DNA of 64,000 nt, taken from assembly GCA_963666315.2 (NCBI GenBank), contig CAXXHG010000043.1, positions 544,001 through 608,000 of the forward strand, given 5' to 3'. A program made the translations under genes and the position numbers. The notes under the pieces were generated by a model. The model saw nothing but the letters and a program-made list of their open reading frames with translations. It had not been told where the DNA came from and did no database searches. Source of the stretch: Candidatus Binatia bacterium. GTDB taxonomy: Bacteria > Desulfobacterota > Binatia > Bin18. This document shows, piece after piece, positions 1-64,000 of this stretch. Every line of letters begins with the position of its first letter. Position 1 is the stretch's first letter.

Positions 1-978
1 ACGCCAGGACGCAGCGCGGTCAAACGGGGTCCGGTTCACAAAACCAAACAGCACCCCAATTCCGCGCGTGGTGGACTGGGCAAAGATGCGTGCTCCGCGT
101 TTTGCGCTCTCGCTAATTTGGGCCAGCATGGACGCATACGCGGTTGGATGCGGTCGGCTCTGGGCCAGGCCAAATGTGACCGGCCGCCCGGTTGCTAGAC
201 TAACCTCAGTCATCCAATGCACTTCGCGTTGTAAATCTTCGGCGCGGCCACTGTCGATGCCGGGGGCCGCCTCGACCACGCCGCGTTTGAGATCTCCGAG
301 CGCACTGGTTATCCCCATTAACTCATCAAACTCGGCAAAGGTGCCGGGAACAGGCTGGCCTTCTGGGGTGCGGTGCAAGATAGTCCGTGAGGTAGAGAAC
401 CCGAGCGCGCCGCCCGAAATGGCTTCCGCCACAATGTCGCGCATGCGGCCAATTGCTTCCGGACTGGCCGGTTTATTCTCCAGGCTTTCTTCGCCCATCG
501 CCCAGTAGCGTACGGCACAGTGTCCGACCATGCCGCCGACGTTGACGCCCTTGGGCGTGCCGTCGAGGGCCCTGAGATATTCCCCATAGGTTTCCCACTT
601 CCACGGCATGCCCTCGGTGATGCTAGCGGCTGGAATGTCTTCAACCGACTCCATCAAATGAGCCAGATAGTCGCGATCTTCAGGATGGCAGGGGGCAAAG
701 GTTACACCGCAGTTACCCATGACGACTGAAGTCACGCCATGCCAGCACGAGGAGGAGACAGCCGGGTCCCACCATATCTGGGCATCTAAATGTGTATGGA
801 TGTCAACAAAACCCGGTGTGACGATCTTACCTTCGGCATCGATGGTCCGTTTTGCCGTATCCGTGACTTTTCCGATCGCAGCGATCCGGTCGCCCTGAAT
901 AGCGACATCCGCCTGGCGGCGTTGGCTGCCGGTGCCGTCAATGACGGTTCCGTTCTTGATTACAACATCATAGGCCAT
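1..978 (-). CDS. N-acyl-D-amino-acid deacylase (D-aminoacylase) family amidohydrolase, 3' end outside window
   Basis: Absent from the ORF track (no stop in window). Reverse strand from ATG 978 with GAGGAGG RBS reads MAYDVVIKNGTVIDGTGSQRRQADVAIQGDRIAAIG...IVTPGFVDIHTHLDAQIWWDP...HGVTSVVMGNCG. Confidence 0.9.
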   Translation of the reverse strand, partial: MAYDVVIKNGTVIDGTGSQRRQADVAIQGDRIAAIGKVTDTAKRTIDAEGKIVTPGFVDIHTHLDAQIWWDPAVSSSCWHGVTSVVMGNCGVTFAPCHPEDRDYLAHLMESVEDIPAASITEGMPWKWETYGEYLRALDGTPKGVNVGGMVGHCAVRYWAMGEESLENKPASPEAIGRMRDIVAEAISGGALGFSTSRTILHRTPEGQPVPGTFAEFDELMGITSALGDLKRGVVEAAPGIDSGRAEDLQREVHWMTEVSLATGRPVTFGLAQSRPHPTAYASMLAQISESAKRGARIFAQSTTRGIGVLFGFVNRTPFDRAASWR

Positions 979-1119
979 GCTTCCTCCTCGATCTTTATGA
1001 TCTCTTGGAGCAAAGGTTCATCTTATTGCCGCTCCACTTTGCGTAATCCAGGTGGGTGTGTCAATGATTCACCGCGAACTCCCGAATTCCCTCACCGCAT
1101 CGCCACGGCTTGCAGCGGC

Positions 1120-3062
1120 TTATAATCCGTCAAACCCTGAATACATTTCCGAATACCATCCTGCATGAGGGTAGTGAGGCCCTGGCTGCGGGCCATGCTG
1201 AGTAGCTCGGCGACTGGGGCGCGGGCGTGGGTCAGGCTTTTGATCTCGTCTGTGGCCACCAGGAGTTCATGGATGCCCCCCCGACCTGTATAGCTAGTCT
1301 AACCACAGACCTGGCAGCCTTTTCCCCGGACGAGCTGAAAGGTGTTATCGTAGGGAATGTTGAGCTGAGCAAAGGCGTCTTCACCGTAGCCATGTGCGAG
1401 CGCTTCGTATTCTTCTTTTGGCGGATGATACTGCTCCCTACAGTTCGCGCAGATGGAAATGCAGATAGACCCGTTCAATTTTGCGGACGCCTTGTTAGGG
1501 CTTTGGTTTTGCCCGAGCCAGTACGGGCGCCATACGGCTTGTCCAGTAGTTGTTTGAACCTGCGCAGGTTGTCCGGCGACATCTTGAGCTGATCCAAGGA
1601 CAGAGACTCGTGGGCGGTGAGGAGGTGTAAAACAACGCCCTCATTCCCCGTTCCTGCAGTAGGGATGGTTGCCACACGCAGCTCGATATCGCGGTCGGCG
1701 AGTCGGAATTGAATCCTTCCGTCCTGCGGTTTGCGCCGCTCGGCAATATCGAGCTGAGCCAGGGCTTTGATGCGCGAGATAATGGCTTGTCGGTTCCGCG
1801 GAGGCACCTGAAATTGTGTGTAACAGCTGCCGTCCTCACGGAACCGAACAACCGTTTCCAGCCCCTCTCCGTGTGGTTCGATATGGATATCTGAGGCACC
1901 GGCGTTATAGGCATCTGTGATGATTTGGTTCACCAGCCGAACGATGGCGCTGTCGTTCTCGTCCGCTTCTTCGAGGCTGTCTGCTGCGTCGTCTTCATCC
2001 TCAGCAACCAACTGGCCGAGAATGGCTGTTCGAGACTCATCCGAGGCAAGATCCGTGCTGACTGCATTGACGATCTTGAGAATGTCGTCTCTTAGCCCTA
2101 CCACATAGGTAATCTTTTTACCCGGAAAAAGGCGACGAATATCTTGCTGCTTATGAACATCGTGTGGAGCGTTAGTGAGAATTTCTACAACATCATCCGT
2201 TACCCGTATCGGAATCCAATACTTTGCTTTCAGGTAGCTTGGATTGATGCCCTGAATCAGGTCGGGAGCAATCTCAAGATGTTTACTGGCTTCGAGAAAC
2301 GCACATCGATAGAAGATGCCGGGCGCTTGCCCCAGGGCTCGTTTCGTCACTCCAAACATCTCCATCAGAATAGCTTCAACTGGTCTGTCGTGTGTCTGAG
2401 CTGCTGCTAACGCTTCTTCAAGCTGATGGCGCTTCAGACGCCGTGAAGTGAGGAGAAAGTCAAACTTTGTCCGGCGGGTTGCGACTTGAGTGTTGTTGTG
2501 GAGCGCAATACCAAGCGTGCGAGAGATTTCCTGGACTCTGTCCTCATCAGTCTGCGTGAAGCGGGGCGCACTTTTCTTGTTTGCGAGTTGAATAACGCCA
2601 TTAATCGCTTGATTCGTGTCGTCGATCGGTACGGTCAAAAGCTGTCTTGTGCGCACTCCCGCATTGGTGTCCCAGGAACGATCAAAGGCAAGCTGCCGGC
2701 TTACCTGGCCTAGGTCGTCGGTGGTATACGCATCAGTAATATTGATAGTTCGTTTATGCCGAGCGACAAAGCCGGCTACGCTCTGGTCGCTAATCTGAAT
2801 GCGGATCTCGCGGATCTTGTTAGCCTCCCGAGATCTGGAATAGAGTTCGCTTTTTCAGTATCGATAACGTAGGGTCTCAGACGTTCTGTATCAAACAGGC
2901 CGAGGATCTCAGCGCTGAATGAAACAAGGAGTTCATCGAGAGGTCGTGCGCGGCATGGATACGATTCGTGACTTCTTTTACTTGCTCGGCATAGTCTGCA
3001 CGAGCGCGTAGTGCGGAGAGCGAACTAGGTGCCGAGTTAGATGCCGAGTTTGCCTGAGCCAT
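1120..3062 (-). pseudogene. GAF-domain GspE/PilB type II/IV secretion ATPase, fragmented
   Basis: Pieces: N-terminus 2877..3062; GAF plus ASDIHIEP, LDIAERRKPQDGRI, ELRVATIPT and Walker A TGSGKT in 1475..2656; C-terminal GIHELLV...LTTLMQDGIRK near 1130-1280. The Walker B/His-box region is deleted and there are frameshifts. Confidence 0.85.
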
Positions 3063-3277
3063 GCGTTTCCTCCTCGTATTCTCCTTATGGATACGGGAGA
3101 TGATCGGAAAATTTGATTTTTCTACGGTTTTTAGTATTTAAAAACTATCCCTCCTACGTACCATACGGACTTCTGTCTCATCTCCTCCGGATCTCTTTTT
3201 GGACGCAGACGCTGCCCAGCTCGCTTGTTCGCGCCCAAGCCGGTGTGGTACACGAGAAACTCATGAATGAGGGACGC

Positions 3278-4813
3278 ATGAATTTGGTGCACCATTTTTG
3301 GAATCGCCTGTCTCAAGACGAAGACCGACTGCTTTTTGAGCGCTTAGAACCATCCGGGCAAGTGACCTGGCGTCAGACGCGTGGAGAGCTGCGGGCTGAA
3401 GCGTCCTGCTGGATGGCCGCGCTGCGTGCGGCGGGCATTCGGCCCGGTGATCGGGTTGCGCTGTCGCTGGGTAAATCAAGGGGTCTTGTCACTGCCCACC
3501 TGGCTGTGCTTGGCGTTGGGGCAGGGGTCGTGCCGCTTAATCCTGCTTTGTCTGCCGCAGAGACCCAAGCCGTGCTCAAGCAGGCAGACGTTCAACTCGC
3601 GATTACAACGGCGGCAACAGTGACTCGTACCCCGGAGATTGTGAAAGCCGTGTCCGGGCCGTGGTGGGTGGCCAGAGATGCGGAAGATCTTCCTGCGCAT
3701 ACGATCGCTCTGGATGAGGCGCTTGCCGGGCACCAGCCTGGCCCCGAGCCGACGACAGGCAGGGATGACGATTTAGCCTTGTTATTGTTTACGAGTGGAA
3801 CGACCGGACAACCCAAAGGCGTGGGCCTCACTCATCACAATATCGGGTCCAATCTGCAAGCGCTTTTGGTTGACACGTGGCGGATGAACGAAGACGACCG
3901 TCTCTTGCATGCGCTTCCGCCCCATCACCTGCATGGTTTGGGCCTGGGCTTATACGGGACGCTGTATGTTGGCAATGCGACTGTCTTGCTGGATCGATTC
4001 GATCCTGCCGTGGTCCTGCGTGCTCTGGCTCCGCATCGCATCAGCGTGTTTATGGGCGTGCCGACGATGTTCCATCGGATGGCCGAGATAGAGGGCGCCT
4101 TTTCTTTTGACTCCATGCGGCTGTTTATCTCGGGCTCAGCTCCGCTTTCGGCGGAAACCTTTCGTCGCTTTGAAGAGCAGTCCGGCTTCCGCATTGTCGA
4201 ACGCTACGGTTTGACAGAGACGGCCATTAATACGTCGAACCCCGTAGCGGGAGACCGGCGGCCCGGCACAGTGGGTAGAGCCCTGCCGGGGACCGATGTC
4301 GGCGTTTTTGACCCTCAGACCCAAGAACAACTACCGAACGGAGAAACGGGCGAGATCTGGGTGCGAGGTCCGAACGTGTTTAGCGGCTACTGGGACAATC
4401 CCGAGGCCACGGCTGCGGCCTTTTGCAATGACTGGTTCCGGACAGGAGATCTGGGTGTCTTGTCTGTGGATGGCTATGTATCAATCAGCGGCCGGATGAA
4501 AGAACTCATCATTGTTGGCGGAACAAACGTCACGCCGGGTGAAGTCGAAGTCGTCCTAGAAGCTGAACGTGGCGTGCGCGAATGTGCAGTAGCCGGCATC
4601 GCTGACGTTGACCTGGGCGAACGGGTTGCCGCCTTCGTCGTCCCAAAAGAAGGCGAAGATACTGCGAGACTCGAAGACCGGTTGCGCAGGCGCACGGAAC
4701 AGGATTTAGCTGCCTATAAGCGGCCGCGTCTGTATCGCTTTCTTTCAGAAATTCCGCGTAATGCCATGGGTAAGGTCGAGCGTGGAAAATTAAAAGATAT
4801 GGGGGATGTGTAG
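3278..4813 (+). CDS. Acyl-CoA synthetase, malonyl-CoA synthetase (MatB)-like
   Basis: FTSGTTGQPKG AMP-binding loop, ERYGLTE, WFRTGDLG, PRNAMGKV; start chosen from GAGGGA RBS. Confidence 0.88.
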   Translation: MNLVHHFWNRLSQDEDRLLFERLEPSGQVTWRQTRGELRAEASCWMAALRAAGIRPGDRVALSLGKSRGLVTAHLAVLGVGAGVVPLNPALSAAETQAVLKQADVQLAITTAATVTRTPEIVKAVSGPWWVARDAEDLPAHTIALDEALAGHQPGPEPTTGRDDDLALLLFTSGTTGQPKGVGLTHHNIGSNLQALLVDTWRMNEDDRLLHALPPHHLHGLGLGLYGTLYVGNATVLLDRFDPAVVLRALAPHRISVFMGVPTMFHRMAEIEGAFSFDSMRLFISGSAPLSAETFRRFEEQSGFRIVERYGLTETAINTSNPVAGDRRPGTVGRALPGTDVGVFDPQTQEQLPNGETGEIWVRGPNVFSGYWDNPEATAAAFCNDWFRTGDLGVLSVDGYVSISGRMKELIIVGGTNVTPGEVEVVLEAERGVRECAVAGIADVDLGERVAAFVVPKEGEDTARLEDRLRRRTEQDLAAYKRPRLYRFLSEIPRNAMGKVERGKLKDMGDV

Positions 4814-4888
4814 CATCACGAATGAACGTAGAGAGACGACCCCATATGGTTGTCCTTGCGCGCCATTATAGTTGAGAAAGGAATTGGC

Positions 4889-5740
4889 ATGAGACTCGTC
4901 ACGTATCAGCATAACAATACTCTCAGTACTGGAGTCCTGGCCGATGCCGGTGTCATCGACCTACCCGCCGCCTCTGGGGGAGCTGTGCCAGGTGATATGC
5001 TGGGCCTGCTGCAAGGCGGAGGGGCAGTTTTAGCGCAGGCTCAAGAAGCAGCTGGTACGGGTAGTCCCATCCCGTTGGCGGATATTCGGCTCAAAGCTCC
5101 AATTGCGAGGCCGGGGAAAATTCTGGGCATTGGATTAAACTATGCCGATCATGCACAAGAAGGTGGGCGAAAGAAACCGGACTATCCCCTGATTTTTGCC
5201 AAGACTGTTGCCGCTGCGATTGGCATCGGTGAGGCTATTCGTCTCCCTCGGGTCAGCCAGTGTGTTGATTTTGAAGGCGAGTTGGCCGTTGTCATTGGGA
5301 CACGGGCAAAAGACGTTACACCCTCAAACGCTTTTGACTATATTGCCGGCTATACGATATGCAACGATGTCAGCGCACGCGATTCCCAACGCCGCAGCAG
5401 TCATACCGCTGGGAAGTCCTTCGATACTTTTGCGCCCATGGGGCCGGCCATTGTGACGCGAGACGAACTGCCTGACCCGCACGTCTTGGATATTCGTACC
5501 CTGGTGAGTGGTGAGGAAATGCAACACTCCAACACGAAAAACTTGATCTTCAATATTCCCTATTTGATTGATTACCTGTCGCATATCTTTCCGCTTGAAC
5601 CGGGCGATGTGATTACCACCGGTACCCCGGCTGGGGTTGGCGCCTACCGTGAGCCGCCGCGTTTTCTCAAGGCTGGTGATACGGTCCGCATCGAGGTGGA
5701 CGGGATCGGCGTATTAGAGAATCCGGTTATGGCGTCGTGA
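4889..5740 (+). CDS. Fumarylacetoacetate hydrolase family protein
   Basis: GKILGIGLNYADH, DFEGELAVVIG, NDVSARD, GKSFDTFAPMGP, GDVITTGTPAGVG; AAAGGA RBS. Confidence 0.92.
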   Translation: MRLVTYQHNNTLSTGVLADAGVIDLPAASGGAVPGDMLGLLQGGGAVLAQAQEAAGTGSPIPLADIRLKAPIARPGKILGIGLNYADHAQEGGRKKPDYPLIFAKTVAAAIGIGEAIRLPRVSQCVDFEGELAVVIGTRAKDVTPSNAFDYIAGYTICNDVSARDSQRRSSHTAGKSFDTFAPMGPAIVTRDELPDPHVLDIRTLVSGEEMQHSNTKNLIFNIPYLIDYLSHIFPLEPGDVITTGTPAGVGAYREPPRFLKAGDTVRIEVDGIGVLENPVMAS

Positions 5741-5766
5741 TCTGTCAGTAAGGCAACAAGGATATT

Positions 5767-6438
5767 ATGAAAGGTAAAAAAACAGATCCAGCCGCATCGG
5801 CTGCTCACAATCCAGATCTTTCCTCTGGCCTCACCCGACGCTCATTTCTGAAAGGCGCCGGGGTTGGGACGGCCGGCCTGAGCGCGCTGCACTTCTCACC
5901 CCTTGTTACACAGGTGGAAGACAGACCCGAGATCCCGCCTCTACTCGGGCCGTCTCCCGTACCTGTGAGACTTGAGGTCAACGGCCGGACCTATACCGTC
6001 AACGTTGAACCTCGGCTGACCCTGGCCGACGTCTTACGTGATCATCTCGACCTGACCGGCACGAAAGTCATTTGTGACCGCGGGGCGTGCGGAGGCTGTA
6101 CCGTTCTGCTCGATAACGAGCCCGTTGTCTCGTGCATGCAGCTGGCCATTGCAGCGCAAGGCAAATCTATCCGAACGGTCGAAGGGTTAGCCCAGGGCGC
6201 AGAACAGCTTGATCCGCTGCAGGAGGCCTTTATTACCCATGACGCTCTGCAATGTGGTTTCTGTACACCCGGCATGCTGATGAGTTGTCGGGCGCTGCTG
6301 GATCGAACACGGCAACCCACGCTGGACGAAATAAAAACAGCCGTGAGCGGTAATCTGTGCCGGTGTGGAACCTATCCGCATGTGTTTGCGGCCGTGCTGG
6401 CAGCGTCGGGCCAAGAGCCGAATCTGGTGAAAGAATAA
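5767..6438 (+). CDS. Xanthine dehydrogenase family 2x[2Fe-2S] subunit with Tat signal (PaoA-like)
   Basis: TRRSFLKGAG twin-arginine motif; CDRGACGGCTV, QCGFCTPG, NLCRCG. Confidence 0.92.
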   Translation: MKGKKTDPAASAAHNPDLSSGLTRRSFLKGAGVGTAGLSALHFSPLVTQVEDRPEIPPLLGPSPVPVRLEVNGRTYTVNVEPRLTLADVLRDHLDLTGTKVICDRGACGGCTVLLDNEPVVSCMQLAIAAQGKSIRTVEGLAQGAEQLDPLQEAFITHDALQCGFCTPGMLMSCRALLDRTRQPTLDEIKTAVSGNLCRCGTYPHVFAAVLAASGQEPNLVKE

Positions 6439-6441
6439 AGC

Positions 6442-8835
6442 ATGGCGCGCAAAGTCACACTCCGGGTCGGCTACCAGAATAATCTCAGCTCAGAAACACG
6501 GACCATCCCGGATGACGAACCGTTGCCGTGGGATGCTACAACCGAACTCCGTGTTGTGGGGAAGCCGGTTCCGCGGGTTGATGCCCGCGCCAAGGTGACC
6601 GGCCAAGCAAAATACACGCATGACGTGAAGCTGCCGGGCATGTTGTATGGGGTAATTGTCCGTTCGCCATACGCCGCCGCTGGGATTCAGTCGATTGACA
6701 TAGCAGCGGCGGAAGACCTACCTGGCGTGCGTGCTGTCTATGTGCTGGACCGCAGACGTGTACGCTTTCAGGGGCATGAAGTGGCGGCCATTGCAGCCGA
6801 CACCCCAGAGCAAGCCGAGGATGCCGCGCGCGCGATTGAGGTTGCCTATGCGCCCGGCCCGTTTGTCGTAGATTTTGAGATGGCCATGCGCGCAGACGCA
6901 CCCGTCGTTATGGAGGGCGGGCGCGCAGCTGCAGGCGGTCGCGTCCGGGTCCAAGGCGGCATTCGACTCGTCGCCGCTGCCTGGGCGGACGACGGGCCAA
7001 AACAAAACAGCAATGTATTTGGGCCAGCCAAGCGATCCCTGTTTGGCTCAAATCGAGGCGACGTGCCCCATGCGGTCCAAATTGCCGATGAGGTTATTGA
7101 ACAAGAGTTCCGCACGCCTGTTCAAACCCATAGCTGTCTTGAGACGCATGCGGCGGTTGCCTACTGGGAAGCGGGTCGTCTGATTGTCCATTGCGGTGCA
7201 AAATCCGTCACCAAGGCCAGAGCCGAGCTGGCCGATTATTTCGGCCTGTCCCACACGCAGGTGCACGTCGTCAACACGTTTATTGGCGGGCATTTTGGAA
7301 CCAAGTCGTCCAGTCTGCCCTATGCGGCGCTTGCCGCGCGGCTGGCCAAACAAACTGGGCGACCGGTAAAGATCGCTCTCTCTCGCAAAGACGAACATTT
7401 GGTCGGTGGTAATCGGCCCCAGAACCGCATGCAGGTCCGCGTGGCGGGTATGCGTGACGGGACCCTGGCGGCCGTTGAGTTAACAAATTACGGCTCTGCC
7501 GGTGCGGGCTTTGGCGCTGGGGCGTCCGGGCCGTTTTTCAGCATCTATGACTGCGTGCATGTGCGTGCTGCCGATTACGATGTACTCATGAACACCGGCC
7601 CGAGCTGTGCGTTCCGGGCTCCAGGCCATCCCCAGGGTGCATTTGCTCTGGAAGTCGCGATTGACATGCTGTGCGCACGATTAGGCTATGACCCGGTTGA
7701 ATTCCGCCTCCGCAACAGTTGTGAACGTACCCCGTGGCGGGCCGAAGAGCTGCGGATTGGTGCCGAGCGTATGGGCTGGCACGACCGCCGAGACCCCATG
7801 CCGGCAGCACAAGACGGTCCGATCAAGCGCGGCATCGGAGTGGCTAATAGCGTCTGGTATAGCGTGTACAGTCCCGGGGCACAGGTCGAGGTCCAGGTGA
7901 ACAAGGACGGCAGCGTCATTGCCTTGACCAGCACCTCGGCACCTGGCGCCGGCTCACGCACGGTGATTGCTCAAGCGATTGCGGAAGAGCTGGGTTTGGA
8001 ACCGCATCAGATCGACGTACGTCTGTCGGATTCCGACTATCCGTACTCGCCAGCTCCAGGCGGCAGCAGGCTGACGTCGACCGTCACCCCGCCCGCGCGC
8101 CAGGCTGCCTACCGGGTCAAACAGAGACTCTTGTCCTATGCTGCGCGCAAACTTGAGGTAGGACCGGATACCCTGAGCCTTCAGCCTGGAGGCATGGTCG
8201 TATCGCAGTCCGGAAAACGGTTGACCTGGGCTGAAACTTGTGGCCTCCTGCCTGGAGGCAAGACGGTCGCCCTGGGCGAACGGGCTGAAGATTATAGCGG
8301 TCCGTCTGTGTCCTTCTCGCGCATCTCTATGGGCCAGGATCTGATAGCTGGCGTCCAGTTTGCCGAAGTCACGGTTGATGAGCGGATCGGCCAGGTGCGT
8401 GTTGACAAGATTGTCGCCGTTCAGGACTGTGGCCGCGTCTTCAATCCGCTGTTGGCGGAAAGCCAGCTCCAGGGTGGAATTATTAATGCCCTGAGCTTTG
8501 GTTTATTTGAGGAACGGGTGATGGACGGGCTGGAAGGCCGGATGCTGAATCCGGACTTTCTCTTCTATAAGATTGCCGGCCCACGTGAGATGCCGCAGCT
8601 TGATACGGTTTTCCTGAACGTATACCACGGGCAGACCAATACGGACGCCCGCAATTTGGGTGAGCCTGCCAAAGTTGCCACTATCGCAGCAGTGGTGAAC
8701 GCTATCTACAACGCCACGGGCGCGTGGGTCACACAACTGCCGATCACTCCAGGCCGTGTACTCGCTGCGCTTGCCGAGCGTGACCGTGCCTTAGAGGCGA
8801 ACGTCCGTGCGTCTAAAGCACGGGCCCGCGCATAG
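6442..8835 (+). CDS. Xanthine dehydrogenase family molybdopterin-binding subunit (PaoC-like)
   Basis: PRVDARAKVTG, GGHFGTK, AFRAPGHPQ, QDCGRVFNP, LGEP catalytic Glu. Confidence 0.92.
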   Translation: MARKVTLRVGYQNNLSSETRTIPDDEPLPWDATTELRVVGKPVPRVDARAKVTGQAKYTHDVKLPGMLYGVIVRSPYAAAGIQSIDIAAAEDLPGVRAVYVLDRRRVRFQGHEVAAIAADTPEQAEDAARAIEVAYAPGPFVVDFEMAMRADAPVVMEGGRAAAGGRVRVQGGIRLVAAAWADDGPKQNSNVFGPAKRSLFGSNRGDVPHAVQIADEVIEQEFRTPVQTHSCLETHAAVAYWEAGRLIVHCGAKSVTKARAELADYFGLSHTQVHVVNTFIGGHFGTKSSSLPYAALAARLAKQTGRPVKIALSRKDEHLVGGNRPQNRMQVRVAGMRDGTLAAVELTNYGSAGAGFGAGASGPFFSIYDCVHVRAADYDVLMNTGPSCAFRAPGHPQGAFALEVAIDMLCARLGYDPVEFRLRNSCERTPWRAEELRIGAERMGWHDRRDPMPAAQDGPIKRGIGVANSVWYSVYSPGAQVEVQVNKDGSVIALTSTSAPGAGSRTVIAQAIAEELGLEPHQIDVRLSDSDYPYSPAPGGSRLTSTVTPPARQAAYRVKQRLLSYAARKLEVGPDTLSLQPGGMVVSQSGKRLTWAETCGLLPGGKTVALGERAEDYSGPSVSFSRISMGQDLIAGVQFAEVTVDERIGQVRVDKIVAVQDCGRVFNPLLAESQLQGGIINALSFGLFEERVMDGLEGRMLNPDFLFYKIAGPREMPQLDTVFLNVYHGQTNTDARNLGEPAKVATIAAVVNAIYNATGAWVTQLPITPGRVLAALAERDRALEANVRASKARARA

Positions 8836-8855
8836 TGTAAAGTCAGGAGAAGCGG

Positions 8856-9902
8856 ATGCAGCGTTTTGCCTACACTCAGCCTCATACGCTTGCTGCCGCA
8901 ACCGCGGTGTTGGCCCAGTATCCAAATGGCACGATTAAGGCTGGTGGGGTGGATCTGCTCGATCTGCTCAAAGAGCGACTGGTCACTCCAGAAATAGTTG
9001 TTGATATTAGCCAGGTACCCGAGTGCCAGGGGATACGTCTTGACGCGGACACCGGAGCTTTACGTATCGGGAGTCTCACAACCTTTACCCAGCTTGCCGC
9101 CTCTGCTGTGGTCCAGGAGCAGTGGCCCGCGCTGGCCCAGGTCGCCGGTGGGGCAGCGACCCCGCAAATCAGAAATCAGGCTACTCTTGGTGGAAATCTG
9201 TGTCAGCGCCCACGCTGTTGGTATTTCCGGCAAGAGGATTATCCATGCCTCAAGAAAGGTGGCCAGCAGTGCTTTGCGCTGGAAGGCGACAATCGTTCTC
9301 ATGCGATCTTTGCTAACCAGACCTGCGCCATGACCCATCCCTCGGGCGCTGCCGTGCCCCTGTTGGCTTATGCGGCGTCTGTGCACGTCATTGATCCAAA
9401 AAAAGGCGGACAGGAGCGGCTGATTCCGCTTGCAGACTTTTTTCTCAGCCCGGAACAGGACGTACGGCGGGAAAATGTCTTGACCTCTGGCGAGGTCATC
9501 ACTGCCATTAGGGTGCCACGTCCGGCTCCAAAAACGGGCAGTGTCTATCTTAACCTGAAACACAAACAATCGTTTGACTGGCCTATAGTAGAAGCTGCCG
9601 TGGTCCTCGTGCCGTCGGCGCGCCAGTCCGACAGCCGGCCAGAAAATATTGTGCAAGAAGCGCATATCGTGCTTGGCTCGGTCGCTCCGACCCCTCTCCG
9701 CGCGGCGCGCGCAGAAGCGGTATTGCAAGGAAATCTGATTACTGAGGCGATTGCCGATCAGGCTGGACAGGCTGCAACACAAGGAGCGGCACCGCTTGCT
9801 CTGAATGGAGAAAAAATACCATTGCTTGCCGAGCTGGTGCGTCGAGCTGTACTCAAGGCAGCCGGCAAGTTTCCATATGCTGATGAGGTCATGTCGTTAT
9901 GA
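8856..9902 (+). CDS. Xanthine dehydrogenase family FAD-binding subunit with [4Fe-4S] motif (PaoB-like)
   Basis: KAGGVDLL, PQIRNQATLGGNLCQRPRCWYFR...C...C motif typical of PaoB/YagS. Confidence 0.92.
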   Translation: MQRFAYTQPHTLAAATAVLAQYPNGTIKAGGVDLLDLLKERLVTPEIVVDISQVPECQGIRLDADTGALRIGSLTTFTQLAASAVVQEQWPALAQVAGGAATPQIRNQATLGGNLCQRPRCWYFRQEDYPCLKKGGQQCFALEGDNRSHAIFANQTCAMTHPSGAAVPLLAYAASVHVIDPKKGGQERLIPLADFFLSPEQDVRRENVLTSGEVITAIRVPRPAPKTGSVYLNLKHKQSFDWPIVEAAVVLVPSARQSDSRPENIVQEAHIVLGSVAPTPLRAARAEAVLQGNLITEAIADQAGQAATQGAAPLALNGEKIPLLAELVRRAVLKAAGKFPYADEVMSL

Positions 9903-10129
9903 TTCGTAAGGACCAGATTGAGCTCACCCCGATGAGAGCTGCCGGGCATCCGTGTCGTTTCTTGCGCTCTCAGGGCGCCTTTCGTCTTGGACCAAGGGAG
10001 TATGATGAGTCTACACGGTTTTGGTGCGTCCGTTCCCTGGATGCGTGTGGCCCGGACGGAGTATCGGCCCATGCCGCGTGGTGTCAGGCCGGACGGGAGT
10101 GTTTCGAATCAGCGCCACTTGTCGTTTAG
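9899..10129 (+). CDS. Small Cys-rich hypothetical protein, last gene of the molybdoenzyme operon
   Basis: ATGA overlap with the FAD subunit stop; five Cys (HPCRF, FWCVRSLDACGPDG, WCQAGRECF). Confidence 0.65.
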   Translation: MIRKDQIELTPMRAAGHPCRFLRSQGAFRLGPREYDESTRFWCVRSLDACGPDGVSAHAAWCQAGRECFESAPLVV

Positions 10130-10228
10130 GCAAGAGGCGGGCTGCAGCGCGCGATGCATGCCTGGATGCTTTCCTATCGGGTTAAGCTTTGTGAAGTCCT
10201 CTTCTGAAAAACCGATACTTCTCGTGTT

Positions 10229-10470
10229 ATGAAAGATACAGACAAATCAAAAGCGCAACTCCTCCAAGAGCTTCAGCACCTACGCGGTCGCGTGACCGAA
10301 CGTGAAGCCGCCGAGGGCGCACGACAAGGGGCCGAGCAAACGCAGGCCCGGTTGCTCGCCATTCTTGAGGCGACGACTGACTTTATCGGCATTGCCGATG
10401 TCAACGGCCGCTCAATATATGTGAATAAGGCGGGCCGGCGTATGGTCGGCATGGGAGAGGACGAACCCGA
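10229..10470 (+). pseudogene. PAS-domain sensor N-terminal fragment
   Basis: MKDTDKSKAQLLQEL coiled coil, then AILEATTDFIGIADVNGRSIYVNKAGRRMVG; truncated by a junction with the putA remnant. Confidence 0.7.
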
Positions 10471-11495
10471 GAGAAATCCCTGGACTGCCTCATCGAGGTC
10501 GGCATCGTCATCAACAATGATGGCATTCTTGCCTCCCATTTCGGCAATCACTTTTTTAATACCACGCTGACCCTGGGTGGTTTGGGCGGCCAGGGCGTTG
10601 ATGCGTAAACCCACCTCACGTGATCCGGTGAAAGCAACAATATTGATAAGCGGATGGGTGACAAGGTATTCCGCGACCTCCTCGCCCAGGCCGGGTAGAT
10701 AGGACAATACTCCGGGTGGCAGGCCCGCGCTCCGAAAGATGTCCATCAGCTTGGCCGCAGTAACGGGCGTCTGCTCGGCGGGTTTCATGATCACGCTATT
10801 CCCGGTCACTAACGCCGCAGCAGCCATGCCGGTCAGGATTGCCACAGGAAAATTCCACGGCGCAAGAACAGCCGCACTCCCGCGGGCTTGATAAAAATAG
10901 GCGTTGGCCTCGCCGGGCTCGTCATCGAGCGGCTGGCCTGCCGCGAGGCGGCGCATTTCGTGGGCGTGATACACCAGAAAATCAATAGCCTCACACACAT
11001 CCGCATCGGCCTCGCGCCAGGGCTTGCCTGCCTTGAGCACTTCCCAACCTGCAAGCTCCAGCCGCATCTCGTCAGCAGCCCGCAGCAGGACGTCTATCCG
11101 CTCTTCGACCGGAGTCGCGCGCCAAGCGGGAAAGGTCTGCTGTGCCGCTTGGACTCTCCGCTCCCGCGCAACCTGGCCAATGATGGTTTCTGGATGCGAA
11201 GGATTCCGAGAGATCAGGGAGGTGTCGGTGGTGCTGGGCTCGTCGTTAATAATCAACGGGTACGAGCGTCCACATTGTTGCTGCACGGATTCAAGTGCCG
11301 CCTGGAATTGGCGCTGGTTTTCCGCTTGTGCGAAATCCAGCAGGGGTTCCTTCTGAAATCCGCCATGCACCAGTCCAGAATTCTCTCGTCCCACCACGCG
11401 AAGTGCAAGGCGGATGGGAAGTCTGCCTTAAGATGGGTAAAGAGCTCACGACCAATTGTTTGGATCTGGTGTTCGATTTCGTCGGAGAAAGCCAT
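10471..11495 (-). pseudogene. putA: PutA (proline dehydrogenase/P5C dehydrogenase) remnant
   Basis: N-terminus MAFSDEIEHQIQTIGRELF...WWDERILDWCMAD is joined directly to the ALDH part FQKEPLLDF...APWNFP...KPAEQT...FTGSREVG...AEMGGKNA. The PRODH domain and C-terminus are missing. Confidence 0.85.
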
Positions 11496-11624
11496 AGGCG
11501 CCCGCCTTGAGTATATTTTTCAGTATAGCGCGGTATGAGTGAAGGGATGAAACACACTGCTAGTCGTTATGAAGCAAAACCCGTCTCAGCTGACGATTCC
11601 GAGTTTCCTTGGTACAGTGCAGAC

Positions 11625-13208
11625 ATGTCTCCCACTTCATCGCCCGAGTCTCCATCCCGAGCGCAGATCGTTCGAAAAGGCCACCCTATTGTTGTTGCCA
11701 CGCTCATCAGTCGCCCGCTGGGCTTCATTCGTGAGGCGGTGCAAGCGGCGCTGTTTGGCGCGTCTCGTCTGACGGATGCCTTTCTGGTCGCCTATAACGT
11801 ACCGGAGATGATCCAGACCCTCTTCTTTAGCGGGGTGCTAAGCAACTTCTTCGTGCCGGTTATCACCCGCTACCGTGAAGACAAGGACGAGCTGAGCACC
11901 ATTTTTAGTGTTGCTTTGAACGGCGCCTTACTCTTCTCCCTTTTCCTGCTCGGCGTTTGCTACGCTTCAGCCTCCGGACTCATGACGCTGGCCGCGCCGG
12001 GTTTGGGCGGAGACGATCATGCTTTGGTGGTGTTCCTCTTCCGCTTTATGCTACCCATGCTCGTCCTGCACTGCTTACTGGCAGTGATGAAGGGTACATT
12101 AAATAGCCTCGACCACTACGCCATGCCGGAATACGCCGGCGTCTTCTTCAATCTCGTCATGATAGTCTGCGCGCTGAGCCTAGCACCGACGTATGGCATC
12201 ACCAGTCTTGCCATCGGGGCGGTGGCCGGCAGTGTCCTGCAACTGCTGGTCCAGCTTCCAACGCTCCACCGCCGTGGTATCCGCTATCGGTTCACCTTTG
12301 CCTTTCAGCACCCGGCACTGCGGGAAATGGGTGGATTGGCGCTGGGGGCCTTGGTGGCTACGGCTGTCGTTCCGCTGAATGCCTTTGTGGCGCGGGCACT
12401 GGCCTCAACACTGCAAGAAGGCAGTATCTCTGCGCTGGCATATGCCTTTCGTGTTTTTCTGTTGCCGGTCAGTCTGGTTGCGGTGCCCGTCTATACGGTA
12501 TTGCTGACCGAGCTGTCTGCCGCGCACCACGGAGGCCAGCTTGACACGTTCAAAAAGCAAGCCGAAGCAGGTTTGTCACTGCTCTTCGCAGTTGCCCTGC
12601 CGGCAACCGCCATCCTGATAGCCTTGGCTGTCCCCATCACAAGACTTCTGTATGAACGCGGACAGTTCGGCCCAGATGATGTGCGCATGACCAGCCAGGC
12701 GCTGATGGCGTATGGGCTCGGTATTGTGGCCTACGGCACAAGCCAAGTCATGGTCCGGCTTTTCACTGCAAGCAAAGACACGCGCACGCCTGCCTGGGTT
12801 GGTCTTGCTTCGATTGCGGTAAATGCCCTTGGCTGTTGGCTGCTGATGCACGTCTGGGGGCATTGGGGCATTGCGCTGGTCATATCGCTGGTGTCCTACG
12901 TGAACACGCTGGTGCTCTACCTCATCTTCCGGCATCGATACGGGCCGCTGGATGAAGGATTCTTGTCGCGCAGTCTGCTGACTCACTTGACGTTGGCGAT
13001 AGTTTTGGGAGGCAGTCTATTTTATCTTGGACAGCCGCTTGCCAAAACGCCAGGCTCACTCATGACCGTTGAGCATGTGCTCCATCTGGCTGGGATTGTA
13101 ACGATAGCTGGAGGGCTTTATCTCGTCCTTGGCCTGCTCTTCAAGGTCGAGGAGATACAGACTCTTATGCGGATGATCAAGCGGTGGATCGTGCGGATCG
13201 CAAGATAA
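11625..13208 (+). CDS. murJ: Lipid II flippase MurJ (MviN)
   Basis: SRPLGFIRE, DAFLVAYNVPE, LYERGQFG, DTRTP; multi-TM; start uncertain (11535 or 11625). Confidence 0.88.
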   Translation: MSPTSSPESPSRAQIVRKGHPIVVATLISRPLGFIREAVQAALFGASRLTDAFLVAYNVPEMIQTLFFSGVLSNFFVPVITRYREDKDELSTIFSVALNGALLFSLFLLGVCYASASGLMTLAAPGLGGDDHALVVFLFRFMLPMLVLHCLLAVMKGTLNSLDHYAMPEYAGVFFNLVMIVCALSLAPTYGITSLAIGAVAGSVLQLLVQLPTLHRRGIRYRFTFAFQHPALREMGGLALGALVATAVVPLNAFVARALASTLQEGSISALAYAFRVFLLPVSLVAVPVYTVLLTELSAAHHGGQLDTFKKQAEAGLSLLFAVALPATAILIALAVPITRLLYERGQFGPDDVRMTSQALMAYGLGIVAYGTSQVMVRLFTASKDTRTPAWVGLASIAVNALGCWLLMHVWGHWGIALVISLVSYVNTLVLYLIFRHRYGPLDEGFLSRSLLTHLTLAIVLGGSLFYLGQPLAKTPGSLMTVEHVLHLAGIVTIAGGLYLVLGLLFKVEEIQTLMRMIKRWIVRIAR

Positions 13209-13233
13209 CTGCCTCTACGGCTGAAAACGGAGG

Positions 13234-15132
13234 CTATTGGGGTATAGATTCCAAGGTCTCCCAGTGTTGATACGAGGCTTCCAATTCCTGTTCGAGGATT
13301 GTTAAGCGAGCGTGCAGGGCAGCAAACTTCTCGCTGCCCTGACGATACAACTCGGGATCGGCGAGCGTCGCATGCACTGCTGCTTGTTCACTTTCGAGCG
13401 CTTCAATGCGTGGGGGCAATTCCTCAAGCTCGCGTTGTTCCTTATAGCTCAACTTTCGTGGGCGTTGCGCTCGGTCGCGCCGTAGCGAAGATTTCTTTTG
13501 AGCCGGCTGCATCGGAGCAGAGTCCGCCGGCTGCGCCGACCTGCGTTGGCGCAGCCAGTCATCATATCCGCCCACATATTCGTTGATCTGTCCCTCGTCT
13601 TCAAATACGAGGGTGCTGGTCGCGACGTTATTGAGAAACATCCGGTCATGGCTGACTAAGAGCACGGTCCCGGTGTACTCAAGCAGGAGTTCTTCGAGCA
13701 GTTCGAGCGTCTCGGCGTCCAGGTCGTTGGTCGGCTCGTCTAAGACCAAGACATTCGACGGCTGGGAGAACAGGCGAGCCAGCAACAAGCGGTTTCGTTC
13801 TCCTCCGGATAAAATACTGACCGGACTCCGGACACGATCCGCAGAGAACAGGAAATCTCGAAGATAGCCCATAATGTGGCGATCTTTGCCGTTGAAGGTA
13901 ATATAGTCGTCGCCGCTTCCAACAATCTCCTGAACGGTTTTGTCTTCGTCCAGGGGCGTTCGAAGCTGGTCAAAATAGGCGACCGCGAGGCGCGTGCCTT
14001 GTTCGACCTGGCCGTGCTGGGGAGTGAGTTCACCCAGCAGGAGCTGCAGCAGTGTCGTCTTGCCGGCTCCATTCGGGCCGACAATGCCGATCTTATCCCC
14101 GCGCATGATGGTGACGGAAAAACCGCGGACAACAGAGTTATCTCCGTACGCGTACCCAACGTCTGTTGCACGCAACACGAGTTTCCCCGAGCGTTCGGCC
14201 TCTTGGACTTGTAAACGCGCCGTGCCCACTTGCTCTCGGCGATTTTTCCGCTGTTGACGCAGCTCTAGGAGGACGCGTACGCGGCCTTCATTGCGCGTAC
14301 GCCGGGCTTTGATGCCTTGGCGTATCCAGGCCTCTTCCTGGGCCAGATTTTTATCGAACTGTGCCCAGTGCCCGGCTTCTGTCTCGAGTGCCGCCTGTTT
14401 GCGCTCTAAGAACGTTCCGTAATCACACGACCAATTGGTCAAACGCCCACGGTCCAGTTCGACTATCCGGGTGGCCAATTTTTTGAGCAGCATGCGGTCG
14501 TGCGTCACGAACAACAGCGTCTTACTATTTTGCAGCAAGAACTCCTCAAGCCAGGTGATAGAGTCGAGATCGAGATGATTAGTTGGTTCGTCGAGCAGCA
14601 GAATATCGGGATCGCTGACTAACGCCTCGGCGAGCAAGACACGGCGTTTGAGTCCGCCCGAGAGGGTGTCAAACCCGACGTGTTCGTCGAGTTTCAGACT
14701 CATCAGCGTCCGTTCGACCTGCTGATGGATCAGCCAGCCGCCGTTGCCATCTAAGGTCTGCTGCAGAGTGTCTAATTGACGTAGGAGTTTTTGGTCGCCC
14801 GTTTGGCTCATCTGAGTGCTAATCGCGTGGTATTCGGCCAGCGTTTCGCCGAGTTTGCCCAGGCCTTGGGTGACGCGGTGTAAAACCGTGCCCGGTAAGG
14901 ATTGCGGAATTTCCTGGGGAAGGAAGCTCGTCCGCATATCCTTTGCGCATACCACCTGGCCGCTGTCCGGGCGAACTTCACCCTGAATGATCTTCATCAG
15001 GGTAGACTTCCCAGTGCCATTCCGGCCTAAGATACCCACCCGCTCACCCGGTTCGAGCTGCAGACTCACGCCGTCTAATAACGGCGGATCACCAAAGTTG
15101 ACATGGATGTCCTGGAGGCTCAGTAAGGCCAT
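13234..15132 (-). CDS. uup: ABC-F family ATPase Uup
   Basis: Two ABC domains, EEAWIRQGIKARRTRNEGRVR linker, C-terminal KLSYKEQRELEELP coiled coil. Confidence 0.92.
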   Translation of the reverse strand: MALLSLQDIHVNFGDPPLLDGVSLQLEPGERVGILGRNGTGKSTLMKIIQGEVRPDSGQVVCAKDMRTSFLPQEIPQSLPGTVLHRVTQGLGKLGETLAEYHAISTQMSQTGDQKLLRQLDTLQQTLDGNGGWLIHQQVERTLMSLKLDEHVGFDTLSGGLKRRVLLAEALVSDPDILLLDEPTNHLDLDSITWLEEFLLQNSKTLLFVTHDRMLLKKLATRIVELDRGRLTNWSCDYGTFLERKQAALETEAGHWAQFDKNLAQEEAWIRQGIKARRTRNEGRVRVLLELRQQRKNRREQVGTARLQVQEAERSGKLVLRATDVGYAYGDNSVVRGFSVTIMRGDKIGIVGPNGAGKTTLLQLLLGELTPQHGQVEQGTRLAVAYFDQLRTPLDEDKTVQEIVGSGDDYITFNGKDRHIMGYLRDFLFSADRVRSPVSILSGGERNRLLLARLFSQPSNVLVLDEPTNDLDAETLELLEELLLEYTGTVLLVSHDRMFLNNVATSTLVFEDEGQINEYVGGYDDWLRQRRSAQPADSAPMQPAQKKSSLRRDRAQRPRKLSYKEQRELEELPPRIEALESEQAAVHATLADPELYRQGSEKFAALHARLTILEQELEASYQHWETLESIPQ

Positions 15133-15177
15133 TGCGGTGAGAGATGAGGGGGGAACGGCTATGTTTATCTGCCAGGC

Positions 15178-15469
15178 TTAATCATTTTCCGCCATGAGCG
15201 CTTGCTGTGCGACCTTTGGGAGCTTGATCGAAGCAAATATTGAGGTTGGATAGAGATAGCCATCGGATTCTGATGTATCCTCATCAATGACGCGAAGCAT
15301 AGCGTGGGACTCTGCTTCTGTATCCGGCAAAGTCCGGTAGACCTTACCTGGAATCAGACCGGCCGGGTTGCTCTAGTTGTTGATGCAAATGACAAAATTA
15401 TTCACAGCAGAACTCGCTTAATCTTTCAATATCTCTGATTTCACCAAGGATCTCAAACCCTGCTGCCAT
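15178..15469 (-). pseudogene. Decayed two-gene small module (putative toxin-antitoxin pair)
   Basis: The upstream gene reads MAAGFEILGEIRDIE and is joined by deletion to its terminal KIKRVLL*. It overlaps (GTGA) a downstream gene 15178..15405, MNNFVICINN*SNPAGLIPGKVYRTLPD...RVIDED...GYLYP, with in-frame TAG at 15373-15375. Confidence 0.6.
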
Positions 15470-15904
15470 CTCCCACCATTCTGATTCAAAATACCTGCTC
15501 CAACTATGCCTTTTCTCAGGAGGCTTTTACAGATCACCAAGGTTCTCTTTTGTGTGAAGCACAAAAGAGGGGCTTAGTTCAGCCAAGTTTCAGGACTATT
15601 GGGGAAACCACCACACGCCTGGTTCCAACATGCCGGAACTTGATTGATATGTACAGTGTCACGTATTGCTGGAAACGTCTGCCAGCTACGACGGCGTGGA
15701 TGAGCTATGGTGCAAGGATGTTGCGGCCTGTGAGCGCTGTTGGAGTTCTGTCAACAGTTTGGCCAAGACCTGGTCCGCTGAAAGGGTGCCGTGAGTAACT
15801 TTCTCCAGGAACGCCTTTTTTGTCAAACGGTGGGTTGCCTTGAGCGTAGCCATACTTCCCTCACTGGTTCTGACAATGTAGCCGACGTAATCTGCTGAGG
15901 CCGC

Positions 15905-17887
15905 TCACCCTGAGCTTGCCGAAGCCTGTCCTGAGCGTAGCCGAAGGGGGCGAATCCGCTCTTCAATCGCGCGGAAGACGGCGTCGGTGCACCCTTCTAC
16001 AGTCTGATCGACTGTGGTCAGGCGTAAGGCCGGATTTTCAGGCTGCTCGTAGGGAGAAGAGATGCCGGTGAATTCCGGAATCTCACCCGCGCGCGCCTTT
16101 GCATACAGCCCCTTTACATCCCGCTCCTCACACACCTCAAGTGGCGTATCTACGTACACGTCAAAAAAGCGCTCGGGCCCAATGACCTCGGCTGCATTCT
16201 GACGATCAGCCAGAAACGGTGAGATGACCGGGACAAGCACGATCAGGCCGGCCTGATTAAACAGCTGGGCGATCTCGGCGATGCGCCGAATATTCTCGCG
16301 TCGGTCGTCTGTAGAAAACGCCAGATCACGGTTGAGGCCGAAGCGTACATTGTCTCCGTCGAGACGATAGACGTGAAAGCCTGCAGCATGCAGGCGCTGT
16401 TCGAGCTGCTCGGCAATCGACGATTTGCCGGAACCGGATAAGCCGGTCAGCCAGACGGTCAGCGCACGTTGACCGAGTGCACTCTCCCGATCCGTTACTG
16501 AAATAAGACCCGTCTCTTCACGAATATGGGCTGATTTCTGAGCATCGACTTGAACCGGCGCCATACGCTGCAGGACTTGCTCTGGCATCCGGTCCAAGAC
16601 CATACCGGCGCCAACCGTGTTGTTCGTCAGGCGATCAATCACAATGAACGCTCCGCAGGTCCGATTCTTCCGGTAGGGGTCGAACGCGACCGGTTTTTCC
16701 AACGTAAATGCACACCGCCCGATTTCATTCAGCGCGAGCTGGTCAGCGCTCTCTCGATGCAGCGTATTAATATTCATCCGATAGCGCACGTCGGTGATCA
16801 CCCCAGGCGCTTTGTTGGTCGTGTGTTTGATGAAGTATTGTTTGTCCAGCCGTAGCGGCTCTGCGGCCATCCACACCAGCATGGCTTCAAAACTCTTGGC
16901 TTCCATGGGCACATTGTTGGGATGGACCAGCATGTCGCCCCGACTGATATCGATTTCGTCCTCAAGGGTCAGGGTCACGGCCAGCGGGGGCATAGCCTGC
17001 GCAATCTCTCCTTCAAAGGTGTGAATTGCCTTGATCCGGCTCGTTTGGCGGGACGGAAAAACCATTACCTCGTCGCCTGGACGTACGATCCCGGAAGCCA
17101 CCGTCCCACAATAGCCCCGAAAATTGAGATTGGGTCGATTCACGTATTGGACCGGAAAACGAAAGTCGATCAGATTGACATCCGAGGCAATATAGACGTT
17201 CTCCAGCATATGCATGAGCGGACTGCCCTCATACCAGGGCATGTTTTCGCCGTGATGGACAACGTTGTCGCCTTTGAGCGCAGCCATGGGCAGGAAGTGT
17301 ACGTCACTGAGTTCAAGCTTGGCCGCAAAGGCGGCATAGTCTGCCACAATACGATCAAAGGTCTCTTGGCTGTAATCAACCAGATCCATCTTATTGACCG
17401 CAACGACAATATGTTTGATGCCTAACAAAGAGGCGATAAAGCTGTGGCGACGGGTCTGGGTCAGGACTCCCAGTCGGGCATCAATCAAGATGATGGCCAA
17501 GTCACACGTGGAGGCACCGGTCGCCATATTGCGCGTGTACTGCTCATGGCCCGGGGTATCGGCAATGATGAATTTGCGTTTGGCCGTCGAAAAATAGCGA
17601 TAGGCAACATCGATCGTAATCCCCTGCTCACGTTCGGCTTTCAGTCCGTCCGTTAATAGGGCGGGATCAAAGTCCATGTCTGTCGTGCCGTAGCGTACCG
17701 AGTCTTTTTTCATCGCCTCAAGCTGATCCTCATAGATCATCTTGGAGTCATATAGCAGGCGACCGATGAGCGTACTCTTGCCGTCATCCACACTGCCGCA
17801 GGTAAGAAAACGCAACAGGTCTTTGCGTTCATGTTGGGCCAGATAAGCTTCAATATCCGTCACGATTAAGTCAGATTTATGGGACAT
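15905..17887 (-). CDS. cysNC: Bifunctional sulfate adenylyltransferase subunit 1 / APS kinase
   Basis: [36 protein letters not shown]; C-terminal [25 protein letters not shown]. Confidence 0.96.
15907..15948. repeat. REP-like 'cctgagc..gycgaagg' palindromic units at the cysNC 3' end
   Basis: ccctgagcttgccgaagc followed by cctgagcgtagccgaagg; partial related units near 15838 and 38762. Confidence 0.5.
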
Positions 17888-17908
17888 ATTGCAATACCCA
17901 ATAGCGTT

Positions 17909-18865
17909 CTAGAAATAGCCTTCCTTTTTCTTCTCTTCCATCGAGCTGGACTGATCAAAATCGATCACGCGGCCCTGGCGTTCAGACTTGGTGGCTAAAA
18001 GCATCTCCTGGATAATCAGCGGCAGGGTGTCTGCCTCGGATTCAATCGCCCCGGTCAGCGGATAGCACCCGAGCGTACGGAAACGCACCTTCTTCATCTG
18101 CGGCCGTTCGCCGGGAAGGAACGGCAGGCGGTCATCGTCGACCAGAATAAGCACCCCATCCCGCTCCACAACCGGCCGTTTCTTGGCGAAATAGAGCCCT
18201 ACGATAGGAATGTTCTCTAGATAGACGTACTGCCAGACATCCAGTTCAGTCCAGTTCGACAGGGGAAAAACCCGAATGCTTTCTCCTTTGTCTACAGTCG
18301 CGTTGTATAAATTCCATAGTTCCGGGCGTTGGTTCTTCGGATCCCAGCGATGATTGCGATCTCGGAACGAATACACCCGTTCTTTGGCCCGGGATTTCTC
18401 CTCGTCACGCCGCGCCCCACCAAAGGCCGCATCAAACTCATATTTGTCGAGCGCTTGTTTGAGCGCTTGCGTCTTCATGACATCGGTATGCTTTTTTGAA
18501 CCGTGGCTAATAGGCCCGATTCCTGCTTTGACGCCGTCTTGGTTGATATACACGATGAGGTCGAACCCCAGCTCTTTTTTGACGTAATTGTCTCGAAACG
18601 TAATCATGTCCCGGAATTTCCAGGTCGTATCAATATGCATGAGCGGAAAAGGCGGCTTGCCTGGGGCAAACGCTTTACGGGCCAAATGCAACATGACGGC
18701 AGAGTCCTTGCCGATCGAATACAACATGACAGGATTGTCAAACTCGGCCGCAACTTCCCGAATGATGTATATGCTTTCTGCCTCAAGGCATTTTAAATGC
18801 GTGAGAGCATAGAGATTTTTTTTCCCCGAATTCTTTTCAAGCAAACTCTTTTCCGTCAAACTCAT
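17909..18865 (-). CDS. cysD: Sulfate adenylyltransferase subunit 2
   Basis: [50 protein letters not shown]. Confidence 0.96.
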
Positions 18866-18992
18866 TTCGGTATAACTCTCCAATTTCTCAGCTCCCTTCT
18901 CGACCAGACCGGACTGGATATTTTCATTATACGCAAACACAGAAATAAAACAGAGACACACAGACCACAGACTTATCCAGATTCTGCCAGAT

Positions 18993-19808
18993 TCATACTG
19001 GACGAGCCGAACCGGGCCGGCACAAGGAACACTGGGGGTCTTTCTCTACAATATGCTCAGTAAAATGAAAGGCTGGGAATGTACACTGCAGGAGTTTTGG
19101 TACGCTTTCTTGATCGGCGGCAACGATCACTTTGAGCGCTTCCGTCGTTTGCTGCGCCCCCATGAATAACGCCGGGGCAGCATCTGTTGACTCGGCTCCC
19201 CGAGCTGGCTCTGCATGGAGGAGATCAGGGACTGGGAAATCGGACGAAAGACAGCGTAGGCACGGCCAGTCCGGCTTGTCGCCCCGAAAGACGAATAGAT
19301 ATGCCTGTCCCGGCACGAGGTGCGCCCAAATGAACGGCTTCCGGGCCACATAACAGGCGTCGTGCAGGACCGCTGTGGCACTTAACACGAGGTCATAGTG
19401 TTGAACCAGCTGTTCCGGTCGTAGAGCGGCCTCTTCATCGTCCCCTCCGATGTGGGTGATAATGGTGCAATCAGGATTCAGGCGCGTGAGCGTCTTGATC
19501 CGCTCATCCTGCTCATTCTGGTCTGATTCACTCGCATCCTCAGCCAAAGCCGAAAAGACCGTGCGAGCTGTTCCAGAGGTACCAGAGGTGACAGATGTAC
19601 GAGATGTATTAGATGTGACAGATTGCGGGCGGATAATGCCGATAGTCCCAACCCCGGCCGCTGCAAGATACAGGAGAGCGGTTGCCTCCAGCAGCCCGTC
19701 AGTGTGGACGAGAACTCGGCTGCGTAGGATTTTTTCCTGCCCTTTTCCCCCACACTGGGGCAAGATGATCTGTCGGCTATAGCGTTCGATCTGGGCGTCA
19801 GAGAGCAT
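18993..19808 (-). CDS. ThiF/MoeB family protein, degenerate adenylation site
   Basis: ERYSRQIIL...GQEKI and two CxxC (CLRC, CSLC) retained. GxGGLG is replaced by HTDGLL, SNLxRQ by a Thr/Ser repeat, and DGTDN is absent. Confidence 0.8.
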
Positions 19809-19811
19809 AGA

Positions 19812-20048
19812 CTATTCGATGACGTTCTTTTCGATCGGCTCGACGGTGACACCTTTTTCTCGCAGCCAGGCTACGGCTTGGTCGATATCCGCCTGCTTCC
19901 CTTCGACTTCCAGTGCGACCAGTCCCATCTCGCCGGAAACATTCGCCCCGCGGATATTCGTCACCAGATGAAACTGCTGCCCAACGAGGTAAATAAGGGG
20001 CTCTTTGATAAGCGCTGTGGGGTACGTCAAATAGAATTTCTCAGTCAT
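19812..20048 (-). CDS. Stand-alone NIL-domain protein
   Basis: LTYP...IKEPLIY...TNIRGANV...LEVEG...AVAWLREKGVTVEPI; ATGA overlap with cysM. Confidence 0.85.
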   Translation of the reverse strand: MTEKFYLTYPTALIKEPLIYLVGQQFHLVTNIRGANVSGEMGLVALEVEGKQADIDQAVAWLREKGVTVEPIEKNVIE

Positions 20049-21049
20049 GCCATTCCCCGTGCCTCAGCGTCTGCCCGGCGGAGATCAAAATCTTTCCAGC
20101 CAACCCACAGATTCGTGCTGAGGTATTTATCTCCAAAATCAGGGAAGAGCGTCACCACCATGCCGGCATCGATTTCACGTGCAATCTTCAGCGCCGTCCA
20201 CATCGCAGCACCGGAAGACTGACCCACTAAGAGACCCTCTTCCCGGACGAGTCGATACACAGTCTCATACGCATCCTCGGTCGAAACACTGATCTTGTCG
20301 TCAAGCTGCTCTTCGTGGTAAATGCCGGGCACGATAGAGCTGGCCATGTGCTTGAGTCCTTCCAAGCCGTGCAACGCATCATCCGGCTCCACGCCGACAA
20401 TCTGGACGTCGGGATTGTGCTCCTTGAGATACCGACCGGTCCCCATCAGCGTCCCGCCGGTGCCCATGCCCGCCACAAAGTGCGAGATTTTTTCCTGTGT
20501 TTGCCACCACAGCTCTGGGCCGGTCGTCTCGTAGTGGGCGAGAGAATTGGCCGGATTAAAGTATTGATCGGGTTTGAAATAACGCTCCGGATTTTCGTGT
20601 AACACCGCACGACACTGTTCGAGAGCGCCGTCCGAACCCTCCATAGGGTCACTGAAAATCATCGTAGCACCATACGCGGCAATCATTTTCTTGCGCTCGA
20701 TGCTGACGTTGGCTGGGATGACCAGCGTGACAGGATATTGGAGCACTGCCCCAACCATAGCCAAGGAAATGCCGGTGTTACCGGAGGTCGAGTCTAGAAT
20801 GACCTTGCCCGGCGTCAACGCTCCGGTCTCAATTCCCTCCTGGACCATGCGTAGCGCGGGTCGATCTTTGACCGAACCACCGGGATTAAAGCCTTCGAGC
20901 TTGGCAAAGATACTCACGCGCGGAGAGATGCCCGTGGTAATCCGGGTAATCTCTAAAAGCGGCGTATCTCCAATCAAATGAAGGACAGACGGGACCCGCA
21001 GCAGTCCGGACTGGGGCGGCCCCTCGGAACGTCCAGGCAAAAGGGACAC
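20045..21049 (-). CDS. cysM: PLP-dependent cysteine synthase (CysM-like)
   Basis: KLEGFNPGGSVKDR, STSGNTG, QYFNPAN, GMGTGGT, GQSSGA, DFGDKYLS. Confidence 0.88.
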   Translation of the reverse strand: MSLLPGRSEGPPQSGLLRVPSVLHLIGDTPLLEITRITTGISPRVSIFAKLEGFNPGGSVKDRPALRMVQEGIETGALTPGKVILDSTSGNTGISLAMVGAVLQYPVTLVIPANVSIERKKMIAAYGATMIFSDPMEGSDGALEQCRAVLHENPERYFKPDQYFNPANSLAHYETTGPELWWQTQEKISHFVAGMGTGGTLMGTGRYLKEHNPDVQIVGVEPDDALHGLEGLKHMASSIVPGIYHEEQLDDKISVSTEDAYETVYRLVREEGLLVGQSSGAAMWTALKIAREIDAGMVVTLFPDFGDKYLSTNLWVGWKDFDLRRADAEARGMA

Positions 21050-21052
21050 TTC

Positions 21053-21328
21053 TCACCCTCCGGCAATGGCAGGCACAACGGACACTTCGTCTCCGTCTTT
21101 AACTGGAGTCTCGAGATTATTGAGAAAACGAATGTCTTCGCCATTGACAAAAATGTTGACAAAGCGGCGCACCTGTCCCTCCTCATCACACAGCCGCTCC
21201 TTCGTACCGGGATGGTGACTTTCCATATCATCAATTAGCACCCCAACCGTGGCTCCATCGGCCGAGACCACTGCCTCACCGCCGGTCAAGCGACGCAGTG
21301 GAGTTGGGATACGTACCTGAACACTCAT
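21053..21328 (-). CDS. Ubiquitin-like sulfur carrier (MoaD/ThiS/CysO family)
   Basis: MSVQVRIPTPLR...RFVNIFVNGEDIRFL...VPAIAGG ending in free Gly-Gly; GAGG RBS. Confidence 0.93.
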   Translation of the reverse strand: MSVQVRIPTPLRRLTGGEAVVSADGATVGVLIDDMESHHPGTKERLCDEEGQVRRFVNIFVNGEDIRFLNNLETPVKDGDEVSVVPAIAGG

Positions 21329-21404
21329 ATGAATTACCTCCTCGTTCGGGTTCACTATTGCGAGTCCACTGTTGCGGTTTTGGTGTGGTCTGACAATCAC
21401 CCTG

Positions 21405-22688
21405 TTAATGCAGCTCTTCCGGATTTACCTTCAGCTGTTCGCCTTTCTGCTCGGATGACAGAGAGGCATACAACTGATCAAAGTCGGCTAATCGGGCCTC
21501 GATAAGCAACGGCTGCCGCACCTGATCCAGCACGGCCTCAATAGTTTTATACCCATTGCCCGTAATACAAATCACAATGGACTCATCCCGAGGAATGCGG
21601 CCTTGCTCAATAAGTTTTTTCGTCACGGCAACAGTCGTACCGCCAGCCGGTTCCGTAAAAATTCCCTCAGTCTGGGCAAGCAGTTGGATGCCTTCGATGA
21701 TCTCGGCGTCCGTCGCCGCTTCTCCCCAGCCACCTGAGTCACGCACGGCGCGCAGAACGTAATATCCATCGGCGGGGTTGCCTATCGCAATCGACTTGGC
21801 AATCGTCTTGGGCTTCACCGGGACAATCAGGTCGGTCTCATTGTGCAAGGCCTGTATAACCGGCGCACATCCTGCGGCCTGGGCGGTATAAATTTTCGGC
21901 CGCGGACCACTCTCCATCAATCCAACCTGCTGGAGTTCTTCAAAGGCTTGGGCGACTTTGGGCAGAATCGTGCCACCCGCGGTGGGAACAACGACATGCT
22001 GGGGAAACCGCCAGTCCAGCTGTTCAACAATTTCAAACCCGTAGGTCTTCGCGCCTTCCGTGTAATACGGCCGGAGATTGATATTGGCAAACGCCCAGCC
22101 ATATTTGTCAGCGATCTCGCTGCACAAACGGTTGACATCGTCGTAGTTTCCCCGGATCGCAACCGTACACGGACCATAGATCGTTGTGCCTACAACTTTT
22201 CCTTGTTCGAGATCGGCCGGAATAAAGATGAAACAGCGCAGTCCGGCGCGCGCCGCATGGGCCGAGACCGAGTTGGCTAAATTCCCGGTGGAAGCACAGG
22301 AGACGGTCTCAAAGCCAAACTCGATAGCCTTTGAAATCGCAATCGAGACGACCCGGTCCTTATAGGAAAAGGTAGGATGATTGACCGAATCGTCCTTCAC
22401 ATAGAGTTCTTTTACCCCTAAATGGGCAGCCAGACGATCTGCTTTGACGAGCGGAGTAAAGCCACTATGGAGGCCGACCTGCGGCTCTCCAGCGACCGGG
22501 AGTAGTTCTCGATAACGCCACAGCGAGGCGGGGCGCGAGGCGATAATCTCTCGCGAGAGCTGCTGCCGAATACTGGCGTAGTCATATTGAACCTCGAGCG
22601 GTCCAAAACACATCTCACAGACGTGGAGCGGGCTCAGGGGGTAGGCGTGTCCACACTCGCGGCAGGTCAGACCGGTAATTGTGTCCAT
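21405..22688 (-). CDS. thrC: Threonine synthase-like PLP enzyme
   Basis: N-terminal CxxC...CxxC zinc ribbon, PTFSYKDR, CASTGNLANS, EPAGG, ITGNGYK; GAGG RBS before ATG 22688. Confidence 0.85.
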   Translation of the reverse strand: MDTITGLTCRECGHAYPLSPLHVCEMCFGPLEVQYDYASIRQQLSREIIASRPASLWRYRELLPVAGEPQVGLHSGFTPLVKADRLAAHLGVKELYVKDDSVNHPTFSYKDRVVSIAISKAIEFGFETVSCASTGNLANSVSAHAARAGLRCFIFIPADLEQGKVVGTTIYGPCTVAIRGNYDDVNRLCSEIADKYGWAFANINLRPYYTEGAKTYGFEIVEQLDWRFPQHVVVPTAGGTILPKVAQAFEELQQVGLMESGPRPKIYTAQAAGCAPVIQALHNETDLIVPVKPKTIAKSIAIGNPADGYYVLRAVRDSGGWGEAATDAEIIEGIQLLAQTEGIFTEPAGGTTVAVTKKLIEQGRIPRDESIVICITGNGYKTIEAVLDQVRQPLLIEARLADFDQLYASLSSEQKGEQLKVNPEELH

Positions 22689-22717
22689 TTCGTATTCCTC
22701 TCGTATCTCATCATTGC

Positions 22718-23479
22718 TTATTGTCCCGCGACAGCCATTGCTTGTCGCGCCTGTGGCTGCAGAGTCGTAATAGTCGGCCTCGTTCCGCACAGGGGACAGC
22801 GGGGGCTGCGGCGGACGCGTACCTCTCGCCAGCGCAACGCCAATGCGTCATATGTCAAAAGGCGGTCGGTGAGGAGTTCCTCTCCCCCGCGTAAATATTT
22901 TACTGCTTCATTGGCCTGCACTATACCCAGGCTGCCCGCTACGCTGCCGAGGATGCCTGCTTCTTGACAGGTTGGAATTTCATCCGGATCAGGTGGGACT
23001 GGAAAAAGGCAGCGTAAGCAGGTCGTGCGCTCGGGTAAGACGGTTAATGTCTGCCCATGGAATTGTACGATCCCGGCATACGAAAACGGCTTTTTCAGCA
23101 GTACTGCTCCATCATTAATAAGAAACTTCGTTTCTAGGCCATCCGTCCCGTCGATGATAAAATCATACTCAGCGAAAAGGCCGGCCAAATTATTCGCGCT
23201 CAAACGCTGTACATAAGGAACCACAGTGATTGCAGCATTCATACGCTGCAGTTTCTCTTGAGCGGAGCGCACCTTGGGTCGGCCAAGATCGGGAGTAAAG
23301 TGTAAGATCTGGCGTTGCAGGTTCGACAGTTCAACCGTGCCCGGGTCTACTAAACCTATTGTCCCAACGCCGGCCAAGGCCAGTGCGAGCGCGGCGGGAG
23401 AACCAAGCCCACCAACACCAACGACTAAGACCTTGCCGTCCCGAACGCGAGCGTGCCTAGCGCGTTCGACCCTTTCCAT
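22718..23479 (-). CDS. moeB: MoeB/ThiF family adenylyltransferase (E1-like), N-terminally short
   Basis: VVGVGGLG, VELSNLQRQ, IIDGTD, CLRC, TCQEAG, CPLC. AAAGGA RBS and an upstream in-frame TAG show there is no RYSRQ N-terminal helix. Confidence 0.9.
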   Translation of the reverse strand: MERVERARHARVRDGKVLVVGVGGLGSPAALALALAGVGTIGLVDPGTVELSNLQRQILHFTPDLGRPKVRSAQEKLQRMNAAITVVPYVQRLSANNLAGLFAEYDFIIDGTDGLETKFLINDGAVLLKKPFSYAGIVQFHGQTLTVLPERTTCLRCLFPVPPDPDEIPTCQEAGILGSVAGSLGIVQANEAVKYLRGGEELLTDRLLTYDALALRWREVRVRRSPRCPLCGTRPTITTLQPQARQAMAVAGQ

Positions 23480-23521
23480 ACCAGATCCTTTCGTGGCTGG
23501 TCGTGACTAACGGCGGAAAGC

Positions 23522-23552
23522 AAAAAGCCCCTTCCCGATAAGAAAGAGGCTG
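23522..23552 (-). terminator. Intrinsic terminator, expression platform of the SAM-I riboswitch
   Basis: agcctctttc-ttatc-gggaaggggct followed by tttt; its cttatc can alternatively pair with the P1 3' strand gataag (antiterminator). Confidence 0.8.
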
Positions 23553-23567
23553 ATGAACTCAGATCAC

Positions 23568-23690
23568 TCTCCTTATCTCTCCCTCTCATGTGAGGGTGGG
23601 AATTAGCACCATATTTGTCTCTTCTTGGGAAGGGACAAAAGGTTGCTGTGGCGTCACTGGGCCAGTCCCTCAGCCACTCTCGATAAGGTT
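23568..23690 (-). ncRNA. SAM-I riboswitch (S-box)
   Basis: cttatcgagag-tggctgagggactggcccagtgacgcca-cagcaacc...ggtgctaattcc...gagagataag matches the S-box P1-P4 consensus. Confidence 0.93.
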
Positions 23691-23742
23691 CTATATATCG
23701 CCTGAATAGTCCTGTGTATTCCTCCACATAGGAATTTCTGTG

Positions 23743-23771
23743 AAGCTACCGAATACTCCCTAAGGTGTCAA
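23743..23771 (-). promoter_or_regulatory. Sigma70-type promoter of the sulfur operon
   Basis: TTGACA-N17-TAGCTT ~50 nt upstream of the riboswitch; a downstream palindrome attcct-N6-aggaat (23718-23735) may be an Rrf2/CymR-type operator. Confidence 0.6.
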
Positions 23772-23807
23772 TATATCTTTGTTATTCCGGCTACTCTGAC
23801 ATGAAGG

Positions 23808-25241
23808 CTATTCGTCCTCGAACTCGAAGTCGATGCTATCAATATCGATGTCAAGAACTGCGTCCCGCGCCGCTCTAATTTCAGCGCCGCGCTCTATCTT
23901 TATCCGGACAACGGAAGCATCTGTATCTACGGGAACAATCTCATCAACTGCCGCCATTTCCTCACGAGCTCCTTCGCGAGGGCCAGCATCATCCAGGGAT
24001 TCAACCGTTGCGCTCACTTCACGTCCTTCTTCCAGAGTCTCAGCCAGCTCCCTAGCGGTTTCAGGCTCTGGGACGACGCTGTCTGTCGTATTTGAGTCTG
24101 CACCGTCTTCTTCAGCGCTCAGAACGCCGGCTGCTTCGAGTGCTGCGACGTCCCCGTCAAGTTCGAAGTCCTCATCGTCCACCGTTAATTCCTCTTCCAG
24201 GTCGGCGGCAAAGCCAGTATCAAGTTCCAGCGCGTCGCTGTCACTCATCTCAAATTCATCACTATCCTCACCATCCTCGTCGCGCTCAATCTCTTCCCGA
24301 TAGTCCTCATCGACTTCGAATGATCTTTCTTCGTCTTCAAATTCCGCATCTAACGCCCGCTCTTCTTGTTCAGCCGCTTTCTCTGCAGCAAACTTCTCCG
24401 TATCTGCCTCAGTACGTGCGAGGCGTGCCGCGTCTTCCTGTTTTTTCAATTCAGAAACAAGTAGCAGTAAAGGGTCGACTCCGGACACCAGGAGTCCACC
24501 CAATTCCGATGCTGCGGCGTCCGGCTCGTCAGCCTGTGGTTCATCACCTGCTGCCTGGCGCGCGGCTTGCGCTCGTACGGCCAGGTCAGCCAGATCGACA
24601 TGTCCTTCGTGATTGAGAATTCTTCCGAGTCGGCCTAAAGCGTCAACAGCTGCGTCCGTCTCGGAATACCGCTCAACAAGGGTCCGGAGTCGTGCCTTGG
24701 TGGCCACTTTATTCCCCAGCTTTTCGTTAAAATCCGCGACATACAGTTCATGATTGGCCATGACATCGCGCGCGGCTTTGCTCTTTTCTTCCGCTTGCAG
24801 GACAAAAGCGCTGTCCGGATAGCGGTCTATCACTTGTTGGAAGAATCCGTCCGCCTTGCGCGTGACCGCCTGATCACGATCCGGGGTACGGATCTGCTCA
24901 TAGTTCGCCATGCCGAGAAAATACTTCACAAACGGCATGTGCTGACTGGTTGGAAAGGCGCGTTCAAAGTCTCGGAGTGTGGTTATGGCCTCAGCGTAAT
25001 TTTCTTCAAGGAAGTGTCCATAGGCCGCTTTGAGCTCGGCTTCCTCAGCGTAGGGATTCAGCGGGTACTGCTCGAGCAGTTCCTGGTACTTCTCGGAGGC
25101 GAGCAAATAATCCTCGTCTTCAAAGGCCTCGGCTGCCTCTTGATAATACTCTTTTGCTGAGGGTCGTTTGAGAGTCGCCGAGCACCCAACAACACCCACC
25201 AAAACGATGCTCAGGAGAAAGACCCCAATTCGTTCAGACAT
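23808..25241 (-). CDS. bamD: Outer membrane protein assembly factor BamD with long acidic C-terminal extension
   Basis: Lipobox VVGC; TPR repeats YQELLEQYP, RTPDRDQ, RYPDS, MANHELYVADF; ~200 aa Asp/Glu-rich tail. Confidence 0.85.
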   Translation of the reverse strand: MSERIGVFLLSIVLVGVVGCSATLKRPSAKEYYQEAAEAFEDEDYLLASEKYQELLEQYPLNPYAEEAELKAAYGHFLEENYAEAITTLRDFERAFPTSQHMPFVKYFLGMANYEQIRTPDRDQAVTRKADGFFQQVIDRYPDSAFVLQAEEKSKAARDVMANHELYVADFNEKLGNKVATKARLRTLVERYSETDAAVDALGRLGRILNHEGHVDLADLAVRAQAARQAAGDEPQADEPDAAASELGGLLVSGVDPLLLLVSELKKQEDAARLARTEADTEKFAAEKAAEQEERALDAEFEDEERSFEVDEDYREEIERDEDGEDSDEFEMSDSDALELDTGFAADLEEELTVDDEDFELDGDVAALEAAGVLSAEEDGADSNTTDSVVPEPETARELAETLEEGREVSATVESLDDAGPREGAREEMAAVDEIVPVDTDASVVRIKIERGAEIRAARDAVLDIDIDSIDFEFEDE

Positions 25242-25302
25242 AGCCCTGCACGCTAGAGGATTTCCCCCAGGGTTTCAATGTACCCAACCGCCCTGGGGTT
25301 CT

Positions 25303-26973
25303 TTAAGGAGGAAAGGTCTTCCAATCCAGCCACAGACGTCCGTCTCGATAGATACGTCCGGCAGGAGCGAGGCCGGTCGAATCGTCCTGAATTGCTGTGT
25401 GGACGTTGACCGTAGAGGCAAGAAGCGGATCACGGCCCAGGACAAAGCTCTGCTCACGGACGAGCACTATAGCGGCCTTATTCAGCAGGCGTGCGCGCTT
25501 GCGCGACGGCACAATCAGAAAAGCGATGTCTCGATCCCCACCCGGAGCCGCACGTCGAACCTGAGCCGTATCGAGCTTCCCTTCCCTTCCATCCTTTCCA
25601 TACTGAAAAAAACGTTCCAGTACTTCGGTATTGGCTCGAAACCCATCTCCGCCTTGCACCCGCTGAAAATAGGTCAAAATCTCCGGCTCCTGATGTCCGG
25701 CTTGGGGAACATCCGGGATCCCGTGTACAGACTGGTGTCTCCAGCCGGCAATACCCGGAACTTTACGCGCAAAAGCAAACGTTTGGTCAACCGTCACACC
25801 CAGCGAGGTATGGCAGCCCATACAGAACAAATGCTCTTCTTCAGTTTGCAGCCGTAGTTGACCGGCTGCATCCTCAATAAATCCTTGAAACTGCCAGCCA
25901 AAGACATTCCGCAAACCCACCAGGGGCGAGCCAGGAAAGAGCGGCGAGAGGCCCTCTTCTTTTTCGTCCCGCTCATGTTCATACGCCCGGAGCCGAGCCC
26001 AATCGTCAAGCCACTCGACTTTACGAGCGTAGCGGACTTCTTTCATCCGAGTGGATAGCAGAGAAGGAACATCCGTATCGATATAGCGTACCGTGTGTAA
26101 GAATTCCGTGCCTTGTGGATACAGATAGCGGTGGACTGCTATCTCTTGCGCCGCTCCAATATAGTGGGAGGGCAGTGTCCGGAGGTGCATAACAGCCGGC
26201 TGCATTATGCCATCTCCATCGAGGTCTTTCCCCGCTAGCTTCTCATTGAGCGGCTCGACTTCACGATCAATATCTTTCATCAAGGGATCAACGGCTATCG
26301 CCGCCTCAAGAATGGCCAGATTGAGTTTATAAATCGGACGTGATTGTCGACCGTACGTATCGGTCTGAAACGTACGTGGCAGGCGAATCATCACGTCGTC
26401 CGTACTGCCGTTCGTTGGCCAAAAGGTGCCCGGAAACGGCTTATACCGAATCGCCCGCCACCCACTGCCGTCCCGAGCAAAGCCTTCCCCGTCAAAGCCT
26501 TGGCGAAAGTCGAGGTCGGGCACATAACCCGGATAGTCCTGCCGGTTGTCTAAGGCAGCCCGCAGCGGGGTATAGTTATCCGCTCGGATATAGTCCAGCG
26601 CTTCAGCGTCAGAAATGTTTTCGATAGCTGCACGCCGGTCAATAAAAAGGTTTTGCCAGCGATTGGTCCGAGAAAAATCGCTAAAAGTATAGGCTGCCTG
26701 GAGAGGCCAATCGGTGAAACGATTCTCGCCGAGCGGCTGGGTGTGACACGTCCAACACGGATTGGATATGCCCGCAGTCCGCGTATAGCACTGCGGCGGG
26801 ACGGTTGCTTGTGTGTTGACGGTCTTCCCAATGCTCGCGCGCGCAACTGCGAGGGGATCGTACGCGTGGCTGGCTGGATACGTTGTGGCATTGTCTGGAC
26901 CACGACGCAGGAGTGTGATGAGAGCGGCAACCAGTACACATCCAAGCACGGTAGGCAACAGAACTCTTTCCAT
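25303..26973 (-). CDS. Membrane-anchored hypothetical protein with two CxxCH heme-c motifs
   Basis: N-terminal hydrophobic anchor; PPQCYTRT, NPCWTCH and FCMGCH; start chosen after AAAAGAACAA. Confidence 0.7.
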   Translation of the reverse strand: MERVLLPTVLGCVLVAALITLLRRGPDNATTYPASHAYDPLAVARASIGKTVNTQATVPPQCYTRTAGISNPCWTCHTQPLGENRFTDWPLQAAYTFSDFSRTNRWQNLFIDRRAAIENISDAEALDYIRADNYTPLRAALDNRQDYPGYVPDLDFRQGFDGEGFARDGSGWRAIRYKPFPGTFWPTNGSTDDVMIRLPRTFQTDTYGRQSRPIYKLNLAILEAAIAVDPLMKDIDREVEPLNEKLAGKDLDGDGIMQPAVMHLRTLPSHYIGAAQEIAVHRYLYPQGTEFLHTVRYIDTDVPSLLSTRMKEVRYARKVEWLDDWARLRAYEHERDEKEEGLSPLFPGSPLVGLRNVFGWQFQGFIEDAAGQLRLQTEEEHLFCMGCHTSLGVTVDQTFAFARKVPGIAGWRHQSVHGIPDVPQAGHQEPEILTYFQRVQGGDGFRANTEVLERFFQYGKDGREGKLDTAQVRRAAPGGDRDIAFLIVPSRKRARLLNKAAIVLVREQSFVLGRDPLLASTVNVHTAIQDDSTGLAPAGRIYRDGRLWLDWKTFPP

Positions 26974-27044
26974 TTGTTCTTTTGACCGGAGTAAAAATAC
27001 GGTACAAGGAGGTATACTCATACACGAAAGCGAGTTACTGAGTC

Positions 27045-27356
27045 ATGCCATCTGCTGCGCTAAAAGTGAAGCACCCGTATGTGACGACAAAAAAAAGTGT
27101 CTGTCAGGGAAAGCCGACTGTTGTGGGGACTCGGATTCCCGTTTGGGCCATCGCAGGCTGGTATAAGAAAGGTTCTTCTGCAGAACAAATTCAACACAAC
27201 GTTTACCCAAGTCTTGGGTTAGCTGAGATTTATGATGCGCTGAGCTACTACCACGACCATAGAGAAGCAATTGACCACAAAGTAGAAGAAAATTCTCTCT
27301 CTTCCCGTGAGGTCAAAAAGCGGCAAGCCCGATGGCAGCAATCGCACTCTTCTTAG
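27045..27356 (+). CDS. DUF433 antitoxin
   Basis: VCQGKPTVVGTRIPV...YPSLGLAEIYDALSYYHDHREAID. Confidence 0.88.
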   Translation: MPSAALKVKHPYVTTKKSVCQGKPTVVGTRIPVWAIAGWYKKGSSAEQIQHNVYPSLGLAEIYDALSYYHDHREAIDHKVEENSLSSREVKKRQARWQQSHSS

Positions 27357-27673
27357 ACGAAGATGTACACGAAGATCTGGCTGCTGCGCTCAGTCGGAAA
27401 GGACTTGATGCTGTCAATGCGCACGAATGTGGCAGAAAGGGAGCAAAAGACGTAGAGCAATCAGCGTTTGCAGTGTCACAAAAGCGGGCGTTGATGACTT
27501 TTAACCTTGTCGACTTTGAGCTATTGGCAAACGAATAGTTCCAGCAGGGAAAACAATACTTCGGAATCATCGTATCGCCTCAGAGATCTCTACGAGAGAC
27601 ACTCCAACGTTTAGTCGACTTAGAAAGTCGATTTGTACGGGAATCTCTTATTGGGCAATTAGTGTATCTGTAA
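27332..27673 (+). pseudogene. DUF5615 PIN-like toxin with in-frame TAG
   Basis: LFLDEDV...D.EQ...RALMTFNLVDF, TAG at 27536-27538, then frame continues FQQGKQYFGIIVS...QLVYL*. Confidence 0.8.
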
Positions 27674-27710
27674 AGAGCTCTGCTCGCTGGTCTCAGCAAG
27701 AGAGCCGTTG

Positions 27711-27959
27711 TCAGCTCGCCTTCTTCGTGCGAGCCTGGATCTCCTCAATAGAGACCGATTCTCCCTCCACCTGCTCCACTAGTTCCTGTGGCTATCCGGC
27801 CAGGTCGATATAGCCCGACGCATGCTGAAAGGTAATTCCCACCAGCCGGTCGTCCTTGTCAAACTCCCCCCACGCATACGGGCCGAGGTCACAGGTTTCT
27901 TCTAGCCGAGAGGGTGAGAACTGAATATCGAGTAGGTCCGCGCCTTTATAGTATTTCAT
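27711..27959 (-). pseudogene. DUF2283-like antitoxin remnant
   Basis: MKYYKGADLLDIQFS, frameshift, ...GEFDKDDRLVGITFQHAS, in-frame TAG. Confidence 0.6.
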
Positions 27960-28113
27960 GCGCAAGGCGCATCCTCCTGTCTATTTTCCAAGGAGCATCC
28001 AGCGAGTGAAGCGTTAAAACAAGAATCGCGAGAGCGGGAAATTGACTTAGACCGGCTGATTTCTACTTACACCTTTGGACCGCAGCGAATAAAGAAGTAT
28101 GACCATTTGTTAT

Positions 28114-28142
28114 AAGAAAAGTCCCGCTCGTAAGAACGGGAC
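28114..28142 (-). terminator. Intrinsic terminator after the LLM oxidoreductase
   Basis: gtcccgttc-ttac-gagcgggac followed by ttttctt. Confidence 0.7.
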
Positions 28143-28170
28143 GGTAGTGAGCTTCCTGTGGATCTATCCC

Positions 28171-28198
28171 CACCCTAAGGTGGCCCCACCTTAGGGTG
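28171..28198. repeat. Perfect 13-bp inverted repeat (IS200/IS605-end or REP-like hairpin)
   Basis: caccctaaggtgg-cc-ccaccttagggtg. Confidence 0.5.
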
Positions 28199-28226
28199 AA
28201 TCTGGTGCGAGCAATCAAGCCGACGT

Positions 28227-29438
28227 CTATGGGCTGGAGTTGTCGAGCTTAGGCACTACGTCCCGAGCAAAGAGCTCCATCTCCCGGAGCACATCGTGCG
28301 TAGGCTGCTGCGCCCAGTGCCAAATCAAAACCAGATACTCCACTGGAAGGCGATCGAGCTGGCTTTGGAGTTGTTCGCAAACGTCGTCGGCCGTCCCACC
28401 TACGTATAACCCACAGTCGATCACTGCCTGGACCGGATCGGCCTTGACCTTAGCCACGTCAAAGGCTTTGGGGAAGAACTTAGAATAAAAATCCACGTAG
28501 ATGTCTACATCATTGCGGGCGATCGATTGCCGGTACTCTTCCCGCGAGTTCGTGATGTGGACCCAACGTACAAGCGCCTGCTTCTCGCCAAAGCGGATAT
28601 TATACCCAGCCCCTTGCGCCGCCTCCCAGCACGCCTGCCCATGCTCTGCCGCTTTGTCGATCGGCGCGAAGTAGCACGGGACGAATCCCTTGCGCCCACA
28701 ATACACCGCCGACTCCTTGCTCGCACTTGTTGCCACAAACACCGGCGGATGGGGCTGCGTGTACGGAGCCGGGACGACACTCACCTTGCGCACCTCGTTG
28801 TTCGGCCCAATTTCACCCAGCGCCCCGCTCTTGCGCGCCAGCTCAGAGGCCGGGTAGCCTTCCACGCCGGTCTCGTAGGGATAGGGAATTTTGAAAAACT
28901 TTCCATCATATGACACCGCCTCCTGCGTCCAACATTGCAGGACGATGTCCATCTTCTCTTCGAAAATCTGCCGGTTCAGTTCATCATCATCTGACTCGTC
29001 CGATAACGTCGCCTTCGCGCCATAGTGCTGTCCTAGAACATTCGCCCAGCGGGACTGATAGCCACGGGCAAACCCAGCAAAAAACCGTCCCTCCAGAATG
29101 TGGTCCAAAATCGCACACTCCTCCGCCACCCGTACCGGGTCCTGCGTGCTCATCACATACCCCAGCGCCCCCATCCGAATATTTTTTGTCAGCCCCGCCC
29201 ACCAGGCGTTTAGGACGCCGGGACTGGGCCCCACCTCATATCCTTCGGAGTGAAAGTGATGCTCAATCGTGCTGAAGCCCCAGTAGCCCAGCTTGTCTGC
29301 GGCCACTGCCAGCTTTGCCCAGTCTCGAATCACCGCCTGGTACCGCTCGCTGTTGCGCCCGATGGGACGGAGAGTTTCCCGCTCTTTCCCCTCCGCGGGA
29401 ATCACCGGGTAGAGTTGGATGATCGGCTTGATGCTCAT
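28227..29438 (-). CDS. LLM class flavin-dependent oxidoreductase
   Basis: IEHHFHSEG, DPVRVAEECAILDH, GFARGYQ, PYTQPHPP, MELFARDVVP; AGGAG RBS. Confidence 0.9.
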   Translation of the reverse strand: MSIKPIIQLYPVIPAEGKERETLRPIGRNSERYQAVIRDWAKLAVAADKLGYWGFSTIEHHFHSEGYEVGPSPGVLNAWWAGLTKNIRMGALGYVMSTQDPVRVAEECAILDHILEGRFFAGFARGYQSRWANVLGQHYGAKATLSDESDDDELNRQIFEEKMDIVLQCWTQEAVSYDGKFFKIPYPYETGVEGYPASELARKSGALGEIGPNNEVRKVSVVPAPYTQPHPPVFVATSASKESAVYCGRKGFVPCYFAPIDKAAEHGQACWEAAQGAGYNIRFGEKQALVRWVHITNSREEYRQSIARNDVDIYVDFYSKFFPKAFDVAKVKADPVQAVIDCGLYVGGTADDVCEQLQSQLDRLPVEYLVLIWHWAQQPTHDVLREMELFARDVVPKLDNSSP

Positions 29439-29555
29439 ACATTTCTCCTCTCTATGAGTTATTCAGGGCCAAATCGAACAAACGGGGAAAATGTTTCATA
29501 GGGATTGAGTCAAATCAGGAGAGGGGAGACGGGAATCTCGTCTAGCCGATTCTTC

Positions 29556-29660
29556 TCACACCGCCTTGACCTCTTGCAAATCATTGGTATCAAACCCTTC
29601 CGCAAACCAGCTATAGACCTCGTCTAACACGTGATGAGCTTCTTCCTGTCTATGGGTATC
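29556..29660 (-). pseudogene. C-terminal remnant of an adenylate-cyclase/AAA-TPR protein
   Basis: EAHHVLDEVYSWFAEGFDTNDLQEVKAV terminal motif without the rest of the gene. Confidence 0.6.
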
Positions 29661-29899
29661 AGAAAACCTCCGGAAGGCTATGCCGTCAAGAGGCGAAACA
29701 GCACTTTCGGTTTGTCTTGATGGAATCTCGTATCTTACCAATTTAAGCGGCGAAAGGAGATCACGATACGGCACGCCAACAAACTCCTTCCCCCCAAATC
29801 GGATTAACCAGCTCCCGCTCGTTGGCCTGCGAACGCCTCACCCTCAATATCTTCGGCTACTAGAAGTAGAGGGCGGCCTGTCTTAGCGACTTTTTCAAG

Positions 29900-30130
29900 T
29901 ATCAGAACTAGTTCCCCCCATAGCATGTGAAGCCCCGGCTTCTATCGCGCCGCCTGTTATGTCAGCGCTGCGCTGTATAGAAGACGGGAACCCTTTGACC
30001 GAGCTATATGTGAATCTCCTAGCCCGAGCGATTGACAAGGACCGCATCGGAGAAGCACACCCCGCCTTCGTTAAGATTATAGAACAACTCTCCCCGGATG
30101 AAGCCCTTATCATGTTAAAGTACGTGCTTT
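29900..30130 (+). pseudogene. Abi-alpha (DUF4393) family fragment
   Basis: [14 protein letters not shown]...ELYVNLLARAID...AHPAFVKIIEQLSPDEALI. Confidence 0.65.
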
Positions 30131-30203
30131 CTGTCCAACTTGCCCTGTTGCCCGTCTCACTCTGGAACACGATCGAGAATTGTGTTCCCGTCCTCTTGTT
30201 TCC

Positions 30204-30565
30204 TTACTTGCGGGGAGGCTTCGGAACCGTGCGTGAAGTCGGCATTCGTGAATCTATATCAGCCAGCCCCGACAAGATGATGGGGGCCGGTCGGGAAAGT
30301 CCGCGACCAAGCGGAGCTGGCCCCCCAGAGCTTCGACATAGCCGCGTAGCGTTGAAAGCAATAGATCCGTCCGTTTTTCCAACCGGGATACCCCCTCTTG
30401 TCCAATGCCCAGGGATTCCGCCATCCACTGTTGTGTGAGTTGATGGGCTTCGCGGAGATCCCGTAACGACATCTCTTCCGCAATTAACTCCGCCGCCAGG
30501 GCTGCCACGGCTTTCTGTTCATCCGCTGAGAGGCGGTTGATCATGTCTTTGAGTTGTACTGTCAT
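30204..30565 (-). pseudogene. XRE-family HTH antitoxin (HigA-like), C-terminal frameshift
   Basis: LRDLREAHQLTQ...LGIGQEGVSRLEKRTDLLLSTLRGYVEALGG; after DRPP the expected IILSGLAD tail lies in another frame. Confidence 0.75.
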
Positions 30566-30930
30566 GACTGGTTTCCTCGTCGTTGTACTTGCACCAAATG
30601 CGCGTCAAAACGTTTATCCGCCGTGGCAATCAACCGTTTGTAACAGCGCTGCTCATTCTGACCCCCTTTGTCGCCAGCGGCCAACACGATTGCCTGCCGG
30701 ACTGGATCAAAGGCAAAGGCGACCCGCCACACTCCCTCGTCTGCCTAAAACCGTAATTCTTTCATATTCGCGTGGCGCGAGTTCTTGAGCGTATCCACGC
30801 GGGGGCGGCCAAGACGGGGACCAAATTTCTCTAGTAACCGGGCATGGGCAAGGACCTGTATCCGTACGGAAGCGGGCATACCCTAGATTTCCTCCGCAAA
30901 CGCATCATCAAAGAGGACCGTCTAGTTCAT
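30562..30930 (-). pseudogene. RelE/HigB (Gp49-like) toxin with three in-frame TAG codons
   Basis: MN*TVLFDDAF...I*G...FGPRLGRPRVDTLKNSRHANMKELRF*ADEGVWRVAFAFDP...GDK; ATGA overlap with the antitoxin. Confidence 0.85.
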
Positions 30931-31058
30931 GTCTAATTGTGCACTTAAAAACATATGTTTTCAAGAACATCTTACAAAATGTTTACTGCCCTTTTTTCTT
31001 GCCTTGGTCCAAGATACCAGCCGCAGTGCTCACGCCCGGTCAATGAACAGCCGTAGCT

Positions 31059-31232
31059 TCACGACTTCTTCGGCCTACGTTTCTGTGCCGCTTTCCCGGT
31101 GGCAGCTGCTTCTATGCGTTGCCAGAATTCCGGGCTGACCTCGCGGTAATCGTCCCGCTCAACCACTTCCAAGAGCTTGGCTTCAACTTCATGACGGGAT
31201 GCAGCTTTCTTTTGGAGTTGAAAGTTCCATTT
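31059..31232 (-). CDS. ParD-like antitoxin, short
   Basis: 57 aa MELSTPKK...VEAKLLEVVERDDYREVSPEFWQRI...; only a vestige of a downstream toxin follows. Confidence 0.5.
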   Translation of the reverse strand, partial: KWNFQLQKKAASRHEVEAKLLEVVERDDYREVSPEFWQRIEAAATGKAAQKRRPKKS

Positions 31233-31306
31233 TTACCGGAAAAATGGAAGTATGGATTCCATATTTCTTAACCCCTTGAATGGAAAGGTCTTTTTCTCAG
31301 CTATGT

Positions 31307-32020
31307 TTAATACCCCTGCGCCTGCCCACCAAACAAGCGCTTCAACCGTTCCACCGGCCAAAAGCGGTTGATCACCACAATAAACACCTTGCGCAGCCGG
31401 TCTTCCGGGCACTGCAGCGGCCGCATGGCGTGCCAGGATTTGTCGCGGCGGGCGAAGAGCAGGCTGCAATTGCCTATGGCTTTTGATTTCGAGACTTTGT
31501 CAAAGTCCTCTAGCCGTGGAGCGGACTTGCGAGGGAAGCGGCCCCCATCGTCGAGTAGCAATGTCTGGCCGCCCCAGGTGGGATCCCAGTCCTGTTCGGT
31601 GTTGAAATAAAAAATATGTGAGCCGAGCTTGTGCTTGGCATCGCAGTGCGGCGAGATAGAACAGCCACGTGGGGTATAGTGCCAGTGAAAGCTGAGTTCA
31701 AATGCTCTCGTCCCGAGCAAACGACTCAGAAAAGTCTGATAGGTCGGGCTACGCAACTCAGCCACAAAGTCTTTCCACTCGTGGACCACCGACAAGTCGT
31801 CGGAGTATCCCAAAATAAACCGGTCATGGCCTTGCTGCCCGTGGGCGCGTTGGTTGTCGAAGCTGGGGGTAAACTGTGTCTGGTCGGGCAGATTGTTTAA
31901 GAGCCGTTGATAGCCCTCCTCAGTCAGCAATCGTTCCGGATTGATCCATGGATACGGCTGCCGAGCCTGAAAAGCCACCGTATCAATCGCACTGAGCTGA
32001 TCCAGATCAAGATATTGCAT
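31307..32020 (-). CDS. 2OG-Fe(II) oxygenase
   Basis: PHCD (HxD), WGGQTL, SWHAM, RKVF; abuts the asnB stop. Confidence 0.85.
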   Translation of the reverse strand: MQYLDLDQLSAIDTVAFQARQPYPWINPERLLTEEGYQRLLNNLPDQTQFTPSFDNQRAHGQQGHDRFILGYSDDLSVVHEWKDFVAELRSPTYQTFLSRLLGTRAFELSFHWHYTPRGCSISPHCDAKHKLGSHIFYFNTEQDWDPTWGGQTLLLDDGGRFPRKSAPRLEDFDKVSKSKAIGNCSLLFARRDKSWHAMRPLQCPEDRLRKVFIVVINRFWPVERLKRLFGGQAQGY

Positions 32021-33979
32021 TTACATCCACTGCTTATGCCAGGCTTGAAACATCAACACGTTCCACAACGGCCGCTTCCAATCCGATGTTCCAGCTATAT
32101 GCTCGGTCCACTTCTGCCGCACCAGGGCTGAGTTGAATATGCCGGTTTGACACAATGCCTGTTCCGACAGCAGCTCCTCTGCCCATTCACGCAACGGTCC
32201 GCGCAACCAGCCACTCAGCGGAACCCCAAAACCCTGCTTGGGACGTTCAACAAGCTCACGCGGCACATATTTATACAGTAACTGCCGCAGCAGCCATTTG
32301 CCCTGTCCGTTACGGATCTTCATGTGAGCGGGTAGCGTCCAGGTGAACTCGACAATTCGATGATCCAGCAGTGGCACCCGCACTTCAAGACTGACCCCCA
32401 TGCTGGCCCGATCGACCTTGGTCAGATTATTATCCGGCAGATAGGAAAGGGTGTCCAAAAACTGCATCTGAGAGACAATGTCCACCGCTGGAGTTGTGTG
32501 GTGTGTGAGATACGATTTCTGCGCCCCGTCAGCGTCCGCATTGATAACGAGTCTGGCCGGGTCCTCCCAGCGCCGCCACAGTTGGCGATCGTGTAAGTCG
32601 GCTGTATCGAGCGATAATGCACGGGAGAGTTGGTGAGTGTGTTTGACCAAACGAGAGAGTGGTTTAGGTGCAAGTGACTGTACATTTTCTAAGAACGGAG
32701 GAAGCAAGCCTGTGGCCTGCGCCAACACAGCACGGACAGGACGTGGCAACCGTGAGAATCGGCCCCATAGCTGGGCGGCTTTGATATAGCGTTTATACCC
32801 AGCGAATAGTTCATCGCCGCCGTCTCCGGAGAGCGAAACAGTGACCTCCTGCCGGGCCAAATGCGAGACAAAACAAGTCGGAATCTGCGAGGTGTCAGCA
32901 AAGGGCTCATCATACCAGTCAGGCAAGCGTGGCAGGAGGTCTGAGGCGTGACTTGGCTCGACAACAAGTGTCTGATGGTCAGTGCCTAGGTGTCGCCCAA
33001 TGCGCTGCGCATACTGGGATTCATCCCGGCCTGCTTCCTGAAAGCCAATAGTAAACGTCTTGATAGGACGCGGGCTGTGCTGCTGCATGAGCGCGACAAT
33101 GGTTGAAGAATCAATCCCACCCGACAGAAACGCGCCCAGAGGAACATCGGCAACCATACGCCGTTGGACTGCGTCACTCAGTAGGGTTTCGAGTTGGTCC
33201 AGTGCAAGTTGGTCCAATGTTTGTTGATCTCGTGTTTGTCCGTCATCCGCCTGGAGAGGAGCCTCAGTCCCTTGCTGGATAACATGGTTGAGATCCCAAT
33301 AGCGCGTGATGTGTGGCTCGTGCGACGTACGCAGCTGTAACATGCAGCCGGGTTCAAGTTTATACACGTCACGATAAATGCTGTGCGGAGCAGGAATATA
33401 ATTATAGCGCAGAAACGGAATAACCATGTCTCGGTCAAGCCGTGCGTCAAAGCACGGATGCGCTCGTAGCGCTTTCAGCTCAGAACCAAAGAGAAAGACC
33501 TGTCCGAAACGAGCCCAGTAGAGTGGCTTAATGCCGATGCGGTCGCGTACCAGGGTGAGACAGTGTTCTTGGCGATCCCATAGACCAAAGGCAAACATGC
33601 CGAGACAGCGCCTCACCGTCTGTTCGATCCCCCAGGCGGCACACGCTTCAAGCAATACTTCGGAGTCACTGTTCCCGCGGAAGATGTGGCCGTGCGCTTC
33701 GAGGTCTGCGCGGAGTTCCTGAAAGTTATACAGCTCGCCATTATATACCAGCACGAAACGCTCATCCGCAGACAGCATGGGTTGGCGGCCGCTTGGTGAC
33801 AGATCGATGACGGATAAGCGTCGATGTGCAAGACCGATTCCATGTGTCTGATCAACCCAGACCCCATTGTCATCCGGTCCGCGGGATACGAGGGTATCTG
33901 CCATGCGCGTGGCCAGCATTGAGAATTCAGACAGTCGAGGATTTGGAGCAGGGTCCAAAAATCCGCTTATCCCGCACAT
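32021..33979 (-). CDS. asnB: Asparagine synthase (glutamine-hydrolysing) family amidotransferase
   Basis: MCGISG Ntn start, HRRLSVID, YNGELYN, RDRIGIKPL, FLSGGIDSS, SGDGGDELFAGY, KVDRASM, RPKQGF. Confidence 0.93.
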   Translation of the reverse strand: MCGISGFLDPAPNPRLSEFSMLATRMADTLVSRGPDDNGVWVDQTHGIGLAHRRLSVIDLSPSGRQPMLSADERFVLVYNGELYNFQELRADLEAHGHIFRGNSDSEVLLEACAAWGIEQTVRRCLGMFAFGLWDRQEHCLTLVRDRIGIKPLYWARFGQVFLFGSELKALRAHPCFDARLDRDMVIPFLRYNYIPAPHSIYRDVYKLEPGCMLQLRTSHEPHITRYWDLNHVIQQGTEAPLQADDGQTRDQQTLDQLALDQLETLLSDAVQRRMVADVPLGAFLSGGIDSSTIVALMQQHSPRPIKTFTIGFQEAGRDESQYAQRIGRHLGTDHQTLVVEPSHASDLLPRLPDWYDEPFADTSQIPTCFVSHLARQEVTVSLSGDGGDELFAGYKRYIKAAQLWGRFSRLPRPVRAVLAQATGLLPPFLENVQSLAPKPLSRLVKHTHQLSRALSLDTADLHDRQLWRRWEDPARLVINADADGAQKSYLTHHTTPAVDIVSQMQFLDTLSYLPDNNLTKVDRASMGVSLEVRVPLLDHRIVEFTWTLPAHMKIRNGQGKWLLRQLLYKYVPRELVERPKQGFGVPLSGWLRGPLREWAEELLSEQALCQTGIFNSALVRQKWTEHIAGTSDWKRPLWNVLMFQAWHKQWM

Positions 33980-34764
33980 GAGCGGTCCTTTGTCGCTGGA
34001 GGCAACTGTTCCGACCTGCCCGACTGTCCCAGATTTCCCAATTTGGTTTTGACCCAACGCTGGAGTTTTGGGGCTCGGCGCACGTAGTAATGCCGCAGCG
34101 GATTTGCTTGCTCGTCAAATTCGTACACAAACGGCTCGCCTGTAAGCGAACGTTTCACACCTGGGATGTCGTTTTCCGCAATGCCATCAAGATAGGTGGT
34201 CAGTGCACGCAGGCTATTGCCGTGCGCGACTATCAAAATCTGTTTGCCTGCTTTGATCTGGGGAATTATCGTTTCGTGCCAGTAGGGGAGCACGCGCGCG
34301 CGGACGGCTTTGAGGGTTTCTGTGCGTGGCAGTTCTGCGTGTGTAAGCTCGGCATAGCGGGGATCATGGCCGGGAAAGCGCTCGTCTGTTGGGTCGAGGG
34401 CCGGGGGTGCGATATCGAAGTGCTGCTGCCAGATCACGACTTGTTCCCGGCCATAACGCTGGGCGATTTCTTGCCGGCTGAGTCCTTGCAGTGCACCACA
34501 ATGGCGCTCATTCAGCCGCCAGCTTGTATGGATCGGAACCTGGAGCTGCATGCCTTCCAGAACGATCTCAAGTGTATGCAGCGAACGCTGCAGATAGGAG
34601 GTAAAGCCCACGTCAAACGAAAAACCAGCCGCTTGCAGGAGCTGGGCGGCTCGTCTGACTTGCTCTTGGCCGTGTGGACTGAGATCGACATCGGCCCAGC
34701 CGGTAAAGCGACGGGCTTGGTTCCACATACTCTGGCCGTGACGAAGAAGAACAAGTTTGATCAT
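33967..34764 (-). CDS. gpmA: 2,3-bisphosphoglycerate-dependent phosphoglycerate mutase
   Basis: LVLLRHGQS, FTGWADVDL, WRLNERH, AHGNSLRAL. Confidence 0.9.
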   Translation of the reverse strand: MIKLVLLRHGQSMWNQARRFTGWADVDLSPHGQEQVRRAAQLLQAAGFSFDVGFTSYLQRSLHTLEIVLEGMQLQVPIHTSWRLNERHCGALQGLSRQEIAQRYGREQVVIWQQHFDIAPPALDPTDERFPGHDPRYAELTHAELPRTETLKAVRARVLPYWHETIIPQIKAGKQILIVAHGNSLRALTTYLDGIAENDIPGVKRSLTGEPFVYEFDEQANPLRHYYVRRAPKLQRWVKTKLGNLGQSGRSEQLPPATKDRSCAG

Positions 34765-37286
34765 ACGACGGTGTGAAAGCCGAGCAGGCGGCGAACCTTT
34801 TGGGCAACCTGGTCAAACTCCTGCAGAGCTGGACGTATCTTAAAATCCAAGGGTGCACCGAAAAAGCGCGCAATCTTGCGCTGGACTAGGGTGTCGTGCA
34901 ACGCGCTCAAATCCCGTCGGGGCTGGACAATGCCGCGTTCAATCAATCGAGCGCACACGTACGACAACCCACTTTGGGGTTGTATGCTGCCGCGCTTTTT
35001 GCGCTGCGTGATTTGGGCATGAGTGACTATCCACTCCTTGCAACTCCCGATCAGGTCCGCCGCTCGCTTTGGCAAGGGATAGATGGAGAGCGGTGTAGCG
35101 GTGGTTGCGGCTTCAGCCAACATGGACTCGCTCTCTCCGCTCACAATCAAAACGTCCGCTAGTGCCAGATAACCCAAATACGGATTGTCTTGCTGCCCCG
35201 CTTCCCAGGTATGCACGTAGTGGGCTGGACCCAGCCCGGCTATCAAGGCGGCTGTTTCCGCCTCGCCCGTTCGTCGGCTGGTCGTGGCAAAAACTTTTCC
35301 ACCCACACGTTCGGCAAACGTGCGGACATCTTCTCCCATTTTCCGGGCAATGCTGGGATCAAGCTGATAGCGGGCGGTCGCCCCTCCGACCAGCAGCATA
35401 ATCCATGGATGCGGAGCGTCCTGAACCAGGTGACACCACTGGTCTGCCCCCTGCTTGAGTCGCTCTGGGGTGATTTGCGTCAAAGGTGCCACAGTTTCGA
35501 TACGCCGAGGATGAGGCGGCAGACGAAAATGACTGCACGCGACCCCGATATCGGTGGTATTGGTGGGCCGGCTGCCTTTACGACCGAGCAGTACCAGCCG
35601 GGTGTGTCCTTTGCTTTGGCGCTGAATCCAGCGCGCAACACGCGCGGGGCGCCAGCCTGCGGTAATAATGAGATCGGGCCAGGGTGGGACAAGTGGGTCG
35701 GAATGGGCGACGTTTAAACCAAATCGCGTTACCCGCTGGGAGCCGAGCAGGCGTTTGTGCACATCAGCCAGCGCAGTAAAGCGTAAGGCCTTAGTTTCAT
35801 ATGGCCAGTCCAGGGCATCGGCGAGACCGAGCGCTTGGGCGGTATGGCCCGGCTTATGTGAGGTCAGGACCCAGACCGTTGGGAGACGGCCGAGGTTGCC
35901 GCCAAAAGAGATCTGGGTGCTGGACTTGGGTGTTGTTGACAACGGTTGGACGGCCAGTTGCCAGCGCACGGAGGGATAACGCGGACTGAGCAGGTCCAAT
36001 TGCGCCTGCCACCAGGTAGAGGGCCGCGGGCGTCCCCGCAACAAGTCGCCATTCGGAAGTTGTTGTTCATACGGAAACGCATGCACGGCGACGGCCACAA
36101 AATGGTGAGCACGGCGAAAGAGCTCTTCCAGCATCCAGGGCACATCTTCGTCTGGCACAAAATCAAGGCTATTCGTACAGACAACGCCGTCCGCGCTTTC
36201 TGCCCGACCGGAGTCGCGGGGGTTGCGGGGGTTGTATGATGCCGACTCGACAAAGACAGGATTATACTGCTGCACGCTGGCCCCGTTGCAACTGATTTGT
36301 CTGCTGCCTAAGCCAAACGAATAGTCCAGGATAGTGTGGCTTCCAGTCTGGGCGATAAGGGTCTCTACACACTTCTGGAGCGGATGGCCGTCACCGTTCC
36401 GGTCTGACACTCTCTGAGGCCGTGATGTCTGCCTGAGACTCGATCCGCTACGGAGGCGAGAGAGCAGCGCGGTGTATTGCGCACTCGGCTGCGCTGCTTG
36501 AAAGACCTGATAGCCGGCCTCATTGGCTGTTTGTTCTAAATGAAACCAAAGCTGGGCGACAGGATTATGCTGATACGCATAACGCTGGGGAAATGGCTGC
36601 CACGGCTGGGTCTGGATGGTGGTGTAGTGCAGCAGCTTCGATCGCTCAGCCTCGTATTCTCCGTCGCGTGCATTCCAGTGTTGATCAAGCGCACCCCATA
36701 GATCAGGGACTTCCCGGGCGGCGGCTTCTAACGCTTTACGGCGTTCGTGCTGCGCCGCTTCGAGTGTCCAGACCGTTTTCATCCGCTCGCAGTCGATCAG
36801 CATGACTGACGTGTCGCGGTCGTTTATAGACAGAAAGCCATGGCTGCCCAGAGCTGTGTCAAAAAGTTCGCCGGGATCGGCCAGATAGATTTGGTCCATG
36901 TCATTATAGATGGCAGTGCCGTGCCCGTCAGCAAAATGGGGAATAGCAAATCGATAGTTCGTAAATCCGGTCAGCCAACCGTGCTGATCAAAACCGGCCA
37001 GGTCTTTCATGAGATATAATTCGTACACCCGAGCGGGATCCCGGACCTGCTCAATGGACCAGATAAAGACGCGCTCGGCTCGGTATTGGGCCGGCTCGGT
37101 GCCAACAAAGATGCGGACCGCTGGCTTTTCGCTGGGAGCAACACCAGTGCGCACACCAAGGACGACACGCTCAAGCTGGGTCCGGGTGCCTGGTGTGTGA
37201 TACGGGTCTGTCCGCAGCAGCGAATCAAGTAATCTGCTCACTCTGCGTGCTGTTGTTGAAAAAGCCATAGGTCTACGACTAGGCAA
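34761..37286 (-). CDS. Fusion: GT-A glycosyltransferase + degenerate SAM-methyltransferase + ELM1/GtrOC1 domain
   Basis: VRIFVG...TGFTNYRFAIP...AIYNDMD (DxD); ILDYSFGLG...DGVVCTNSLDFVP; VWVLTSHKPGHTAQALGLA...WPDLII...TTSRRT...NPYLGYL...SESMLAEA. Confidence 0.75.
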   Translation of the reverse strand: MPSRRPMAFSTTARRVSRLLDSLLRTDPYHTPGTRTQLERVVLGVRTGVAPSEKPAVRIFVGTEPAQYRAERVFIWSIEQVRDPARVYELYLMKDLAGFDQHGWLTGFTNYRFAIPHFADGHGTAIYNDMDQIYLADPGELFDTALGSHGFLSINDRDTSVMLIDCERMKTVWTLEAAQHERRKALEAAAREVPDLWGALDQHWNARDGEYEAERSKLLHYTTIQTQPWQPFPQRYAYQHNPVAQLWFHLEQTANEAGYQVFQAAQPSAQYTALLSRLRSGSSLRQTSRPQRVSDRNGDGHPLQKCVETLIAQTGSHTILDYSFGLGSRQISCNGASVQQYNPVFVESASYNPRNPRDSGRAESADGVVCTNSLDFVPDEDVPWMLEELFRRAHHFVAVAVHAFPYEQQLPNGDLLRGRPRPSTWWQAQLDLLSPRYPSVRWQLAVQPLSTTPKSSTQISFGGNLGRLPTVWVLTSHKPGHTAQALGLADALDWPYETKALRFTALADVHKRLLGSQRVTRFGLNVAHSDPLVPPWPDLIITAGWRPARVARWIQRQSKGHTRLVLLGRKGSRPTNTTDIGVACSHFRLPPHPRRIETVAPLTQITPERLKQGADQWCHLVQDAPHPWIMLLVGGATARYQLDPSIARKMGEDVRTFAERVGGKVFATTSRRTGEAETAALIAGLGPAHYVHTWEAGQQDNPYLGYLALADVLIVSGESESMLAEAATTATPLSIYPLPKRAADLIGSCKEWIVTHAQITQRKKRGSIQPQSGLSYVCARLIERGIVQPRRDLSALHDTLVQRKIARFFGAPLDFKIRPALQEFDQVAQKVRRLLGFHTVV

Positions 37287-37409
37287 TTTTTTGTACGTAA
37301 GGGCGAGAAACGGCTGTGGCTATCGGTCTGATGCGGCCCGGGTAGGCACGGGCAAAGACAAGCAGCAGATGCATGACTAGAGGAACTCCCTAGTGGAGCA
37401 TGTGGAGCA

Positions 37410-38657
37410 TCATGATGCCTGCGTTCCAAGCAGATGTTTGCGGTTCCAGAACTGGACTAAACGCAGGGTGTGGAAGCCGAGTGAGGCCACCTGCCAGACA
37501 ACAATGGCAACAAAGACGGGAATCGGAATGTCAAGAAGTAATCCCAGCATAAACAGCGGCACATTGATATTCCGGCGCGAAATAAAGGTCCGCATGCGTT
37601 CATCTAGGGAGGTGTAACCGTGAATCGACTGGCCCATCCGGGCGCTAAACAGCCCGGCCACAATACGATCCAGAACATAAAAGACAGCCATCCACACCGC
37701 CAGTTGGAAGACGGGTGCGCCCGGTATCCCGCCACTTAATGCCCAAGCCCAGGCGAAATACCACACTGGAGGATGAACGATATCCAGCCCATGATCCAAG
37801 ATATCGCCGAGCTTGGACGCCGTGAATGTGAGCCGGGCCAACTTGCCGTCCACCGAGTCGAGTACGCTCATGGTGTAGGCGAGCGTAAAGGCCGAGATCC
37901 AGTATCCGTACGCGAAGAGCGGCACAGCGAGAAAGGTGATGAAGACATTAAATACCGAGATGACGTTAGGATGTACGCGCCAGCGGGCGAACGGACGTAC
38001 GGCACGCCATACCAGTGGCGGGTAGACATATTTGGTAAAAAAGTCGGTCGAGCCTTTATAGTTGGACCAAAACAGAAAGCGTTCGGCCCGGTCTCGGCTG
38101 GCTGTGTCCAGAATGCGAAAAAGATATACGGGCAGATCACGCCGGAGCTTGCGAATATACGACGGCACTTCGGCCAGTACGACTTCCTGGAGGCGGCCTG
38201 CCTGAAGACTGCGTTCCGCAAGCTTCGGCAGCCGGATTCCGGTTGAAGGGGGCAGGGGGTCCTGTCCTTCGAAACGAAGTGCAGCAGTCTGTGCTTCTCC
38301 GGCTTTTCCCCGAGCGGCCCAAGAACCCGAGCACTCGCCAAGATGGCGCAACAGGCGGCTATCCACAACAGCGTCCGCCTCTAGTGCGAGCAGCGGTTCG
38401 TTTTGGACCGTTTGAGACAGCGTCGTCCGATATTCCGACACTGTGCGACGTTCATGCCCCCAGCGTATCGAAAGCCGGCGCAGGAGATCCGGTGGCAGGA
38501 GCGAAGGAAGATCTACCGTCTCAGCAGAGAGCTGGACATAGACTTCGTTCGGGTCTAGCCCAGCTTCGATAATGGTATGTAGCTGGCGTTCGAGCAGCGT
38601 CATGCCGAAAATCCGCAGTCTGCTGCTCGGATTGGTCGCGTCTATCCAGATAAACAA
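37410..38657 (-). CDS. CDP-alcohol phosphatidyltransferase with N-terminal NTP-transferase-like domain (CpgC-like, copy 2)
   Basis: LDSVDGKLAR...SKLGDILDHGLD signature; N-terminal IFGMTLLERQL. Confidence 0.85.
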   Translation of the reverse strand: MFIWIDATNPSSRLRIFGMTLLERQLHTIIEAGLDPNEVYVQLSAETVDLPSLLPPDLLRRLSIRWGHERRTVSEYRTTLSQTVQNEPLLALEADAVVDSRLLRHLGECSGSWAARGKAGEAQTAALRFEGQDPLPPSTGIRLPKLAERSLQAGRLQEVVLAEVPSYIRKLRRDLPVYLFRILDTASRDRAERFLFWSNYKGSTDFFTKYVYPPLVWRAVRPFARWRVHPNVISVFNVFITFLAVPLFAYGYWISAFTLAYTMSVLDSVDGKLARLTFTASKLGDILDHGLDIVHPPVWYFAWAWALSGGIPGAPVFQLAVWMAVFYVLDRIVAGLFSARMGQSIHGYTSLDERMRTFISRRNINVPLFMLGLLLDIPIPVFVAIVVWQVASLGFHTLRLVQFWNRKHLLGTQAS

Positions 38658-38831
38658 GAATCTTTACCCCCTGTGCGGATGCCCATTCCCCACCATTCCC
38701 TATCCTAGGTGCAGGGTAGTCTAGCTGGGTGATGATGACGGCGAAAGAGAGGCGCGCTGGCTGTCTACGGCTCAGGCGGCAGTCTAGAGAGGAGGAATTG
38801 CGCAGTTGCGTACGCCGTCTACAATGCCGGC

Positions 38832-39674
38832 GTGGCTAGCGTGTTGGATCAGAAGGGAGACCCAGGAGCCCATAGTTCTGTCACGGCATTTGTTCTTGCC
38901 GGACGACGTGGGCCGACGGATGCCTTAGCTCAGGTGACAGGCCAGACGCATAAAGCCTGTATTCCCGTCGCTGGCGTGCCCATGCTGGCTCGGGTGCTGC
39001 GTAGCCTGGGCAGTACGCCACACGTACAGAAAATTGTGGTCAGCATTGACGAGACCAGCGTGTTGACTGCCCTGCCTGAGGCAGGAGCAATAGAGTTCCA
39101 CACGAGCCGCCACTCGCCGCCGGCAAGTGTTTTGGACTATTATGAGGCGCACCAGGGAGATGGCCCGCTACTGGTGACGACTGCCGATCATGCCTTACTT
39201 TCCCCACAGATGCTGGAGTATTTCTGTACAGCAGCCGAACAAACTGAGGCCGATGTGGTTGTTGGCGTAGTCACCGCTGCGCTTTTTCGATCTCAGTATC
39301 CGGATTCGCGCCGCACGTTTATCACGCTTCAGGATGAGAGTTTTTGCGGAACCAATCTTTTTCTTCTTCGTACGCCACAGGCAGCGAATGCCGTGCGGTT
39401 CTGGGAACGAGCCGGACGGTTCCGCAAGCGCCCCTGGCGCTTGGTGAGTGAGTTTGGTTTTGTGAACCTGCTGCGCTTTCTCTTTCGCAGGCTAGATCGT
39501 CGGACCGCTATAGAACAGGCTAGTCAGGTGTTGGAAGCGCAAGTGGGCATCGTTGAGATGCCGTTTGCAGAGGCAGCGATCGACGTGGATACTCGAGACG
39601 ACTTGGCTACTGTCGAGAATATTTTGGCGAGACGCGCGAGACAGGACGCTGCGCTTTCAGGGAAAGAGTCTTAG
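38832..39674 (+). CDS. Nucleotidyltransferase (CpgD-like cytidylyltransferase)
   Basis: VLAGRRG...HKACIPVAGVPMLARV, LVTTADHALL, GTNLF, AAIDVD. Confidence 0.8.
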   Translation: MASVLDQKGDPGAHSSVTAFVLAGRRGPTDALAQVTGQTHKACIPVAGVPMLARVLRSLGSTPHVQKIVVSIDETSVLTALPEAGAIEFHTSRHSPPASVLDYYEAHQGDGPLLVTTADHALLSPQMLEYFCTAAEQTEADVVVGVVTAALFRSQYPDSRRTFITLQDESFCGTNLFLLRTPQAANAVRFWERAGRFRKRPWRLVSEFGFVNLLRFLFRRLDRRTAIEQASQVLEAQVGIVEMPFAEAAIDVDTRDDLATVENILARRARQDAALSGKES

Positions 39675-39859
39675 AGCGTGTCTAATAAGTGTCTCTGTGG
39701 CCCAAGCCTGAGCGAAAGCGGCGTGACCAAGGCGCCCGAAACAGCCATATCCACTGTGATATGGCGATGGAGGGTAACAGGGACACGCTGTTTGCAGCCG
39801 GGCGACGTCCAGAATGAACTTTTTGGACACGCTCTTAAGAATAAAGAAGGATAAACCGT

Positions 39860-40585
39860 ATGTCGGAGAGCAAAGACCCCAAAGAAATCCTGGAACAGAC
39901 ACAGCAGCCGTTCAGCTCACCTGGATTTGATACATGGACGGCTGCCTGGGCCGTCTCGAAACGAAGAAAGAAACAGGCGTCACCGCCCGCGCCAGATACC
40001 ACGTCGGACACGCTGCGAGCCGTGGAAAATGATCCGGAAACACTACGCAGGAGAACCGAGAATCTGTTTCAGGGCCCAGTGTTGGATACGTGGACGGCTG
40101 CCTGGGCGGCTTCAAAAGGAAAAATAAAGGCGCGGCCACAACGCAAAAAAGACAATGCCACGGTCGTGCGACAGATCTATACGGATATCTATACAGGTAT
40201 CTCGACAGATATCTCGCAAAACGAGCTGGCTGCAGTTCTGCAAGCGCTTGCTGAGAATCAGACGCTTGCTGAGAATATTGAGTGGCAGTCGCCCGGACCA
40301 AAGGAAATTCCTTGGGCTGGAACTATCCGGGGTCGAGAGCAGGTGGCGCAGTGGTTTGCCATACTCGACGAAACGAGAGAGCTTGAACAATTTGTACCGC
40401 GAGAATTTATCGCCCAAGGAAATCAGGTTGTTGTGATGTGCGACGAACGCAGCCGGGTGAAAGCGACCGGCAAAGTGTATGAGGTGGCCTTGGTTGCCGT
40501 ATGGACGCTTCTCAATGGGACGGTCACTCACTACCGCGAGTCCTATGACACAGCGACGGTGTTGGCTGCATTATGGGCAGAGTAG
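39860..40585 (+). CDS. SnoaL/NTF2-like protein with duplicated N-terminal motif
   Basis: C-terminal IEWQSPGP..IPWAG..RGREQV..WF...EFIAQGNQVVV...YDTA; AAGGA RBS. Confidence 0.78.
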   Translation: MSESKDPKEILEQTQQPFSSPGFDTWTAAWAVSKRRKKQASPPAPDTTSDTLRAVENDPETLRRRTENLFQGPVLDTWTAAWAASKGKIKARPQRKKDNATVVRQIYTDIYTGISTDISQNELAAVLQALAENQTLAENIEWQSPGPKEIPWAGTIRGREQVAQWFAILDETRELEQFVPREFIAQGNQVVVMCDERSRVKATGKVYEVALVAVWTLLNGTVTHYRESYDTATVLAALWAE

Positions 40586-40758
40586 CTTATTTCTTGGCAA
40601 GCAGCGTGTAACACATCGGTGGTTTCACCTTGAAATACTCAAAATGAGCCCACAGATTGGTACATCGGGCATCCAGCCCAACACGCCTATGGTGATGATG
40701 GATTGTAGAAGGATGTGATTCCAGCTGGGAGTGAGGGCTCCCTCTAGGAGGGGCTTCT

Positions 40759-41841
40759 CTAGATGGACGGGAGCGTTTTTTCTTTGTCCTGATTTTTCGG
40801 GTTAGGGGCTGTACGAAAATAGCTCTCCCGGTCGGAAGAACGTACCACAATTTCCTTGATTTCTGTCCCCTGCAGGAGGGTGATCGGGATGTCGGCTCCG
40901 GCGTCACTGAGCGCCCAGATTTTTCGATAGAAGTCGGCTTGGTCTTTGATCGGCTTGCCGGCGACCTTGAGCACAAGGTCATTCGCATGCACTTCCGCTT
41001 GTTCAGCTGGCCCGCCGGGTGCCACAGACATGATAATAAGCTTATCCCGGAATTTTTCAGTAAACAGGCCGAGCCAGGGTTGGGGAGAGGCGGCAGTCCG
41101 TCCTGTGCGAATGAGATCTTCCAGGATGGGTTTGAGACGATCAACAGGAATAAACATATTACCGGTCAGCGCCTGTCTGCCGGGCAGAACATCGTTCACC
41201 AAGAGCGAACCAATGCCGAGCAGTTTACCCTCGGCTCCAATCAATGCAGCTCCGGCATAATGCGGATGAGGCGGGGCGGTGAAAATGGCATCCTCAAGAA
41301 GGTATTCCCAAGAGCCGGCAAATTCTCGGCGTGAGGTCACAAGAGTGGGACGAATCGAGGCGGGGGTACTATCGCTGACAACTAAGAGCTCTGTTCGTTC
41401 GGTCAGCTGTGACGATTGGCCAAGCGACATCGGTGTTACATCCAGCGGTTCCGTTGCACGCAGCAAGCCGAATCCGGTCCTATAGTCATTGCCAATAACG
41501 GTTGCTTGGATGCGCCTGTTACCATTCAGCATGATCTCAACGCTGGAAGCCTCGATGATAAGATAGCCTACGGTCAGAATATGACCTTCAGTGTCAATCA
41601 CGACACCGCTCCCGTCTCGCTCGGTTCCCAGAAACCGTGCGGTGCGTGCGCTGGCCGGTACTTCTGCATGGATGGTCACAATAGCGGAGAGAACCTCGTC
41701 AGCGATGGGAGCTGCGCACACAGCCTGGCCACCTAAAGCGAGAAGAAGGCCGAGCAGCCAGCCTGTGACAGTCGGCCACTTTCCCCGTCTCAGCCCGCAT
41801 TCGAAAGCGCGCGTGAAAACCTGACGTCGGTCTGTTTGCAT
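40759..41841 (-). CDS. Trypsin-like (S1C)/PDZ protein lacking catalytic His and Ser
   Basis: GSGVVID...ILTVGYLI, YAGAALIG..G.LLGIG, PWLG and PDZ domain; signal peptide. Confidence 0.8.
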   Translation of the reverse strand: MQTDRRQVFTRAFECGLRRGKWPTVTGWLLGLLLALGGQAVCAAPIADEVLSAIVTIHAEVPASARTARFLGTERDGSGVVIDTEGHILTVGYLIIEASSVEIMLNGNRRIQATVIGNDYRTGFGLLRATEPLDVTPMSLGQSSQLTERTELLVVSDSTPASIRPTLVTSRREFAGSWEYLLEDAIFTAPPHPHYAGAALIGAEGKLLGIGSLLVNDVLPGRQALTGNMFIPVDRLKPILEDLIRTGRTAASPQPWLGLFTEKFRDKLIIMSVAPGGPAEQAEVHANDLVLKVAGKPIKDQADFYRKIWALSDAGADIPITLLQGTEIKEIVVRSSDRESYFRTAPNPKNQDKEKTLPSI

Positions 41842-41973
41842 GACAACACCCGCTGTTATGTTCTGTTATCTGGGTCTCTTAGCTTCTAGCCCGCTGTATG
41901 GGGCAGAGTCAAGAGGAGAGCCCTCTGAGCATGCTTCCCTCGATGGTACCGACGGTGGGCACCGAGAAAGCAG

Positions 41974-42933
41974 CTAGAGTAATTGTTCACTCAGGTGATG
42001 GAAGCTGGCATCTTCGGAACTGTACTCGCGGGTAGTGAGCAAAATGCCGAAACGCGGTCTGCCGTTTGCCTCTTGTTGCTGCTCGATTCGATACAAATGG
42101 TAGTGTGAACGCCGCTGTGGCCGGCGTCCAATGGCTGAAGACGCCCGGACTCCGACAACGGGAATCGGTCCGTGTGGTCCTGGAACACTCGCCCGTATGG
42201 TTTTGTGAATATGGCCGTGCAGAATGAGCTCGGCGCCGGTTTTAGCAATCACACGGCGAAAGGCGTCGGCATCCGTCAGCCTGCGACGGGCTGCCGTGTG
42301 CATCTCTTGCGGCGGATGGTGAATAAGAACGACCCGGCATAAGCGGGTTTCCGCCAGAGCGCTGAGAAGCTGTTCGAGTCGCTGCAGTTGACTCCGGCCT
42401 ACCTCTCCTGAGGCATACAAAGGCGCGGTTGCCTGTGCTGTTGAGACACCCACGACAGCAATGGGCCCACAGGTTCGGATAGTCGGGAAATTGGACGCGG
42501 TATGATTTGCGATATGATTTGAAAGAAGCGCAAGCAAGTCTGACGCAGCACTCGATAAATTGTCGGAGCGCATATAGTCGCTCCAATAATCCCAGGGGAA
42601 GCGTTCACTACTGGGTGTATAGGTATCGTGATTTCCGGGGATGAGAGAAACCTGTTGTGGACCGCCCAGCCGTTGAAGCCATGGCAGCGAGGCGGAGAAT
42701 TCGTCTTCCAGCGCAATGTTTGTCAGATCTCCCGTAATCACAAGGTGGTCTGGCTGCTGGGTACGCAAATCGGTGGCAAGAGCGGCCAATACCTCGGGTC
42801 GGTACTCCTTACGTCGACGCAAGGACCATGACAACGCGCCTAAGGCGCGCTTATTCAGGAATGCCCTAGGGTGTCGGAGACGGATTGGGGTCACGTGGAG
42901 GTCTGACAAATGGGCAAGTATGAAAACTGACAT
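41974..42933 (-). CDS. Calcineurin-like metallophosphoesterase
   Basis: HLSDLH, ITGDLTN, PGNHD, IHHPP, LHGHIH. Confidence 0.9.
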   Translation of the reverse strand: MSVFILAHLSDLHVTPIRLRHPRAFLNKRALGALSWSLRRRKEYRPEVLAALATDLRTQQPDHLVITGDLTNIALEDEFSASLPWLQRLGGPQQVSLIPGNHDTYTPSSERFPWDYWSDYMRSDNLSSAASDLLALLSNHIANHTASNFPTIRTCGPIAVVGVSTAQATAPLYASGEVGRSQLQRLEQLLSALAETRLCRVVLIHHPPQEMHTAARRRLTDADAFRRVIAKTGAELILHGHIHKTIRASVPGPHGPIPVVGVRASSAIGRRPQRRSHYHLYRIEQQQEANGRPRFGILLTTREYSSEDASFHHLSEQLL

Positions 42934-43005
42934 AATCCCTAAGTTATTCAGCCTATACCACTTCCCTAGGGTATGATAAGACCGCTCTTCCGCAGGAGCA
43001 CAGGC

Positions 43006-44223
43006 ATGAAGCAGGTGGCAGGCGCAGAAAATGTCCACGCGTGGATAGTCAACACGCCGAGCCATCCGAGCGATGCCGCCGACAGCCCTATCGAGATTTG
43101 GGGTCTTTCTCCGCTAGAGCGCCTGCGCCGCAGCCTACACGCGGCCGGCGTCCCTGACAGCTATATCTATACCGGCGCAGCCGTGCCGGCCAGTGCGCAA
43201 GGCGCGCCGGTTATTCTTGTGCGGGCGGATTACGTTTTCGACGAACGTTTGATCCGTGCGCTTATTGAACAAAAGCCGACGCGCGGCGTGGTCCTGGTCG
43301 ATCCAGATAATCAGACGGCAGTAGCGGCAGTGACAACGCGCGACCAGCTTGATGCGGTCTTACCTGTTCTTCTTGATGCAGCAGAAATCCCTACTGAGCA
43401 ACCCAACAATGTCGACTACCTTGAGCCTGCAGCGCTGGTCTCGGCCTATTCGTCTGCGCTGCGAAAATTCGATCCGCCGTATCTCCTTCCCATTCGGTCA
43501 GAGAAACTCATGCAGATTGAGAATCGTATTTTTGGCGCATCGTATAAGGGCATTACCGATGTGGTGACAAAGTGGGTCTGGCCGCTGCCTGCGCGTGCGG
43601 TAACACGACTTTTAGCCCGATTACACGTTTGTCCTAATGTGGTGACCGGGCTCAGTTGGGTGCTGGTGGGTGCTGCGACCTGGCTCTTTGTGCAGGGACA
43701 CTTCGGCCTGGGATTGCTGTGTGCCTGGCTCATGACCTTTCTGGATACGGTGGACGGGAAGCTGGCCCGGGTCACCTTTACCTCAAGTCGGGTCGGGCAT
43801 GTCCTGGATCATGGCCTTGACCTTGTCCATCCGCCGTTTTGGTATCTCGCCTGGGTGGCGGGATTGTCCGGCAGGGTCTCTCTTGCCGTCATCTGGGCTG
43901 ATCCTACGACGGCGATTATCATTGGCGGCTATATCATAGGCCGGTTGCTGGAGGGCCTGTTTGTGCTGGCCTTCCATATGGAAATCCACTCGTGGCGACC
44001 GGTTGATTCGTTCTTTCGTACCATTACCGCCCGCCGGAATCCTAATCTGATCCTGCTCACTCTAGGGACCTGCGCCAGCCGGCCCGACCTGGGCTTCTGG
44101 TTGGTCGCTGTTTGGACGGTGTGTTCTCTTGTGTTTCATACCGTGCGATTCGGCCAAGCCTTTGTCCAACGCTGGTACGGCCAGCCTATTCAGACCTGGC
44201 AAGTATCCAGGACGCCGGCATGA
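43006..44223 (+). CDS. CDP-alcohol phosphatidyltransferase with N-terminal NTP-transferase-like domain (CpgC-like, copy 1)
   Basis: IWGLSPLERL, YKGITDVVTKWVWP, LDTVDGKLAR...GHVLDHGLD, TARRNPNL. Confidence 0.87.
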   Translation: MKQVAGAENVHAWIVNTPSHPSDAADSPIEIWGLSPLERLRRSLHAAGVPDSYIYTGAAVPASAQGAPVILVRADYVFDERLIRALIEQKPTRGVVLVDPDNQTAVAAVTTRDQLDAVLPVLLDAAEIPTEQPNNVDYLEPAALVSAYSSALRKFDPPYLLPIRSEKLMQIENRIFGASYKGITDVVTKWVWPLPARAVTRLLARLHVCPNVVTGLSWVLVGAATWLFVQGHFGLGLLCAWLMTFLDTVDGKLARVTFTSSRVGHVLDHGLDLVHPPFWYLAWVAGLSGRVSLAVIWADPTTAIIIGGYIIGRLLEGLFVLAFHMEIHSWRPVDSFFRTITARRNPNLILLTLGTCASRPDLGFWLVAVWTVCSLVFHTVRFGQAFVQRWYGQPIQTWQVSRTPA

Positions 44224-45452
44224 GTCGCATGAGTAGACGGACGTGTTCGTCTCCCGTTTCTCAACTCAGACGCGTCTTTTGGACCGTGCCGGTTGGATTT
44301 CCCTATATCTTCAGAATTTTCGGAATTGTCGGAATCCTCGGAGTTCTCGCAATTTTGGGAGGAGTTCCCACATTTGGCTTATGGACGGGCTGGAGTGGCG
44401 ATCTCTTTGCCGCAGCTGAGCGCGGAAATCCGGCCGCCCGCCTACTGCCGGGAGAGCTTGCCCACGAGCGGTGGGATCTGACTGCCCGGTTCGATTCCGG
44501 CCATTTTCTGTTCGCTGAATTTTTGATCACCAACTTTGGGCTTGGTGATCGGAACGCTGCAGTGATTGGTCATGTCGTTCGACCCAACGGTCAGAGCCGG
44601 CGATTTCGGAACGGTCGGCGTGAAAGTCGATGGCAGCTCTCGTCAGATCGGCTCCGGATGGAAGTCGGGTCGAGTCTGCTCGACCAACGCAGCCCAAAAC
44701 ATCAGCTGCGGGTCAGGAAGAAGAGTACGCAGATTGAGCTGGATTTTTATCCGCGCGGGCCGGCTGTCTGGGCAGCTGATTTTCCGCCATCCGGTTACGC
44801 GCTGGATCTGCTTGATCCTGCTGCACGGGCTGAGGGGTCTGTCTGGGTCAAAGGCATGGACACGCCGGTGACGGTACACGGGACTGTCGCCGTCACCCAT
44901 AGCTGGGCGAATGAGGCGGAATCTGATCTGGTGCTGCGTCGGCTGGAATTCTTTTTGTTTCCGGATAAGCAAAGTGAGATGTCGCTCTACTTAGCGGATC
45001 TCACGACACCCCACGGAGCCCACAGCCGTTGGCTTGTTGTCAAAAACGGACAACAGGTGGTCCACGAGGCGCAAAATTTTCAGCTTACGTTTGACGGGAA
45101 TGTGAAAAATATCGGGTCCTACCATGTCCCCCAACAGTTCTCTTTTGAGAGTACAGCTGCCCATCCACACATAAAAGGCCGGGTTCAGCTCGACCGGGTG
45201 CTCCTGCTGTATAATCCTCTGGATGATATCCCGCAGCCCTTTCGCTTTCTGATCTCTCTCAAGCTGAAACCGCGTCGGGTGTGGCTCCTGTCGCCTTTCG
45301 AAATAATCTTCCAGCCGGACCAGGCGCGTGCATCAATTACGCTGACAGGCACTGGCATCACAAAAGTCTCGTTTCTCAACCCCTTAGCCCCCACCGCGAC
45401 CGGATGTAACGGTCTCGGTTTTTCAGGGATTTCGTGCGACTGGGCCTTTTAA
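44220..45452 (+). CDS. Membrane-anchored beta-rich hypothetical protein (AttH/CrtC/Svf1 lipocalin-like)
   Basis: ATGA-coupled to upstream gene; N-terminal TM; ERWDLTARFDSGHFLFAEFLITNFG and GTVAVTHSW motifs resemble AttH-like double barrels. Confidence 0.55.
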   Translation: MSRMSRRTCSSPVSQLRRVFWTVPVGFPYIFRIFGIVGILGVLAILGGVPTFGLWTGWSGDLFAAAERGNPAARLLPGELAHERWDLTARFDSGHFLFAEFLITNFGLGDRNAAVIGHVVRPNGQSRRFRNGRRESRWQLSSDRLRMEVGSSLLDQRSPKHQLRVRKKSTQIELDFYPRGPAVWAADFPPSGYALDLLDPAARAEGSVWVKGMDTPVTVHGTVAVTHSWANEAESDLVLRRLEFFLFPDKQSEMSLYLADLTTPHGAHSRWLVVKNGQQVVHEAQNFQLTFDGNVKNIGSYHVPQQFSFESTAAHPHIKGRVQLDRVLLLYNPLDDIPQPFRFLISLKLKPRRVWLLSPFEIIFQPDQARASITLTGTGITKVSFLNPLAPTATGCNGLGFSGISCDWAF

Positions 45453-46432
45453 GCAATTGCCGGGCTGGTCTTAAGAAAGGCCACCTTGGCGCGCTTGGGC
45501 GCGTCCTTAAGGCTGCTCCAGATGTGGTGCATATCGAGACCGCTGGCAGCGAGGAGGTGCCCGAGGCGTTAGCCCGCTTAGCGCGTCAGGAAGTTACAGT
45601 GCTGGCTGTGAATGGCGGGGACGGGACGCTGCAGCATGTACTGACCGAAGTTTTAAGCAGCAATATCTTCGAGACGCTGCCCTGTATTGCCCCTCTGTGC
45701 GGTGGACGAACAAACATGAGCGCGCATGATATCGGCAGTCGTGGCAAGCCGGCTGCTGGCCTTGCTACGCTCATGAGTAGCGTGCAAGCGAATACGCTTG
45801 GACAACGGATTGTCGAACGGCCTGTGTTGCGCATTGACTGCGGGCCACACCAGCGTCCTCAATATGGGATGTTCTTCGGCGCAGGCGTCATCCAACGGGC
45901 GCTGGCTTTTAAGCATCAGCTGTATCCCCAGCAGCGCTTGCAAGGACTGTTTGGGGCGGGGCTCTTCTTGGGTGGGACGTTGCTGCGGATCGCGTGTGGT
46001 GCGCAAACCGGACTCCTGACACCGGACGAAATTGGGATAGGTCTGCACGCTGAGCATGGTGAGCAGTATGTGAATGATGAGTGTGTTCCGCTGGCACACC
46101 TGGAACGGGAACGGTTCCAACTGCTGATGGCTACAACGCTTGCGCGTCTTTTTCTCCGCATTCGCCCGTTTTGGGGACGAGAAGATGCTGCAGTCCGATT
46201 TACCTCTATCGCGGCAAGAGCGAAGCGGAGTCTTCCTGCTGTGCTAAAAATCTTGCGGGGGCTGCCACCTGCGCCGTCCATTAGCGCGAGCGGCTATTGC
46301 AGCCGAAATGTTGAGAGTGTGACCTTACACATGGACTGTGGTTTCACGATTGATGGCGAACTGTTCGACCCGGAGCCAGGACGAACAGTCCGTCTTGAGG
46401 CCGACCATAGACTCCGTTTTGTGCGAGCATGA
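45434..46432 (+). CDS. Diacylglycerol/sphingosine kinase family protein (ceramide kinase CpgB-like)
   Basis: VLAVNGGDGT, GGRTNMSAHDIG, GMFFGAG, FTIDGELF. Confidence 0.85.
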   Translation: MRLGLLSNCRAGLKKGHLGALGRVLKAAPDVVHIETAGSEEVPEALARLARQEVTVLAVNGGDGTLQHVLTEVLSSNIFETLPCIAPLCGGRTNMSAHDIGSRGKPAAGLATLMSSVQANTLGQRIVERPVLRIDCGPHQRPQYGMFFGAGVIQRALAFKHQLYPQQRLQGLFGAGLFLGGTLLRIACGAQTGLLTPDEIGIGLHAEHGEQYVNDECVPLAHLERERFQLLMATTLARLFLRIRPFWGREDAAVRFTSIAARAKRSLPAVLKILRGLPPAPSISASGYCSRNVESVTLHMDCGFTIDGELFDPEPGRTVRLEADHRLRFVRA

Positions 46433-47433
46433 GTGATATGGACGGACCTGCAACATCCCTCGGTGCAGCACCTGACATGCTCCTGACCGAGCTCTTTTTG
46501 AAAGAGTTGACCCAGCCTGTTCCACAAGAAGCTGACATTATCGCTGCTGAAATTCAGCGCCGTCACGGTCAGGCCGTGGATGCCGTGCTTTTTTACGGCT
46601 CCTGCCTGCGTACTCAGCAGATGACCGACGCTGTGCTAGATTTTTATGTTCTGGTCCGCTCATATCCGGCGGCGTATGAAAAGCCCATACTGAGATGGCT
46701 GAATGCACTCCTGCCACCAAACGTGTTCTATCTTGAGATAGGACATGCGCCGCAGACGCTGCGAGCAAAGTATGCCGTTATCTCGACTGTGGATTTTGAG
46801 CAGGCGACTACTCCACGCAGCATTCCTGCCATTATATGGGCGCGGTTTTGCCAGCCCGCACGGCTTGTGTATGCACGCGATAGTGTCGTGCAAGAAAGAG
46901 TGGCGCAGGCAACAGCGCAAGCCGCGCTGACGTTCATAAGACGGGCGGTCCTCTTTTTCGCTTCTCCGGAGGGTGATCTGCCTATTCCCTGTGCCGACCT
47001 GTGGCACACCGGATTCCAAGAAACTTACCGTACAGAGTTTCGTACCGAACGACCAGAAACCATTCGTGCCTTATACAAAGCAAGCCCTGAGCGATACGAC
47101 CGGATAGCGCGGTGCGGACTCCAACGACTTCAACAGCAACGCGTGTTTGACCTCCAAGAGCAAGGCGGGCAGTGGACGCTGTCTATGCCGCTGCTTCAAC
47201 GGTGGACGAGACGCTGCGGCTGGACCCTGCGCCGTTCCTTGGCAAAAATGCTGTATGCTTTGCGGCTCTTCAAGACGGCGCTGACCTTTGGAGATTGGCT
47301 GCCCTATGTCCTGTGGAAGCTGGGGCGGCATACTGGGGTGTGGGTTGAGCTGTCTGAGCGGCAGCGCCGCTACCCATTGATCTGGGGCTGGCCGGTGCTG
47401 TTTAAGCTTCTTCGGCAACGTGTTCTTCGATAA
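46429..47433 (+). CDS. Pol-beta-type nucleotidyltransferase, Tam41/CpgA-like lipid cytidylyltransferase
   Basis: AVLFYGSCLR...DAVLDFYVLV, LLPPNVFY, LRAKYAV, WARFCQP, TYRTEFR; ATGA-coupled to the kinase. Confidence 0.7.
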   Translation: MSDMDGPATSLGAAPDMLLTELFLKELTQPVPQEADIIAAEIQRRHGQAVDAVLFYGSCLRTQQMTDAVLDFYVLVRSYPAAYEKPILRWLNALLPPNVFYLEIGHAPQTLRAKYAVISTVDFEQATTPRSIPAIIWARFCQPARLVYARDSVVQERVAQATAQAALTFIRRAVLFFASPEGDLPIPCADLWHTGFQETYRTEFRTERPETIRALYKASPERYDRIARCGLQRLQQQRVFDLQEQGGQWTLSMPLLQRWTRRCGWTLRRSLAKMLYALRLFKTALTFGDWLPYVLWKLGRHTGVWVELSERQRRYPLIWGWPVLFKLLRQRVLR

Positions 47434-48518
47434 CTGATGCAGATGTCCGGTGTAGGCGTATCCGTCGTATCAAGTGTCGGATCGCCGAAAGAATGCCGCG
47501 CTCGCTGGTTTGATTATAGGAAGAGTCCAAGGGCAAAGCGTCCTGCAGCTGGCGATGCAGCCCCCCCAGACTATGATAGGGGACATTCGGCAAGAGGTGA
47601 TGAAGCGCGTGATAGCGTAAGCCCACCGGCGCAGCCAGAACGGTCAGGACCGGCCATCCGCTCAAATTGATGGAGTCAAGCAGCTGTTCTGTCAGGCTCA
47701 GTTGCCGCCCGCTATTTTCATAGCGATGAGCGGCCAGGGTGCGGACTTGATTCAGCACCAATATACCGGCTGTCACCAGGTACCACTGCAAGATCCAAGT
47801 GGTGGGCAGGAGGCCCATCATCCAGCTTACGCAGGCGAACCAAACAACCAGGGCTGCGGCCGCTTCTTGAACGCGCCAGCGGGAGATCTGATGTTTGCGT
47901 GGCAGCGGACGACAATAGGCTGGGTTAATGACCAGGGTCGAGGCGCGCTGAACAAGCAGCTTGCGCAATGGAGGAATGCTATACGACAGAGGTCCCAGGA
48001 TACCCCAGCGAAGTACTAGTAAGGCTGGAACGATCAACACACCGAGGACAAACCAGCCAAGGCTGAGTATGTTTCCCTGGGCAAGGGGCGCGTACTCGGG
48101 GTCGTTTGCTGTACCGAAAACATTGGGCCGATGGTGATCCCCGTGGGATCCAACATACATCAGGCTGGGTAAGAGGAAAGGCAAGCCGACAAGGAGATGC
48201 CAGGCGATTTCGAAACCTGGCAGACTGCCTCGCTTACAAATGTGCAATTTCATGGATAAATAAGGTCGCACGGAGCAGTGCGACCAGAGCGATGACGGTT
48301 GCTGCGAAGTAGGCCAAGGAGCTGAATGGCGAGTGAAGACTCAGATAAAAAGCCGTCCAACCCACTACAGATGACAGCAAGAGATCAAGCCAGTAGATGC
48401 CAGGATGTGGCTGAAACGTCTTGAGAAACTGTTTGCGCAGCCGTTGTGCCAGCCGCTCGTCCGGTGTTGCTACGAGCAGGTCCTCAAGGGATGGGAGGGT
48501 TGACTCTCTTGGCTGCAC
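47402..48518 (-). pseudogene. Membrane fatty acid/sphingolipid desaturase, single +1 frameshift
   Basis: His boxes HEIAH, HGDHH and HALHH; one extra T near 48236 (cat ttg t aag cga) splits ORFs 48234..48518 and 47402..48271. Confidence 0.85.
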
Positions 48519-48750
48519 TCTTTTTTCCTAATCTTGCCTAGTCCCGCCTAGTCTTGCTTACCCCCGCTCATAACAAAGCCGGCTTCTATAAGAGCGCCCT
48601 AGGCCGCCTTGTCAAGAGAGATCTCTGGGAAGTCGAAGAGGGGGTCAATTGAGTAACATCGTTATTTCTAGTAAAACAACTGTGAAGTGGGTATGCCCTT
48701 GGCTAAATCCGGAAAATCTGTTACCTACCGTGCGATTTCATCGTGATTCA

Positions 48751-49785
48751 ATGGCTTCTGTGAGCATCTTGGTGACAATACCACGTGCGCCGGTGGTGAA
48801 GGCAGATTCTCGCGTCCTTGTGACTGGAGGAACTGGATTCATCGGATCACACTTCATCGACGCGCTTGTTGAACAAGGCGTGCGACCGCGCGTGCTCGTG
48901 CGTCGCACGAGTAATGTCTCTCAGCTCTCGGCACATGATCTCGAACTTATGACAGGCTCATTAGAAGATTCCGACAGTCTGGCCCGTGCGGTATCTGGGG
49001 TTGAGGTTGTCATCCATATCGCGGCCATAACAAAGGCGCCCACAGAGAAAAAATATTTGCGCGCTAACGCGGCCGGTACCCAAGCGCTTGTTGATGCAAT
49101 GCGCTCTGCTGAGCCACGTCCTCGACGGCTCGTCTATCTCAGTTCGCTTGCGGCAGCTGGGCCAGTGTTGGATGGACAACCCTTCGGACCAGACGACGCG
49201 CCACGACCTATTACTGCGTATGGACGAAGCAAGCTCATTGGTGAGCAAGCCTGTCTTGCTGCGTCTGACGCATTCGACGTTGTTGTCTTGCGTGCACCAG
49301 TGGTGTACGGACCACGAGAACGTGATTTTTTCTTGCTCTTTCGTTTGGCGACTCGGGGCATTTTGCCTACGCCAACGGGACCGGACCGCGTTGTCCAGCT
49401 CATCCATGTTGCGGATTTAGTTGAGGCGCTGATCCGTGGAGCAACAATGCCCGACGCACGTGGCATCTATCACGTAGCCGAATCACAATCCTATGCCTGG
49501 AGCGAGATTGCCGCGTGTATGGGGCGAGCAGTTGGGCGCTCAGTCCACCTGGTGCGTATCCCACAGCTCTTGATGCAAATTGCCGCAGCAGGCAGTGAAG
49601 TCGGGGCGGCAATAATAGGACGGGCGACCATATTTAATCGGGAAAAAGTCAAGGAGTTACTCGCTCCCGGCTGGTTGTGCGAAACGGCACTGGCCAGGCA
49701 AGAGCTAGGATTTGAGGCCAAGATTTCGCTTTCGACAGGATTTGCTGAAACAGCAGCATGGTATAAACGCAAGGCATGGTTGTAG
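48751..49785 (+). CDS. NAD-dependent epimerase/dehydratase family, probable ceramide reductase (CerR-like)
   Basis: VTGGTGFIG, YLSSLAA, YGRSK, VYGPRE; directly upstream of spt. Confidence 0.8.
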   Translation: MASVSILVTIPRAPVVKADSRVLVTGGTGFIGSHFIDALVEQGVRPRVLVRRTSNVSQLSAHDLELMTGSLEDSDSLARAVSGVEVVIHIAAITKAPTEKKYLRANAAGTQALVDAMRSAEPRPRRLVYLSSLAAAGPVLDGQPFGPDDAPRPITAYGRSKLIGEQACLAASDAFDVVVLRAPVVYGPRERDFFLLFRLATRGILPTPTGPDRVVQLIHVADLVEALIRGATMPDARGIYHVAESQSYAWSEIAACMGRAVGRSVHLVRIPQLLMQIAAAGSEVGAAIIGRATIFNREKVKELLAPGWLCETALARQELGFEAKISLSTGFAETAAWYKRKAWL

Positions 49786-49884
49786 TGTGGAAGGTCGTGG
49801 AGCCTGGAGGGGTGAGATGAAACCGGGACCACAACATGTCGCTAAAACTGACAATCTGGGATGTCACGGAGAGAGGGGGACGGG

Positions 49885-51087
49885 ATGAACCTTTTCGGGA
49901 AATGTGCTCGTTTTACTCGCGCTCGAGAGGCTCAGGCTACCGGGTATTACCCATTTTTTACGCCGATAGAATCATCGCAAGGGACAGAAGTGATGGTCCA
50001 CGGCGAGCCCAAGGTCATGATGGGCTCAAACAATTACCTTGGTTTAACCCACCATCCAAAAGTGTTGGCTGCTGCAGAGGCTGCACTCAAACGCTACGGC
50101 AGTGGCTGTACCGGTAGCCGTTTCCTGAATGGGACGCTGGATCTTCACGACCAACTCGAAGAGCGTCTGGCCCATTTTCTGAACAAAGAAGCCTCGCTGG
50201 TCTTTAGCACGGGTTATCAGACCAATTTAGGCATCCTGGCGACCCTGATCGGGAAAAGCGATTATCTCTATCTTGATAAGCTTGACCACGCCAGCGCGGT
50301 AGACGGCTCTCAGCTCGCCCATGGGACAGTACTCCGTTATCCGCACAGCGATCTCGTTACACTTGAACAACAGCTTGAGAAAACGCCCCCAAAGGCGGGC
50401 AAGTTGATTGTCACAGATGGCATTTTCTCCATGGAAGGCGACATTGCGGAGCTGCCTGGTTTAGTCGCGCTGGCCGAACAATACGACGCTGAGATTATGG
50501 TCGATGACGCGCACGCCCTGGGCGTCTTAGGAGAAAATGGCGGTGGTACAGCGCAGCATTTTCACCTGGAGGACAAGGTCAGCCTGATTATGTCCTCATT
50601 CTCCAAATCGCTGGCTGCCATCGGTGGGGTTGTGGCGGGGCCGGAGCCGGTTATCCACTATCTGAAACACCATGCTCGTTCCTTGATTTTTAGTGCCAGC
50701 ATGCCGCCTGCGTCTGTGGCCACGGTTTTGACTGCCCTGCAGATTATTGAGGAAGAGCCTGAACGTCGTGCAGCACTATGGCGGAACACCCACCGCATGC
50801 AAGACGGACTCCGGAGCCTGGGCTACGACCTGGGGGGGAGTGATACCCCGGTGATTCCTATTATTGTCGGGGATATGTGGTTGATGGGCATGATCTGGAA
50901 AGAGCTGTTTGACTCAGGCATCTTTACTAATCCAGTCATTCCTCCCGCCGTGCCGGAAAATTCGTGCCGTGTCCGGATCTCGATGATGGCAACGCATACG
51001 GATGAACAGATTGATTTTGTCCTAGACGTCTTTGCCCGTATTCGGCCTCACATTCAGGTGGAACAGGTAGAGAAGGTGGCCGTTTAG
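49885..51087 (+). CDS. spt: Serine palmitoyltransferase (alpha-oxoamine synthase)
   Basis: YYPFFTPI, GSNNYLGL, CTGSRFLNGTLDLH, STGYQTNLG, DHAS, DDAH, SFSKS, FSASMPP; flanked by CerR- and bCerS-like genes. Confidence 0.87.
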   Translation: MNLFGKCARFTRAREAQATGYYPFFTPIESSQGTEVMVHGEPKVMMGSNNYLGLTHHPKVLAAAEAALKRYGSGCTGSRFLNGTLDLHDQLEERLAHFLNKEASLVFSTGYQTNLGILATLIGKSDYLYLDKLDHASAVDGSQLAHGTVLRYPHSDLVTLEQQLEKTPPKAGKLIVTDGIFSMEGDIAELPGLVALAEQYDAEIMVDDAHALGVLGENGGGTAQHFHLEDKVSLIMSSFSKSLAAIGGVVAGPEPVIHYLKHHARSLIFSASMPPASVATVLTALQIIEEEPERRAALWRNTHRMQDGLRSLGYDLGGSDTPVIPIIVGDMWLMGMIWKELFDSGIFTNPVIPPAVPENSCRVRISMMATHTDEQIDFVLDVFARIRPHIQVEQVEKVAV

Positions 51088-51127
51088 TTCTTGGCTGGCC
51101 TGTCTCTGCTAGCGGGCAAGGTCGAGC

Positions 51128-52252
51128 ATGCGGGATGCCGTACGCATAGATCGTGTGGCAGGCCGGCAGGACCTTCAGCGTTTCATTCGACTCCCCTGGC
51201 GCTTATACCGCCAGGATCCGGCCTGGGTCCCTCCGCTCCTCTTTGATCTCAAAAATCTCCTCTCGCCTAAAAAACATCCGTTTCATCAACATGCCGATGT
51301 CCAATACTTCCTGGCCCGCCTGGACGGGGAAGTTGTGGGGCGTATTGCGGCTATTGTCAACCATCAGCACGTGCAATTCCATGCTGAGCCAGTCGGGTTT
51401 TTTGGGTTTTTTGAGAGCATTGACAATCAAGACGTTGCCACTGCGCTGTTGACGGCTGCTGAATGCTGGGTGGCCGAGCGCGGAATGCAACGCATACGCG
51501 GCCCTATGAATTTCTCGACCAACGAGGAATGTGGGCTGCTGGTTGATGGTTTTCACGATGCGCCCAAAATTATGATGCCGCATCATCTGCCGTACTATGG
51601 TGTACAGATAGAAACGGCGGGTTATGGAAAGGCGAAAGATTTGTTCGCATACATACTCGATGTGCGCGGCACCCCCCCCCCGGAACGGCTCGTCCGTGGT
51701 ATTAAGCGGCTGCAGCAGCGCCAGAATATTCGACTTCGACCCATCAGCAAAAAGCGGTTTGATGAAGAGATAAGAATCCTACATGGGATTTATCACCGTA
51801 CGTGGGAGAAAAACTGGGGTTTTGTGCCGATGACCGAAGCTGAGGTGGATCTGTTTGCGAGCCAACTTCGCCTCGTTGTTGATCCGAAACTGTGTCTTAT
51901 TGCGGAACACCAAAACGAGCCAGTAGGCTTTGCGCTCGCGATTCCCGATTATAACCAGGCCTTGCGTCATATCGATGGACGCTTGTTTCCGTTTGGTTTG
52001 CTGAAACTCCTATGGTACCGGCGCACCATCAATATGGCCCGTATTCCGCTGCTTGGCGTCAATCCGGGCTTTCGTCGTCGGGGCATTGAGGCGATGCTTT
52101 ATGTCAAGCTGTGGGAGGTCGTGCCACAAAACGGCTACCCGGTGGTCGAGTGTTCCTGGATTCTGGAAGACAACTGGGACATGCGACGCGGACTCGAACA
52201 GATGGGCGCGCACGTCTATAAGACGTACCGGGTATATGAAAAGGCGGTGTGA
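51128..52252 (+). CDS. bcerS: GNAT N-acyltransferase, bacterial ceramide synthase-like
   Basis: FIRLPWRLY..DPAWVPPL, GRIAA, GFFGFFE, RGPMNFSTNEECGLLV, NWGFVPM, ECSWILEDN, KTYRVY. Confidence 0.83.
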   Translation: MRDAVRIDRVAGRQDLQRFIRLPWRLYRQDPAWVPPLLFDLKNLLSPKKHPFHQHADVQYFLARLDGEVVGRIAAIVNHQHVQFHAEPVGFFGFFESIDNQDVATALLTAAECWVAERGMQRIRGPMNFSTNEECGLLVDGFHDAPKIMMPHHLPYYGVQIETAGYGKAKDLFAYILDVRGTPPPERLVRGIKRLQQRQNIRLRPISKKRFDEEIRILHGIYHRTWEKNWGFVPMTEAEVDLFASQLRLVVDPKLCLIAEHQNEPVGFALAIPDYNQALRHIDGRLFPFGLLKLLWYRRTINMARIPLLGVNPGFRRRGIEAMLYVKLWEVVPQNGYPVVECSWILEDNWDMRRGLEQMGAHVYKTYRVYEKAV

Positions 52253-52277
52253 GGGGCGTCTCGAAAGACGAGGGGCG

Positions 52278-52325
52278 AGGTGACCTCTCCCGGGCACCGC
52301 ATGCTGGCCGACTGGTCTCCCCTAC
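52278..52325 (-). repeat. Degenerate GTAG-type REP element
   Basis: gtaggggagaccagtcggcc... on the minus strand between convergent genes; related to 54414 copy. Confidence 0.5.
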
Positions 52326-52335
52326 CTGTGAAGGT

Positions 52336-52917
52336 TTAGCCCTTATTCGCGTTCGCATCCACCATTTTCTGCATTTGCGGATCAAGCTCCACGCCTAAGC
52401 CGTCGGCCAGGCGATCCATAAAATTGAATGTGCAGGTGATGAGAACGATATCGACCACGTTCTCTTCGCTAAAGCCGTACTGTTGTAAGAACTCTGTATC
52501 TTCGCGCTTTACGCTGGATGGCTGCTTGGTCAGTTTCAGCGCAAAGTCGATCATGGCACGATCCTGGGCTTCGAGTGGCGCGTTTTCCGGATCGGTCTTG
52601 AGATGCTTCACCAGTGTGTGGTCGCCGGTTTCCATACGCAGAAACTCTGCGTGCGAAGACGTTCAATAGTGGCAGTGGTTCAGCGCAGACACGGCTGTGG
52701 CAATCATCTCCTCCCGTTTGCGACCGAGTGTTGAAGCCCCAAACGTGATCCCCATATTCATGCGCCACACGCTCAGTAATGCCTCTGGTCGCAGTCCCAT
52801 GGAATTAATCACATTTGGAACTCGGCCCGCGCCGAGAGGATGGTCCATGACCTCCTTATAGACCTCGGCGAGGCGGCTGGTTGTCTCGTTTTCTGCAAAT
52901 GTTTTTACCCAAGCCAT
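52336..52917 (-). CDS. AhpD/carboxymuconolactone decarboxylase family peroxidase, selenoprotein (CxxU)
   Basis: REEMIATAVSALNHCHY-TGA(52663-52665)-TSSHAEFL in one frame; hairpin acgcaga-gtt-tctgcgt 10 nt after the UGA; AAGGAGG RBS. Confidence 0.87.
52636..52652 (-). promoter_or_regulatory. Candidate bacterial SECIS element
   Basis: Perfect 7-bp stem with G-starting loop 17 nt downstream of the in-frame UGA. Confidence 0.7.
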
Positions 52918-53089
52918 ACTGCCCTCCTTTTTCTTTTCGTTCTCTTTTGGGAATCTATTCCTATTCTCTTCAGGAAAACCATCTCAGCACACAAGAAAGT
53001 TCCTGGGAACTTCTTATTCATAAAACAAATTGAACAAATTGAACATGAGAGAAAGATAATCTAGCGAGTTCACCCGGAGGAGATATGTT

Positions 53090-54034
53090 ATGCGTAAGCG
53101 GAAATGGCAACGCTGCAGTTGGCTCGTTCTTGTGGTGCTGTGTTTGAGCGGATTCGATTTCGCGCAGCATAGTATTCCGACCGAGAAAATTCTCAGCGGC
53201 GGACCACCCAAAGACGGCATTCCGGCCATTCTTGAGCCCCACTTCCTGACAGCTGAAAAGGCGACATTCTTGGGTGAGGATGATCGGGTCCTGGGTGTTG
53301 TCAAAGACGGGGTGGCGAAAGCGTATCCCTTACGTATCTTGGTCTGGCACTAGGTTGTTAACCGTCGGCTAGGAGACACTCCGGTCGTGGCCACTTATTG
53401 ACCGCTGACTGACAGCGCCGTCGTGTACGGACGCACAATAAAAAATAAAGATAAAGACACCGAACTCACGTTTGGCGTGTCCGGCTGCCTGTATGAGAGC
53501 AATGTCTTGCTGTACGACCACCAAACCGAGAGCCTGTGGTCTCAGCTCAAAGAAGAAGCGGTGACCGGACCGATGACGGGAACCCGGCTGCCTGCCGTTC
53601 CTTCAGTCTTAACCACGTGGAAGCAGTGGCAGGCGCAGCATCCTGGGACTTTGGTGCTTTCAACGCAAACCGGCCATGACCGCAATTATGACTACTCCCC
53701 ATCTGAGGCCTATGCACGACACCCTTCCCCTCTATTCCCAATTGAAAATCAGGATGATCGTCTCGCACTGAAAGAGCGTATCATCGGCGTCTCCCTCAAC
53801 GGCAAGCACAAGGCCTATTCTCTTACAGCACTCAAGAAGCGTGGGACGCCGCTTGACGATCACATAGGAGAGAGAGCCATTCAGGTCAGCTATGACGCGG
53901 AGGCAAAAAGTGCTCGGATTGTTGATGGAAAATCCGGAGAAATTCTGCCGTCTGTTATCGCCTATTGGTTTGCGTGGGCTTCTTTCCATCCTCAGGCCTC
54001 CGTCTATGGGCAGGAAAGCCAAACGGGTCAATAG
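53090..54034 (+). pseudogene. DUF3179 (seleno)protein with Sec UGA and an additional in-frame TAG
   Basis: GGPPKDGIPAI...KAYPLRILVWH-TAG(53351)-VVN...ATY-TGA(53399)-PLT...FGVSG.LYESN..LYDHQTESLWSQ...YWFAWASFHP, all in one frame. Confidence 0.8.
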
Positions 54035-54104
54035 CTGAGTTGCAGCGCCCACCGTTCACCCATAGACTGCACGGAACAGGGCTAAACAGGAGGGGGAAAA
54101 TCTC

Positions 54105-54359
54105 GTGGAAACAGACAAACAGCCAAGTAGAGGAAGCCGCTTCCTCTACCATTGGTTTCGACGCGAGACTGTCATGCGAGCCCTCAAGGTCGCGGGAATT
54201 GTGGGGCCGATACTCACGCTCATTAATCAATACGATTTACTTCTGGGTCTCGACTTTTCGCCCAAATTATTTTTCAAGATCACACTTACTTTCCTTGTTC
54301 CCTATAGCGTGGCTTCCTACTCTGCTGCCAAGACGTATATGGAGCAGGAGATATCTTGA
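54105..54359 (+). CDS. NrtS-family small membrane protein
   Basis: ALKVAGIVGPILTLINQ...LTFLVPYSVASYS; GGAGG RBS. Confidence 0.78.
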   Translation: METDKQPSRGSRFLYHWFRRETVMRALKVAGIVGPILTLINQYDLLLGLDFSPKLFFKITLTFLVPYSVASYSAAKTYMEQEIS

Positions 54360-54413
54360 TCAGAGAGCTGTCTGCACTTTGGTGCGTCCCTGCGGCTTAG
54401 GAACGAGACTCTT

Positions 54414-54460
54414 GTAGGGGCGACCGGCCGGTCGCCCGGGCAATGCATGAGTGCCCCTAC
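54414..54460. repeat. GTAG-type REP element
   Basis: gtaggggcgaccggccggtcgccc...gcccctac palindrome. Confidence 0.75.
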
Positions 54461-54527
54461 CTTTGGCTTCATTGCGAAAGCAAAACAGACAGAGTACACA
54501 AAGGGCCTGCAACCAAGGAGGTCTCTC

Positions 54528-55403
54528 ATGGACGTACGCATCCGGTCCGCTGTTCCCGACGATAGCGAGACCTGCGGGCGCATTCTGTAGGAAGCGTTTA
54601 AAGGTATTGCGGAATACCACCGCTTCCCTCTGGAATATAGCTCTGTCAGGGCTTCGACTGCACTGGCCCGCTTCTTTATCCGCCATACAGCGGTTTTTTG
54701 TGTTGTGGTCGAAAAAGACGGGCGCGTCATAGGTGTCAATTTTCTTGATGAGCGTGACGCTATTCGCGGGCTGGGTCCTATTGCGGTTGATCCATCAGTG
54801 CAGGAACGTGGCATAGGCCGGCGCTTGATGCAGGCCGTGATGGAACGTGGCAAGGATGCCGCAGGTATTCGGCTCACCCAGGACGCCTATAATACGCTGG
54901 CTACGTCGCTGTATGCCTCGCTGGGCTTTGACATCAAAGAGCCGCTGGGGATGCTGAAAGGCAAACCAAAAAGCAAACCTCGGACTGATGTTGAAATCCG
55001 TGCGCTCAAGAGCGAAGACCTGGAGGCCTGTGCAAGACTGTGTCAGCAAGTCTACGGCTTTCACCGTACGGGTGAAATGCAAGATGCAGTCAAATATTCG
55101 GCTTGCTTCGGCGTTACACGTGACGGTCGGATTGTCGCGTATACGTATTCCTACACTGCCAAAAGCGAGGAATGGATACTGGCACACGGGGTCGCAGAGA
55201 CAGATGCCGACATGCAAGCGCTGCTCCTTGGCGTAGCTAAAGTCAGCGGGAGACCCCTCTCCTTCTTACTTCCTACGCGCCGGGCGGCCTTATTCCGCTG
55301 GTGTCTCAGGGAGGGCTTGCGCGTGGCAAAGCCGGGCTCGCTCATGACCATGGGGGCCTATCAAGAACCATGCGGCTGTTATTTCCCGTCTGGACTGTAT
55401 TAA
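54528..55403 (+). pseudogene. GNAT N-acetyltransferase with early in-frame TAG
   Basis: AAGGAGG RBS; MDVRIRSAVPDDSETCGRIL-TAG(54588)-EAFKGIA...LDERDAIRGLGPIAVDP..Q..GIGRRLM. Confidence 0.8.
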
Positions 55404-55469
55404 TGCGCTGCGTCTTTACTGCTACAATCCCGAGCCGAACTGAACTCGATTCACTTTCTGTGAGAGAGG

Positions 55470-56345
55470 ATGAATATGGACTACGGAATTGTTTTGCCTC
55501 ACTTCAGCTCTTTTGCGCATGAAGATCCAGCTAACCGCATCCTGACTGCCGCCACAACAGCAGAGGAGCTCGGCTACAGTACGGTCTGGGTAGCGGACCA
55601 TGTCGTCTTTCCGTCTCAAATCCCAGGCGGCTATGCGTTTAATCCCGAAGATCCATTCCTTGATCCACTCACCGTCCTCGCGGCACTGGCGTATAAGACG
55701 TCCAGGATCAAATTGGGTACGGCTGTGCTGATTCTGCCTTATCGGCATCCGTTGGCTGTAGCAAAGGTGTTGGCCACGATTGATGTCTTATCCGGAGGCC
55801 GTACGGTTGTCGGTGTAGGCGCCGGTTGGTTGGAGCAGGAATTCAGTGCGTTGGGTACGTCGATCAAAGAGCGTGGTGCCCGAACCGACGAGACCATGGA
55901 CATCTTCAAGGCGGTCTGGACTCAGGAGACGCCCCAATTTTCCGGCAAGCATTTTCAGTTTGCCGACATCAAATTTATTCCCAAGCCTGTCCAAAAGCCG
56001 CATCCGCCTATTCTTGTCGGCGGTATGAGTAAAGGTGCCTTGCGGCGTGTGGCGCGTCGGGGTGATGGCTGGATTGCCATGGGCAAGGGGCCGGACGATG
56101 TGAAACAGCCTCTAGAAATTCTTCGTGAGCTGACGACGAAAGAGGGCAGAAATCCTGACGACCTGCGTATTTGCATGCTGCCGCTCGGTGCGCCGAGTGT
56201 TGATCAGCTCCTTCAGGATATCCCGCGCTATGCAGACTTGGGCATTCATCATGTCTATCTGTCTTTCCGGGCCTGGACGGAGGAGTTCTCCACGCTGATG
56301 GAGCTGATGGAGCATTTTGCGCGCGAAGTAAAACTGCCGAATTGA
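55470..56345 (+). CDS. LLM class F420-dependent oxidoreductase (Rv2161c-like)
   Basis: AEELGYSTVWVADHVV, DPLTVLA, LGTAVLILPYRHP, GVGAGWLEQEF, PKPVQKPHPPI, GDGW. Confidence 0.9.
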   Translation: MNMDYGIVLPHFSSFAHEDPANRILTAATTAEELGYSTVWVADHVVFPSQIPGGYAFNPEDPFLDPLTVLAALAYKTSRIKLGTAVLILPYRHPLAVAKVLATIDVLSGGRTVVGVGAGWLEQEFSALGTSIKERGARTDETMDIFKAVWTQETPQFSGKHFQFADIKFIPKPVQKPHPPILVGGMSKGALRRVARRGDGWIAMGKGPDDVKQPLEILRELTTKEGRNPDDLRICMLPLGAPSVDQLLQDIPRYADLGIHHVYLSFRAWTEEFSTLMELMEHFAREVKLPN

Positions 56346-56436
56346 AATGAAACTGCCGAATTAAATACAAAACCAAGCATCTGGCTTACACCTCTCGTGC
56401 GTGCCGCTTGCTTGTTGAGGCCGCCTTCGTAGGGAG

Positions 56437-58010
56437 TCAGGCGGCTTCTTCATGCGGGGCAGCTGGTTGCGTAGAGGCTGGTCGGGGTCTGTCTGTAGCG
56501 CGGCGGTGGTGAGGGAGTTCGACACAGAAAACGGCGCCGCCCTCCGGTCGGTTCTCGGCCCAAATCCGGCCCTGGTGGGCGGCTATAATCTCGAGGCAGA
56601 TCGATAAACCTAAGCCCGTCCCGCCCGCGCCGGTCTTGGTCTTATTCGATTGAATGAATTTGTCGAAAATCGCGTCTTCTTCCCCCGCCGAAATCCCCAC
56701 GCCCTGATCGCTGACCGTCACGAGCACGCTCTGCTCCCGCTGCTCTACCCTCAGTTCAATGAGGCCGTGGGAGGGCGAGATTTTGACGGCGTTGCCTAAC
56801 AGATTGCGTAGGACCTGGAGCATTTTGGAGGTATCGAGACTGACCTCCGCCCGCTCGGGGAGGGTGTGGCAGACCACCTCGAGCTGGCGTTCGGAGAGCA
56901 GGGCGTGAAACTCGTCGGCGATCGTGGACAGCAAGGGGTTGAGATCGGCCGGCTGGAAGTCAAAGGCCATCTTGCCGGACTCCAGTTTGGCTAGATCGAG
57001 CAGGTCATTGAGCAAGGCGAGGAGGACGCGGCCACTGGTGTTGATGTGCTCAAAATAGCCCCGGAGTTTGGCCGGCGGGGCGGTGGTGGCTTTTTGGAGG
57101 CCGAAGTCGGCGAAGCTCAGGATGCCGTGCAGGGGGGCGCGCAGCTCGTGGGACATATTGCCTGAGAAGGCACTCTTGGCCAGGTTGGCCTTTTGCAGAT
57201 CGACGACTGCATCTACAAGGTTTTGGTTCGTTTGCGAGAGTTCAGCCGTTCGCGTAGCGGCCTGGACTTCAAGTTGTTGGCTGTGCTGCTCGAATCGTTC
57301 ATCGCGTACCTGAATCTGCGCCAACATCCCGTTAAACCCATCAATCAGAGTTCCTAACTCGTCATTCCTCGTCTTTTCAACTCGGATCGAGTAGTTTTCT
57401 CATGTGAGATATTTTCCATTGTGTACGCTAACTGCAGGATAGGTTGTGAAATCACACGCTGCAGCAGTGATGACAATAGATAGGCCACGATCGACAAGCT
57501 CAGCAAGATAGCGATGACAATTCAGGCAGCCCGCTGCAGGTAGGTCTGCAGTTCTCGTAAATCAGACCGGATGGACACCGTGCCGATCACATTACCGTGG
57601 AGCATGATCGGCCGAGATAGCTCTAGATAATCGTTGTGGAAGGTGTGAGCGTTCATGGCCGACTGGACCGAATATGCAGGTGTGACGTTTTCGGGTGCGC
57701 CGTGACGCTGGTAGCGAGCAAAGGGCTTACCGTCTTGAGTGTGAATCGTGGCCGAGAGGACGTGCGGGACGGCTCCGAGGGCGGCTAAGGTCTTTTCCGC
57801 AAACTTCTCATCTTCGAATGTCAGGGCTGCCGTACTGTTTATTCCGATGACGTCTGCGAGCGTGGTAGTCTCTCTGACGAGGGCATGCCGGAATGTGATG
57901 ATATCGTTTGCCACAAATGCTGCTGTTGCGAAGAGCAGCATGACGATGCTCGTGAGCAGAAGCAGCGCTTTGAGCTTATGTTCAATGGAAATGTCACCAA
58001 AGCGTCGCAT
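56437..58010 (-). pseudogene. CHASE8-HAMP sensor histidine kinase (YfiN-type sensor), disrupted
   Basis: CHASE8-like 57522..58010, TGA before TM2, frameshift in HAMP near 57400; NMSHELRAPL and GGTGLGLSI in 56437..57327. Confidence 0.82.
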
Positions 58011-58018
58011 CGCGCGCC

Positions 58019-58600
58019 TTACTCGCGATTGTGGTTGATGACAGTGGCGACACTCAAAAGCTGCGAACTGATGTCCAGCCCGGCCCGCTCCGCTGAGGCT
58101 CTATTGATTTCAAAGCGAATTTTGTTCTTGACAATAACGAAGTTGATAATGCAGCCAGACAGGCGCAATTCTTCCAACTCATTGCCTACGGTGAGCACGG
58201 GCGCGTCTTTGAGTGTCTCTAACACCTGGGCGATGTGCTTTTGCTGTTGTGAACTAATGAAGAGGATATGGCAGGCGATGATGTCTTCGGTCTTGGTGAA
58301 GTGTTTGATTTCCAGTGTCCTGCCATTAACCGACTGTCCCTTGAGCGCATTAAGATGATGGCCAAACGGGTCCTCGCCCAAGATGCCCACGATGAGCGGG
58401 GCATCACTACCCCTAAAAGTGGCTTCCGGCCACTCGCTAAAATTGGCAAAATTATACAAGAAGGCGGCCTTCATCGCATACTCCCGGTCTGAGAGGGAGC
58501 CTGCATATACGTGCGCGCAGCACTGAGCATGACGCCCCCGAGCAGTACGCGGATGAAGCTGGAAAAGGCAGTCCACAGCCGATCAGTTCGGTATCGTCTA
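58019..58600 (-). CDS. yfiR: YfiR family periplasmic protein (signal peptide apparently frameshifted)
   Basis: EYAMKAAFLYNFANFSEWP, GEDPFG, CHILFI, IRFEIN, ISSQLL; the signal-like FIRVLLGGVMLSAA lies in another frame near 58510-58560. Confidence 0.82.
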
Positions 58601-58655
58601 AATCGCTCAGATCGGCTTGCCTGTGCCGCAGCGTGGATATGACGGGCCGCACGTC

Positions 58656-59724
58656 CTAGAAAGCCCACGTCAAGCTTCCTCCCACCGCCACGTGCCAGTC
58701 TGCTTCGAGCTGGGGACCATCCAAGGATTCATACAACGGGAACCCATATTCAACACCCAGCCGAACCCCTTTGAAAAAGCCACGCGGGACGTAGAGATCG
58801 AGCCCGAGCGAAAGATCGATGCGCTCTCCGCCACGTCTATCTGGGTGAGCCGTTGGCACGATAGCTGGGTTCAGGTCCGGGTCGGCTCCGTCATTATTGT
58901 CCCAAATATGTCCGTCAATGCGTACGGAAGAAGAAAGCCAGCACGTCCATTTCCGGCTGATCCAGACCCCCAACCGATAACGATTCCCCAGGGTATAGTC
59001 GTTGCTGTTTTCTCCGACCCTGATTGTTGATATCAGTTCACTCCCCCAGGCCCAATTCTGTGCCTCGCCCAGATACACGAGACCCGGCAGCAGATCGAAC
59101 GTGCCCGACCCCAACTGCATCGGATACGGCAACTTCTGATCTGGACCGGCAGGGGTGCCGTCCTTCTCGTCTATCCCTCCGGTTGGGAAACTCAAACCCG
59201 CACTGAAGAGCAACCGGTACCGATCTTTCCTGACATCGCCCAGCAGAGTGTAGAGCGCCCGCACGGAAATATCGCCTAGTCCCTCCGCCTCAGTAGTGAA
59301 CCGTGTGCCCATCCGGGTGATATGGTCCATCGACACACGGAGGTAGGGAAACATGGCCATCAAGGTCAGGTTGTCTGTTGGAGCGTACATGACCTCTGCC
59401 ATGTGCATCTCCATCGTCATATCAGTTGGGGAGACCCGAAAGTCCTGCAGAACGCGGTTGACGCCGATGTCCTTTGTCCCGTCACGATACCCCTCCATAT
59501 GCATGGACATATAGCGGTAGCCGAGCATCCATCTCCCCTGCCAGATGCGTATGGGTTCCCAGAACGTCTACGGCCTGGACGTCGGCGTCCATCAGTTCCT
59601 GAAGGCTCAGCTGCATAAAATCGGCCGTGGACTCTTGGGCGTAGGCCAGGGAGGGAGGCCAGCTAGTGGCTATCCAGGCTACGCACAGTAGCGTACGTAG
59701 GGTGAAAAGCTGCTTCTTTGTCAT
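58656..59724 (-). pseudogene. Outer-membrane beta-barrel transporter (MetA-pathway/CoxB-like), +1 frameshift
   Basis: Signal peptide ...AYA-QESTADFMQLSLQELMD...HTHLAGE(+1)WMLGYRYMSMHM...GLGDI...YPMQLGSGT...TWAF terminal Phe. Confidence 0.75.
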
Positions 59725-59953
59725 CTGGCTCTGAGGTCGCGCCGTGGGACTATGGACGGGACTAACAACAAGGTGCGCTCTCCCCTCCTTGCTCCTGTAT
59801 CGGTAAGTACGCAAAGGCATTAAGGAAATTCTTGAGTTGAACAGCAGCAGAAAGATACGGAGGATAAAACACGAGTCTGTCTCCAGAATCCGAAACCTCC
59901 CTTTGATTCAGCACCCATGAATGATACCCCTAGCCATGACTCAAGGAGGTCGC

Positions 59954-60169
59954 ATGAGCGACAAAACCTGGCCAATTGAACATCCTGACCGTATTCAGCT
60001 CTATTCCCTGGCTACCCCGTGGGTCGGCTGTCTGGATTGGGGCTATGGGGCGCGCGAGGATCTCAAGCTCGACGCAGGTTTTCCCAAATTTGTTGTCTGG
60101 TATACACGCTGCACAGAGAAGCCGGCTTCAGTCCGAAGTGCCAAGGTGTGCGCTTTCTCAGACGACTAG
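59954..60169 (+). pseudogene. Glutathione S-transferase (YfcG/YghU-like) with large internal deletion
   Basis: AAGGAGG RBS; WPIEHPDRIQLYSLATP joined directly to C-terminal WVGCL...FP..V.WY.RC..KPA. Confidence 0.75.
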
Positions 60170-60385
60170 GGTTATGGAAACGGAAAGCGGGCCTGACCTT
60201 GTTGTTGATATCTTTGTTGCCGGGCGGCTGGTGAACCCGAGTGAGATACCATCCGCTGTTATTATCAAGATTGAAACGTCTGCCTTAAACTCCGAGTCTG
60301 GAACGCTGACGTACGAAAGCGTTGTGTATGCATGGTCTACACGGCCGTGTGTCTATCCGTAGATCATATGCGGTGAGGGCGAGTC

Positions 60386-60826
60386 ATGCGAAAAAATTTA
60401 CGCCCCAAAGACCTGGGTGATTTTCTAGATCAACCCAAGTGCGCGATCTTGGCCACGCATTTCAAGGATGGCACTATTTTGCTCTCTCCAGTTTGGTACG
60501 AATGGAAGGACGGTGGCTTTACGGTTGCTGTCGTAGCCGACGATGTAAAGGTCCGCCACATTCAGCGTGACGCGCAAGTCAGTATCAGCGTCGCCGAAGA
60601 CGTTGCTCCCTATCGTGGTATCGAAGTGCGTGGGACGGCCAAGATCGTCCGAAACTATGCACTGGAAACAACGCGGCGTATCGCCGTGCGCTATCTTGGT
60701 CCGAAACAGGGCGAGGTGTATTTTGCTGCGGTGGGTCAGGTTGATCTGGCTCTCATTCGGATTGAGCCGGCAAAACTCCGAGTGTGGGACTTTGCTGACG
60801 AAGCGGCGCTGACCGGAGAGGGATAG
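60386..60826 (+). CDS. PPOX/pyridoxamine 5'-phosphate oxidase family (likely F420-dependent) protein
   Basis: AILATHFKDG...SPVWYEW...KVRHIQRDAQVSISV...IEVRGTA...RIAVRYLG. Confidence 0.85.
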   Translation: MRKNLRPKDLGDFLDQPKCAILATHFKDGTILLSPVWYEWKDGGFTVAVVADDVKVRHIQRDAQVSISVAEDVAPYRGIEVRGTAKIVRNYALETTRRIAVRYLGPKQGEVYFAAVGQVDLALIRIEPAKLRVWDFADEAALTGEG

Positions 60827-60907
60827 TATCGAAACGTATCCAGCCTAGACCTTATCCCGAACTGACGTTAACTAAGATTAAGCAGCAGAAAGGAAACTCC
60901 CCTGCAC

Positions 60908-61954
60908 ATGTCTACAATGAAAGTTGCTCGCTTATATGACTCGACCGACATCCGTTTCGAAGACGACCCTATTCCGTCCGTTGGACCTGGAGAAGCGCTG
61001 GTAAAGACTCGCGCCTGCGGTATTTGCTCGGGCGATGTCATGGGCTGGTATATGAAGAAAAAAGCGCCCCTCGTGTTTGGGCATGAGCCGGCCGGTGAGG
61101 TGGTCGAAGTGGGTGAGGGGGTGGATGACTTTCAGCCTGGGGACCGGGTGTTTGTCCATCACCATGCGCCGTGTTTTTCTTGCCGCGCGTGTCAGCGCGG
61201 CGAGTTTGTCCAGTGCCCGACCTGGCGAGCAACGAAGATTGTGCCCGGTGGCATGGCCGAGTATTTTGTGGTGCCAAAAGACAATTTGGCCGGCGATACT
61301 TTACGCCTGCCTAAAGAGATGTCGTTTTCGGATGGCTCTTTGATTGAACCAACTGCATGTACGGTGAAGTCGCTGCGACGGTCGGGATTTCAGGCTGGGG
61401 AGAGTGTGTTCGTGATTGGACTGGGTATTATGGGCCAATTGCATGTGGCGCTAGCGAAACATGCCGGAGCCCGAACGATAATAGGGACGGACTTTGTTCC
61501 CTATCGGTGTGAGAAGGCTGTTGAACTTGGTGCCGATCTAGTCATTAATCCCGGAGATTTGCCGGAAAATAGGAATGTCGAAGCGGCGCTCAAAGAGTAC
61601 ACCAAGGGTGAAATGGCTGAAGTTGTGATTGTCGGACCGGGTTCGATTGAAGCCATGGAGCTGGGTATGCGGTGCGTGGCAAAAGGTGGAACGGTGGTCC
61701 TGTTTACGGCGAGTAAACCTGAGGACAGACTGACTCTCTCTCCGAATGACCTCTATTTTAATGAGATCCGTCTGATTCCTAGCTACTCGTGCGGCCCGAA
61801 CGATACACGTGAGGCCCTGCGACTCATACAAGCAGGCGTTATCACGGCGGAGAAATTCATTACCCATCGTTTTCCGTTTGACAAGCTGCACGACGCGTAC
61901 CGCAATGCAGCCCAGGCCCGCGATTCGCTCAAAACGATTATTGAGTTTTCCTAG
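60908..61954 (+). CDS. Zinc-dependent medium-chain (polyol) dehydrogenase
   Basis: CGICSGD, GHEPAG, CFSCRACQRG...C, IEP, GLGIMG, ITHRF. Confidence 0.9.
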   Translation: MSTMKVARLYDSTDIRFEDDPIPSVGPGEALVKTRACGICSGDVMGWYMKKKAPLVFGHEPAGEVVEVGEGVDDFQPGDRVFVHHHAPCFSCRACQRGEFVQCPTWRATKIVPGGMAEYFVVPKDNLAGDTLRLPKEMSFSDGSLIEPTACTVKSLRRSGFQAGESVFVIGLGIMGQLHVALAKHAGARTIIGTDFVPYRCEKAVELGADLVINPGDLPENRNVEAALKEYTKGEMAEVVIVGPGSIEAMELGMRCVAKGGTVVLFTASKPEDRLTLSPNDLYFNEIRLIPSYSCGPNDTREALRLIQAGVITAEKFITHRFPFDKLHDAYRNAAQARDSLKTIIEFS

Positions 61955-61961
61955 GAAAACC

Positions 61962-62441
61962 ATGGCTACATCTAATAAAGCTCGCAAAACTCGCCTTTGC
62001 CGCTTTCAATGTGACTCGCAGACCTACGCCTGGTCAGACGTCGAACGCGAGGCGTATAAACAGGGTCAGGACGAAGGGCGGGAGTGGAAGAATATTGTTC
62101 GCCAGGTCCTTATCGGCAAACGGGCGGAAGAGACGCACTTTCATGTGCGCTATTTCGAAATTGCCCCAGGCGGCTACTCCAGCCTGGAAAAGCATGGCCA
62201 TGCGCACGTCGTGATTGCCGTGCGTGGCCAGGGTAGAGCCGTGCTCGGCGATCGAGCCCAGGACATGCAGTCGCTTGATACTGTCTACGTCGCGCCGTGG
62301 ACGCCGCACCAATTTCTTGCCGTGGGCGACGAGCCGTTCGGTTTCTTCTGTATTGTTGACGCGAACCGGGACCGCCCGCTGCCAGTCTCGCCAGATGAAT
62401 ATGATCAGGCGCTCGGCGCGGGGGCAGCTCCCGGAAAATGA
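61962..62441 (+). CDS. Cupin domain protein
   Basis: RQVL...RYFEIAPGGYSSLEKHGHAHVV...PWTPHQF...GFFCIVDANRDRP. Confidence 0.85.
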   Translation: MATSNKARKTRLCRFQCDSQTYAWSDVEREAYKQGQDEGREWKNIVRQVLIGKRAEETHFHVRYFEIAPGGYSSLEKHGHAHVVIAVRGQGRAVLGDRAQDMQSLDTVYVAPWTPHQFLAVGDEPFGFFCIVDANRDRPLPVSPDEYDQALGAGAAPGK

Positions 62442-62539
62442 TCCATTACTTCCCGCTTCTTCAATTGCTGATGAGTCGAGACACGCCTCTTCCTGCCACG
62501 ACATCAAAATGAGTACGAGAGGCGAAGGTGTTCGACTGT

Positions 62540-63200
62540 ATGGATTGAGTCAGGTTTTCAAATCCCATCCTCATTGTTGAGGATGATCAGAAGACCGCCG
62601 CACTCGTTGCGCTGTATCTGGAACGAGAAGGATTTTTGACTGTCCATGCCGCTGATGGCCAGCAGGCGTTGGATTTCACGGAAAAGCATGACCCGATGTT
62701 TGTCGTGCTTGATCTGATGTTGCCGAAAGTCGATGGCTGGGAGATCTGCCAGCGCATTAGACAACGCTCAGACGTACCTATCCTCATCCTAACGGCTAGA
62801 GAAGAAGAGATGGATCGGGTCCACGGCTTGTCGATAGGCGCGGATGACTATGTCGTCAAACCGTTTAGTCTCTGAGAACTGGTTGCGCGGGTAAAGGCCA
62901 TTATCCGTCGGACACATCCTGAAGCCATACGGCCGAAAGCCATACTTTCTTTGCATGGCCTGGTGTTAGATCAGGAAAAATACCGGGTCACTGTTCAGAA
63001 CGTAGCCGTATCACTGACACCGCTGGAGTTCAAACTGCTCCAGGCGTTGATGACCTCGCCCGGGCGCGTGTTATCGCGGGGTGAATTGTTGCAATTTCTC
63101 TACCTGGGTGGAGAAGCGGTGATTGATCGGGTCATTGACGTCCACATTGGAAAACTCAGACAAAAGATAGAGCCTGATCCATCCACCCCCTTCTTTATCT
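62540..63200 (+). pseudogene. OmpR-family response regulator, disrupted
   Basis: ILIVEDD, LDLMLP, ILTA, GADDYVVKPFSL-TGA-ELVARV, LTPLEF, RVIDVHIGKLR; stops at 62546 and 62873; 3' end deleted. Confidence 0.85.
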
Positions 63201-64000
63201 TGATAGCCATCGACTAGCTGGCCGCTGACTATTTCATGGTCTTAATGAAGAATTATGGTATCGATCCCACCGACTCGCACGGGATGTTTGTTGAGTCGAT
63301 TCACACCTATCTCATTTGGGCGAGTCTTGCCGCAGTGGGACTTGGCGTGGTCTTAAGCTATGTCCTGACACGCCGGGTGCTGACCTCACTTTTCCAGATG
63401 GCGGAGAGTGCCAAATAAATTGCCGCCGGGAATTATATTGTGACGGTGCCGGTCCTGACAAAAGATGAAATTGGTCAGCTTGCGGAAACGTTTAATACTA
63501 TGGCTACCCGCCTCCAGAGTATTGAGCAACGGCGCAAGACCTTGGTCATCAATGTGGCGCATGACTTGCGTACGCCGCTGACGAATATTCGGGGCTATCT
63601 GGAAGCGCTGAGTGACGGCGTGGCGCCGCCTTCCAAAGGGACCTTTGACTTGCTGCAGGAGGAGACCATGCGGCTGGTTCATCTGGTTGAAGAGGTGCTG
63701 CAACTCGCTCGGGCCGATGCTGCGCGGACCACTTTGCAAACCGAGTGGTGCAATGTCAATGGCTTGATTACGCCGATCCTCGATCTCTTTCAGTCGCGCT
63801 TTCGCGAAAAGGGAATTCAGGTGAAAATGGCCTTTGCTCCCGAGATTCATGAGGTCACGGCTCACCCGGATAAGCTGACCCAGGTGGTACACAACCTCCT
63901 ACACAACGCGTGGCAATATACCCGGCATGGGGGCAGACTGGAGATTCGAACGGAGTCCGATAGCGAACAGGTACGCTTTGTCTTCGCCAACACAGGCGAG
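63201..64000 (+). pseudogene. HAMP-HisKA sensor kinase (BaeS-like), disrupted, runs off window
   Basis: Same frame as the regulator; stops at 63215 and 63416; DEIGQLAETFN, NVAHDLRTPLTNIRGYLE, QVVHNLLHNAWQY. Confidence 0.85.

Follow-up and report, generated by a model that had tools for sequence, protein, structure and literature searches.

The E. coli MoeB-MoaD and ThiF-ThiS systems are described as symmetric homodimers with two active sites (PMC12355090), in which the N-terminal helix of one subunit provides an Arg residue in trans to its neighbor (PMC13139853). According to the latter account, which cites Lake 2001 and Nagy 2016, these Arg fingers (Arg14 in MoeB and Arg11 in ThiF) have been reported as non-essential, and E. 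coli TcdA does not possess one. The architecture of the eukaryotic E1 enzymes for SUMO (SAE1/SAE2) and NEDD8 (NAE1(APPBP1)/UBA3) is described in PMC12355090. In the bacterial protein BilD, an inactive adenylation domain is reported to donate Arg9 to an active one (10.1101/2023.09.26.559546), while in yeast ct6A synthesis the inactive paralog Tcd1 is reported to complete the active site of Tcd2 through the Arg finger Arg59 and to be required for the stability of its partner (PMC13139853). With regard to sulfur carriers, pathway roles of M. tuberculosis CysO-CysM-MoeZ-Mec and Streptomyces MetO-MetM-MoeZ-Mec are given in Table 2 of GapMind 2026 (PMC13759103).

The window analyzed here, a stretch of 64,000 nucleotides from an uncultured Binatia-type bacterium, contains an eight-gene sulfur-assimilation operon on the reverse strand that encodes two ThiF/MoeB-like proteins together with a CysO-like Gly-Gly sulfur carrier, CysM, a ThrC/MetM-like enzyme, a NIL protein and CysD/CysNC. 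Both ThiF ORFs exceed the PF00899 (Pfam ThiF) cut-off of 28.1 bits: an active ThiF/MoeB-type adenylyltransferase (22718..23479, 253 aa) with 233.8 bits, and a degenerate copy, the putative inactive subunit (18993..19808, 271 aa), with 73.6 bits in two stretches. Between them lie a ThrC-like PLP enzyme with an N-terminal Cys4 ribbon (21405..22688; NF006050 317.8 bits, cut-off 303, aligned from residue 35; PDB threonine synthases at 2e-56), whose ORF has its earliest possible start at 22790; a ThiS/MoaD/CysO-like carrier (21053..21328, 91 aa with a C-terminal Gly-Gly; PF02597 65.9 bits), which matches PDB chains 4n6e_B at 3e-26 and 3dwg_C (M. tuberculosis CysO) at 1e-24 and whose ORF could begin as early as 21400; a CysM-type cysteine synthase (20045..21049; TIGR01136 cysKM 350 bits, cut-off 344; 3dwg_A CysM 2e-63); and a 78-aa NIL-domain protein (19812..20048; PF09383 45.9 bits). 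The operon continues with CysD, sulfate adenylyltransferase subunit 2 (17909..18961; NF009214 524 bits), and a CysN/CysC fusion of the sulfate adenylyltransferase GTPase subunit and APS kinase (15905..17887; PF00009, PF22594 and PF01583). No JAMM/Mec gene was found in the operon; one Prok-JAB gene is located elsewhere in the genome, and the single rhodanese-MoeB of the genome is on another contig. The ThrC-like enzyme is a candidate carrier-thiocarboxylate-dependent homocysteine synthase (MetM-like), with the MetM role taken from Table 2 of PMC13759103. The original prediction had proposed activation of a co-encoded ubiquitin-like protein ending in Gly-Gly. Such a carrier is indeed encoded, but its interpretation as a protein modifier gives way to that of a CysO/MetO-type sulfur carrier of the cysteine/homocysteine pathway, as outlined in PMC13759103; we read the ThiF pair as serving this carrier in cysteine and homocysteine synthesis rather than in protein tagging.

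The two ThiF proteins are complementary in their motifs. The active copy possesses the full catalytic set (GVGGLG, SNLQRQ, RPKV, DGTD, CLRC, TCQEAG and CPLC), and its alignment starts at residue 29 of E. coli MoeB (1jw9_B) and residue 25 of ThiF (1zud), so that it lacks its first ~24-28 residues and with them the RY(N/S)RQ helix. Its start context (23486..23509) fixes the first codon: an in-frame TAG (23507-23509) lies ten codons upstream, and 6 nt separate an AAGGA (23486-23490) from the ATG at 23479. At none of 35 distinct orthologous loci does a forward frame within the 400 nt upstream of the active copy encode R[YF]xR[QH]. Moreover, the N-terminus of the active copy is variable and contains no conserved substitute Arg, and two of the 20 orthologs have no Arg at all before the first strand, arguing against a replacement in cis.

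The degenerate copy aligns to MoeB residues 4-247, with its N-terminal helix stretch on MoeB MLRYNRQIIL; in this alignment R12 is equivalent to MoeB Arg14. The ERYSRQ residues (E8-R9-Y10-S11-R12-Q13; codons 19770..19787) are invariant in 21/21 family members, and both Zn-site pairs, CLRC (residues 183-186; 19251..19262) and CSLC (residues 260-263; 19020..19031), are retained and invariant. On the other hand, TDGLLE occupies the place of the MoeB ATP loop GLGGLG, and equivalents of MoeB Asp62, Arg73, Lys86, Asp130 and Cys187 are absent. The site of the lost SNLQRQ..Lys segment is taken by a Ser/Thr-rich insert encoded by 9-nt tandem repeats (19573..19623). HMMER places residues 66-71 of this insert (SNTSRT) on MoeB SNLQRQ, with S, N and R matching; however, we take the match as coincidental because it lies within the repeat insert, has pLDDT <50 (residues 64-77) and is not conserved in orthologs. 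The AF2 model of the degenerate copy (pLDDT 81.3) has MoeB (1jw9_B) as its top fold match, and SAE1 (1y8q_A) was also matched at 8e-11. The reciprocal losses, and the start of the active copy, are thus as originally described.

Comparative analysis demonstrates that this pairing is lineage-wide. N-truncated active copies were identified at 56 loci counting that of the window, corresponding to 54 distinct loci once two sequence-identical duplicates are counted only once, and 50 of these carry, further downstream in the operon, a degenerate partner that has the helix, although the genomes counted are related and such numbers overstate independent support. At the other four, the contig stops before the partner position, one of them showing the first 149 profile positions of the partner at the contig end; at none of the 54 does the contig run on without a partner, as the expected co-occurrence of reciprocal motif loss would have it. 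In every ortholog tabulated, the first copies keep GxGGLG, SNL[QH]RQ, the Lys, DxTD, both CxxC pairs and [TS]CQEAG and lack RYSRQ, whereas of these motifs only RYSRQ and CxxC remain in the second copies. Of 54 sampled genomes of the window's family, 52 are matched by a profile built on the degenerate copy (E <= 1e-40, all >200 bits); the two genomes missed are 65% and 84% complete. In a second family, 25/26 genomes have a ThiF match that begins at Pfam position 7-21. As for controls, RY[SA]R[QH] is kept by all 28 top ThiF matches from other families of the phylum and also in three single-copy genomes of the same class, and no truncated active copy was seen except alongside a second copy that has the helix.

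Intermediate stages are also found. Genome L140 encodes two ThiFs that each have the helix and the adenylation motifs, L141 has a truncated first copy and a half-degenerate second one, and second copies in another family are partly degenerate. In part of a sister family the second copy is far more decayed (21-56 bits against the window protein), with its first Zn site apparently lost in L169, which could reflect a shrinking role. A fused active-degenerate form was not detected at E <= 1e-20 among proteins of 476-2000 aa, which counts as weak evidence. In phylogenetic trees, degenerate copies do not group beside active copies of the same lineage and so lend no support to an origin by duplication within the operon, although such an origin is not rejected either (AU p = 0.235, for a group named after the tree was seen).

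Purifying selection acts on the degenerate copy, most strongly on its N-terminal 30 residues. Across 54 locus pairs with dS 0.05-1.5, drawn from 595 pairs among 35 loci and, being related, fewer in effect than their number suggests, dN/dS has a median of 0.28 in the degenerate copy versus 0.16 in the active copy. When 13 close pairs are pooled, the degenerate copy shows an omega of 0.089 for residues 1-30, 0.40 for the former SNLQRQ..Lys segment and 0.44 for the crossover region, and 0.159 for predicted-interface residues versus 0.304 elsewhere. Invariant columns are likewise enriched in the predicted interface (19/47 vs 38/224; odds ratio 3.3, p = 7e-4). The interface was taken from a complex model of the active and degenerate copies, in which ipSAE reached 0.92 in three runs and 0.00 in the best of three controls, with contact agreement of at least 87% and partner pLDDT of at least 78, a mark reached by 58/80 solved complexes and 2/110 mismatched pairs, although resemblance to the solved MoeB and ThiF homodimers may account for the pass. 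Predicted contacts run from residues 8-13 and 15-19 of the degenerate copy to residues 51-58 (SNLQRQ) and 61-63 of the active copy.

Since each ThiF has lost what the other keeps, they are probably functional only as a pair. We consider it likely that the two paralogs activate the sulfur carrier for cysteine and homocysteine synthesis as an active/inactive heterodimer, either obligate or preferred. They would assemble as a 1:1 heterodimer with MoeB/ThiF dimer geometry, in which the degenerate subunit would bind no ATP, donate its ERYSRQ helix in trans, including the MoeB Arg14 equivalent, and make up one half of the interface between the two. Once adenylated, the carrier would be converted to a thiocarboxylate and, as the putative sulfur donor, supply CysM for cysteine and the ThrC/MetM-like enzyme for homocysteine, with CysD/CysNC activating sulfate at an earlier step. 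Complementary losses in the operon's original ThiF gene and in a second one may have given rise to the pair. The original prediction of an obligate heterodimer holds with respect to the pairing. Its grounding of "obligate" in the Arg is less likely to be right, given that the finger is reported as non-essential in PMC13139853, so that loss of the helix need not make the active copy partner-dependent; a more probable basis than a single Arg is the role of the missing helix in the architecture of the dimer and the active site.

The same reported dispensability of the finger in MoeB/ThiF, and its absence from TcdA (PMC13139853), favor a different possibility, namely that the active copy is a self-sufficient homodimer without the helix and the degenerate copy performs some other, non-E1 task in this pathway. 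It could be, for instance, a Zn-dependent regulator, or an adaptor or chaperone for CysM/ThrC, the NIL protein or the carrier. Retention of the Zn site and C-terminal subdomain, together with a fusion of the NIL domain and degenerate ThiF in one protein (P0110), would fit such a job. We regard it as unlikely, since the strongest constraint falls on the very helix that reaches the partner's ATP site in MoeB-type dimers, the truncation is restricted to loci with a helix-bearing second copy, NIL is missing from many loci that keep the pair, and the loss of the helix from the first copy would be left unexplained. Even less probable is that both dimers occur, with the active copy working alone and the degenerate copy binding it to modulate, as a regulatory subunit, its activity, stability or choice of carrier between the cysteine and homocysteine branches; the complex model and interface selection support this equally, stabilization and fine-tuning have been proposed for Tcd1/Tcd2 (PMC13139853), and the pair is kept whether the operon has CysM alone, ThrC alone or both, yet the constant location of both genes in one operon speaks against independent regulation of a subunit. 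Finally, a decaying pseudogene, or a missing N-terminus produced by annotation, frameshift or assembly error, might be suspected from the repeat insert and low-complexity sequence of the window protein but is very improbable given the reading frame open at all loci examined, the selection on the gene and its wide presence in the family, and the fixed start of the active copy with no RYxRQ upstream.

The active/inactive heterodimer proposed here shares with E. coli MoeB-MoaD and ThiF-ThiS (1JW9, 1ZUD) the fold and family, the Zn site, the type of Gly-Gly carrier and, as expected, the adenylation chemistry. Unlike in those homodimers, the helix and the active site are on separate genes, and thus at most one complete site per dimer would be formed. 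The protein-thiocarboxylate pathways for cysteine and methionine, M. tuberculosis CysO-CysM-MoeZ-Mec and Streptomyces MetO-MetM-MoeZ-Mec, resemble the operon, where a CysO-like carrier is accompanied by CysM-type and ThrC-like enzymes, whereas the activator in the CysO and MetO pathways is one MoeZ with a fused rhodanese, in place of two ThiF-only proteins without rhodanese, and the operon lacks their JAMM/Mec component. Yeast Tcd1-Tcd2 is also a ThiF-family heterodimer of inactive and active paralogs, but it is eukaryotic and TcdA-type, has a C-terminal tRNA-binding domain and acts on tRNA t6A instead of a carrier protein. The Type II Bil E1 BilD likewise pairs inactive and active adenylation modules in bacteria, though both are on one polypeptide that also has a CYS domain and works alongside an E2 and a deubiquitinase in antiviral defense, in contrast to two separate small proteins of sulfur metabolism. 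As reported, BilD Arg9 and Tcd1 Arg59 are precedents for an inactive E1-type module lending an Arg to an active one. SAE1/SAE2 and NAE1/UBA3 share inactive and active adenylation modules, two genes and, as proposed here, one active site per dimer; however, the catalytic-Cys domain insertion, ubiquitin-fold domain and E2 of eukaryotic E1s are absent, the active subunit has just 253 aa, the expected product is a thiocarboxylate rather than a thioester relay, and the origin is independent, inside one bacterial class. The suggested bacterial parallel of eukaryotic E1 architecture is supported for the two-gene pair; an asymmetric bacterial E1 was already known in the single-chain BilD (10.1101/2023.09.26.559546).

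The two ThiF-family genes of the window are the first and sixth members of one operon of eight genes, which occupies 23479-15905 of the minus strand and is closely packed, with gaps of a few bases or overlaps between neighbours. It opens with the active copy, a ThiF/MoeB protein of 253 aa (22718-23479), followed by a ThrC-like PLP enzyme bearing a Cys4 ribbon at its N-terminus (21405-22688, earliest possible start 22790), a ThiS/MoaD-type carrier of 91 aa with a Gly-Gly end (21053-21328), a CysM-type cysteine synthase (20045-21049), a NIL-domain protein of 78 aa (19812-20048), the degenerate copy, a second ThiF-family protein of 271 aa (18993-19808), CysD (17909-18961) and a CysN/CysC fusion (15905-17887). 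The two ThiF genes are 2.9 kb apart, and the operon's neighbours on either side are genes for a BamD/YfiO lipoprotein and an ABC-F protein. Four runs with a label of RNA, or possible RNA, have contigs that match 15800-23800 in scattered places; among these are 213 nt over the NIL/degenerate-ThiF junction (19685-19897), with 12 differences, and 177 nt within the degenerate gene (19033-19209). As these contigs come from relatives, may hold DNA and lack transcript structure, they are uninformative on expression. Runs labelled marine sediment or marine metagenome (X4-X16) contain 25-41% of the sampled words of 18900-23600, a hint of habitat. Elsewhere in the window, a 572-aa ORF (25303-27021, minus strand) has two CxxCH strings, CWTCH and CMGCH, and gives no Pfam match at E <= 1e-5; it is possibly a novel dihaem c-type cytochrome. 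A three-gene cluster at 5767-9902 (plus strand) encodes the 2Fe-2S, MoCo-binding and FAD subunits of a xanthine dehydrogenase/aerobic CO dehydrogenase-type molybdoenzyme, and a 159-aa ORF (29959-30438, plus strand) matching only the start of Abi_alpha (profile positions 38-89 of 196) may be a fragment of an abortive-infection gene.

The active copy matches PF00899 at 233.8 bits (curated cut-off 28.1) and contains GVGGLG, SNLQRQ, RPKV, DGTD, CLRC, TCQEAG and CPLC, which fall in alignment on MoeB Gly38-43, Arg73, Lys86, Asp130, the Zn cysteines and Cys187 (residue names of MoeB and ThiF after the accessible text of PMC12355090 and PMC13139853). The protein is collinear with both MoeB and ThiF and aligns only from MoeB residue 29 (ThiF residue 25), so that the N-terminal helix with the trans-acting Arg (MoeB Arg14, ThiF Arg11) is absent from the MoeB alignment, which bears out the original prediction of a protein with all catalytic motifs and no RYSRQ helix. 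Two features fix its start: a TAG stop in frame, ten codons upstream, and an AAGGA that precedes the ATG by 6 nt. Moreover, a scan of all forward frames, starting 400 nt upstream and ending at the active copy's Gly loop, recovered no R[YF]xR[QH] at any of 35 distinct loci from the window's family and a sister family. A substitute Arg within the active copy's own N-terminus (VERARH), which had been raised as a possible source, is discounted, as it is not conserved; the only recurrent basic positions there align with MoeB Lys30 and Arg33 and are shared by canonical enzymes.

The degenerate copy, which also matches the family profile (PF00899, 73.6 bits), aligns with MoeB 4-247, and a ten-residue stretch of it lies opposite MoeB MLRYNRQIIL, which makes its R12 the equivalent of MoeB Arg14. 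TDGLLE replaces GLGGLG at the ATP loop, equivalents of Asp62, Lys86, Asp130 and Cys187 are missing from the MoeB alignment, and both CxxC Zn ligand pairs are retained. The expected combination of ERYSRQIIL and both Zn pairs with the catalytic motifs gone was thus recovered. HMMER places SNTSRT (residues 66-71) on SNLQRQ; this string lies inside a 9-nt tandem-repeat insert, is modelled as disordered and is not conserved in orthologues. The repeats (19573-19623) comprise about 4-4.6 copies with 70-77% matches, and the insert that they encode, at the site of the former SNLQRQ..Lys segment, is rich in Ser/Thr and predicted to be disordered. In an alignment of 21 sequences (the window protein and 20 database relatives), the invariant positions of the degenerate copies are M1, L2, D4, R9-Q18, G20, G21, G23-E25, L28 and both CxxC pairs. 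Five close orthologues of the degenerate ThiF (database proteins P0046, P0050, P0073, P0042 and P0025) carry long, near-identical Pro/Arg-rich insertions (alignment A1, columns ~320-380); some 30-60 aa in length, these follow the first CxxC within the crossover region and look like an in-frame inserted element. In source annotation, degenerate copies are named 'molybdopterin-synthase adenylyltransferase' or 'adenylyltransferase/sulfurtransferase', names that are misleading for the second gene because, judging from its lost motifs, its product should be unable to bind ATP.

The co-occurrence of reciprocal motif loss across genomes, proposed as a check on the original prediction, is borne out in related genomes, from which all counts are drawn. 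In a wide scan that returned 80 loci, L001-L012 were examined and L013-L080 left out; degenerate-copy orthologues are present only in L001-L007, and L008-L012 were set aside as ordinary MoeB/ThiF loci matched via the common word RYSRQIILP. When L001-L007 were read together with 54 further regions around matches, 56 loci including the window, or 54 distinct ones after two sequence-identical duplicates were each counted once, had an active-type ThiF without the N-terminal motif. In 50 of these 54, the same operon contains, further downstream, another ThiF that has RY[SG]RQ and degenerate catalytic motifs; in the other four the contig stops before the partner position, one of them showing the partner's first 149 profile positions at the contig end, and in none of the 54 does the contig run on without the partner. 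The pair is retained whichever of CysM and ThrC the operon has, one alone or the two together, and irrespective of NIL. A fused form of both ThiFs was not found at E <= 1e-20 among proteins of 476-2000 aa, which is weak evidence. NIL was considered and rejected as the specific partner of the degenerate copy: it is missing from many loci that retain the pair, and operons of other phyla with a single full-length ThiF contain it too, in some cases as a fusion with the carrier. Carrier-dependent Cys/Met operons thus seem to have had NIL as a long-standing, unexplained component. Fusions involving NIL include a metagenomic NIL-degenerate-ThiF protein of 327 aa (P0110) and NIL-ThiS-like carrier proteins at two loci from two other families of the phylum (L108:2512-3027 and L111:3205-3720, both minus strand).

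At larger scale, a word-indexed search with the degenerate copy returned 5348 proteins at E <= 0.001, the best 120 of which range from 2e-178 to 1.6e-46; the same degeneracy is present in 21 of 21 of those relatives aligned with the window's active copy. All named relatives but one are MAGs with the title Candidatus Binatia. The exception is the nearest public operon relative (L001, 82-91% protein identity), whose MAG contig is titled 'uncultured Enterobacteriaceae', probably a taxonomic mislabel given that all other named relatives are Candidatus Binatia. In a 401-genome sample of the window's class, the degenerate-copy profile at E <= 1e-40 (all >200 bits) matches 52 of the 54 genomes of the window's family, the two others being 65% and 84% complete, as well as a sister family's only genome in the sample. 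A ThiF match starting at Pfam position 7-21 occurs in 25 of 26 genomes of a further family in the class, the remaining genome being 85% complete. Across a phylum-wide 401-genome sample, only the window's genome and one other exceed 300 bits; a tally of 105/401 was rejected as a pair count because the degenerate-copy profile also matches canonical ThiFs at 110-173 bits. The 28 next-best phylum-wide loci (L089-L116) retain RYSR[QH] in all 28 ThiFs and an ordinary GxGGLG loop in 27, and several lie within ThrC-carrier-NIL-ThiF-CysM operons, from which this single-ThiF order is probably ancestral.

Selection on the degenerate copy was estimated from those 54 locus pairs, of the 595 that 35 loci can form, in which dS is 0.05-1.5 in both genes. 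The degenerate copy has a median dN/dS of 0.28, the active copy one of 0.16, and values for the degenerate copy range from 0.14 to 0.38 among the 40 pairs listed. Regional omega, pooled over 13 close pairs that are not independent of one another, is 0.089 in residues 1-30, 0.143 in residues 31-60, 0.40 in residues 61-105 (the former SNLQRQ..Lys segment), 0.44 in residues 181-215 (Zn1 and crossover), and 0.159 in predicted-interface residues vs 0.304 in all other residues. Invariant columns are likewise enriched in the predicted interface (19/47 vs 38/224, odds ratio 3.3, p = 7e-4). The degenerate gene is clearly not evolving neutrally, contrary to the outcome that was to count against the original prediction, and constraint on it peaks exactly at the place of the would-be trans-acting helix. 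A pseudogene, a wrong start or a frameshift as the source of the apparent complementarity is excluded by the in-frame stop and ribosome-binding site, the upstream scan and dN/dS.

Structure prediction is consistent with this pattern. The AF2 model of the degenerate copy (pLDDT 81.3, pTM 0.83, residues 64-77 disordered) has MoeB (1jw9_B) as its best fold match (2.5e-16, TM 0.76 normalised to target), followed by Uba4 and ThiF and, lower down, SAE1 (1y8q_A, 8e-11). The active-degenerate heterodimer, whose modelling had been suggested at the outset, reaches an ipSAE of 0.92 in three runs vs 0.00 for the best of 3 controls, with at least 87% contact agreement and partner pLDDT of at least 78. The same mark is reached by 58/80 solved complexes and 2/110 mismatched pairs, a calibration that is only rough here because our own alignments were used. 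In the predicted complex, degenerate residues 8-13 and 15-19 contact active residues 51-58 and 61-63, including SNLQRQ, and the active subunit's N-terminus is not in the interface. Since MoeB and ThiF homodimers have been solved, this result may reflect likeness to them rather than binding.

Most likely, the two proteins pair as an active and an inactive subunit, and this heterodimer adenylates the CysO-like carrier at one site only. From co-occurrence and constraint, rather than from known enzymology, we infer that the active subunit depends on its partner. The carrier thiocarboxylate would then be used by CysM and by the ThrC/MetM-like enzyme, a candidate homocysteine synthase. Among solved structures, the carrier is nearest to 4n6e_B (3e-26) and to the CysO chain of M. 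tuberculosis, 3dwg_C (1e-24), and the presence of a CysO-like Gly-Gly carrier beside CysM and a ThrC-like candidate MetM is the arrangement of the CysO/MetO pathway. The CysO/CysM/MoeZ pathway of M. tuberculosis is the precedent for such a carrier-thiocarboxylate scheme, a parallel also read from the molecule names of solved carrier and CysM matches. A Streptomyces MetO/MetM/MoeZ/Mec pathway is listed in Table 2 of GapMind 2026, as far as its accessible text goes (PMC13759103). Unlike these MoeZ/Mec pathways, the window operon has neither a rhodanese-fused activating enzyme nor a Mec (JAMM) hydrolase, and Pfam finds no rhodanese domain in either ThiF of the window. Genes of these two kinds lie far from the operon in the window's own genome: a 392-aa rhodanese-MoeB with all motifs on contig C15 (L081:1420-2598, minus strand), presumably a housekeeping enzyme, and a single Prok-JAB (Mec-like) gene on contig C37 (46081-46455; L171). 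Pathway tools expecting one MoeZ-type enzyme would misread these genomes.

Related genomes also contain ThiF arrangements other than the complementary pair. Single-copy members of the class (L144, L145 and L147) have one full-length ThiF. At locus L140, two apparently complete ThiFs (6991-7764 and 10575-11483, both minus strand) flank a ThrC-carrier-CysM-NIL operon; both have RY[SE]RQ, the Gly loop, SNLHRQ, Lys, Asp and Zn ligands, and the second copy lacks only the Cys motif, so that this pair is a candidate pre-degeneration stage. At L141 the first copy lacks the helix, and the second has GAGAVG but TALRRQ and DTAP. Complementarity is full in the window's family. In one family, second copies have loops such as GADVMG and ASSETG, and some fall to 21-56 bits against the window protein, still starting ...ER[YF][SG]RQ. 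Reduced second ThiFs of 209-233 aa and 21-56 bits come from part of a sister family (L169:4158-4814 and L168:4205-5206, both minus strand, L157, L158, L162 and L165), with that of L158 beginning EWFSRQ and the first CxxC apparently lost in L169.

A quick maximum-likelihood tree has a branch (SH-aLRT 97) that sets all 22 second copies to the same side. The first copies of lineages that carry the pair group in one clade (96-97), with the single-copy class members as its sister. Second copies are long branches that attach deeper, a placement relative to first copies that is not reliable for such fast-evolving sequences on a quick tree. A joint clade of first and second copies, a group named after inspection of the tree, is 19.3 log-likelihood units worse and is not rejected (AU p = 0.235); origin of the pair by in-operon duplication is thus plausible but not shown. 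The tree, with the relevant nodes unstarred, implies that the helix may have been lost more than once. Tentatively, and as a possibility to be taken seriously, the Binatia lineage could be a living record of a symmetric MoeB-type homodimer becoming an asymmetric active/inactive E1, with extant genomes holding each stage. The series would run from one full-length ThiF, through two complete copies within one operon and a helix-less first copy with a half-degenerate second copy, to a fully complementary pair and finally to a second copy shrunk to little beyond the helix. Because the intermediates persist in related genomes, each step is testable with natural proteins. If the helix was lost repeatedly, the complementary decay of E1 dimers would act as an evolutionary ratchet that can repeat itself, and the origin of eukaryotic E1 asymmetry could then be rebuilt experimentally from natural bacterial proteins.

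Prokaryotic E1-like enzymes such as MoeB, ThiF and Cap2 are described as symmetric homodimers, with single-chain BilD the one stated exception in the accessible text of PMC12355090 and 10.1101/2023.09.26.559546; according to the latter, as far as accessible, all other known bacterial E1-like proteins are homodimers and Arg9 of BilD is donated by its IAD. BilD combines inactive and active adenylation modules, as the window pair probably does; however, this Type II Bil E1 is a single IAD-AAD-CYS chain acting in antiviral defence, with an E2 and a DUB in its operon, whereas the window has two genes with no E2 or DUB detected between them by Pfam. Yeast Tcd1/Tcd2 is likewise a ThiF-family heterodimer, there in tRNA modification, according to the accessible part of PMC13139853. 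The word 'heterodimer' does not occur in Iyer et al. 2006 (PMC1779556), where 'inactive' is used of E2-like domains, and a search of openly accessible main texts gave no account of a ThiF pair encoded by two genes in a sulfur-carrier pathway. With eukaryotic SAE1/SAE2 and NAE1/UBA3, the window pair would share the logic of one active and one inactive subunit, and its sequence complementarity, co-occurrence and predicted complex would fit one pseudo-symmetric adenylation unit. In contrast to those enzymes, Pfam detects neither a catalytic-Cys domain in the crossover loop nor a ubiquitin-fold domain in the window's ThiFs (the active copy having only 253 aa), and the operon encodes no cognate E2, all its genes being sulfur-metabolism enzymes. 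If the heterodimer is real, E1 asymmetry of the SUMO and NEDD8 type can arise without any link to protein conjugation, in ordinary sulfur metabolism.

Follow-up and report, generated by a model that had tools for sequence, protein, structure and literature searches.

Described systems related to the locus

Ceramide (di)phosphoglycerate of Caulobacter crescentus is formed by a pathway comprising CpgA-D, CC_1153 and CC_1158 (PMC11324152, PMC12275187, PMC13228409). Its gene families recur, likewise clustered with spt/cerS, in a 64,000-nucleotide stretch of DNA (the window) from the metagenome-assembled genome of an uncultured marine-sediment bacterium of a Candidatus Binatia lineage, and the families in common are those of the DAGK-type ceramide kinase, the PF01066 transferase, the Tam41-like candidate, the MobA-like nucleotidyltransferase and the metallophosphoesterase. 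In contrast to Caulobacter, which belongs to a different phylum, the window has two CpgA paralogs, its cluster is without a LicC/CpgD-type gene, and a GT8+ELM1 glycosyltransferase (GT841), a dPGM-like paralog (GpmA*), an AsnB, a 2OG oxygenase and an ABC exporter are added. In the text and supplement passages searched in the three Caulobacter papers, 'glycosyltransferase', 'phosphoglycerate mutase' and 'Elm1' are unmentioned.

The only characterised bacterial ELM1 enzyme is KdoT (A1S_2903), a CMP-Kdo:Kdo2-lipid IVA transferase of Acinetobacter baumannii whose function needs R180, as shown by mutagenesis (PMC12856342). KdoT and GT841 share PF06258, the GT-B fold, a lipid-linked acceptor context and an SRRT motif whose invariant second Arg matches the R180 requirement, a likeness at the level of family, fold and motif. 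KdoT, at about 35 kDa, stands alone and is encoded in an LOS core locus, whereas the ELM1 module of GT841 follows GT8 and methyltransferase-like modules in a fusion encoded in a sphingolipid cluster. Fusion of GT8 to a second transferase module is also found in WbbM-type bifunctional glycosyltransferases, although the partner in GT841 is ELM1 and not that of WbbM. The long AsnB is nearest to TsnB9-type (7ylz) tailoring amidotransferases, which modify carboxylates. GpmA* is 55-58% identical over its full length to bacterial dPGMs of the GpmA/PGAM/BPGM type but has Gln-Gln at positions 116/117; position 100 is Arg, the C-terminal tail is basic and differs, and this accessory protein is invariably linked to the cluster and falls into a clade of its own.

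The pairs PgsA/Pgp, PIP synthase/phosphatase and GpgS/GpgP follow a logic of synthase first and phosphatase second. By analogy, a CDP-alcohol transferase or glycosyltransferase whose acceptor is phosphorylated would yield a product with a terminal phosphate, to be removed by a dedicated phosphatase. The phosphatases of the PgsA/Pgp and PIP pairs have other folds; GpgP, a histidine phosphatase formerly annotated as PGM, is the exception.

Gene content, packing and conservation of the arm

The arm comprises five minus-strand genes running from 38657 to 31307, whose ORF coordinates were confirmed (Table 1).

Table 1. Features of the arm and of the neighbouring sphingolipid genes in the window.
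Feature	Position	Strand	Remarks
cpgA2, CpgA paralog	37410..38657	-	cytoplasmic N-terminal domain and CDP-alcohol phosphotransferase membrane domain; heads the arm
ABC half-transporter remnant, MsbA-like	37279..37374	-	31 codons, in-frame; 580 aa in relatives
GT841, three-module glycosyltransferase	34761..37268	-	GT8-fold, methyltransferase-like and ELM1/KdoT-like GT-B
GT841 GT8-fold module	about 36477-37124	-	structure model match
GT841 methyltransferase-like middle module	about 35922-36389	-	assignment by eye only
GT841 ELM1/KdoT-like GT-B module	34764-35852	-	PF06258
GpmA*, dPGM-like histidine phosphatase, 'Gln116' subfamily	33967..34764	-	accessory paralog
AsnB-like glutamine-dependent amidotransferase, 652 aa	32021..33979	-	accessory arm member
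P4H-like 2OG-Fe(II) oxygenase	31307..32020	-	last arm gene
ntp280, MobA/CofC/KdsB-like nucleotidyltransferase	38832..39674	+	divergent from the arm; fits the published CC_1153 description
CC_1158-like metallophosphoesterase	41974-43065	-	Pfam
cpgA1	42973-44223	+	Pfam
446-aa gene, unknown	44112-45452	+	Pfam
CpgB-like lipid kinase	45434-46432	+	Pfam
u334, CpgC-like (Tam41-like) gene	46429-47433	+	Pfam, Atlas
Ceramide core: CerR-like epimerase-family reductase, Spt, bCerS-like GNAT	48649..52252	+	Pfam

The close packing described in the initial annotation was verified: the GT841 stop and the gpmA start share ATGA (34761-34764), the gpmA stop codon (33967-33969) lies within a 13-nt overlap with asnB, which starts with the ATG at 33979 (M-C-G-I), and the asnB TAA abuts the oxygenase ATG at 32020 (TAA-ATG). 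The domain matches (PF06258 ELM1 in the 841-aa ORF, dPGM, Asn_synthase with GATase, 2OG-FeII_Oxy_3) likewise agree with that annotation. The gene order is repeated, at least partly, in 18 of 18 related loci and in further genomes, so the packing is more than chance; the arm genes are translationally coupled and conserved as a block.

Two neighbours have to be renamed. The gene heading the arm, previously taken for a CpgC paralog, carries PF01066 (37.2 bits) and is therefore a paralog of the CpgA/CC_1159 type, CC_1159/CpgA being the PF01066 protein of Caulobacter. It shares 35% identity over 323 aa with the second copy, cpgA1, and the best NCBIfam matches of both are weak ones to PIP and archaetidylinositol-phosphate synthases. 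The CpgC candidate is instead u334, with an Atlas score of 0.99 to clusters that bear the labels Tam41_Mmp37 (10% of members) and 'phosphatidate cytidylyltransferase'. The divergent gene, ntp280, is a MobA-like NTP transferase (PF12804 at 50.9 bits, PF02348 at 24.3; weak KdsB and CofC NCBIfam matches; best PDB match 2dpw) and not CpgD-like: BLAST detected no similarity between it and the LicC/CpgD-like protein. Source names of its relatives include CobY, MobA, CMP-Kdo synthetase and 2-phospholactate guanylyltransferase, and every genus locus, as well as L031, G028 and G003, has it divergent from the arm. A CpgD (LicC-type) enzyme was not found within the window; the one candidate elsewhere adjoins an APH-type kinase and could be of the MurU/LicC kind.

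Across the genus, the arm core consists of the CpgA paralog, an MsbA-like ABC exporter, GT841 and the 2OG oxygenase, and the order cpgA2-ABC-GT841-(gpmA)-(asnB)-oxygenase is seen again in related loci. GT841 was matched in 23 of 24 same-genus genomes; G006 lacks it, G012 and G017 retain only its ELM1 module, and in G019 stop codons interrupt it. With gpmA missing in 7/24 genus genomes and asnB varying as well, the arm is labile across the genus. As a unit it is thus tightly packed and spt/cpg-linked, as had been proposed, but not fixed among relatives.

In a sample of 151 genomes of the class, GT841 and a CpgC-like gene occurred together in 35 genomes, GT841 alone in none, the CpgC-like gene alone in 6 and neither in 110; for GT841 and bCerS (E<=1e-60) the corresponding counts were 27, 8, 6 and 110, and both tables overstate the support because kin are not independent. 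Three of the eight GT841 genomes without a bCerS match carry Spt at 49-51% identity. Outside the genus, GT841 lies within 10 kb of a CpgC-like or bCerS gene in 15 of the 22 GT841-positive genomes, coordinates being compared by eye. The divergent ntp280/ABC-GT841 layout is found again beside cpgB in L031 and G028:C31, with spt also nearby in L031. Given the 35/35 co-occurrence and the linked related loci, the arm is tied physically and phylogenetically to spt/cpg, as first suggested, rather than to capsule or LPS genes. The conserved block beside the sphingolipid genes probably modifies an unusual lipid of the outer membrane, and we consider it likely that the arm is a tailoring module of the sphingolipid pathway.

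The same genes could be read as LPS enzymes, with ELM1 as a KdoT-type inner-core Kdo transferase, the GT8 module adding a core hexose (LgtC/WaaJ-type), the ABC protein acting like MsbA and the cpg adjacency being mere clustering of outer-membrane lipid genes. KdoT acts on Kdo2-lipid IVA, LPS-core transferases such as LgtC are among the GT8 enzymes, the window's genome makes Kdo and has WaaA, and in L133 GpmA* and the oxygenase are paired with a Kdo/WaaP-family kinase. However, the 110 class genomes without a CpgC-like gene are all without GT841, although LPS genes would be expected class-wide; the arm starts with a CpgA paralog and faces a CC_1153-type gene; and the linkage outside the genus again speaks for sphingolipid genes, which leaves an LPS role improbable.

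The three-module glycosyltransferase

The start of GT841 is more probably the ATG at 37268 than the TTG at 37286. A Pfam search of GT841 gave no GT8 match; the moderately confident N-terminal model (pLDDT 76) matches the GT8 structures GlyE, 3tzt, WbbM, glycogenin and LgtC, the module has an Atlas score of 0.90 to GT8 clusters, and D129 and D131 are invariant. The C-terminal module matches PF06258 ELM1 at 178-182 bits and is modelled as a GT-B fold (pLDDT 88.7) with Z scores of 16.1-12.4 to UDP-GlcNAc 2-epimerase, MurG, MGD1 and WaaA. Within the S-R-R-T motif (aa 670-673), S670, R672 and T673 are invariant in 12/12 homologs. SRRT is a motif common to the whole ELM1 family and leaves the donor unfixed. 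GT841 is the sole PF06258 protein of its genome, which also encodes KdsB and WaaA and should therefore have CMP-Kdo available. By analogy with KdoT, we tentatively suggest that the ELM1 module transfers an acidic sugar.

The mutase-like paralog, the amidotransferase and the oxygenase

GpmA* scores 315.8 bits against dPGM NF010713 (GpmA equivalog, cut-off 305), matches the Burkholderia dPGM 3lnt at E 4e-83 and keeps the catalytic core (RHG nucleophile, His9, Arg60, Glu86, His181, Asn183). In the dPGM family Arg116/Arg117 bind the phosphoryl of 3-PGA and 2-PG, and in BPGM the substrate phosphoryl is bound by Arg100, Arg116, Arg117 and Tyr92. The canonical W-R-R-S-Y is W-Q-Q-H-F in GpmA*, and this Gln-Gln replacement is found in every arm-linked genus copy read; outside the genus, Gln replaces Arg116 in 10 of 11 arm-adjacent copies, G117 (Arg-Arg) being the exception. 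Arg-Arg is kept by the short form, by 11/11 free long copies and by 79/79 canonical metagenome loci, and no arm genes lie near any of these metagenome loci. A single branch (SH-aLRT 91) splits the linked copies, as their own clade, from the canonical ones. The long form occurs in 17/24 genus genomes, always within the arm, and in the class 17 of 35 genomes, which represent 5 families, have GpmA* no more than 1 kb from GT841/Elm1. A candidate for the separate housekeeping enzyme exists, namely a short dPGM present in 22/24 genus relatives and in the window's own genome.

GpmA had been annotated as a supplier of phosphoglycerate, with trimming of the head group by its His-phosphatase fold as an alternative. 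The supplier role is weakened, because the arm-linked genus copies have lost the phosphate-binding Arg116/Arg117; trimming fits better. On balance we slightly favour a specialised role for GpmA*, as phosphatase or mutase, over one in supplying 2-PG. Since the protein passes the equivalog cut-off with its core intact, residual mutase activity is possible.

A dedicated working mutase would turn 3-PG into 2-PG, from which a cytidylyltransferase would make CDP-glycerate for the CpgA-type transferases while the rest of the arm tailors. The preference of Caulobacter CpgD for D-2-phosphoglycerate, the intact core and equivalog score, the presence of GpmA* as an extra copy next to a candidate housekeeping dPGM, and a GpmA-like gene within the spt/cpg cluster of G037 all favour such a role. 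It is nevertheless rather unlikely given the arginine losses in linked but not free copies, the coupling of gpmA* to a glycosyltransferase gene and not to a nucleotidyltransferase gene, and the cpg genes that stand without GpmA* in 7/24 genus genomes.

Alternatively, GT841 and GpmA* could be a glycosyl-3-phosphoglycerate synthase/phosphatase pair (GpgS/GpgP-like) making a soluble glycosyl-glycerate unrelated to membrane lipid. The GT8 module is presumably a retaining GT-A enzyme, as is GpgS, and PDB 4pz9 and 6s2q, among the GpmA* matches, are named glucosyl-3-phosphoglycerate phosphatase. GpmA* is, however, much nearer to dPGM than to GpgP (E 1e-6), and the block, nested in cpg genomes, contains a membrane CDP-alcohol transferase and an ABC lipid/glycan exporter, so that a solute pathway is highly improbable.

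AsnB matches PF00733 at 398 bits together with GATase domains and has the SGGIDSS loop; it stays under the cut-offs of TIGR03108 (608.8 < 816.9) and of the AsnB equivalog NF006949 (259.9 < 499), and its closest solved relative is the hydroxyamidotransferase 7ylz. Although the window's copy is the sole AsnB homolog of its genome, the enzyme is not housekeeping in the genus, being present in 8/24 genomes and without any homolog in 16/24. Identity to the window copy follows that of the neighbours (84% in G021, 62% in G003). With this closest relative being a carboxylate-tailoring enzyme, we tentatively suggest that AsnB converts a carboxylate of the head group to an amide. The glycerate carboxylate, as initially proposed, is a possible substrate; the carboxylate of an acidic sugar would be an equally good target by analogy, because the ELM1 module resembles a Kdo transferase.

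The oxygenase matches 2OG-FeII_Oxy_3 (PF13640) at 24.5 bits, below the gathering score of 27, with orthologs at 28.1 and 30.0; its profile matches PDB 9ei6 at E 9e-11. The H125-x-D127 motif is invariant, and the distal His199 is present in 8/9 sequences.

Proposed pathway and the deleted exporter gene

We weigh about evenly for and against the full reading of the arm, in which it serves a Cpg-type phosphosphingolipid pathway as an accessory module for head-group elaboration and export and all enzyme substrates are predicted from sequence. Spt, CerR and bCerS would make ceramide, CpgB would phosphorylate it, and CpgC with CpgA1 would attach a phosphoglycerate-type head group. CpgA2 would add a further phospho-alcohol from a nucleotide-activated donor provided by the divergent MobA/CofC-like nucleotidyltransferase. 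At the cytoplasmic face GT841 would add sugars: a UDP-sugar would provide the hexose attached by the GT8 module, and the ELM1 module would, by analogy with KdoT, transfer an acidic sugar such as Kdo from its CMP-activated form, with Arg672 holding the donor carboxylate. GpmA* would act as phosphatase (or mutase) on a pathway phosphoester and not as a glycolytic supplier, its substrate being a phosphoglycerate or sugar phosphate with a bulky substituent at the neighbouring position. The P4H-like oxygenase would hydroxylate the product, AsnB, where present, would amidate the carboxylate of the acidic sugar or glycerate, and the MsbA-like ABC protein would flip the product, a step missing in the window's genome.

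The exporter gene is cleanly deleted in the window, which the initial annotation overlooked. Alignment with a relative shows about 1.65 kb missing with the 5' and 3' ends kept, and contigs of runs X1, X3 and X4 span the junction without insertion. Given this deletion and a Tyr-to-Cys change in ERHYG that is private to the window's GpmA* copy, the arm may be decaying in this genome. The full gene of a relative (L018:8256-9998) encodes PF00664 and PF00005, with top NCBIfam matches to HepA, MsbA and PglK types, each under cut-off. By tblastn the ABC gene was found in 10 of 14 further regions, including all 8 same-genus regions.

Gene content of the arm and loss of an exporter gene

The tailoring arm is a real and conserved module that is tied to Cpg-type sphingolipid genes, and the biochemistry proposed for it is inferred. 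The five minus-strand genes and the divergent nucleotidyltransferase gene ntp280 are listed in the table. Their tight packing was as described in the initial annotation, with an ATGA overlap, a 13-nt overlap and a TAA stop codon abutting an ATG, and a promoter and terminator scan of positions 30400-39900 gave counts at background level (5 vs 4.4 and 14 vs 9.7).

Table. Features of the tailoring arm and the gene divergent from it
Feature	Position	Strand	Basis
PF01066 protein, 415 aa, first gene of the arm (cpgA2)	37410-38657	-	ORF + Pfam
841-aa ORF with C-terminal PF06258 ELM1 domain (GT841)	34761-37286	-	ORF + Pfam
dPGM, 265 aa (GpmA*)	33967-34764	-	ORF + NCBIfam
AsnB-like gene, 652 aa counted from the M-C-G-I start	32021-33979	-	
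2OG oxygenase, 237 aa	31307-32020	-	
MobA-like nucleotidyltransferase (ntp280), divergent from the arm	38832-39674	+	

Two gene names were revised. The first gene of the arm had been taken for a CpgC paralog, but it encodes a CpgA paralog with 35% identity to the second copy in the window, because PF01066 marks CC_1159/CpgA in Caulobacter, where CpgC (CC_1161) is described as Tam41-like (PMC11324152). The divergent gene had been called CpgD-like, but no BLAST similarity was detected between ntp280 and the LicC-like transferase encoded elsewhere in the genus; Caulobacter CpgD (CC_1152) is described as carrying PF00483 (PMC11324152) and its fold is reported to be LicC-like (PMC13228409). The source names of ntp280 relatives (CobY, MobA, CMP-Kdo synthetase and 2-phospholactate guanylyltransferase) instead match the published description of Caulobacter CC_1153 as a MobA/CofC-like transferase of 291 aa (PMC11324152).

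Judged by domain content, the plus-strand genes beyond ntp280 encode a metallophosphoesterase, a second PF01066 protein, a DAGK-type kinase, the conserved protein u334, a desaturase-family protein, an epimerase-family reductase, Spt and a bCerS-type GNAT. A CpgB-like kinase, a CpgA-like PF01066 transferase and CC_1153-like and CC_1158-like genes were thereby placed beside spt/cerS, an assignment to the Cpg type made by domain content only. The protein u334 scored 0.99 (Atlas) to clusters with the labels Tam41_Mmp37 (on 10% of members) and 'phosphatidate cytidylyltransferase', had no Pfam family at E<=1, and PF09139 was not found in the genome; it is a CpgC candidate. The 446-aa protein u446 (44112-45452, plus strand), encoded between cpgA1 and cpgB, is without Pfam or NCBIfam family and was found in the window, in the related loci L018, L019, L023 and L027 and in the related genome G012; in other genus genomes it is missing and cpgA1 abuts cpgB. 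A LicC/CpgD-like NTP transferase gene is located on a separate contig (G000:C7; L050:7517-12870) beside a fused LptF-LptG gene of 759 aa; its product could be either the CpgD that is otherwise missing or an enzyme of the MurU/LicC type. Its assignment as CpgD, considered for C7 and the related locus L024, is unproven, as the protein is weakly similar to MurU/LicC and its gene adjoins those of an APH-type kinase, a methyltransferase and the fused LptF/G. Downstream of the oxygenase gene, the window contains an Abi_alpha fragment and small ORFs (29959-31300), while the equivalent region of L024, where examined, contains SDR, acyl-CoA dehydrogenase, GT4 and NTP-transferase genes, a difference that suggests local rearrangement or insertion.

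In the examined relatives, a gene for a 580-aa ABC half-transporter (PF00664 and PF00005) is located between cpgA2 and GT841, as determined by ORF and Pfam analysis in L018 (8256-9998) and by tblastn matches in 10 of 14 further regions, including all eight of the same genus. Its NCBIfam matches were of the HepA, MsbA and PglK types, every one under its cut-off. The window shows a clean deletion of this gene, of which only a 31-codon in-frame remnant is kept (37374-37279, minus strand). A 1006-nt contig from sequencing run X3 spans 36785-37790 and contig(s) from run X4 span 37235-37553, in both cases without insertion at the deletion junction. Since X3 and X4 stem from two other studies (X1 may be the source sample), the exporter deletion is regarded as real in related marine-sediment populations.

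Conservation and association with sphingolipid genes

Related loci were found in metagenome-assembled genomes titled mostly Candidatus Binatia. A GT841 match was present in 23 of the 24 same-genus genomes, with none in G006; 18 matches were full length, two comprised the ELM1 domain only (G012 and G017), two were fragments at contig ends and one was broken by stop codons. In the latter (G019:C1:2634299-2636427) GT841 lies in pieces with TGA and TAG stops and is probably a pseudogene. Synteny mapping gave the order cpgA2, ABC exporter, GT841, gpmA, asnB and oxygenase, with gpmA within the arm in 17 of the 24 genus genomes and asnB in five of them (G024, G009, G020, G021 and G003) plus the window. 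In all mapped loci the arm faced ntp280 and adjoined cpgA1/cpgB. As the identity of AsnB to the window copy follows that of its neighbours (84% for AsnB and 70% for GT841 in G021; 62% and 53% in G003), old membership with repeated loss fits better than recent import.

For the analysis of co-occurrence, a check put forward in the initial annotation, 151 genomes of the class were sampled, the same draw being used for GT841, the CpgC-like gene and bCerS; the unpublished genome G105 counts among the negatives only. In 35 genomes belonging to six families GT841 or its modules were found, and a CpgC-like gene in 41. All 35 GT841-positive genomes carry a CpgC-like gene (both 35, GT841 only 0, CpgC-like only 6, neither 110). 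The corresponding counts for bCerS were 27/8/6/110 at E<=1e-60, a cut that was chosen post hoc with the results known and was added because the search at E<=1e-20 also catches paralogs of 23-31% identity (69/151), with counts of 27/8/42/74. No statistical test is claimed since related genomes are not independent. Five of the eight GT841-positive genomes without bCerS were searched for Spt, and an Spt of 49-51% identity was found in three (G028, G108 and G160), in two cases near GT841. These three genomes of families f5 and f20 possess Spt, a CpgC-like gene and GT841, yet gave no bCerS match at E<=1e-20, and a ceramide N-acyltransferase of another kind may operate in their lineages.

In 15 of 22 genomes outside the genus, a comparison of coordinates placed GT841 <=10 kb from bCerS or a CpgC-like gene. 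For example, the locus L031 (labelled Myxococcales) comprises LptF/G, Spt, u334, CpgB and ntp280 on one side and an ABC protein, GT841, ELM1, oxygenase and a sulfotransferase on the other. A counter-example is L034 (labelled Alphaproteobacteria), which has the N-terminal modules only and no cpg match within 21 kb. Counts and linkage together argue that the arm travels with cpg/spt rather than with a locus for capsule or LPS, the alternative association that the initial annotation had named as speaking against a role in sphingolipid tailoring.

Glycosyltransferase and phosphoglycerate mutase paralog

Twelve GT841 homologs align across three conserved modules. The model of the N-terminal module, built from 13 sequences and with a pLDDT of 76, matches the GT8 enzymes GlyE, 3tzt, WbbM, glycogenin and LgtC (Foldseek E 5e-9 to 1e-8 and TM 0.55-0.62 to GlyE and 3tzt), and its D129 and D131, which we take to be the DxD motif of the GT8-type GT-A fold, are invariant. 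Residues 1-279 gave no Pfam family at E<=1, including GT8 (PF01501), and the whole sequence matched nothing in the PDB at E<=1; a profile search returned WbbM only (E 0.24). In the middle module (aa ~300-455; 35922-36389, minus strand) an LDYSFGLG-type motif followed by DGVVC...LDF.PDED was noted by eye, from which it looks like a degenerate class-I methyltransferase. This module, with no Pfam family at E<=1 and no PDB match, is missing from some split forms (G049 and G066).

The ELM1 module scored 178.4-182.4 bits to PF06258 (gathering score 27), and its model (pLDDT 88.7) has a GT-B fold, the nearest structures being UDP-GlcNAc 2-epimerase (Z 16.1), MurG, MGD1 and WaaA. The only characterised bacterial ELM1 protein, KdoT from A. 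baumannii, is described as a CMP-Kdo transferase acting on Kdo2-lipid IVA, and its conserved SRRT motif, in which R180 is needed and R179 is not, was modelled on the donor carboxylate (PMC12856342; PMC10936431). GT841 contains S-R-R-T at positions 670-673, with S670, R672 and T673 invariant in 12/12 homologs and R671 in 11/12; its invariant arginine is thus the second one, as is the one needed in KdoT. KdsB and WaaA are present in the genome of the window, KdsB implying that the CMP-Kdo donor is available, and no second ELM1 protein was found there. From the motif, the GT-B fold and the presence of KdsB/WaaA, the ELM1 module is read as KdoT-like, with a CMP-activated acidic sugar as putative donor and a lipid as putative acceptor. 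The motif itself is shared by the whole family.

The mutase paralog GpmA* scored 315.8 vs 305 for NF010713 and 289.3 vs 81.7 for TIGR01258 in the window, while the L024 ortholog (300.8) is under 305 for NF010713. The RHG histidine nucleophile, the second histidine, Arg60 and Glu86 are invariant in 10/10 aligned sequences and in 20 further copies scored. In comparison to Burkholderia dPGM the catalytic core is kept, but W-R-R-S-Y is changed to W-Q-Q-H-F. The distal phosphate site (Arg116/Arg117 with Lys/Arg100 and Tyr92) is discussed in the residue numbering of BPGM, which we take to map onto GpmA* with an offset checked against the Burkholderia alignment. In BPGM, the phosphoryl group of 3-PGA and 2-PG is described as held by Arg100, Arg116, Arg117, Asn190 and Tyr92 (PMC8972806). 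Arg116/Arg117 are absent from the window copy, which has Gln113-Gln114, and the Tyr of the site is Cys there. This Gln-Gln pair occurs in all eight Binatia copies aligned, in five and then a further two genus genomes, and in G049 and G066, which belong to a sister genus. Outside the genus, copies located by GT841/ELM1 or the oxygenase have QR (G025, G028, G123, G108 and L133), QS (G145), QY (G109) or QL (L032), with Arg116 absent in 10 of 11 adjacent copies and RR kept in G117 alone. Free long copies, on the other hand, have K/W-RR/HGN in 11/11 cases, and the same holds for the short form and for 79/79 canonical metagenome loci, which have no GT841/ELM1 or credible cpg neighbour; the metagenome scan, with one Gln116 copy, serves as a control and is n=1 for the variant. 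When 1.8 billion proteins were searched, Arg116 was present in 137 of the 150 best representatives and replaced by Gln in eight, and none had Gln-Gln. In a quick maximum-likelihood tree, a branch with SH-aLRT 91 separated 14 linked copies, seven Gln116 representatives and G036:C52 from 27 canonical rows, the Gln116 representatives being picked by motif and linked or free status being assigned by context.

Of 35 class genomes, 17, spread over five families, have a long GpmA-like gene <=1 kb from GT841/ELM1, and in G037 one lies inside an spt/cerS/cpgB/cpgA cluster. The genome of the window also encodes a second dPGM of 203 aa (PRK01295-like, 294 bits; TIGR01258 274 vs 81.7), which answers the question of a separate housekeeping gpm with a candidate copy; iPGM (TIGR01307) gave no match in this 92% complete genome. 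Of the 24 genus relatives, 22 have the short dPGM, among them all seven without the long form. The long form is an accessory dPGM. We conclude from the alignments and gene contexts that GpmA* represents a dPGM-like subfamily of its own, which is linked to the cluster and remodelled at the distal phosphate site. The initial annotation had offered two roles, phosphoglycerate supply or trimming of the head group. That GpmA* is a plain 2-PG supplier is unlikely, the retained catalytic core and the second dPGM being in its favour, the altered phosphate site against it. The likeliest role would be that of a phosphatase or mutase acting on a pathway phosphoester with a substituted neighbouring position.

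The tyrosine of ERHYG is replaced by Cys in the window copy only (residue 89; 34498-34500 region), the 29 other scored copies all having Tyr. Taken with the loss of the exporter gene, this exchange may indicate that the arm is decaying in this lineage. On the metagenome contig L133 (1300-4134), the Gln116 GpmA-like gene and an arm oxygenase gene (58% identity) are located beside a divergent Kdo/WaaP-family LPS kinase gene, with no GT841 within the 6.6 kb available.

Amidotransferase, oxygenase and the proposed glycolipid

The arm AsnB is the sole AsnB homolog in its genome, and no homolog was found in 16 of 24 genus genomes (8/24 have one); the arm AsnB is therefore not the asparagine source of this genus. 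It has the Cys2 nucleophile (M-C-G-I start) and the PP-loop SGGIDSS, and its superfamily score (TIGR01536 / PF00733) is 478.8 vs 267.1, with scores below the equivalog NF006949 (259.9 vs 499) and the EPS-type TIGR03108 (608.8 vs 816.9). It is one of a large set of generically named proteins of 640-660 aa. The closest PDB entry is the hydroxyamidotransferase 7ylz, and E. coli AsnB aligns over the glutaminase domain only. A role as carboxylate-amidating tailoring enzyme, with glycerate or an acidic sugar as candidate targets, is a reasonable proposal.

In almost every locus the oxygenase gene comes directly after that of GT841 or GpmA*. The window copy scored 24.5 to PF13640 (gathering score 27) and orthologs 28.1 and 30.0. 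H125 and D127 of the HxD...H triad are invariant, and the distal His is present in 8/9 sequences. The profile matches the P4H-like PDB entry 9ei6 at E 9e-11, and no literature on this entry was found.

Relative to the Caulobacter pathway, the arm represents a new variant that contributes new candidate enzymes. In bacteria, the chemistry of sphingolipid head groups has, to our knowledge, been described for only a few Proteobacteria and Bacteroidota, and the Caulobacter steps past ceramide-1-phosphate are so far only partly assigned. Here, a different uncultured phylum holds the Cpg gene set with a conserved add-on module; our literature search found no paper tying Binatota to sphingolipids and nothing relevant tying PGM to an spt gene cluster. 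The locus yields three concrete and testable candidates: an ELM1/KdoT-family glycosyltransferase that would act on sphingolipids, a dPGM-like subfamily with a systematically remodelled substrate pocket, for which the routine annotation as GpmA is probably misleading, and an AsnB-type amidation step. A full pathway, which we consider quite improbable as a whole, would produce an LPS-like glycolipid on a ceramide-phosphoglycerate anchor in Binatia and related uncultured lineages: the fused GT8/KdoT-like enzyme would add a hexose and a Kdo-type acidic sugar, the neofunctionalised Gln116 PGM paralog would act as head-group phosphoester phosphatase or mutase, AsnB would neutralise a carboxylate and a dedicated MsbA-like pump would flip the product. 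A head-group phosphatase or mutase would, if true, add a new activity to those of the dPGM fold. If the ELM1 module adds a Kdo-like sugar, the lipids would mimic the inner core of LPS in their structure, and such mimicry, if true, would bear on outer membranes built with less or no LPS.

Additionally, sulfotransferase genes adjoin GT841 loci in two distant lineages (L031:14220-15374 and L032:3919-4896), and a CysN/C-CysD sulfate-activation pair is located in the window at 15905-18961, about 13 kb from the arm; a sulfated glycolipid is conceivable.

Follow-up and report, generated by a model that had tools for sequence, protein, structure and literature searches.

The locus described here raises the question of which lipid it would build, and whether the pathway known from Caulobacter can be read from it. 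In Caulobacter crescentus, the CPG/CPG2 cluster CC_1152-CC_1168 comprises Spt, AcpR, AasR, CerR, bCerS, CpgA-D, CC_1153, CC_1158, LptC2/F2/G2 and a Wzx-like flippase (PMC11324152 S1 Text). Within the window (the whole 64-kb stretch of DNA analysed), we consider the locus probably a Binatia-lineage version of this bacterial phosphosphingolipid pathway, every activity being assigned by homology; it would be a known pathway met in a bacterial lineage that has received little study, with additional parts that are uncharacterised and two of its genes damaged.

Gene content, layout and lineage

Every gene named in the sequence-only reading (tandem ceramide genes, a coupled operon, a nucleotidyltransferase, a metallophosphoesterase, a desaturase and a five-gene left arm) was recovered at 31307-52252 from the ORF list and the Pfam and NCBIfam scans, together with an HtrA-like protease and a SnoaL-like gene that it had not mentioned. 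Pfam matches at E<=0.001 were obtained for 15 of the 17 submitted ORFs, those without being 44112-45452 and 46429-47433. The features, with locus handles (L) from the survey described below, are:

31307..32020, minus strand: 2OG-Fe(II) oxygenase-like protein, 237 aa, last left-arm gene (PF13640, 24.5 bits, under the 27-bit cutoff)
32021..33979, minus strand: AsnB-type glutamine amidotransferase (PF00733, 398 bits, plus GATase_6/7)
33967..34764, minus strand: 2,3-bisphosphoglycerate-dependent phosphoglycerate mutase (dPGM), GpmA type (NF010713, 315.8 bits, cutoff 305; PF00300)
34761..37268, minus strand: ELM1/GtrOC1-family protein, 835 aa (PF06258, 178 bits; ATG at 37268, ORF of 841 aa)
37279..37374, minus strand: MsbA-like ABC exporter remnant, 96 nt, 31 codons, the first 14 fused in frame to the last 17
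37410..38657, minus strand: CpgA2, second CDP-alcohol phosphotransferase, CpgA paralogue (PF01066)
38832..39674, plus strand: MobA/CofC-like nucleotidyltransferase, CC_1153 orthologue (PF12804)
39860..40585, plus strand: SnoaL-like protein (PF12680, 32 bits; same position in L001 and L003-L005)
40759..41841, minus strand: HtrA-like trypsin-PDZ protease (PF13365 and PF13180; N-terminal hydrophobic segment)
41974..43065, minus strand: metallophosphoesterase (MPE), CC_1158 orthologue (PF00149; likely start near 42933)
42973..44223, plus strand: CpgA orthologue, CDP-alcohol phosphotransferase (PF01066; likely start near 43006)
44220..45452, plus strand: membrane-anchored periplasmic tandem-lipocalin protein, predicted AttH/CrtC/Svf1-like fold; start overlaps the cpgA stop
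45434..46432, plus strand: CpgB-like lipid (ceramide) kinase (PF00781; GGDG motif in the translation)
46429..47433, plus strand: CpgC orthologue with a Pol-beta-type nucleotidyltransferase signature, without a Pfam family
47402..48515, minus strand: membrane fatty-acid desaturase/hydroxylase (PF00487, FA_desaturase, 47402-48271; +1 frameshift near 48237)
48649..49785, plus strand: CerR-like SDR reductase (PF01370, 124.5 bits; likely start ATG at 48751)
49861..51087, plus strand: serine palmitoyltransferase, Spt (NF047600, CFB-type SPT, 530.6 bits)
51128..52252, plus strand: bCerS-like GNAT ceramide synthase (PF00583)

The SDR, Spt and GNAT genes stand in tandem, and the CDP-alcohol transferase, lipocalin, DAGK_cat kinase and 334-aa CpgC genes form a coupled operon in which neighbours overlap (ATGA-type or longer). 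The left arm runs on the minus strand from CpgA2 through the ELM1-domain protein, dPGM and AsnB-type amidotransferase to the weak 2OG-Fe(II) oxygenase match. Across 80 surveyed loci (+-10 kb each), the MPE was found in 73, a CpgC-like gene in 70 and the kinase in 57, and since the core order, a divergent MPE beside CpgA-kinase-CpgC, recurs in related loci of many lineages, the arrangement is not chance. The whole of it, left arm included, is kept in L001 and L003-L005 at 55-91% protein identity, and partly in L009. The HtrA-like protease gene, downstream of the phosphoesterase, was found in six of the 80 loci, L001-L006 only (+-10 kb).

The closest named relatives of the locus are Candidatus Binatia MAGs, which places it outside the Alphaproteobacteria; judging from the gene trees, the host is no alphaproteobacterium. 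[quoted passage not shown]

Ceramide synthesis and the head-group core

Reference proteins for tblastn came from L034, a Caulobacter sp. locus that reproduces the published layout, including the LptF/G pair, the AMP-binding AasR and LptC (compared with PMC11324152 S1 Text). For all eight L034 proteins the best window match was the expected gene, with identities of 48% for CpgA, 40% each for Spt and bCerS, 37% for MPE/CC_1158, 34-35% for CpgC, 32-35% for the CC_1153-like protein, 32% for CerR and 26-29% for CpgB. Reciprocal BLAST against Caulobacter thus gave orthologues here for the ceramide genes and most ceramide-phosphoglycerate genes.

The proposed labels of the three ceramide genes were borne out by reciprocal best hits and by gene order in Caulobacter loci. 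The GNAT protein aligns from end to end with Caulobacter bCerS-position genes at 40-41% identity (E 6e-79 to 3e-89, reciprocal), and the SDR is 29-32% identical, also reciprocally, to the SDR adjoining spt. As for whether the aminotransferase might instead be BioF or Kbl, the NCBIfam and PDB searches both favour serine palmitoyltransferase: NF047600 was the best of 11 NCBIfam families, yet under its cutoff of 640 (bioF, 390.9), and SPTs fill the first ten PDB places (432 to 284 bits), with KBL/BioF at 276 and below. Functionally, Spt would condense serine with an acyl thioester, bCerS would N-acylate the product, and CerR would reduce the 3-keto group to yield ceramide; because AcpR and AasR genes are absent and the Spt match is CFB-type, the substrate would be acyl-CoA, with no dedicated acyl carrier protein.

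Turning to the head group, the sequence-only reading had labelled the CDP-alcohol transferase of the operon CpgC, but we rejected this, as the PF01066 protein of Caulobacter is CpgA (CC_1159), and CC_1161 (CpgC) is described there as Tam41-like (both PMC11324152 S1 Text). The window protein is 46-48% identical to Caulobacter CpgA-position genes, has a cytoplasmic N-terminal domain of ~200 aa, and has a CDP-alcohol motif of which every residue is invariant in alignment A1. CpgC is instead the 334-aa protein, 33-35% identical to Caulobacter CpgC-position genes in reciprocal searches, with 3540 homologues at E<=0.001 and, as its sole structural hint, a weak match to the solved nucleotidyltransferase structure 9xbd (E 0.15-0.43). 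The kinase is the best window match of the Caulobacter CpgB-position genes (26-29% identity), and the MPE, whose phosphoesterase metal motifs are visible in the translation, shares 35-38% identity with the gene that diverges from cpgA in Caulobacter.

The second nucleotidyltransferase had been proposed as CpgD, the phosphoglycerate cytidylyltransferase, and this too was rejected. The MobA-like protein matches CC_1153: it is the reciprocal match of the gene adjoining bCerS in L034, with weak CofC and KdsB matches (NCBIfam) and a PDB match to 2dpw (E 1.5e-14). No CpgD homologue was found in the 64-kb window (tblastn with L034 CpgD, best E 2.3), nor within +-10 kb in L001-L008. CpgD, which is required for CPG2 in Caulobacter, could lie at another genomic site, or CPG could be the final product. 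CpgD makes CDP-glycerate, preferring D-2-phosphoglycerate, and the discussion of the same paper calls for a dedicated phosphoglycerate-producing enzyme (PMC12275187).

We posit that ceramide would be phosphorylated to ceramide-1-phosphate by CpgB, an activity shown for the Caulobacter enzyme (a ceramide kinase in the available portion of PMC10331486), and converted to ceramide phosphoglycerate by CpgC, a step that is genetic in Caulobacter and might, as a guess from the nucleotidyltransferase signature, pass through a CDP-ceramide-type intermediate. CpgA would then add a further phospho-alcohol unit, CpgA2 another or a different one, and the MPE may trim a phosphate. With no CpgD gene in the window, the cluster itself cannot supply the activated donor through CpgD; an NDP-glycerate donor might be made by the CC_1153-type nucleotidyltransferase from 2-/3-phosphoglycerate supplied by the cluster's phosphoglycerate mutase.

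Alternatively, the two CDP-alcohol transferases and the phosphoesterase could build ceramide phosphoinositol, phosphoglycerol or a similar head group by transferring a phosphorylated alcohol and then dephosphorylating it, as PGP and PIP synthases do. The bifunctional IPCT/DIPPS and the PIP/PGP synthases, like CpgA and CpgA2, have the PF01066 motif and a cytoplasmic domain that precedes the membrane part, and for each of the two transferases the best named NCBIfam families are archaetidylinositol-phosphate and PIP synthases, though at 42-45 bits, far under cutoffs, as are the IPCT/DIPPS matches. PDB matches to PIP synthases and choline phosphotransferases (E 1e-4 to 1e-3), the divergently encoded phosphoesterase, and the absence from the window of CpgD, the sole enzyme shown to make CDP-glycerate, point the same way. 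However, CpgA is the reciprocal best hit of a Caulobacter gene required for CPG2, the phosphoesterase and CC_1153-type genes belong to that same pathway (CC_1153 and CC_1158 have a part in forming CPG2; PMC11324152 section 8), the operon contains a phosphoglycerate mutase gene, and neither an inositol-phosphate synthase nor a glycerol-phosphate cytidylyltransferase came up when the larger ORFs of the window were scanned with Pfam, so that we regard a head group other than phosphoglycerate as very unlikely. The ~200-aa N-terminal region of CpgA-type transferases had no Pfam match, and a nucleotidyltransferase activity for it is thus unsupported.

Genes added to the Caulobacter plan

The window shares with the Caulobacter cluster the orthologues of Spt, bCerS, CerR, CpgA, CpgB, CpgC, CC_1158 and CC_1153, and the divergent MPE beside cpgA-cpgB-cpgC. 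It differs in lacking CpgD, AcpR, AasR and LptC2/F2/G2 and in its CFB-type Spt, and it adds a lipocalin gene inside the cpg operon, CpgA2, an ABC exporter (deleted here), the ELM1/GtrOC1 protein, dPGM, AsnB, the 2OG oxygenase, the HtrA-like protease and the SnoaL-like protein.

CpgA2 has the same N-terminal cytoplasmic domain as CpgA and is 35% identical to the window's CpgA orthologue over 323 aa (E 5e-50). Evolutionarily, it falls in a 28-row clade of its own, whose separation from that of CpgA has an SH-aLRT of 100 and whose members come from Binatia, Myxococcota-type, Dongiaceae, beta- and gammaproteobacterial loci; this ancient paralogue clade, present in 27 of the 80 loci (+-10 kb), is a new feature of the locus. 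Some beta/gamma loci (L045, L058, L070 and L078) have CpgA2 along with the ABC exporter, desaturase and ELM1.

The tandem-lipocalin protein, encoded between cpgA and cpgB, matched no Pfam family at the sequence level. An AF2 model built on 78 sequences (pLDDT 86.6) predicts one TM helix followed by all-beta structure, and the top Foldseek match was the putative AttH 2ich (E 4.6e-12, TM-score 0.65 on target length), followed by kievitone hydratase, Diels-Alderases and a 25-phosphosteroid lyase; identity to these structures is ~10%, and Atlas neighbours carry CrtC/Svf1/DA_N families. The predicted lipocalin fold is shared with the AttH/CrtC/Svf1 superfamily (2ich, kievitone hydratase, fungal Diels-Alderases and yeast Svf1, which binds ceramides according to the available portion of PMC10038888), to which this protein adds an N-terminal membrane anchor, its cpg-operon setting and an occasional CpgA fusion, with at least three PF01066 fusions among the 150 matches listed of 308 representatives at E<=0.001. 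A predicted tandem-lipocalin protein in the cpg operon, at times fused to CpgA, is a new feature.

In relatives, the lipid would be flipped by the MsbA-like ABC exporter, found in 22 of the 80 loci (+-10 kb), and received or modified by the periplasmic lipocalin protein, a route that may replace LptC2/F2/G2 of proteobacterial clusters. The lipocalin gene occurs in 20 of the 80 loci (+-10 kb), with LptF2/G2 in two and without in 18, while 49 have LptF2/G2 only and 11 neither; this complementarity follows phylogeny and is thus no independent evidence. In the proteobacterial loci fetched, LptF2/G2 is retained, as is CpgD in most, and there is no lipocalin gene. This gene is also missing from L002-L005, the closest named Binatia loci, and hence dispensable there.

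The remaining left-arm genes, absent from the Caulobacter cluster, are new features relative to it. The ELM1/GtrOC1 protein has a GT-A-like N-terminal part, a methyltransferase-like middle and an ELM1 domain at residues 479-741; its Atlas leads are methyltransferase/glycosyltransferase clusters, its profile match to WbbM (6u4b) is weak (E 0.03), and some of its 1483 homologues at E<=0.001 are named 'ELM1/GtrOC1 family putative glycosyltransferase [Ca. Binatia]'. The mutase, whose start overlaps the ELM1 stop, retains RHG/HGN motifs, and AsnB (likely start at the Met-Cys-Gly codons at 33979, the ORF extending to 34057) shows an N-terminal Cys (Cys2) and an SGGIDS loop, scoring 478.8 with TIGR01536 (cutoff 267.1).

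These proteins, with the desaturase/hydroxylase, may decorate head group and chains. Of the earlier claim of extra decorations, the part that stands is that additional genes are kept beside the core in relatives; AsnB holds its left-arm position in the window only (in L005 no such gene lies between 2OG and GpmA), and GpmA and 2OG were found in two and three of the 80 loci, respectively, in a survey whose +-10 kb reach clips that side. The ELM1, mutase, AsnB and 2OG genes could instead serve LPS, exopolysaccharide or central metabolism, the sphingolipid system extending only from CpgA2 rightwards. For this speak the family name putative glycosyltransferase, the GpmA score above a housekeeping equivalog cutoff, the lack of all four from the Caulobacter cluster, the unconserved AsnB position, and AsnB's best sub-family, the XrtA/PEP-CTERM exopolysaccharide-associated amidotransferases (TIGR03108, 608.8, under its 816.9 cutoff). 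We nonetheless hold it unlikely: behind CpgA2 and the exporter remnant, and on the same strand, these genes come one after another with overlapping or abutting ends, an ELM1 homologue is found no more than 10 kb from cpgA in 10 of the 80 loci (including the beta- and alphaproteobacterial L045, L078 and L051), and GpmA and 2OG hold their positions in L003-L005 (GpmA in L003 and L005 at 60-64% identity, 2OG in the Binatia loci L004 and L005 at 64-68%).

A deleted exporter and a frameshifted desaturase

A 1.64-kb deletion took out the cluster's ABC exporter. Read against the 580-aa ABC exporter of L001 (PF00664 and PF00005), only the remnant persists; by blastn, L001 2149-3788 (1640 bp) has no counterpart in the window, the junction lying at window 37332-37338, and no further exporter homologue was found in the 64 kb save an unrelated ABC-F gene. 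In the desaturase, present in 21 of the 80 loci (+-10 kb), tblastn with L002, L003 and L009 homologues placed residues ~3-94 in frame -3 (48515-48240) and the remainder in frame -1 (48235-47405), with an extra T in the sequence. Neither the split desaturase nor the exporter remnant had been mentioned in the earlier reading.

With the exporter deleted and the desaturase frameshifted, the pathway may be impaired or rerouted, and the proposal that this organism makes a ceramide-phosphoglycerate-type lipid, favoured by the orthologues present, is weakened to that extent. Several other window ORFs span only part of their Pfam models, and this copy may be decaying. That the locus is altogether a decaying relic, delivering no finished surface lipid, seems to us distinctly improbable, given that the 15 other locus genes are full-length against homologues (query coverage 0.88-1.0 in L001-L005) with catalytic motifs retained in their translations. 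Other flippases may substitute for the exporter, the single-base frameshift may be an assembly error (similar splits occur in L003), and accessory content varies naturally among relatives, with CpgA2 missing in L005 and the lipocalin gene in L002-L005.

Gene content and the predicted ceramide pathway

The sphingolipid locus (31307-52252 of the window) holds 17 genes that are intact or nearly so and one gene remnant, and the inventory given by the sequence-only reading was accurate, all the genes it listed being found in this interval. A plus-strand operon of four tightly coupled genes (42973-47433) lies to the left of an SDR, Spt and GNAT series, with further genes diverging from it and a minus-strand left arm running leftward from a second CDP-alcohol transferase gene.

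Genes of the sphingolipid locus (window coordinates; strand or position; product)
37410-38657; minus, left arm; second CDP-alcohol transferase (CpgA2)
38832-39674; left of the HtrA-like protease; MobA-like nucleotidyltransferase (CC_1153 type)
39860-40585; plus, left of the HtrA-like protease; SnoaL-like gene
40759-41841; divergent from the operon; HtrA-like protease
41974-43065; divergent from the operon; metallophosphoesterase (CC_1158 type)
42973-44223; plus, operon gene 1; CDP-alcohol phosphotransferase (CpgA) with a cytoplasmic N-terminal domain of ~200 aa
44220-45452; plus, operon gene 2, its ATG overlapping the preceding stop; 410-aa lipocalin protein, no Pfam match
45434-46432; plus, operon gene 3; DAGK_cat lipid kinase (CpgB-like)
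46429-47433; plus, operon gene 4; 334-aa protein (CpgC-like), no Pfam match
47402-48515; convergent with the operon; membrane desaturase
48649-49785; plus, right end; SDR (CerR-like)
49861-51087; plus, right end; serine palmitoyltransferase (Spt)
51128-52252; plus, right end; 374-aa GNAT (bCerS-like)
Rest of the left arm; minus; 835-aa ELM1-domain protein, dPGM-type phosphoglycerate mutase, AsnB-type amidotransferase, weakly matched 2OG-Fe(II) oxygenase

Within 37200-49000, promoter-like sites (5) were not above shuffled sequence (mean 5.6), and terminator-like sites numbered 20 against a shuffle mean of 10.4 (sd 3.2). The SnoaL-like protein carries an N-terminal near-repeat, a short Trp/Ala/Lys-rich segment, ahead of its SnoaL_2 domain, and its gene is kept inside the cluster in the nearest locus overall (L001) and in three of the closest named Binatia loci (L003-L005).

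When GTDB species genomes were scanned with an alignment built from CpgA-like proteins, 80 loci emerged, several of them from Caulobacter. One of these, L034, matches the layout given for CC_1152-CC_1168 of Caulobacter crescentus (PMC11324152 S1 Text), including the LptF/G pair, the AMP-binding AasR, and LptC, and was used as the source of queries. For 8/8 L034 proteins the best tblastn match in the window was the expected gene, and the reverse searches agreed, with identities of 48% for CpgA, 40% for Spt, 40% for bCerS, 37% for CC_1158, 35% for the CC_1153-like protein, 34% for CpgC, 32% for CerR, and 26% for CpgB. The aminotransferase is nearer to characterized serine palmitoyltransferases than to BioF or Kbl, both by NCBIfam scores (530.6 bits for NF047600, the CFB-type SPT model, which is under its cutoff of 640, compared with 390.9 for bioF and 377 for Kbl) and by PDB ranking, in which SPTs take all of the first ten places. 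In tandem with spt stand bCerS (40-41% identity to the Caulobacter genes) and CerR (29-32%), each a reciprocal best hit, and this combination of reciprocity and linkage bears out the earlier assignment of all three as orthologues of the Caulobacter ceramide genes. From this orthology, we infer that the window's Spt, bCerS, and CerR would make ceramide. Spt is also unusually constrained: it is 86-91% identical to its homologues in the closest named Binatia loci (L002-L005), compared with 55-73% for the genes that neighbor it there.

No AcpR/AasR system, the dedicated acyl carrier machinery of the 'Rhodobacteria' form, was found in the window: the sole match of the L034 AasR query is partial and to a distant AMP-binding gene (4325-4660), and AcpR gave nothing by tblastn, a weak negative given that the query is a short L034 ORF itself without a Pfam match.

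Head-group genes and the left arm

Most of the Caulobacter head-group genes likewise have reciprocal counterparts here. The CpgB-like kinase (PF00781, GGDG motif) shares an operon with cpgA and cpgC and is 26-29% identical to the Caulobacter proteins, with an empty PDB sequence search; the CpgB of Caulobacter is a ceramide kinase (PMC10331486). CpgA (46-48% identity) has invariant CDP-alcohol motif residues and shares its clade with the Caulobacter rows. The CpgC orthologue (33-35%, reciprocal, in the equivalent position) has no Pfam family even at E<=10 and only a weak profile match to a Pol-beta nucleotidyltransferase (E 0.15), which we treat as a lead; its family counts 3540 members at E<=0.001, and Zik et al. 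had reported homologues of CpgC from Caulobacterales and Sphingomonadales alone. Genes of the CC_1153 type (32-35%) and CC_1158 type (35-38%) are also reciprocal matches. In Caulobacter, CpgC is needed for ceramide phosphoglycerate (CPG) and CPG2 requires CpgA, CpgD, and CC_1153, with a contribution from CC_1158 (PMC11324152), while the product of CpgD is CDP-glycerate and its preferred substrate D-2-phosphoglycerate (PMC12275187).

Two of the earlier labels have to be changed. The CDP-alcohol transferase had been called CpgC, but in Caulobacter the enzyme of family PF01066 is CpgA, the description as Tam41-like applying to CpgC (PMC11324152 S1 Text). The MobA-like gene, taken for CpgD, is instead of the CC_1153 type, and the L034 CpgD, a CTP:phosphoglycerate cytidylyltransferase, finds no homologue in the 64-kb window (best tblastn E 2.3); CpgD is present in 44/80 related loci. 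The ceramide-phosphoglycerate interpretation thus stands as far as most pathway orthologues are concerned, but not in its CpgC and CpgD labels. An alternative is that the head group differs from phosphoglycerate, and the same comparison bears on it from both sides: relative to the Caulobacter CPG2 cluster, the window lacks CpgD, but has the CC_1153-type enzyme and a phosphoglycerate mutase of its own.

A further difference from the Caulobacter CPG2 cluster is the second, widely spread CpgA paralogue. In a 109-row tree, CpgA2 belongs to an old paralogue clade that has 28 rows and separates from the CpgA clade with SH-aLRT support of 100. This clade takes in loci of Binatia, Myxococcota-type, Dongiaceae, betaproteobacterial and, in some cases, gammaproteobacterial origin and does not include Caulobacter loci. 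It occurs in 27/80 loci. The N-terminal ~200 aa of both CpgA and CpgA2 have no Pfam match at E<=10.

That the left arm is unrelated to the sphingolipid system is another explanation, to be set beside its distribution. L001 and L003-L005 share the arm, L009 has part of it, and ELM1 homologues lie near cpgA in 10/80 loci, proteobacterial ones among them; the position of the AsnB gene is not conserved among relatives. The ELM1 protein as a whole returned nothing in a PDB sequence search, its first 477 aa have no Pfam match at E<=10, and a weak profile match to WbbM (E 0.03) serves as a lead. Together with that weak match, a DxD/KPW pattern in the N-terminus is one that we take to be GT8-like. In relatives, an MsbA-like ABC exporter gene, present in 22/80 loci, sits between the ELM1 gene and CpgA2. 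In L005, the exporter and the ELM1 gene are present (4104-5846 to 5855) and CpgA2 is missing.

We regard the locus as a variant of the known Caulobacter pathway with several testable new parts. In the proposed sequence of events, Spt, bCerS, and CerR would yield ceramide, which would be phosphorylated by the kinase and then converted by CpgC, and CpgA and CpgA2 may extend the product using activated glycerate, a donor that the CC_1153-type enzyme could form, with the embedded mutase providing its phosphoglycerate. If the mutase is indeed such a source, it would answer the call in the CpgD paper for a dedicated supply (PMC12275187). The remaining cluster enzymes would trim and decorate the lipid product.

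The lipocalin protein and lipid export

The structure of the lipocalin protein (44220-45452) was predicted by AlphaFold from a 78-sequence alignment (pLDDT 86.6), a single-sequence model (pLDDT 37.7) having been discarded, and shows a membrane helix at the N-terminus ahead of an all-beta domain. By Foldseek, the model best matches putative AttH 2ich (E 4.6e-12), then kievitone hydratase, fungal Diels-Alderases, and 25-phosphosteroid lyase; it has 32 PDB matches at E<=0.001, and the 17 listed at E<1e-7 all belong to these four kinds. The modeled protein is accordingly predicted to have a two-barrel lipocalin-like fold. A protein-language search leads to clusters of the CrtC/Svf1 type, yet no Pfam family, CrtC, Svf1, and DA_N included, was matched even at E<=10, so that the protein resembles the AttH/CrtC/Svf1 superfamily in its predicted tandem-lipocalin fold and differs from it in having no sequence match to a curated family. 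Yeast Svf1 binds ceramides (PMC10038888).

The family is small (308 representatives at E<=0.001 among 1.84 billion), and 3 of the 150 matches listed are fused to a PF01066 protein of the CpgA kind. Its gene occurs in 20/80 loci, all of Binatia, Myxococcota, or 'delta' type, and is missing from L002-L005, and with CpgA2 missing from L005, closely related lineages differ in the accessory genes of the cluster. LptC2/F2/G2 are absent from the window, and where proteobacterial clusters have this machinery, the present cluster type has an exporter and lipocalin pair instead. Across the 80 loci, the lipocalin gene and LptF2/G2 occur together in 2, the lipocalin gene without LptF2/G2 in 18, LptF2/G2 without the lipocalin gene in 49, and neither in 11, a near-exclusivity that is only suggestive as a functional sign because the split follows phylogeny.

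Where the ABC exporter is intact, it may flip the lipid, with the lipocalin protein handling it in the periplasm. Taken to its full extent, this would mean that clusters of the Binatia and Myxococcota type bring anionic sphingolipids to the cell surface with no Lpt-like machinery. After flipping by an MsbA-like exporter, the lipid would be collected from the inner membrane by the tandem-lipocalin protein, which is anchored in the membrane on the periplasmic side, is coupled to CpgA and in some cases fused with it, and would be the bacterial equivalent of Svf1, the ceramide carrier of yeast. In these clusters, two CpgA paralogues, supplied by an NDP-glycerate synthase resembling CofC and by a phosphoglycerate mutase dedicated to the task, would build a longer or mixed, undescribed head group that is amidated and glycosylated or methylated. 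As a whole, we consider this joint reading unlikely. Clusters of this type offer natural experiments on questions raised by Caulobacter CPG2, namely the chemistry of CpgA and CpgC, the source of phosphoglycerate, and the route of the lipid to the outer membrane (PMC12275187, PMC11324152).

Lineage of the locus and lesions in this copy

L001, the nearest locus (89% CpgA identity), carries the title of an Enterobacteriaceae MAG, and the next loci (51-66%) those of Candidatus Binatia or Thermodesulfobacteriota. The 109-row tree places the window's CpgA and its CpgA2 each within a clade in which the named members are Binatia (SH-aLRT 98-99), and Binatia also account for most of the named homologues of the CpgC-like protein and of the ELM1 protein. 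Because of this placement and these homologues, we conclude that the lineage of the locus is, on gene phylogeny, probably Binatia-related, the taxa being submitters' titles of the nearest loci. Origin by transfer from Alphaproteobacteria was rejected, both genes lying inside Binatia-labeled clades and outside alphaproteobacterial ones. The sequence-only reading had placed the locus outside Alphaproteobacteria, which this lineage upholds, but the observation is not new in kind, cpg genes beyond that class being already published: CPG-type clusters are known in beta- and gammaproteobacteria and CC_1161 (CpgC) homologues in delta-proteobacteria (PMC11324152), and CpgB is stated to be broadly conserved in the CpgB paper (PMC10331486). 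Our literature search found no paper linking Binatota/Binatia with sphingolipid or serine palmitoyltransferase, and Candidatus Binatia can be added to the lineages predicted to make phosphosphingolipids. Four MAG titles (L001, L050, L031, L078) are at odds with the gene tree: L001 nests in a clade of Binatia, L050 ('Terriglobia') hardly differs from a locus of Dongiaceae, and L031 ('Gammaproteobacteria') pairs with a Myxococcota-type locus. These conflicts are probably binning or labeling errors.

Two lesions raise the possibility that the locus is decaying in this genome. Relative to L001, 1640 bp are missing at a junction at 37332-37338, leaving an exporter remnant of 31 codons in which the first 14 are joined to the last 17, and the desaturase gene is split, its homologues aligning in frame -3 up to 48240 and in frame -1 from 48235 because of one extra T. 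Four ORFs elsewhere in the window, which match only part of a Pfam family and could be pseudogenes or assembly errors, bear on the trust to be placed in these lesions.

Partial-Pfam ORFs in the window (coordinates; strand; part of family matched)
1475-2656; minus; T2SSE 3-160/370
10273-11397; minus; Aldedh 32-260/461
29959-30438; plus; Abi_alpha 38-89/196
53423-54034; plus; DUF3179 76-233/292

The lesions of the locus are thus either real decay or assembly error. In L003, a long-read MAG, the ABC exporter (3080-4696, 2952-3284) and CpgA2 (4733-5979) are each split into two overlapping ORFs; such assemblies may be prone to frameshift errors, or else the two genes decay repeatedly. Elsewhere in the window, a SAM riboswitch (RF00162, 86 bits, 23570-23689, minus strand) lies upstream of ThiF-like and PLP-dependent genes (20045-23479), and CysNC/CysD-like sulfate-activation genes are found at 15905-18961.
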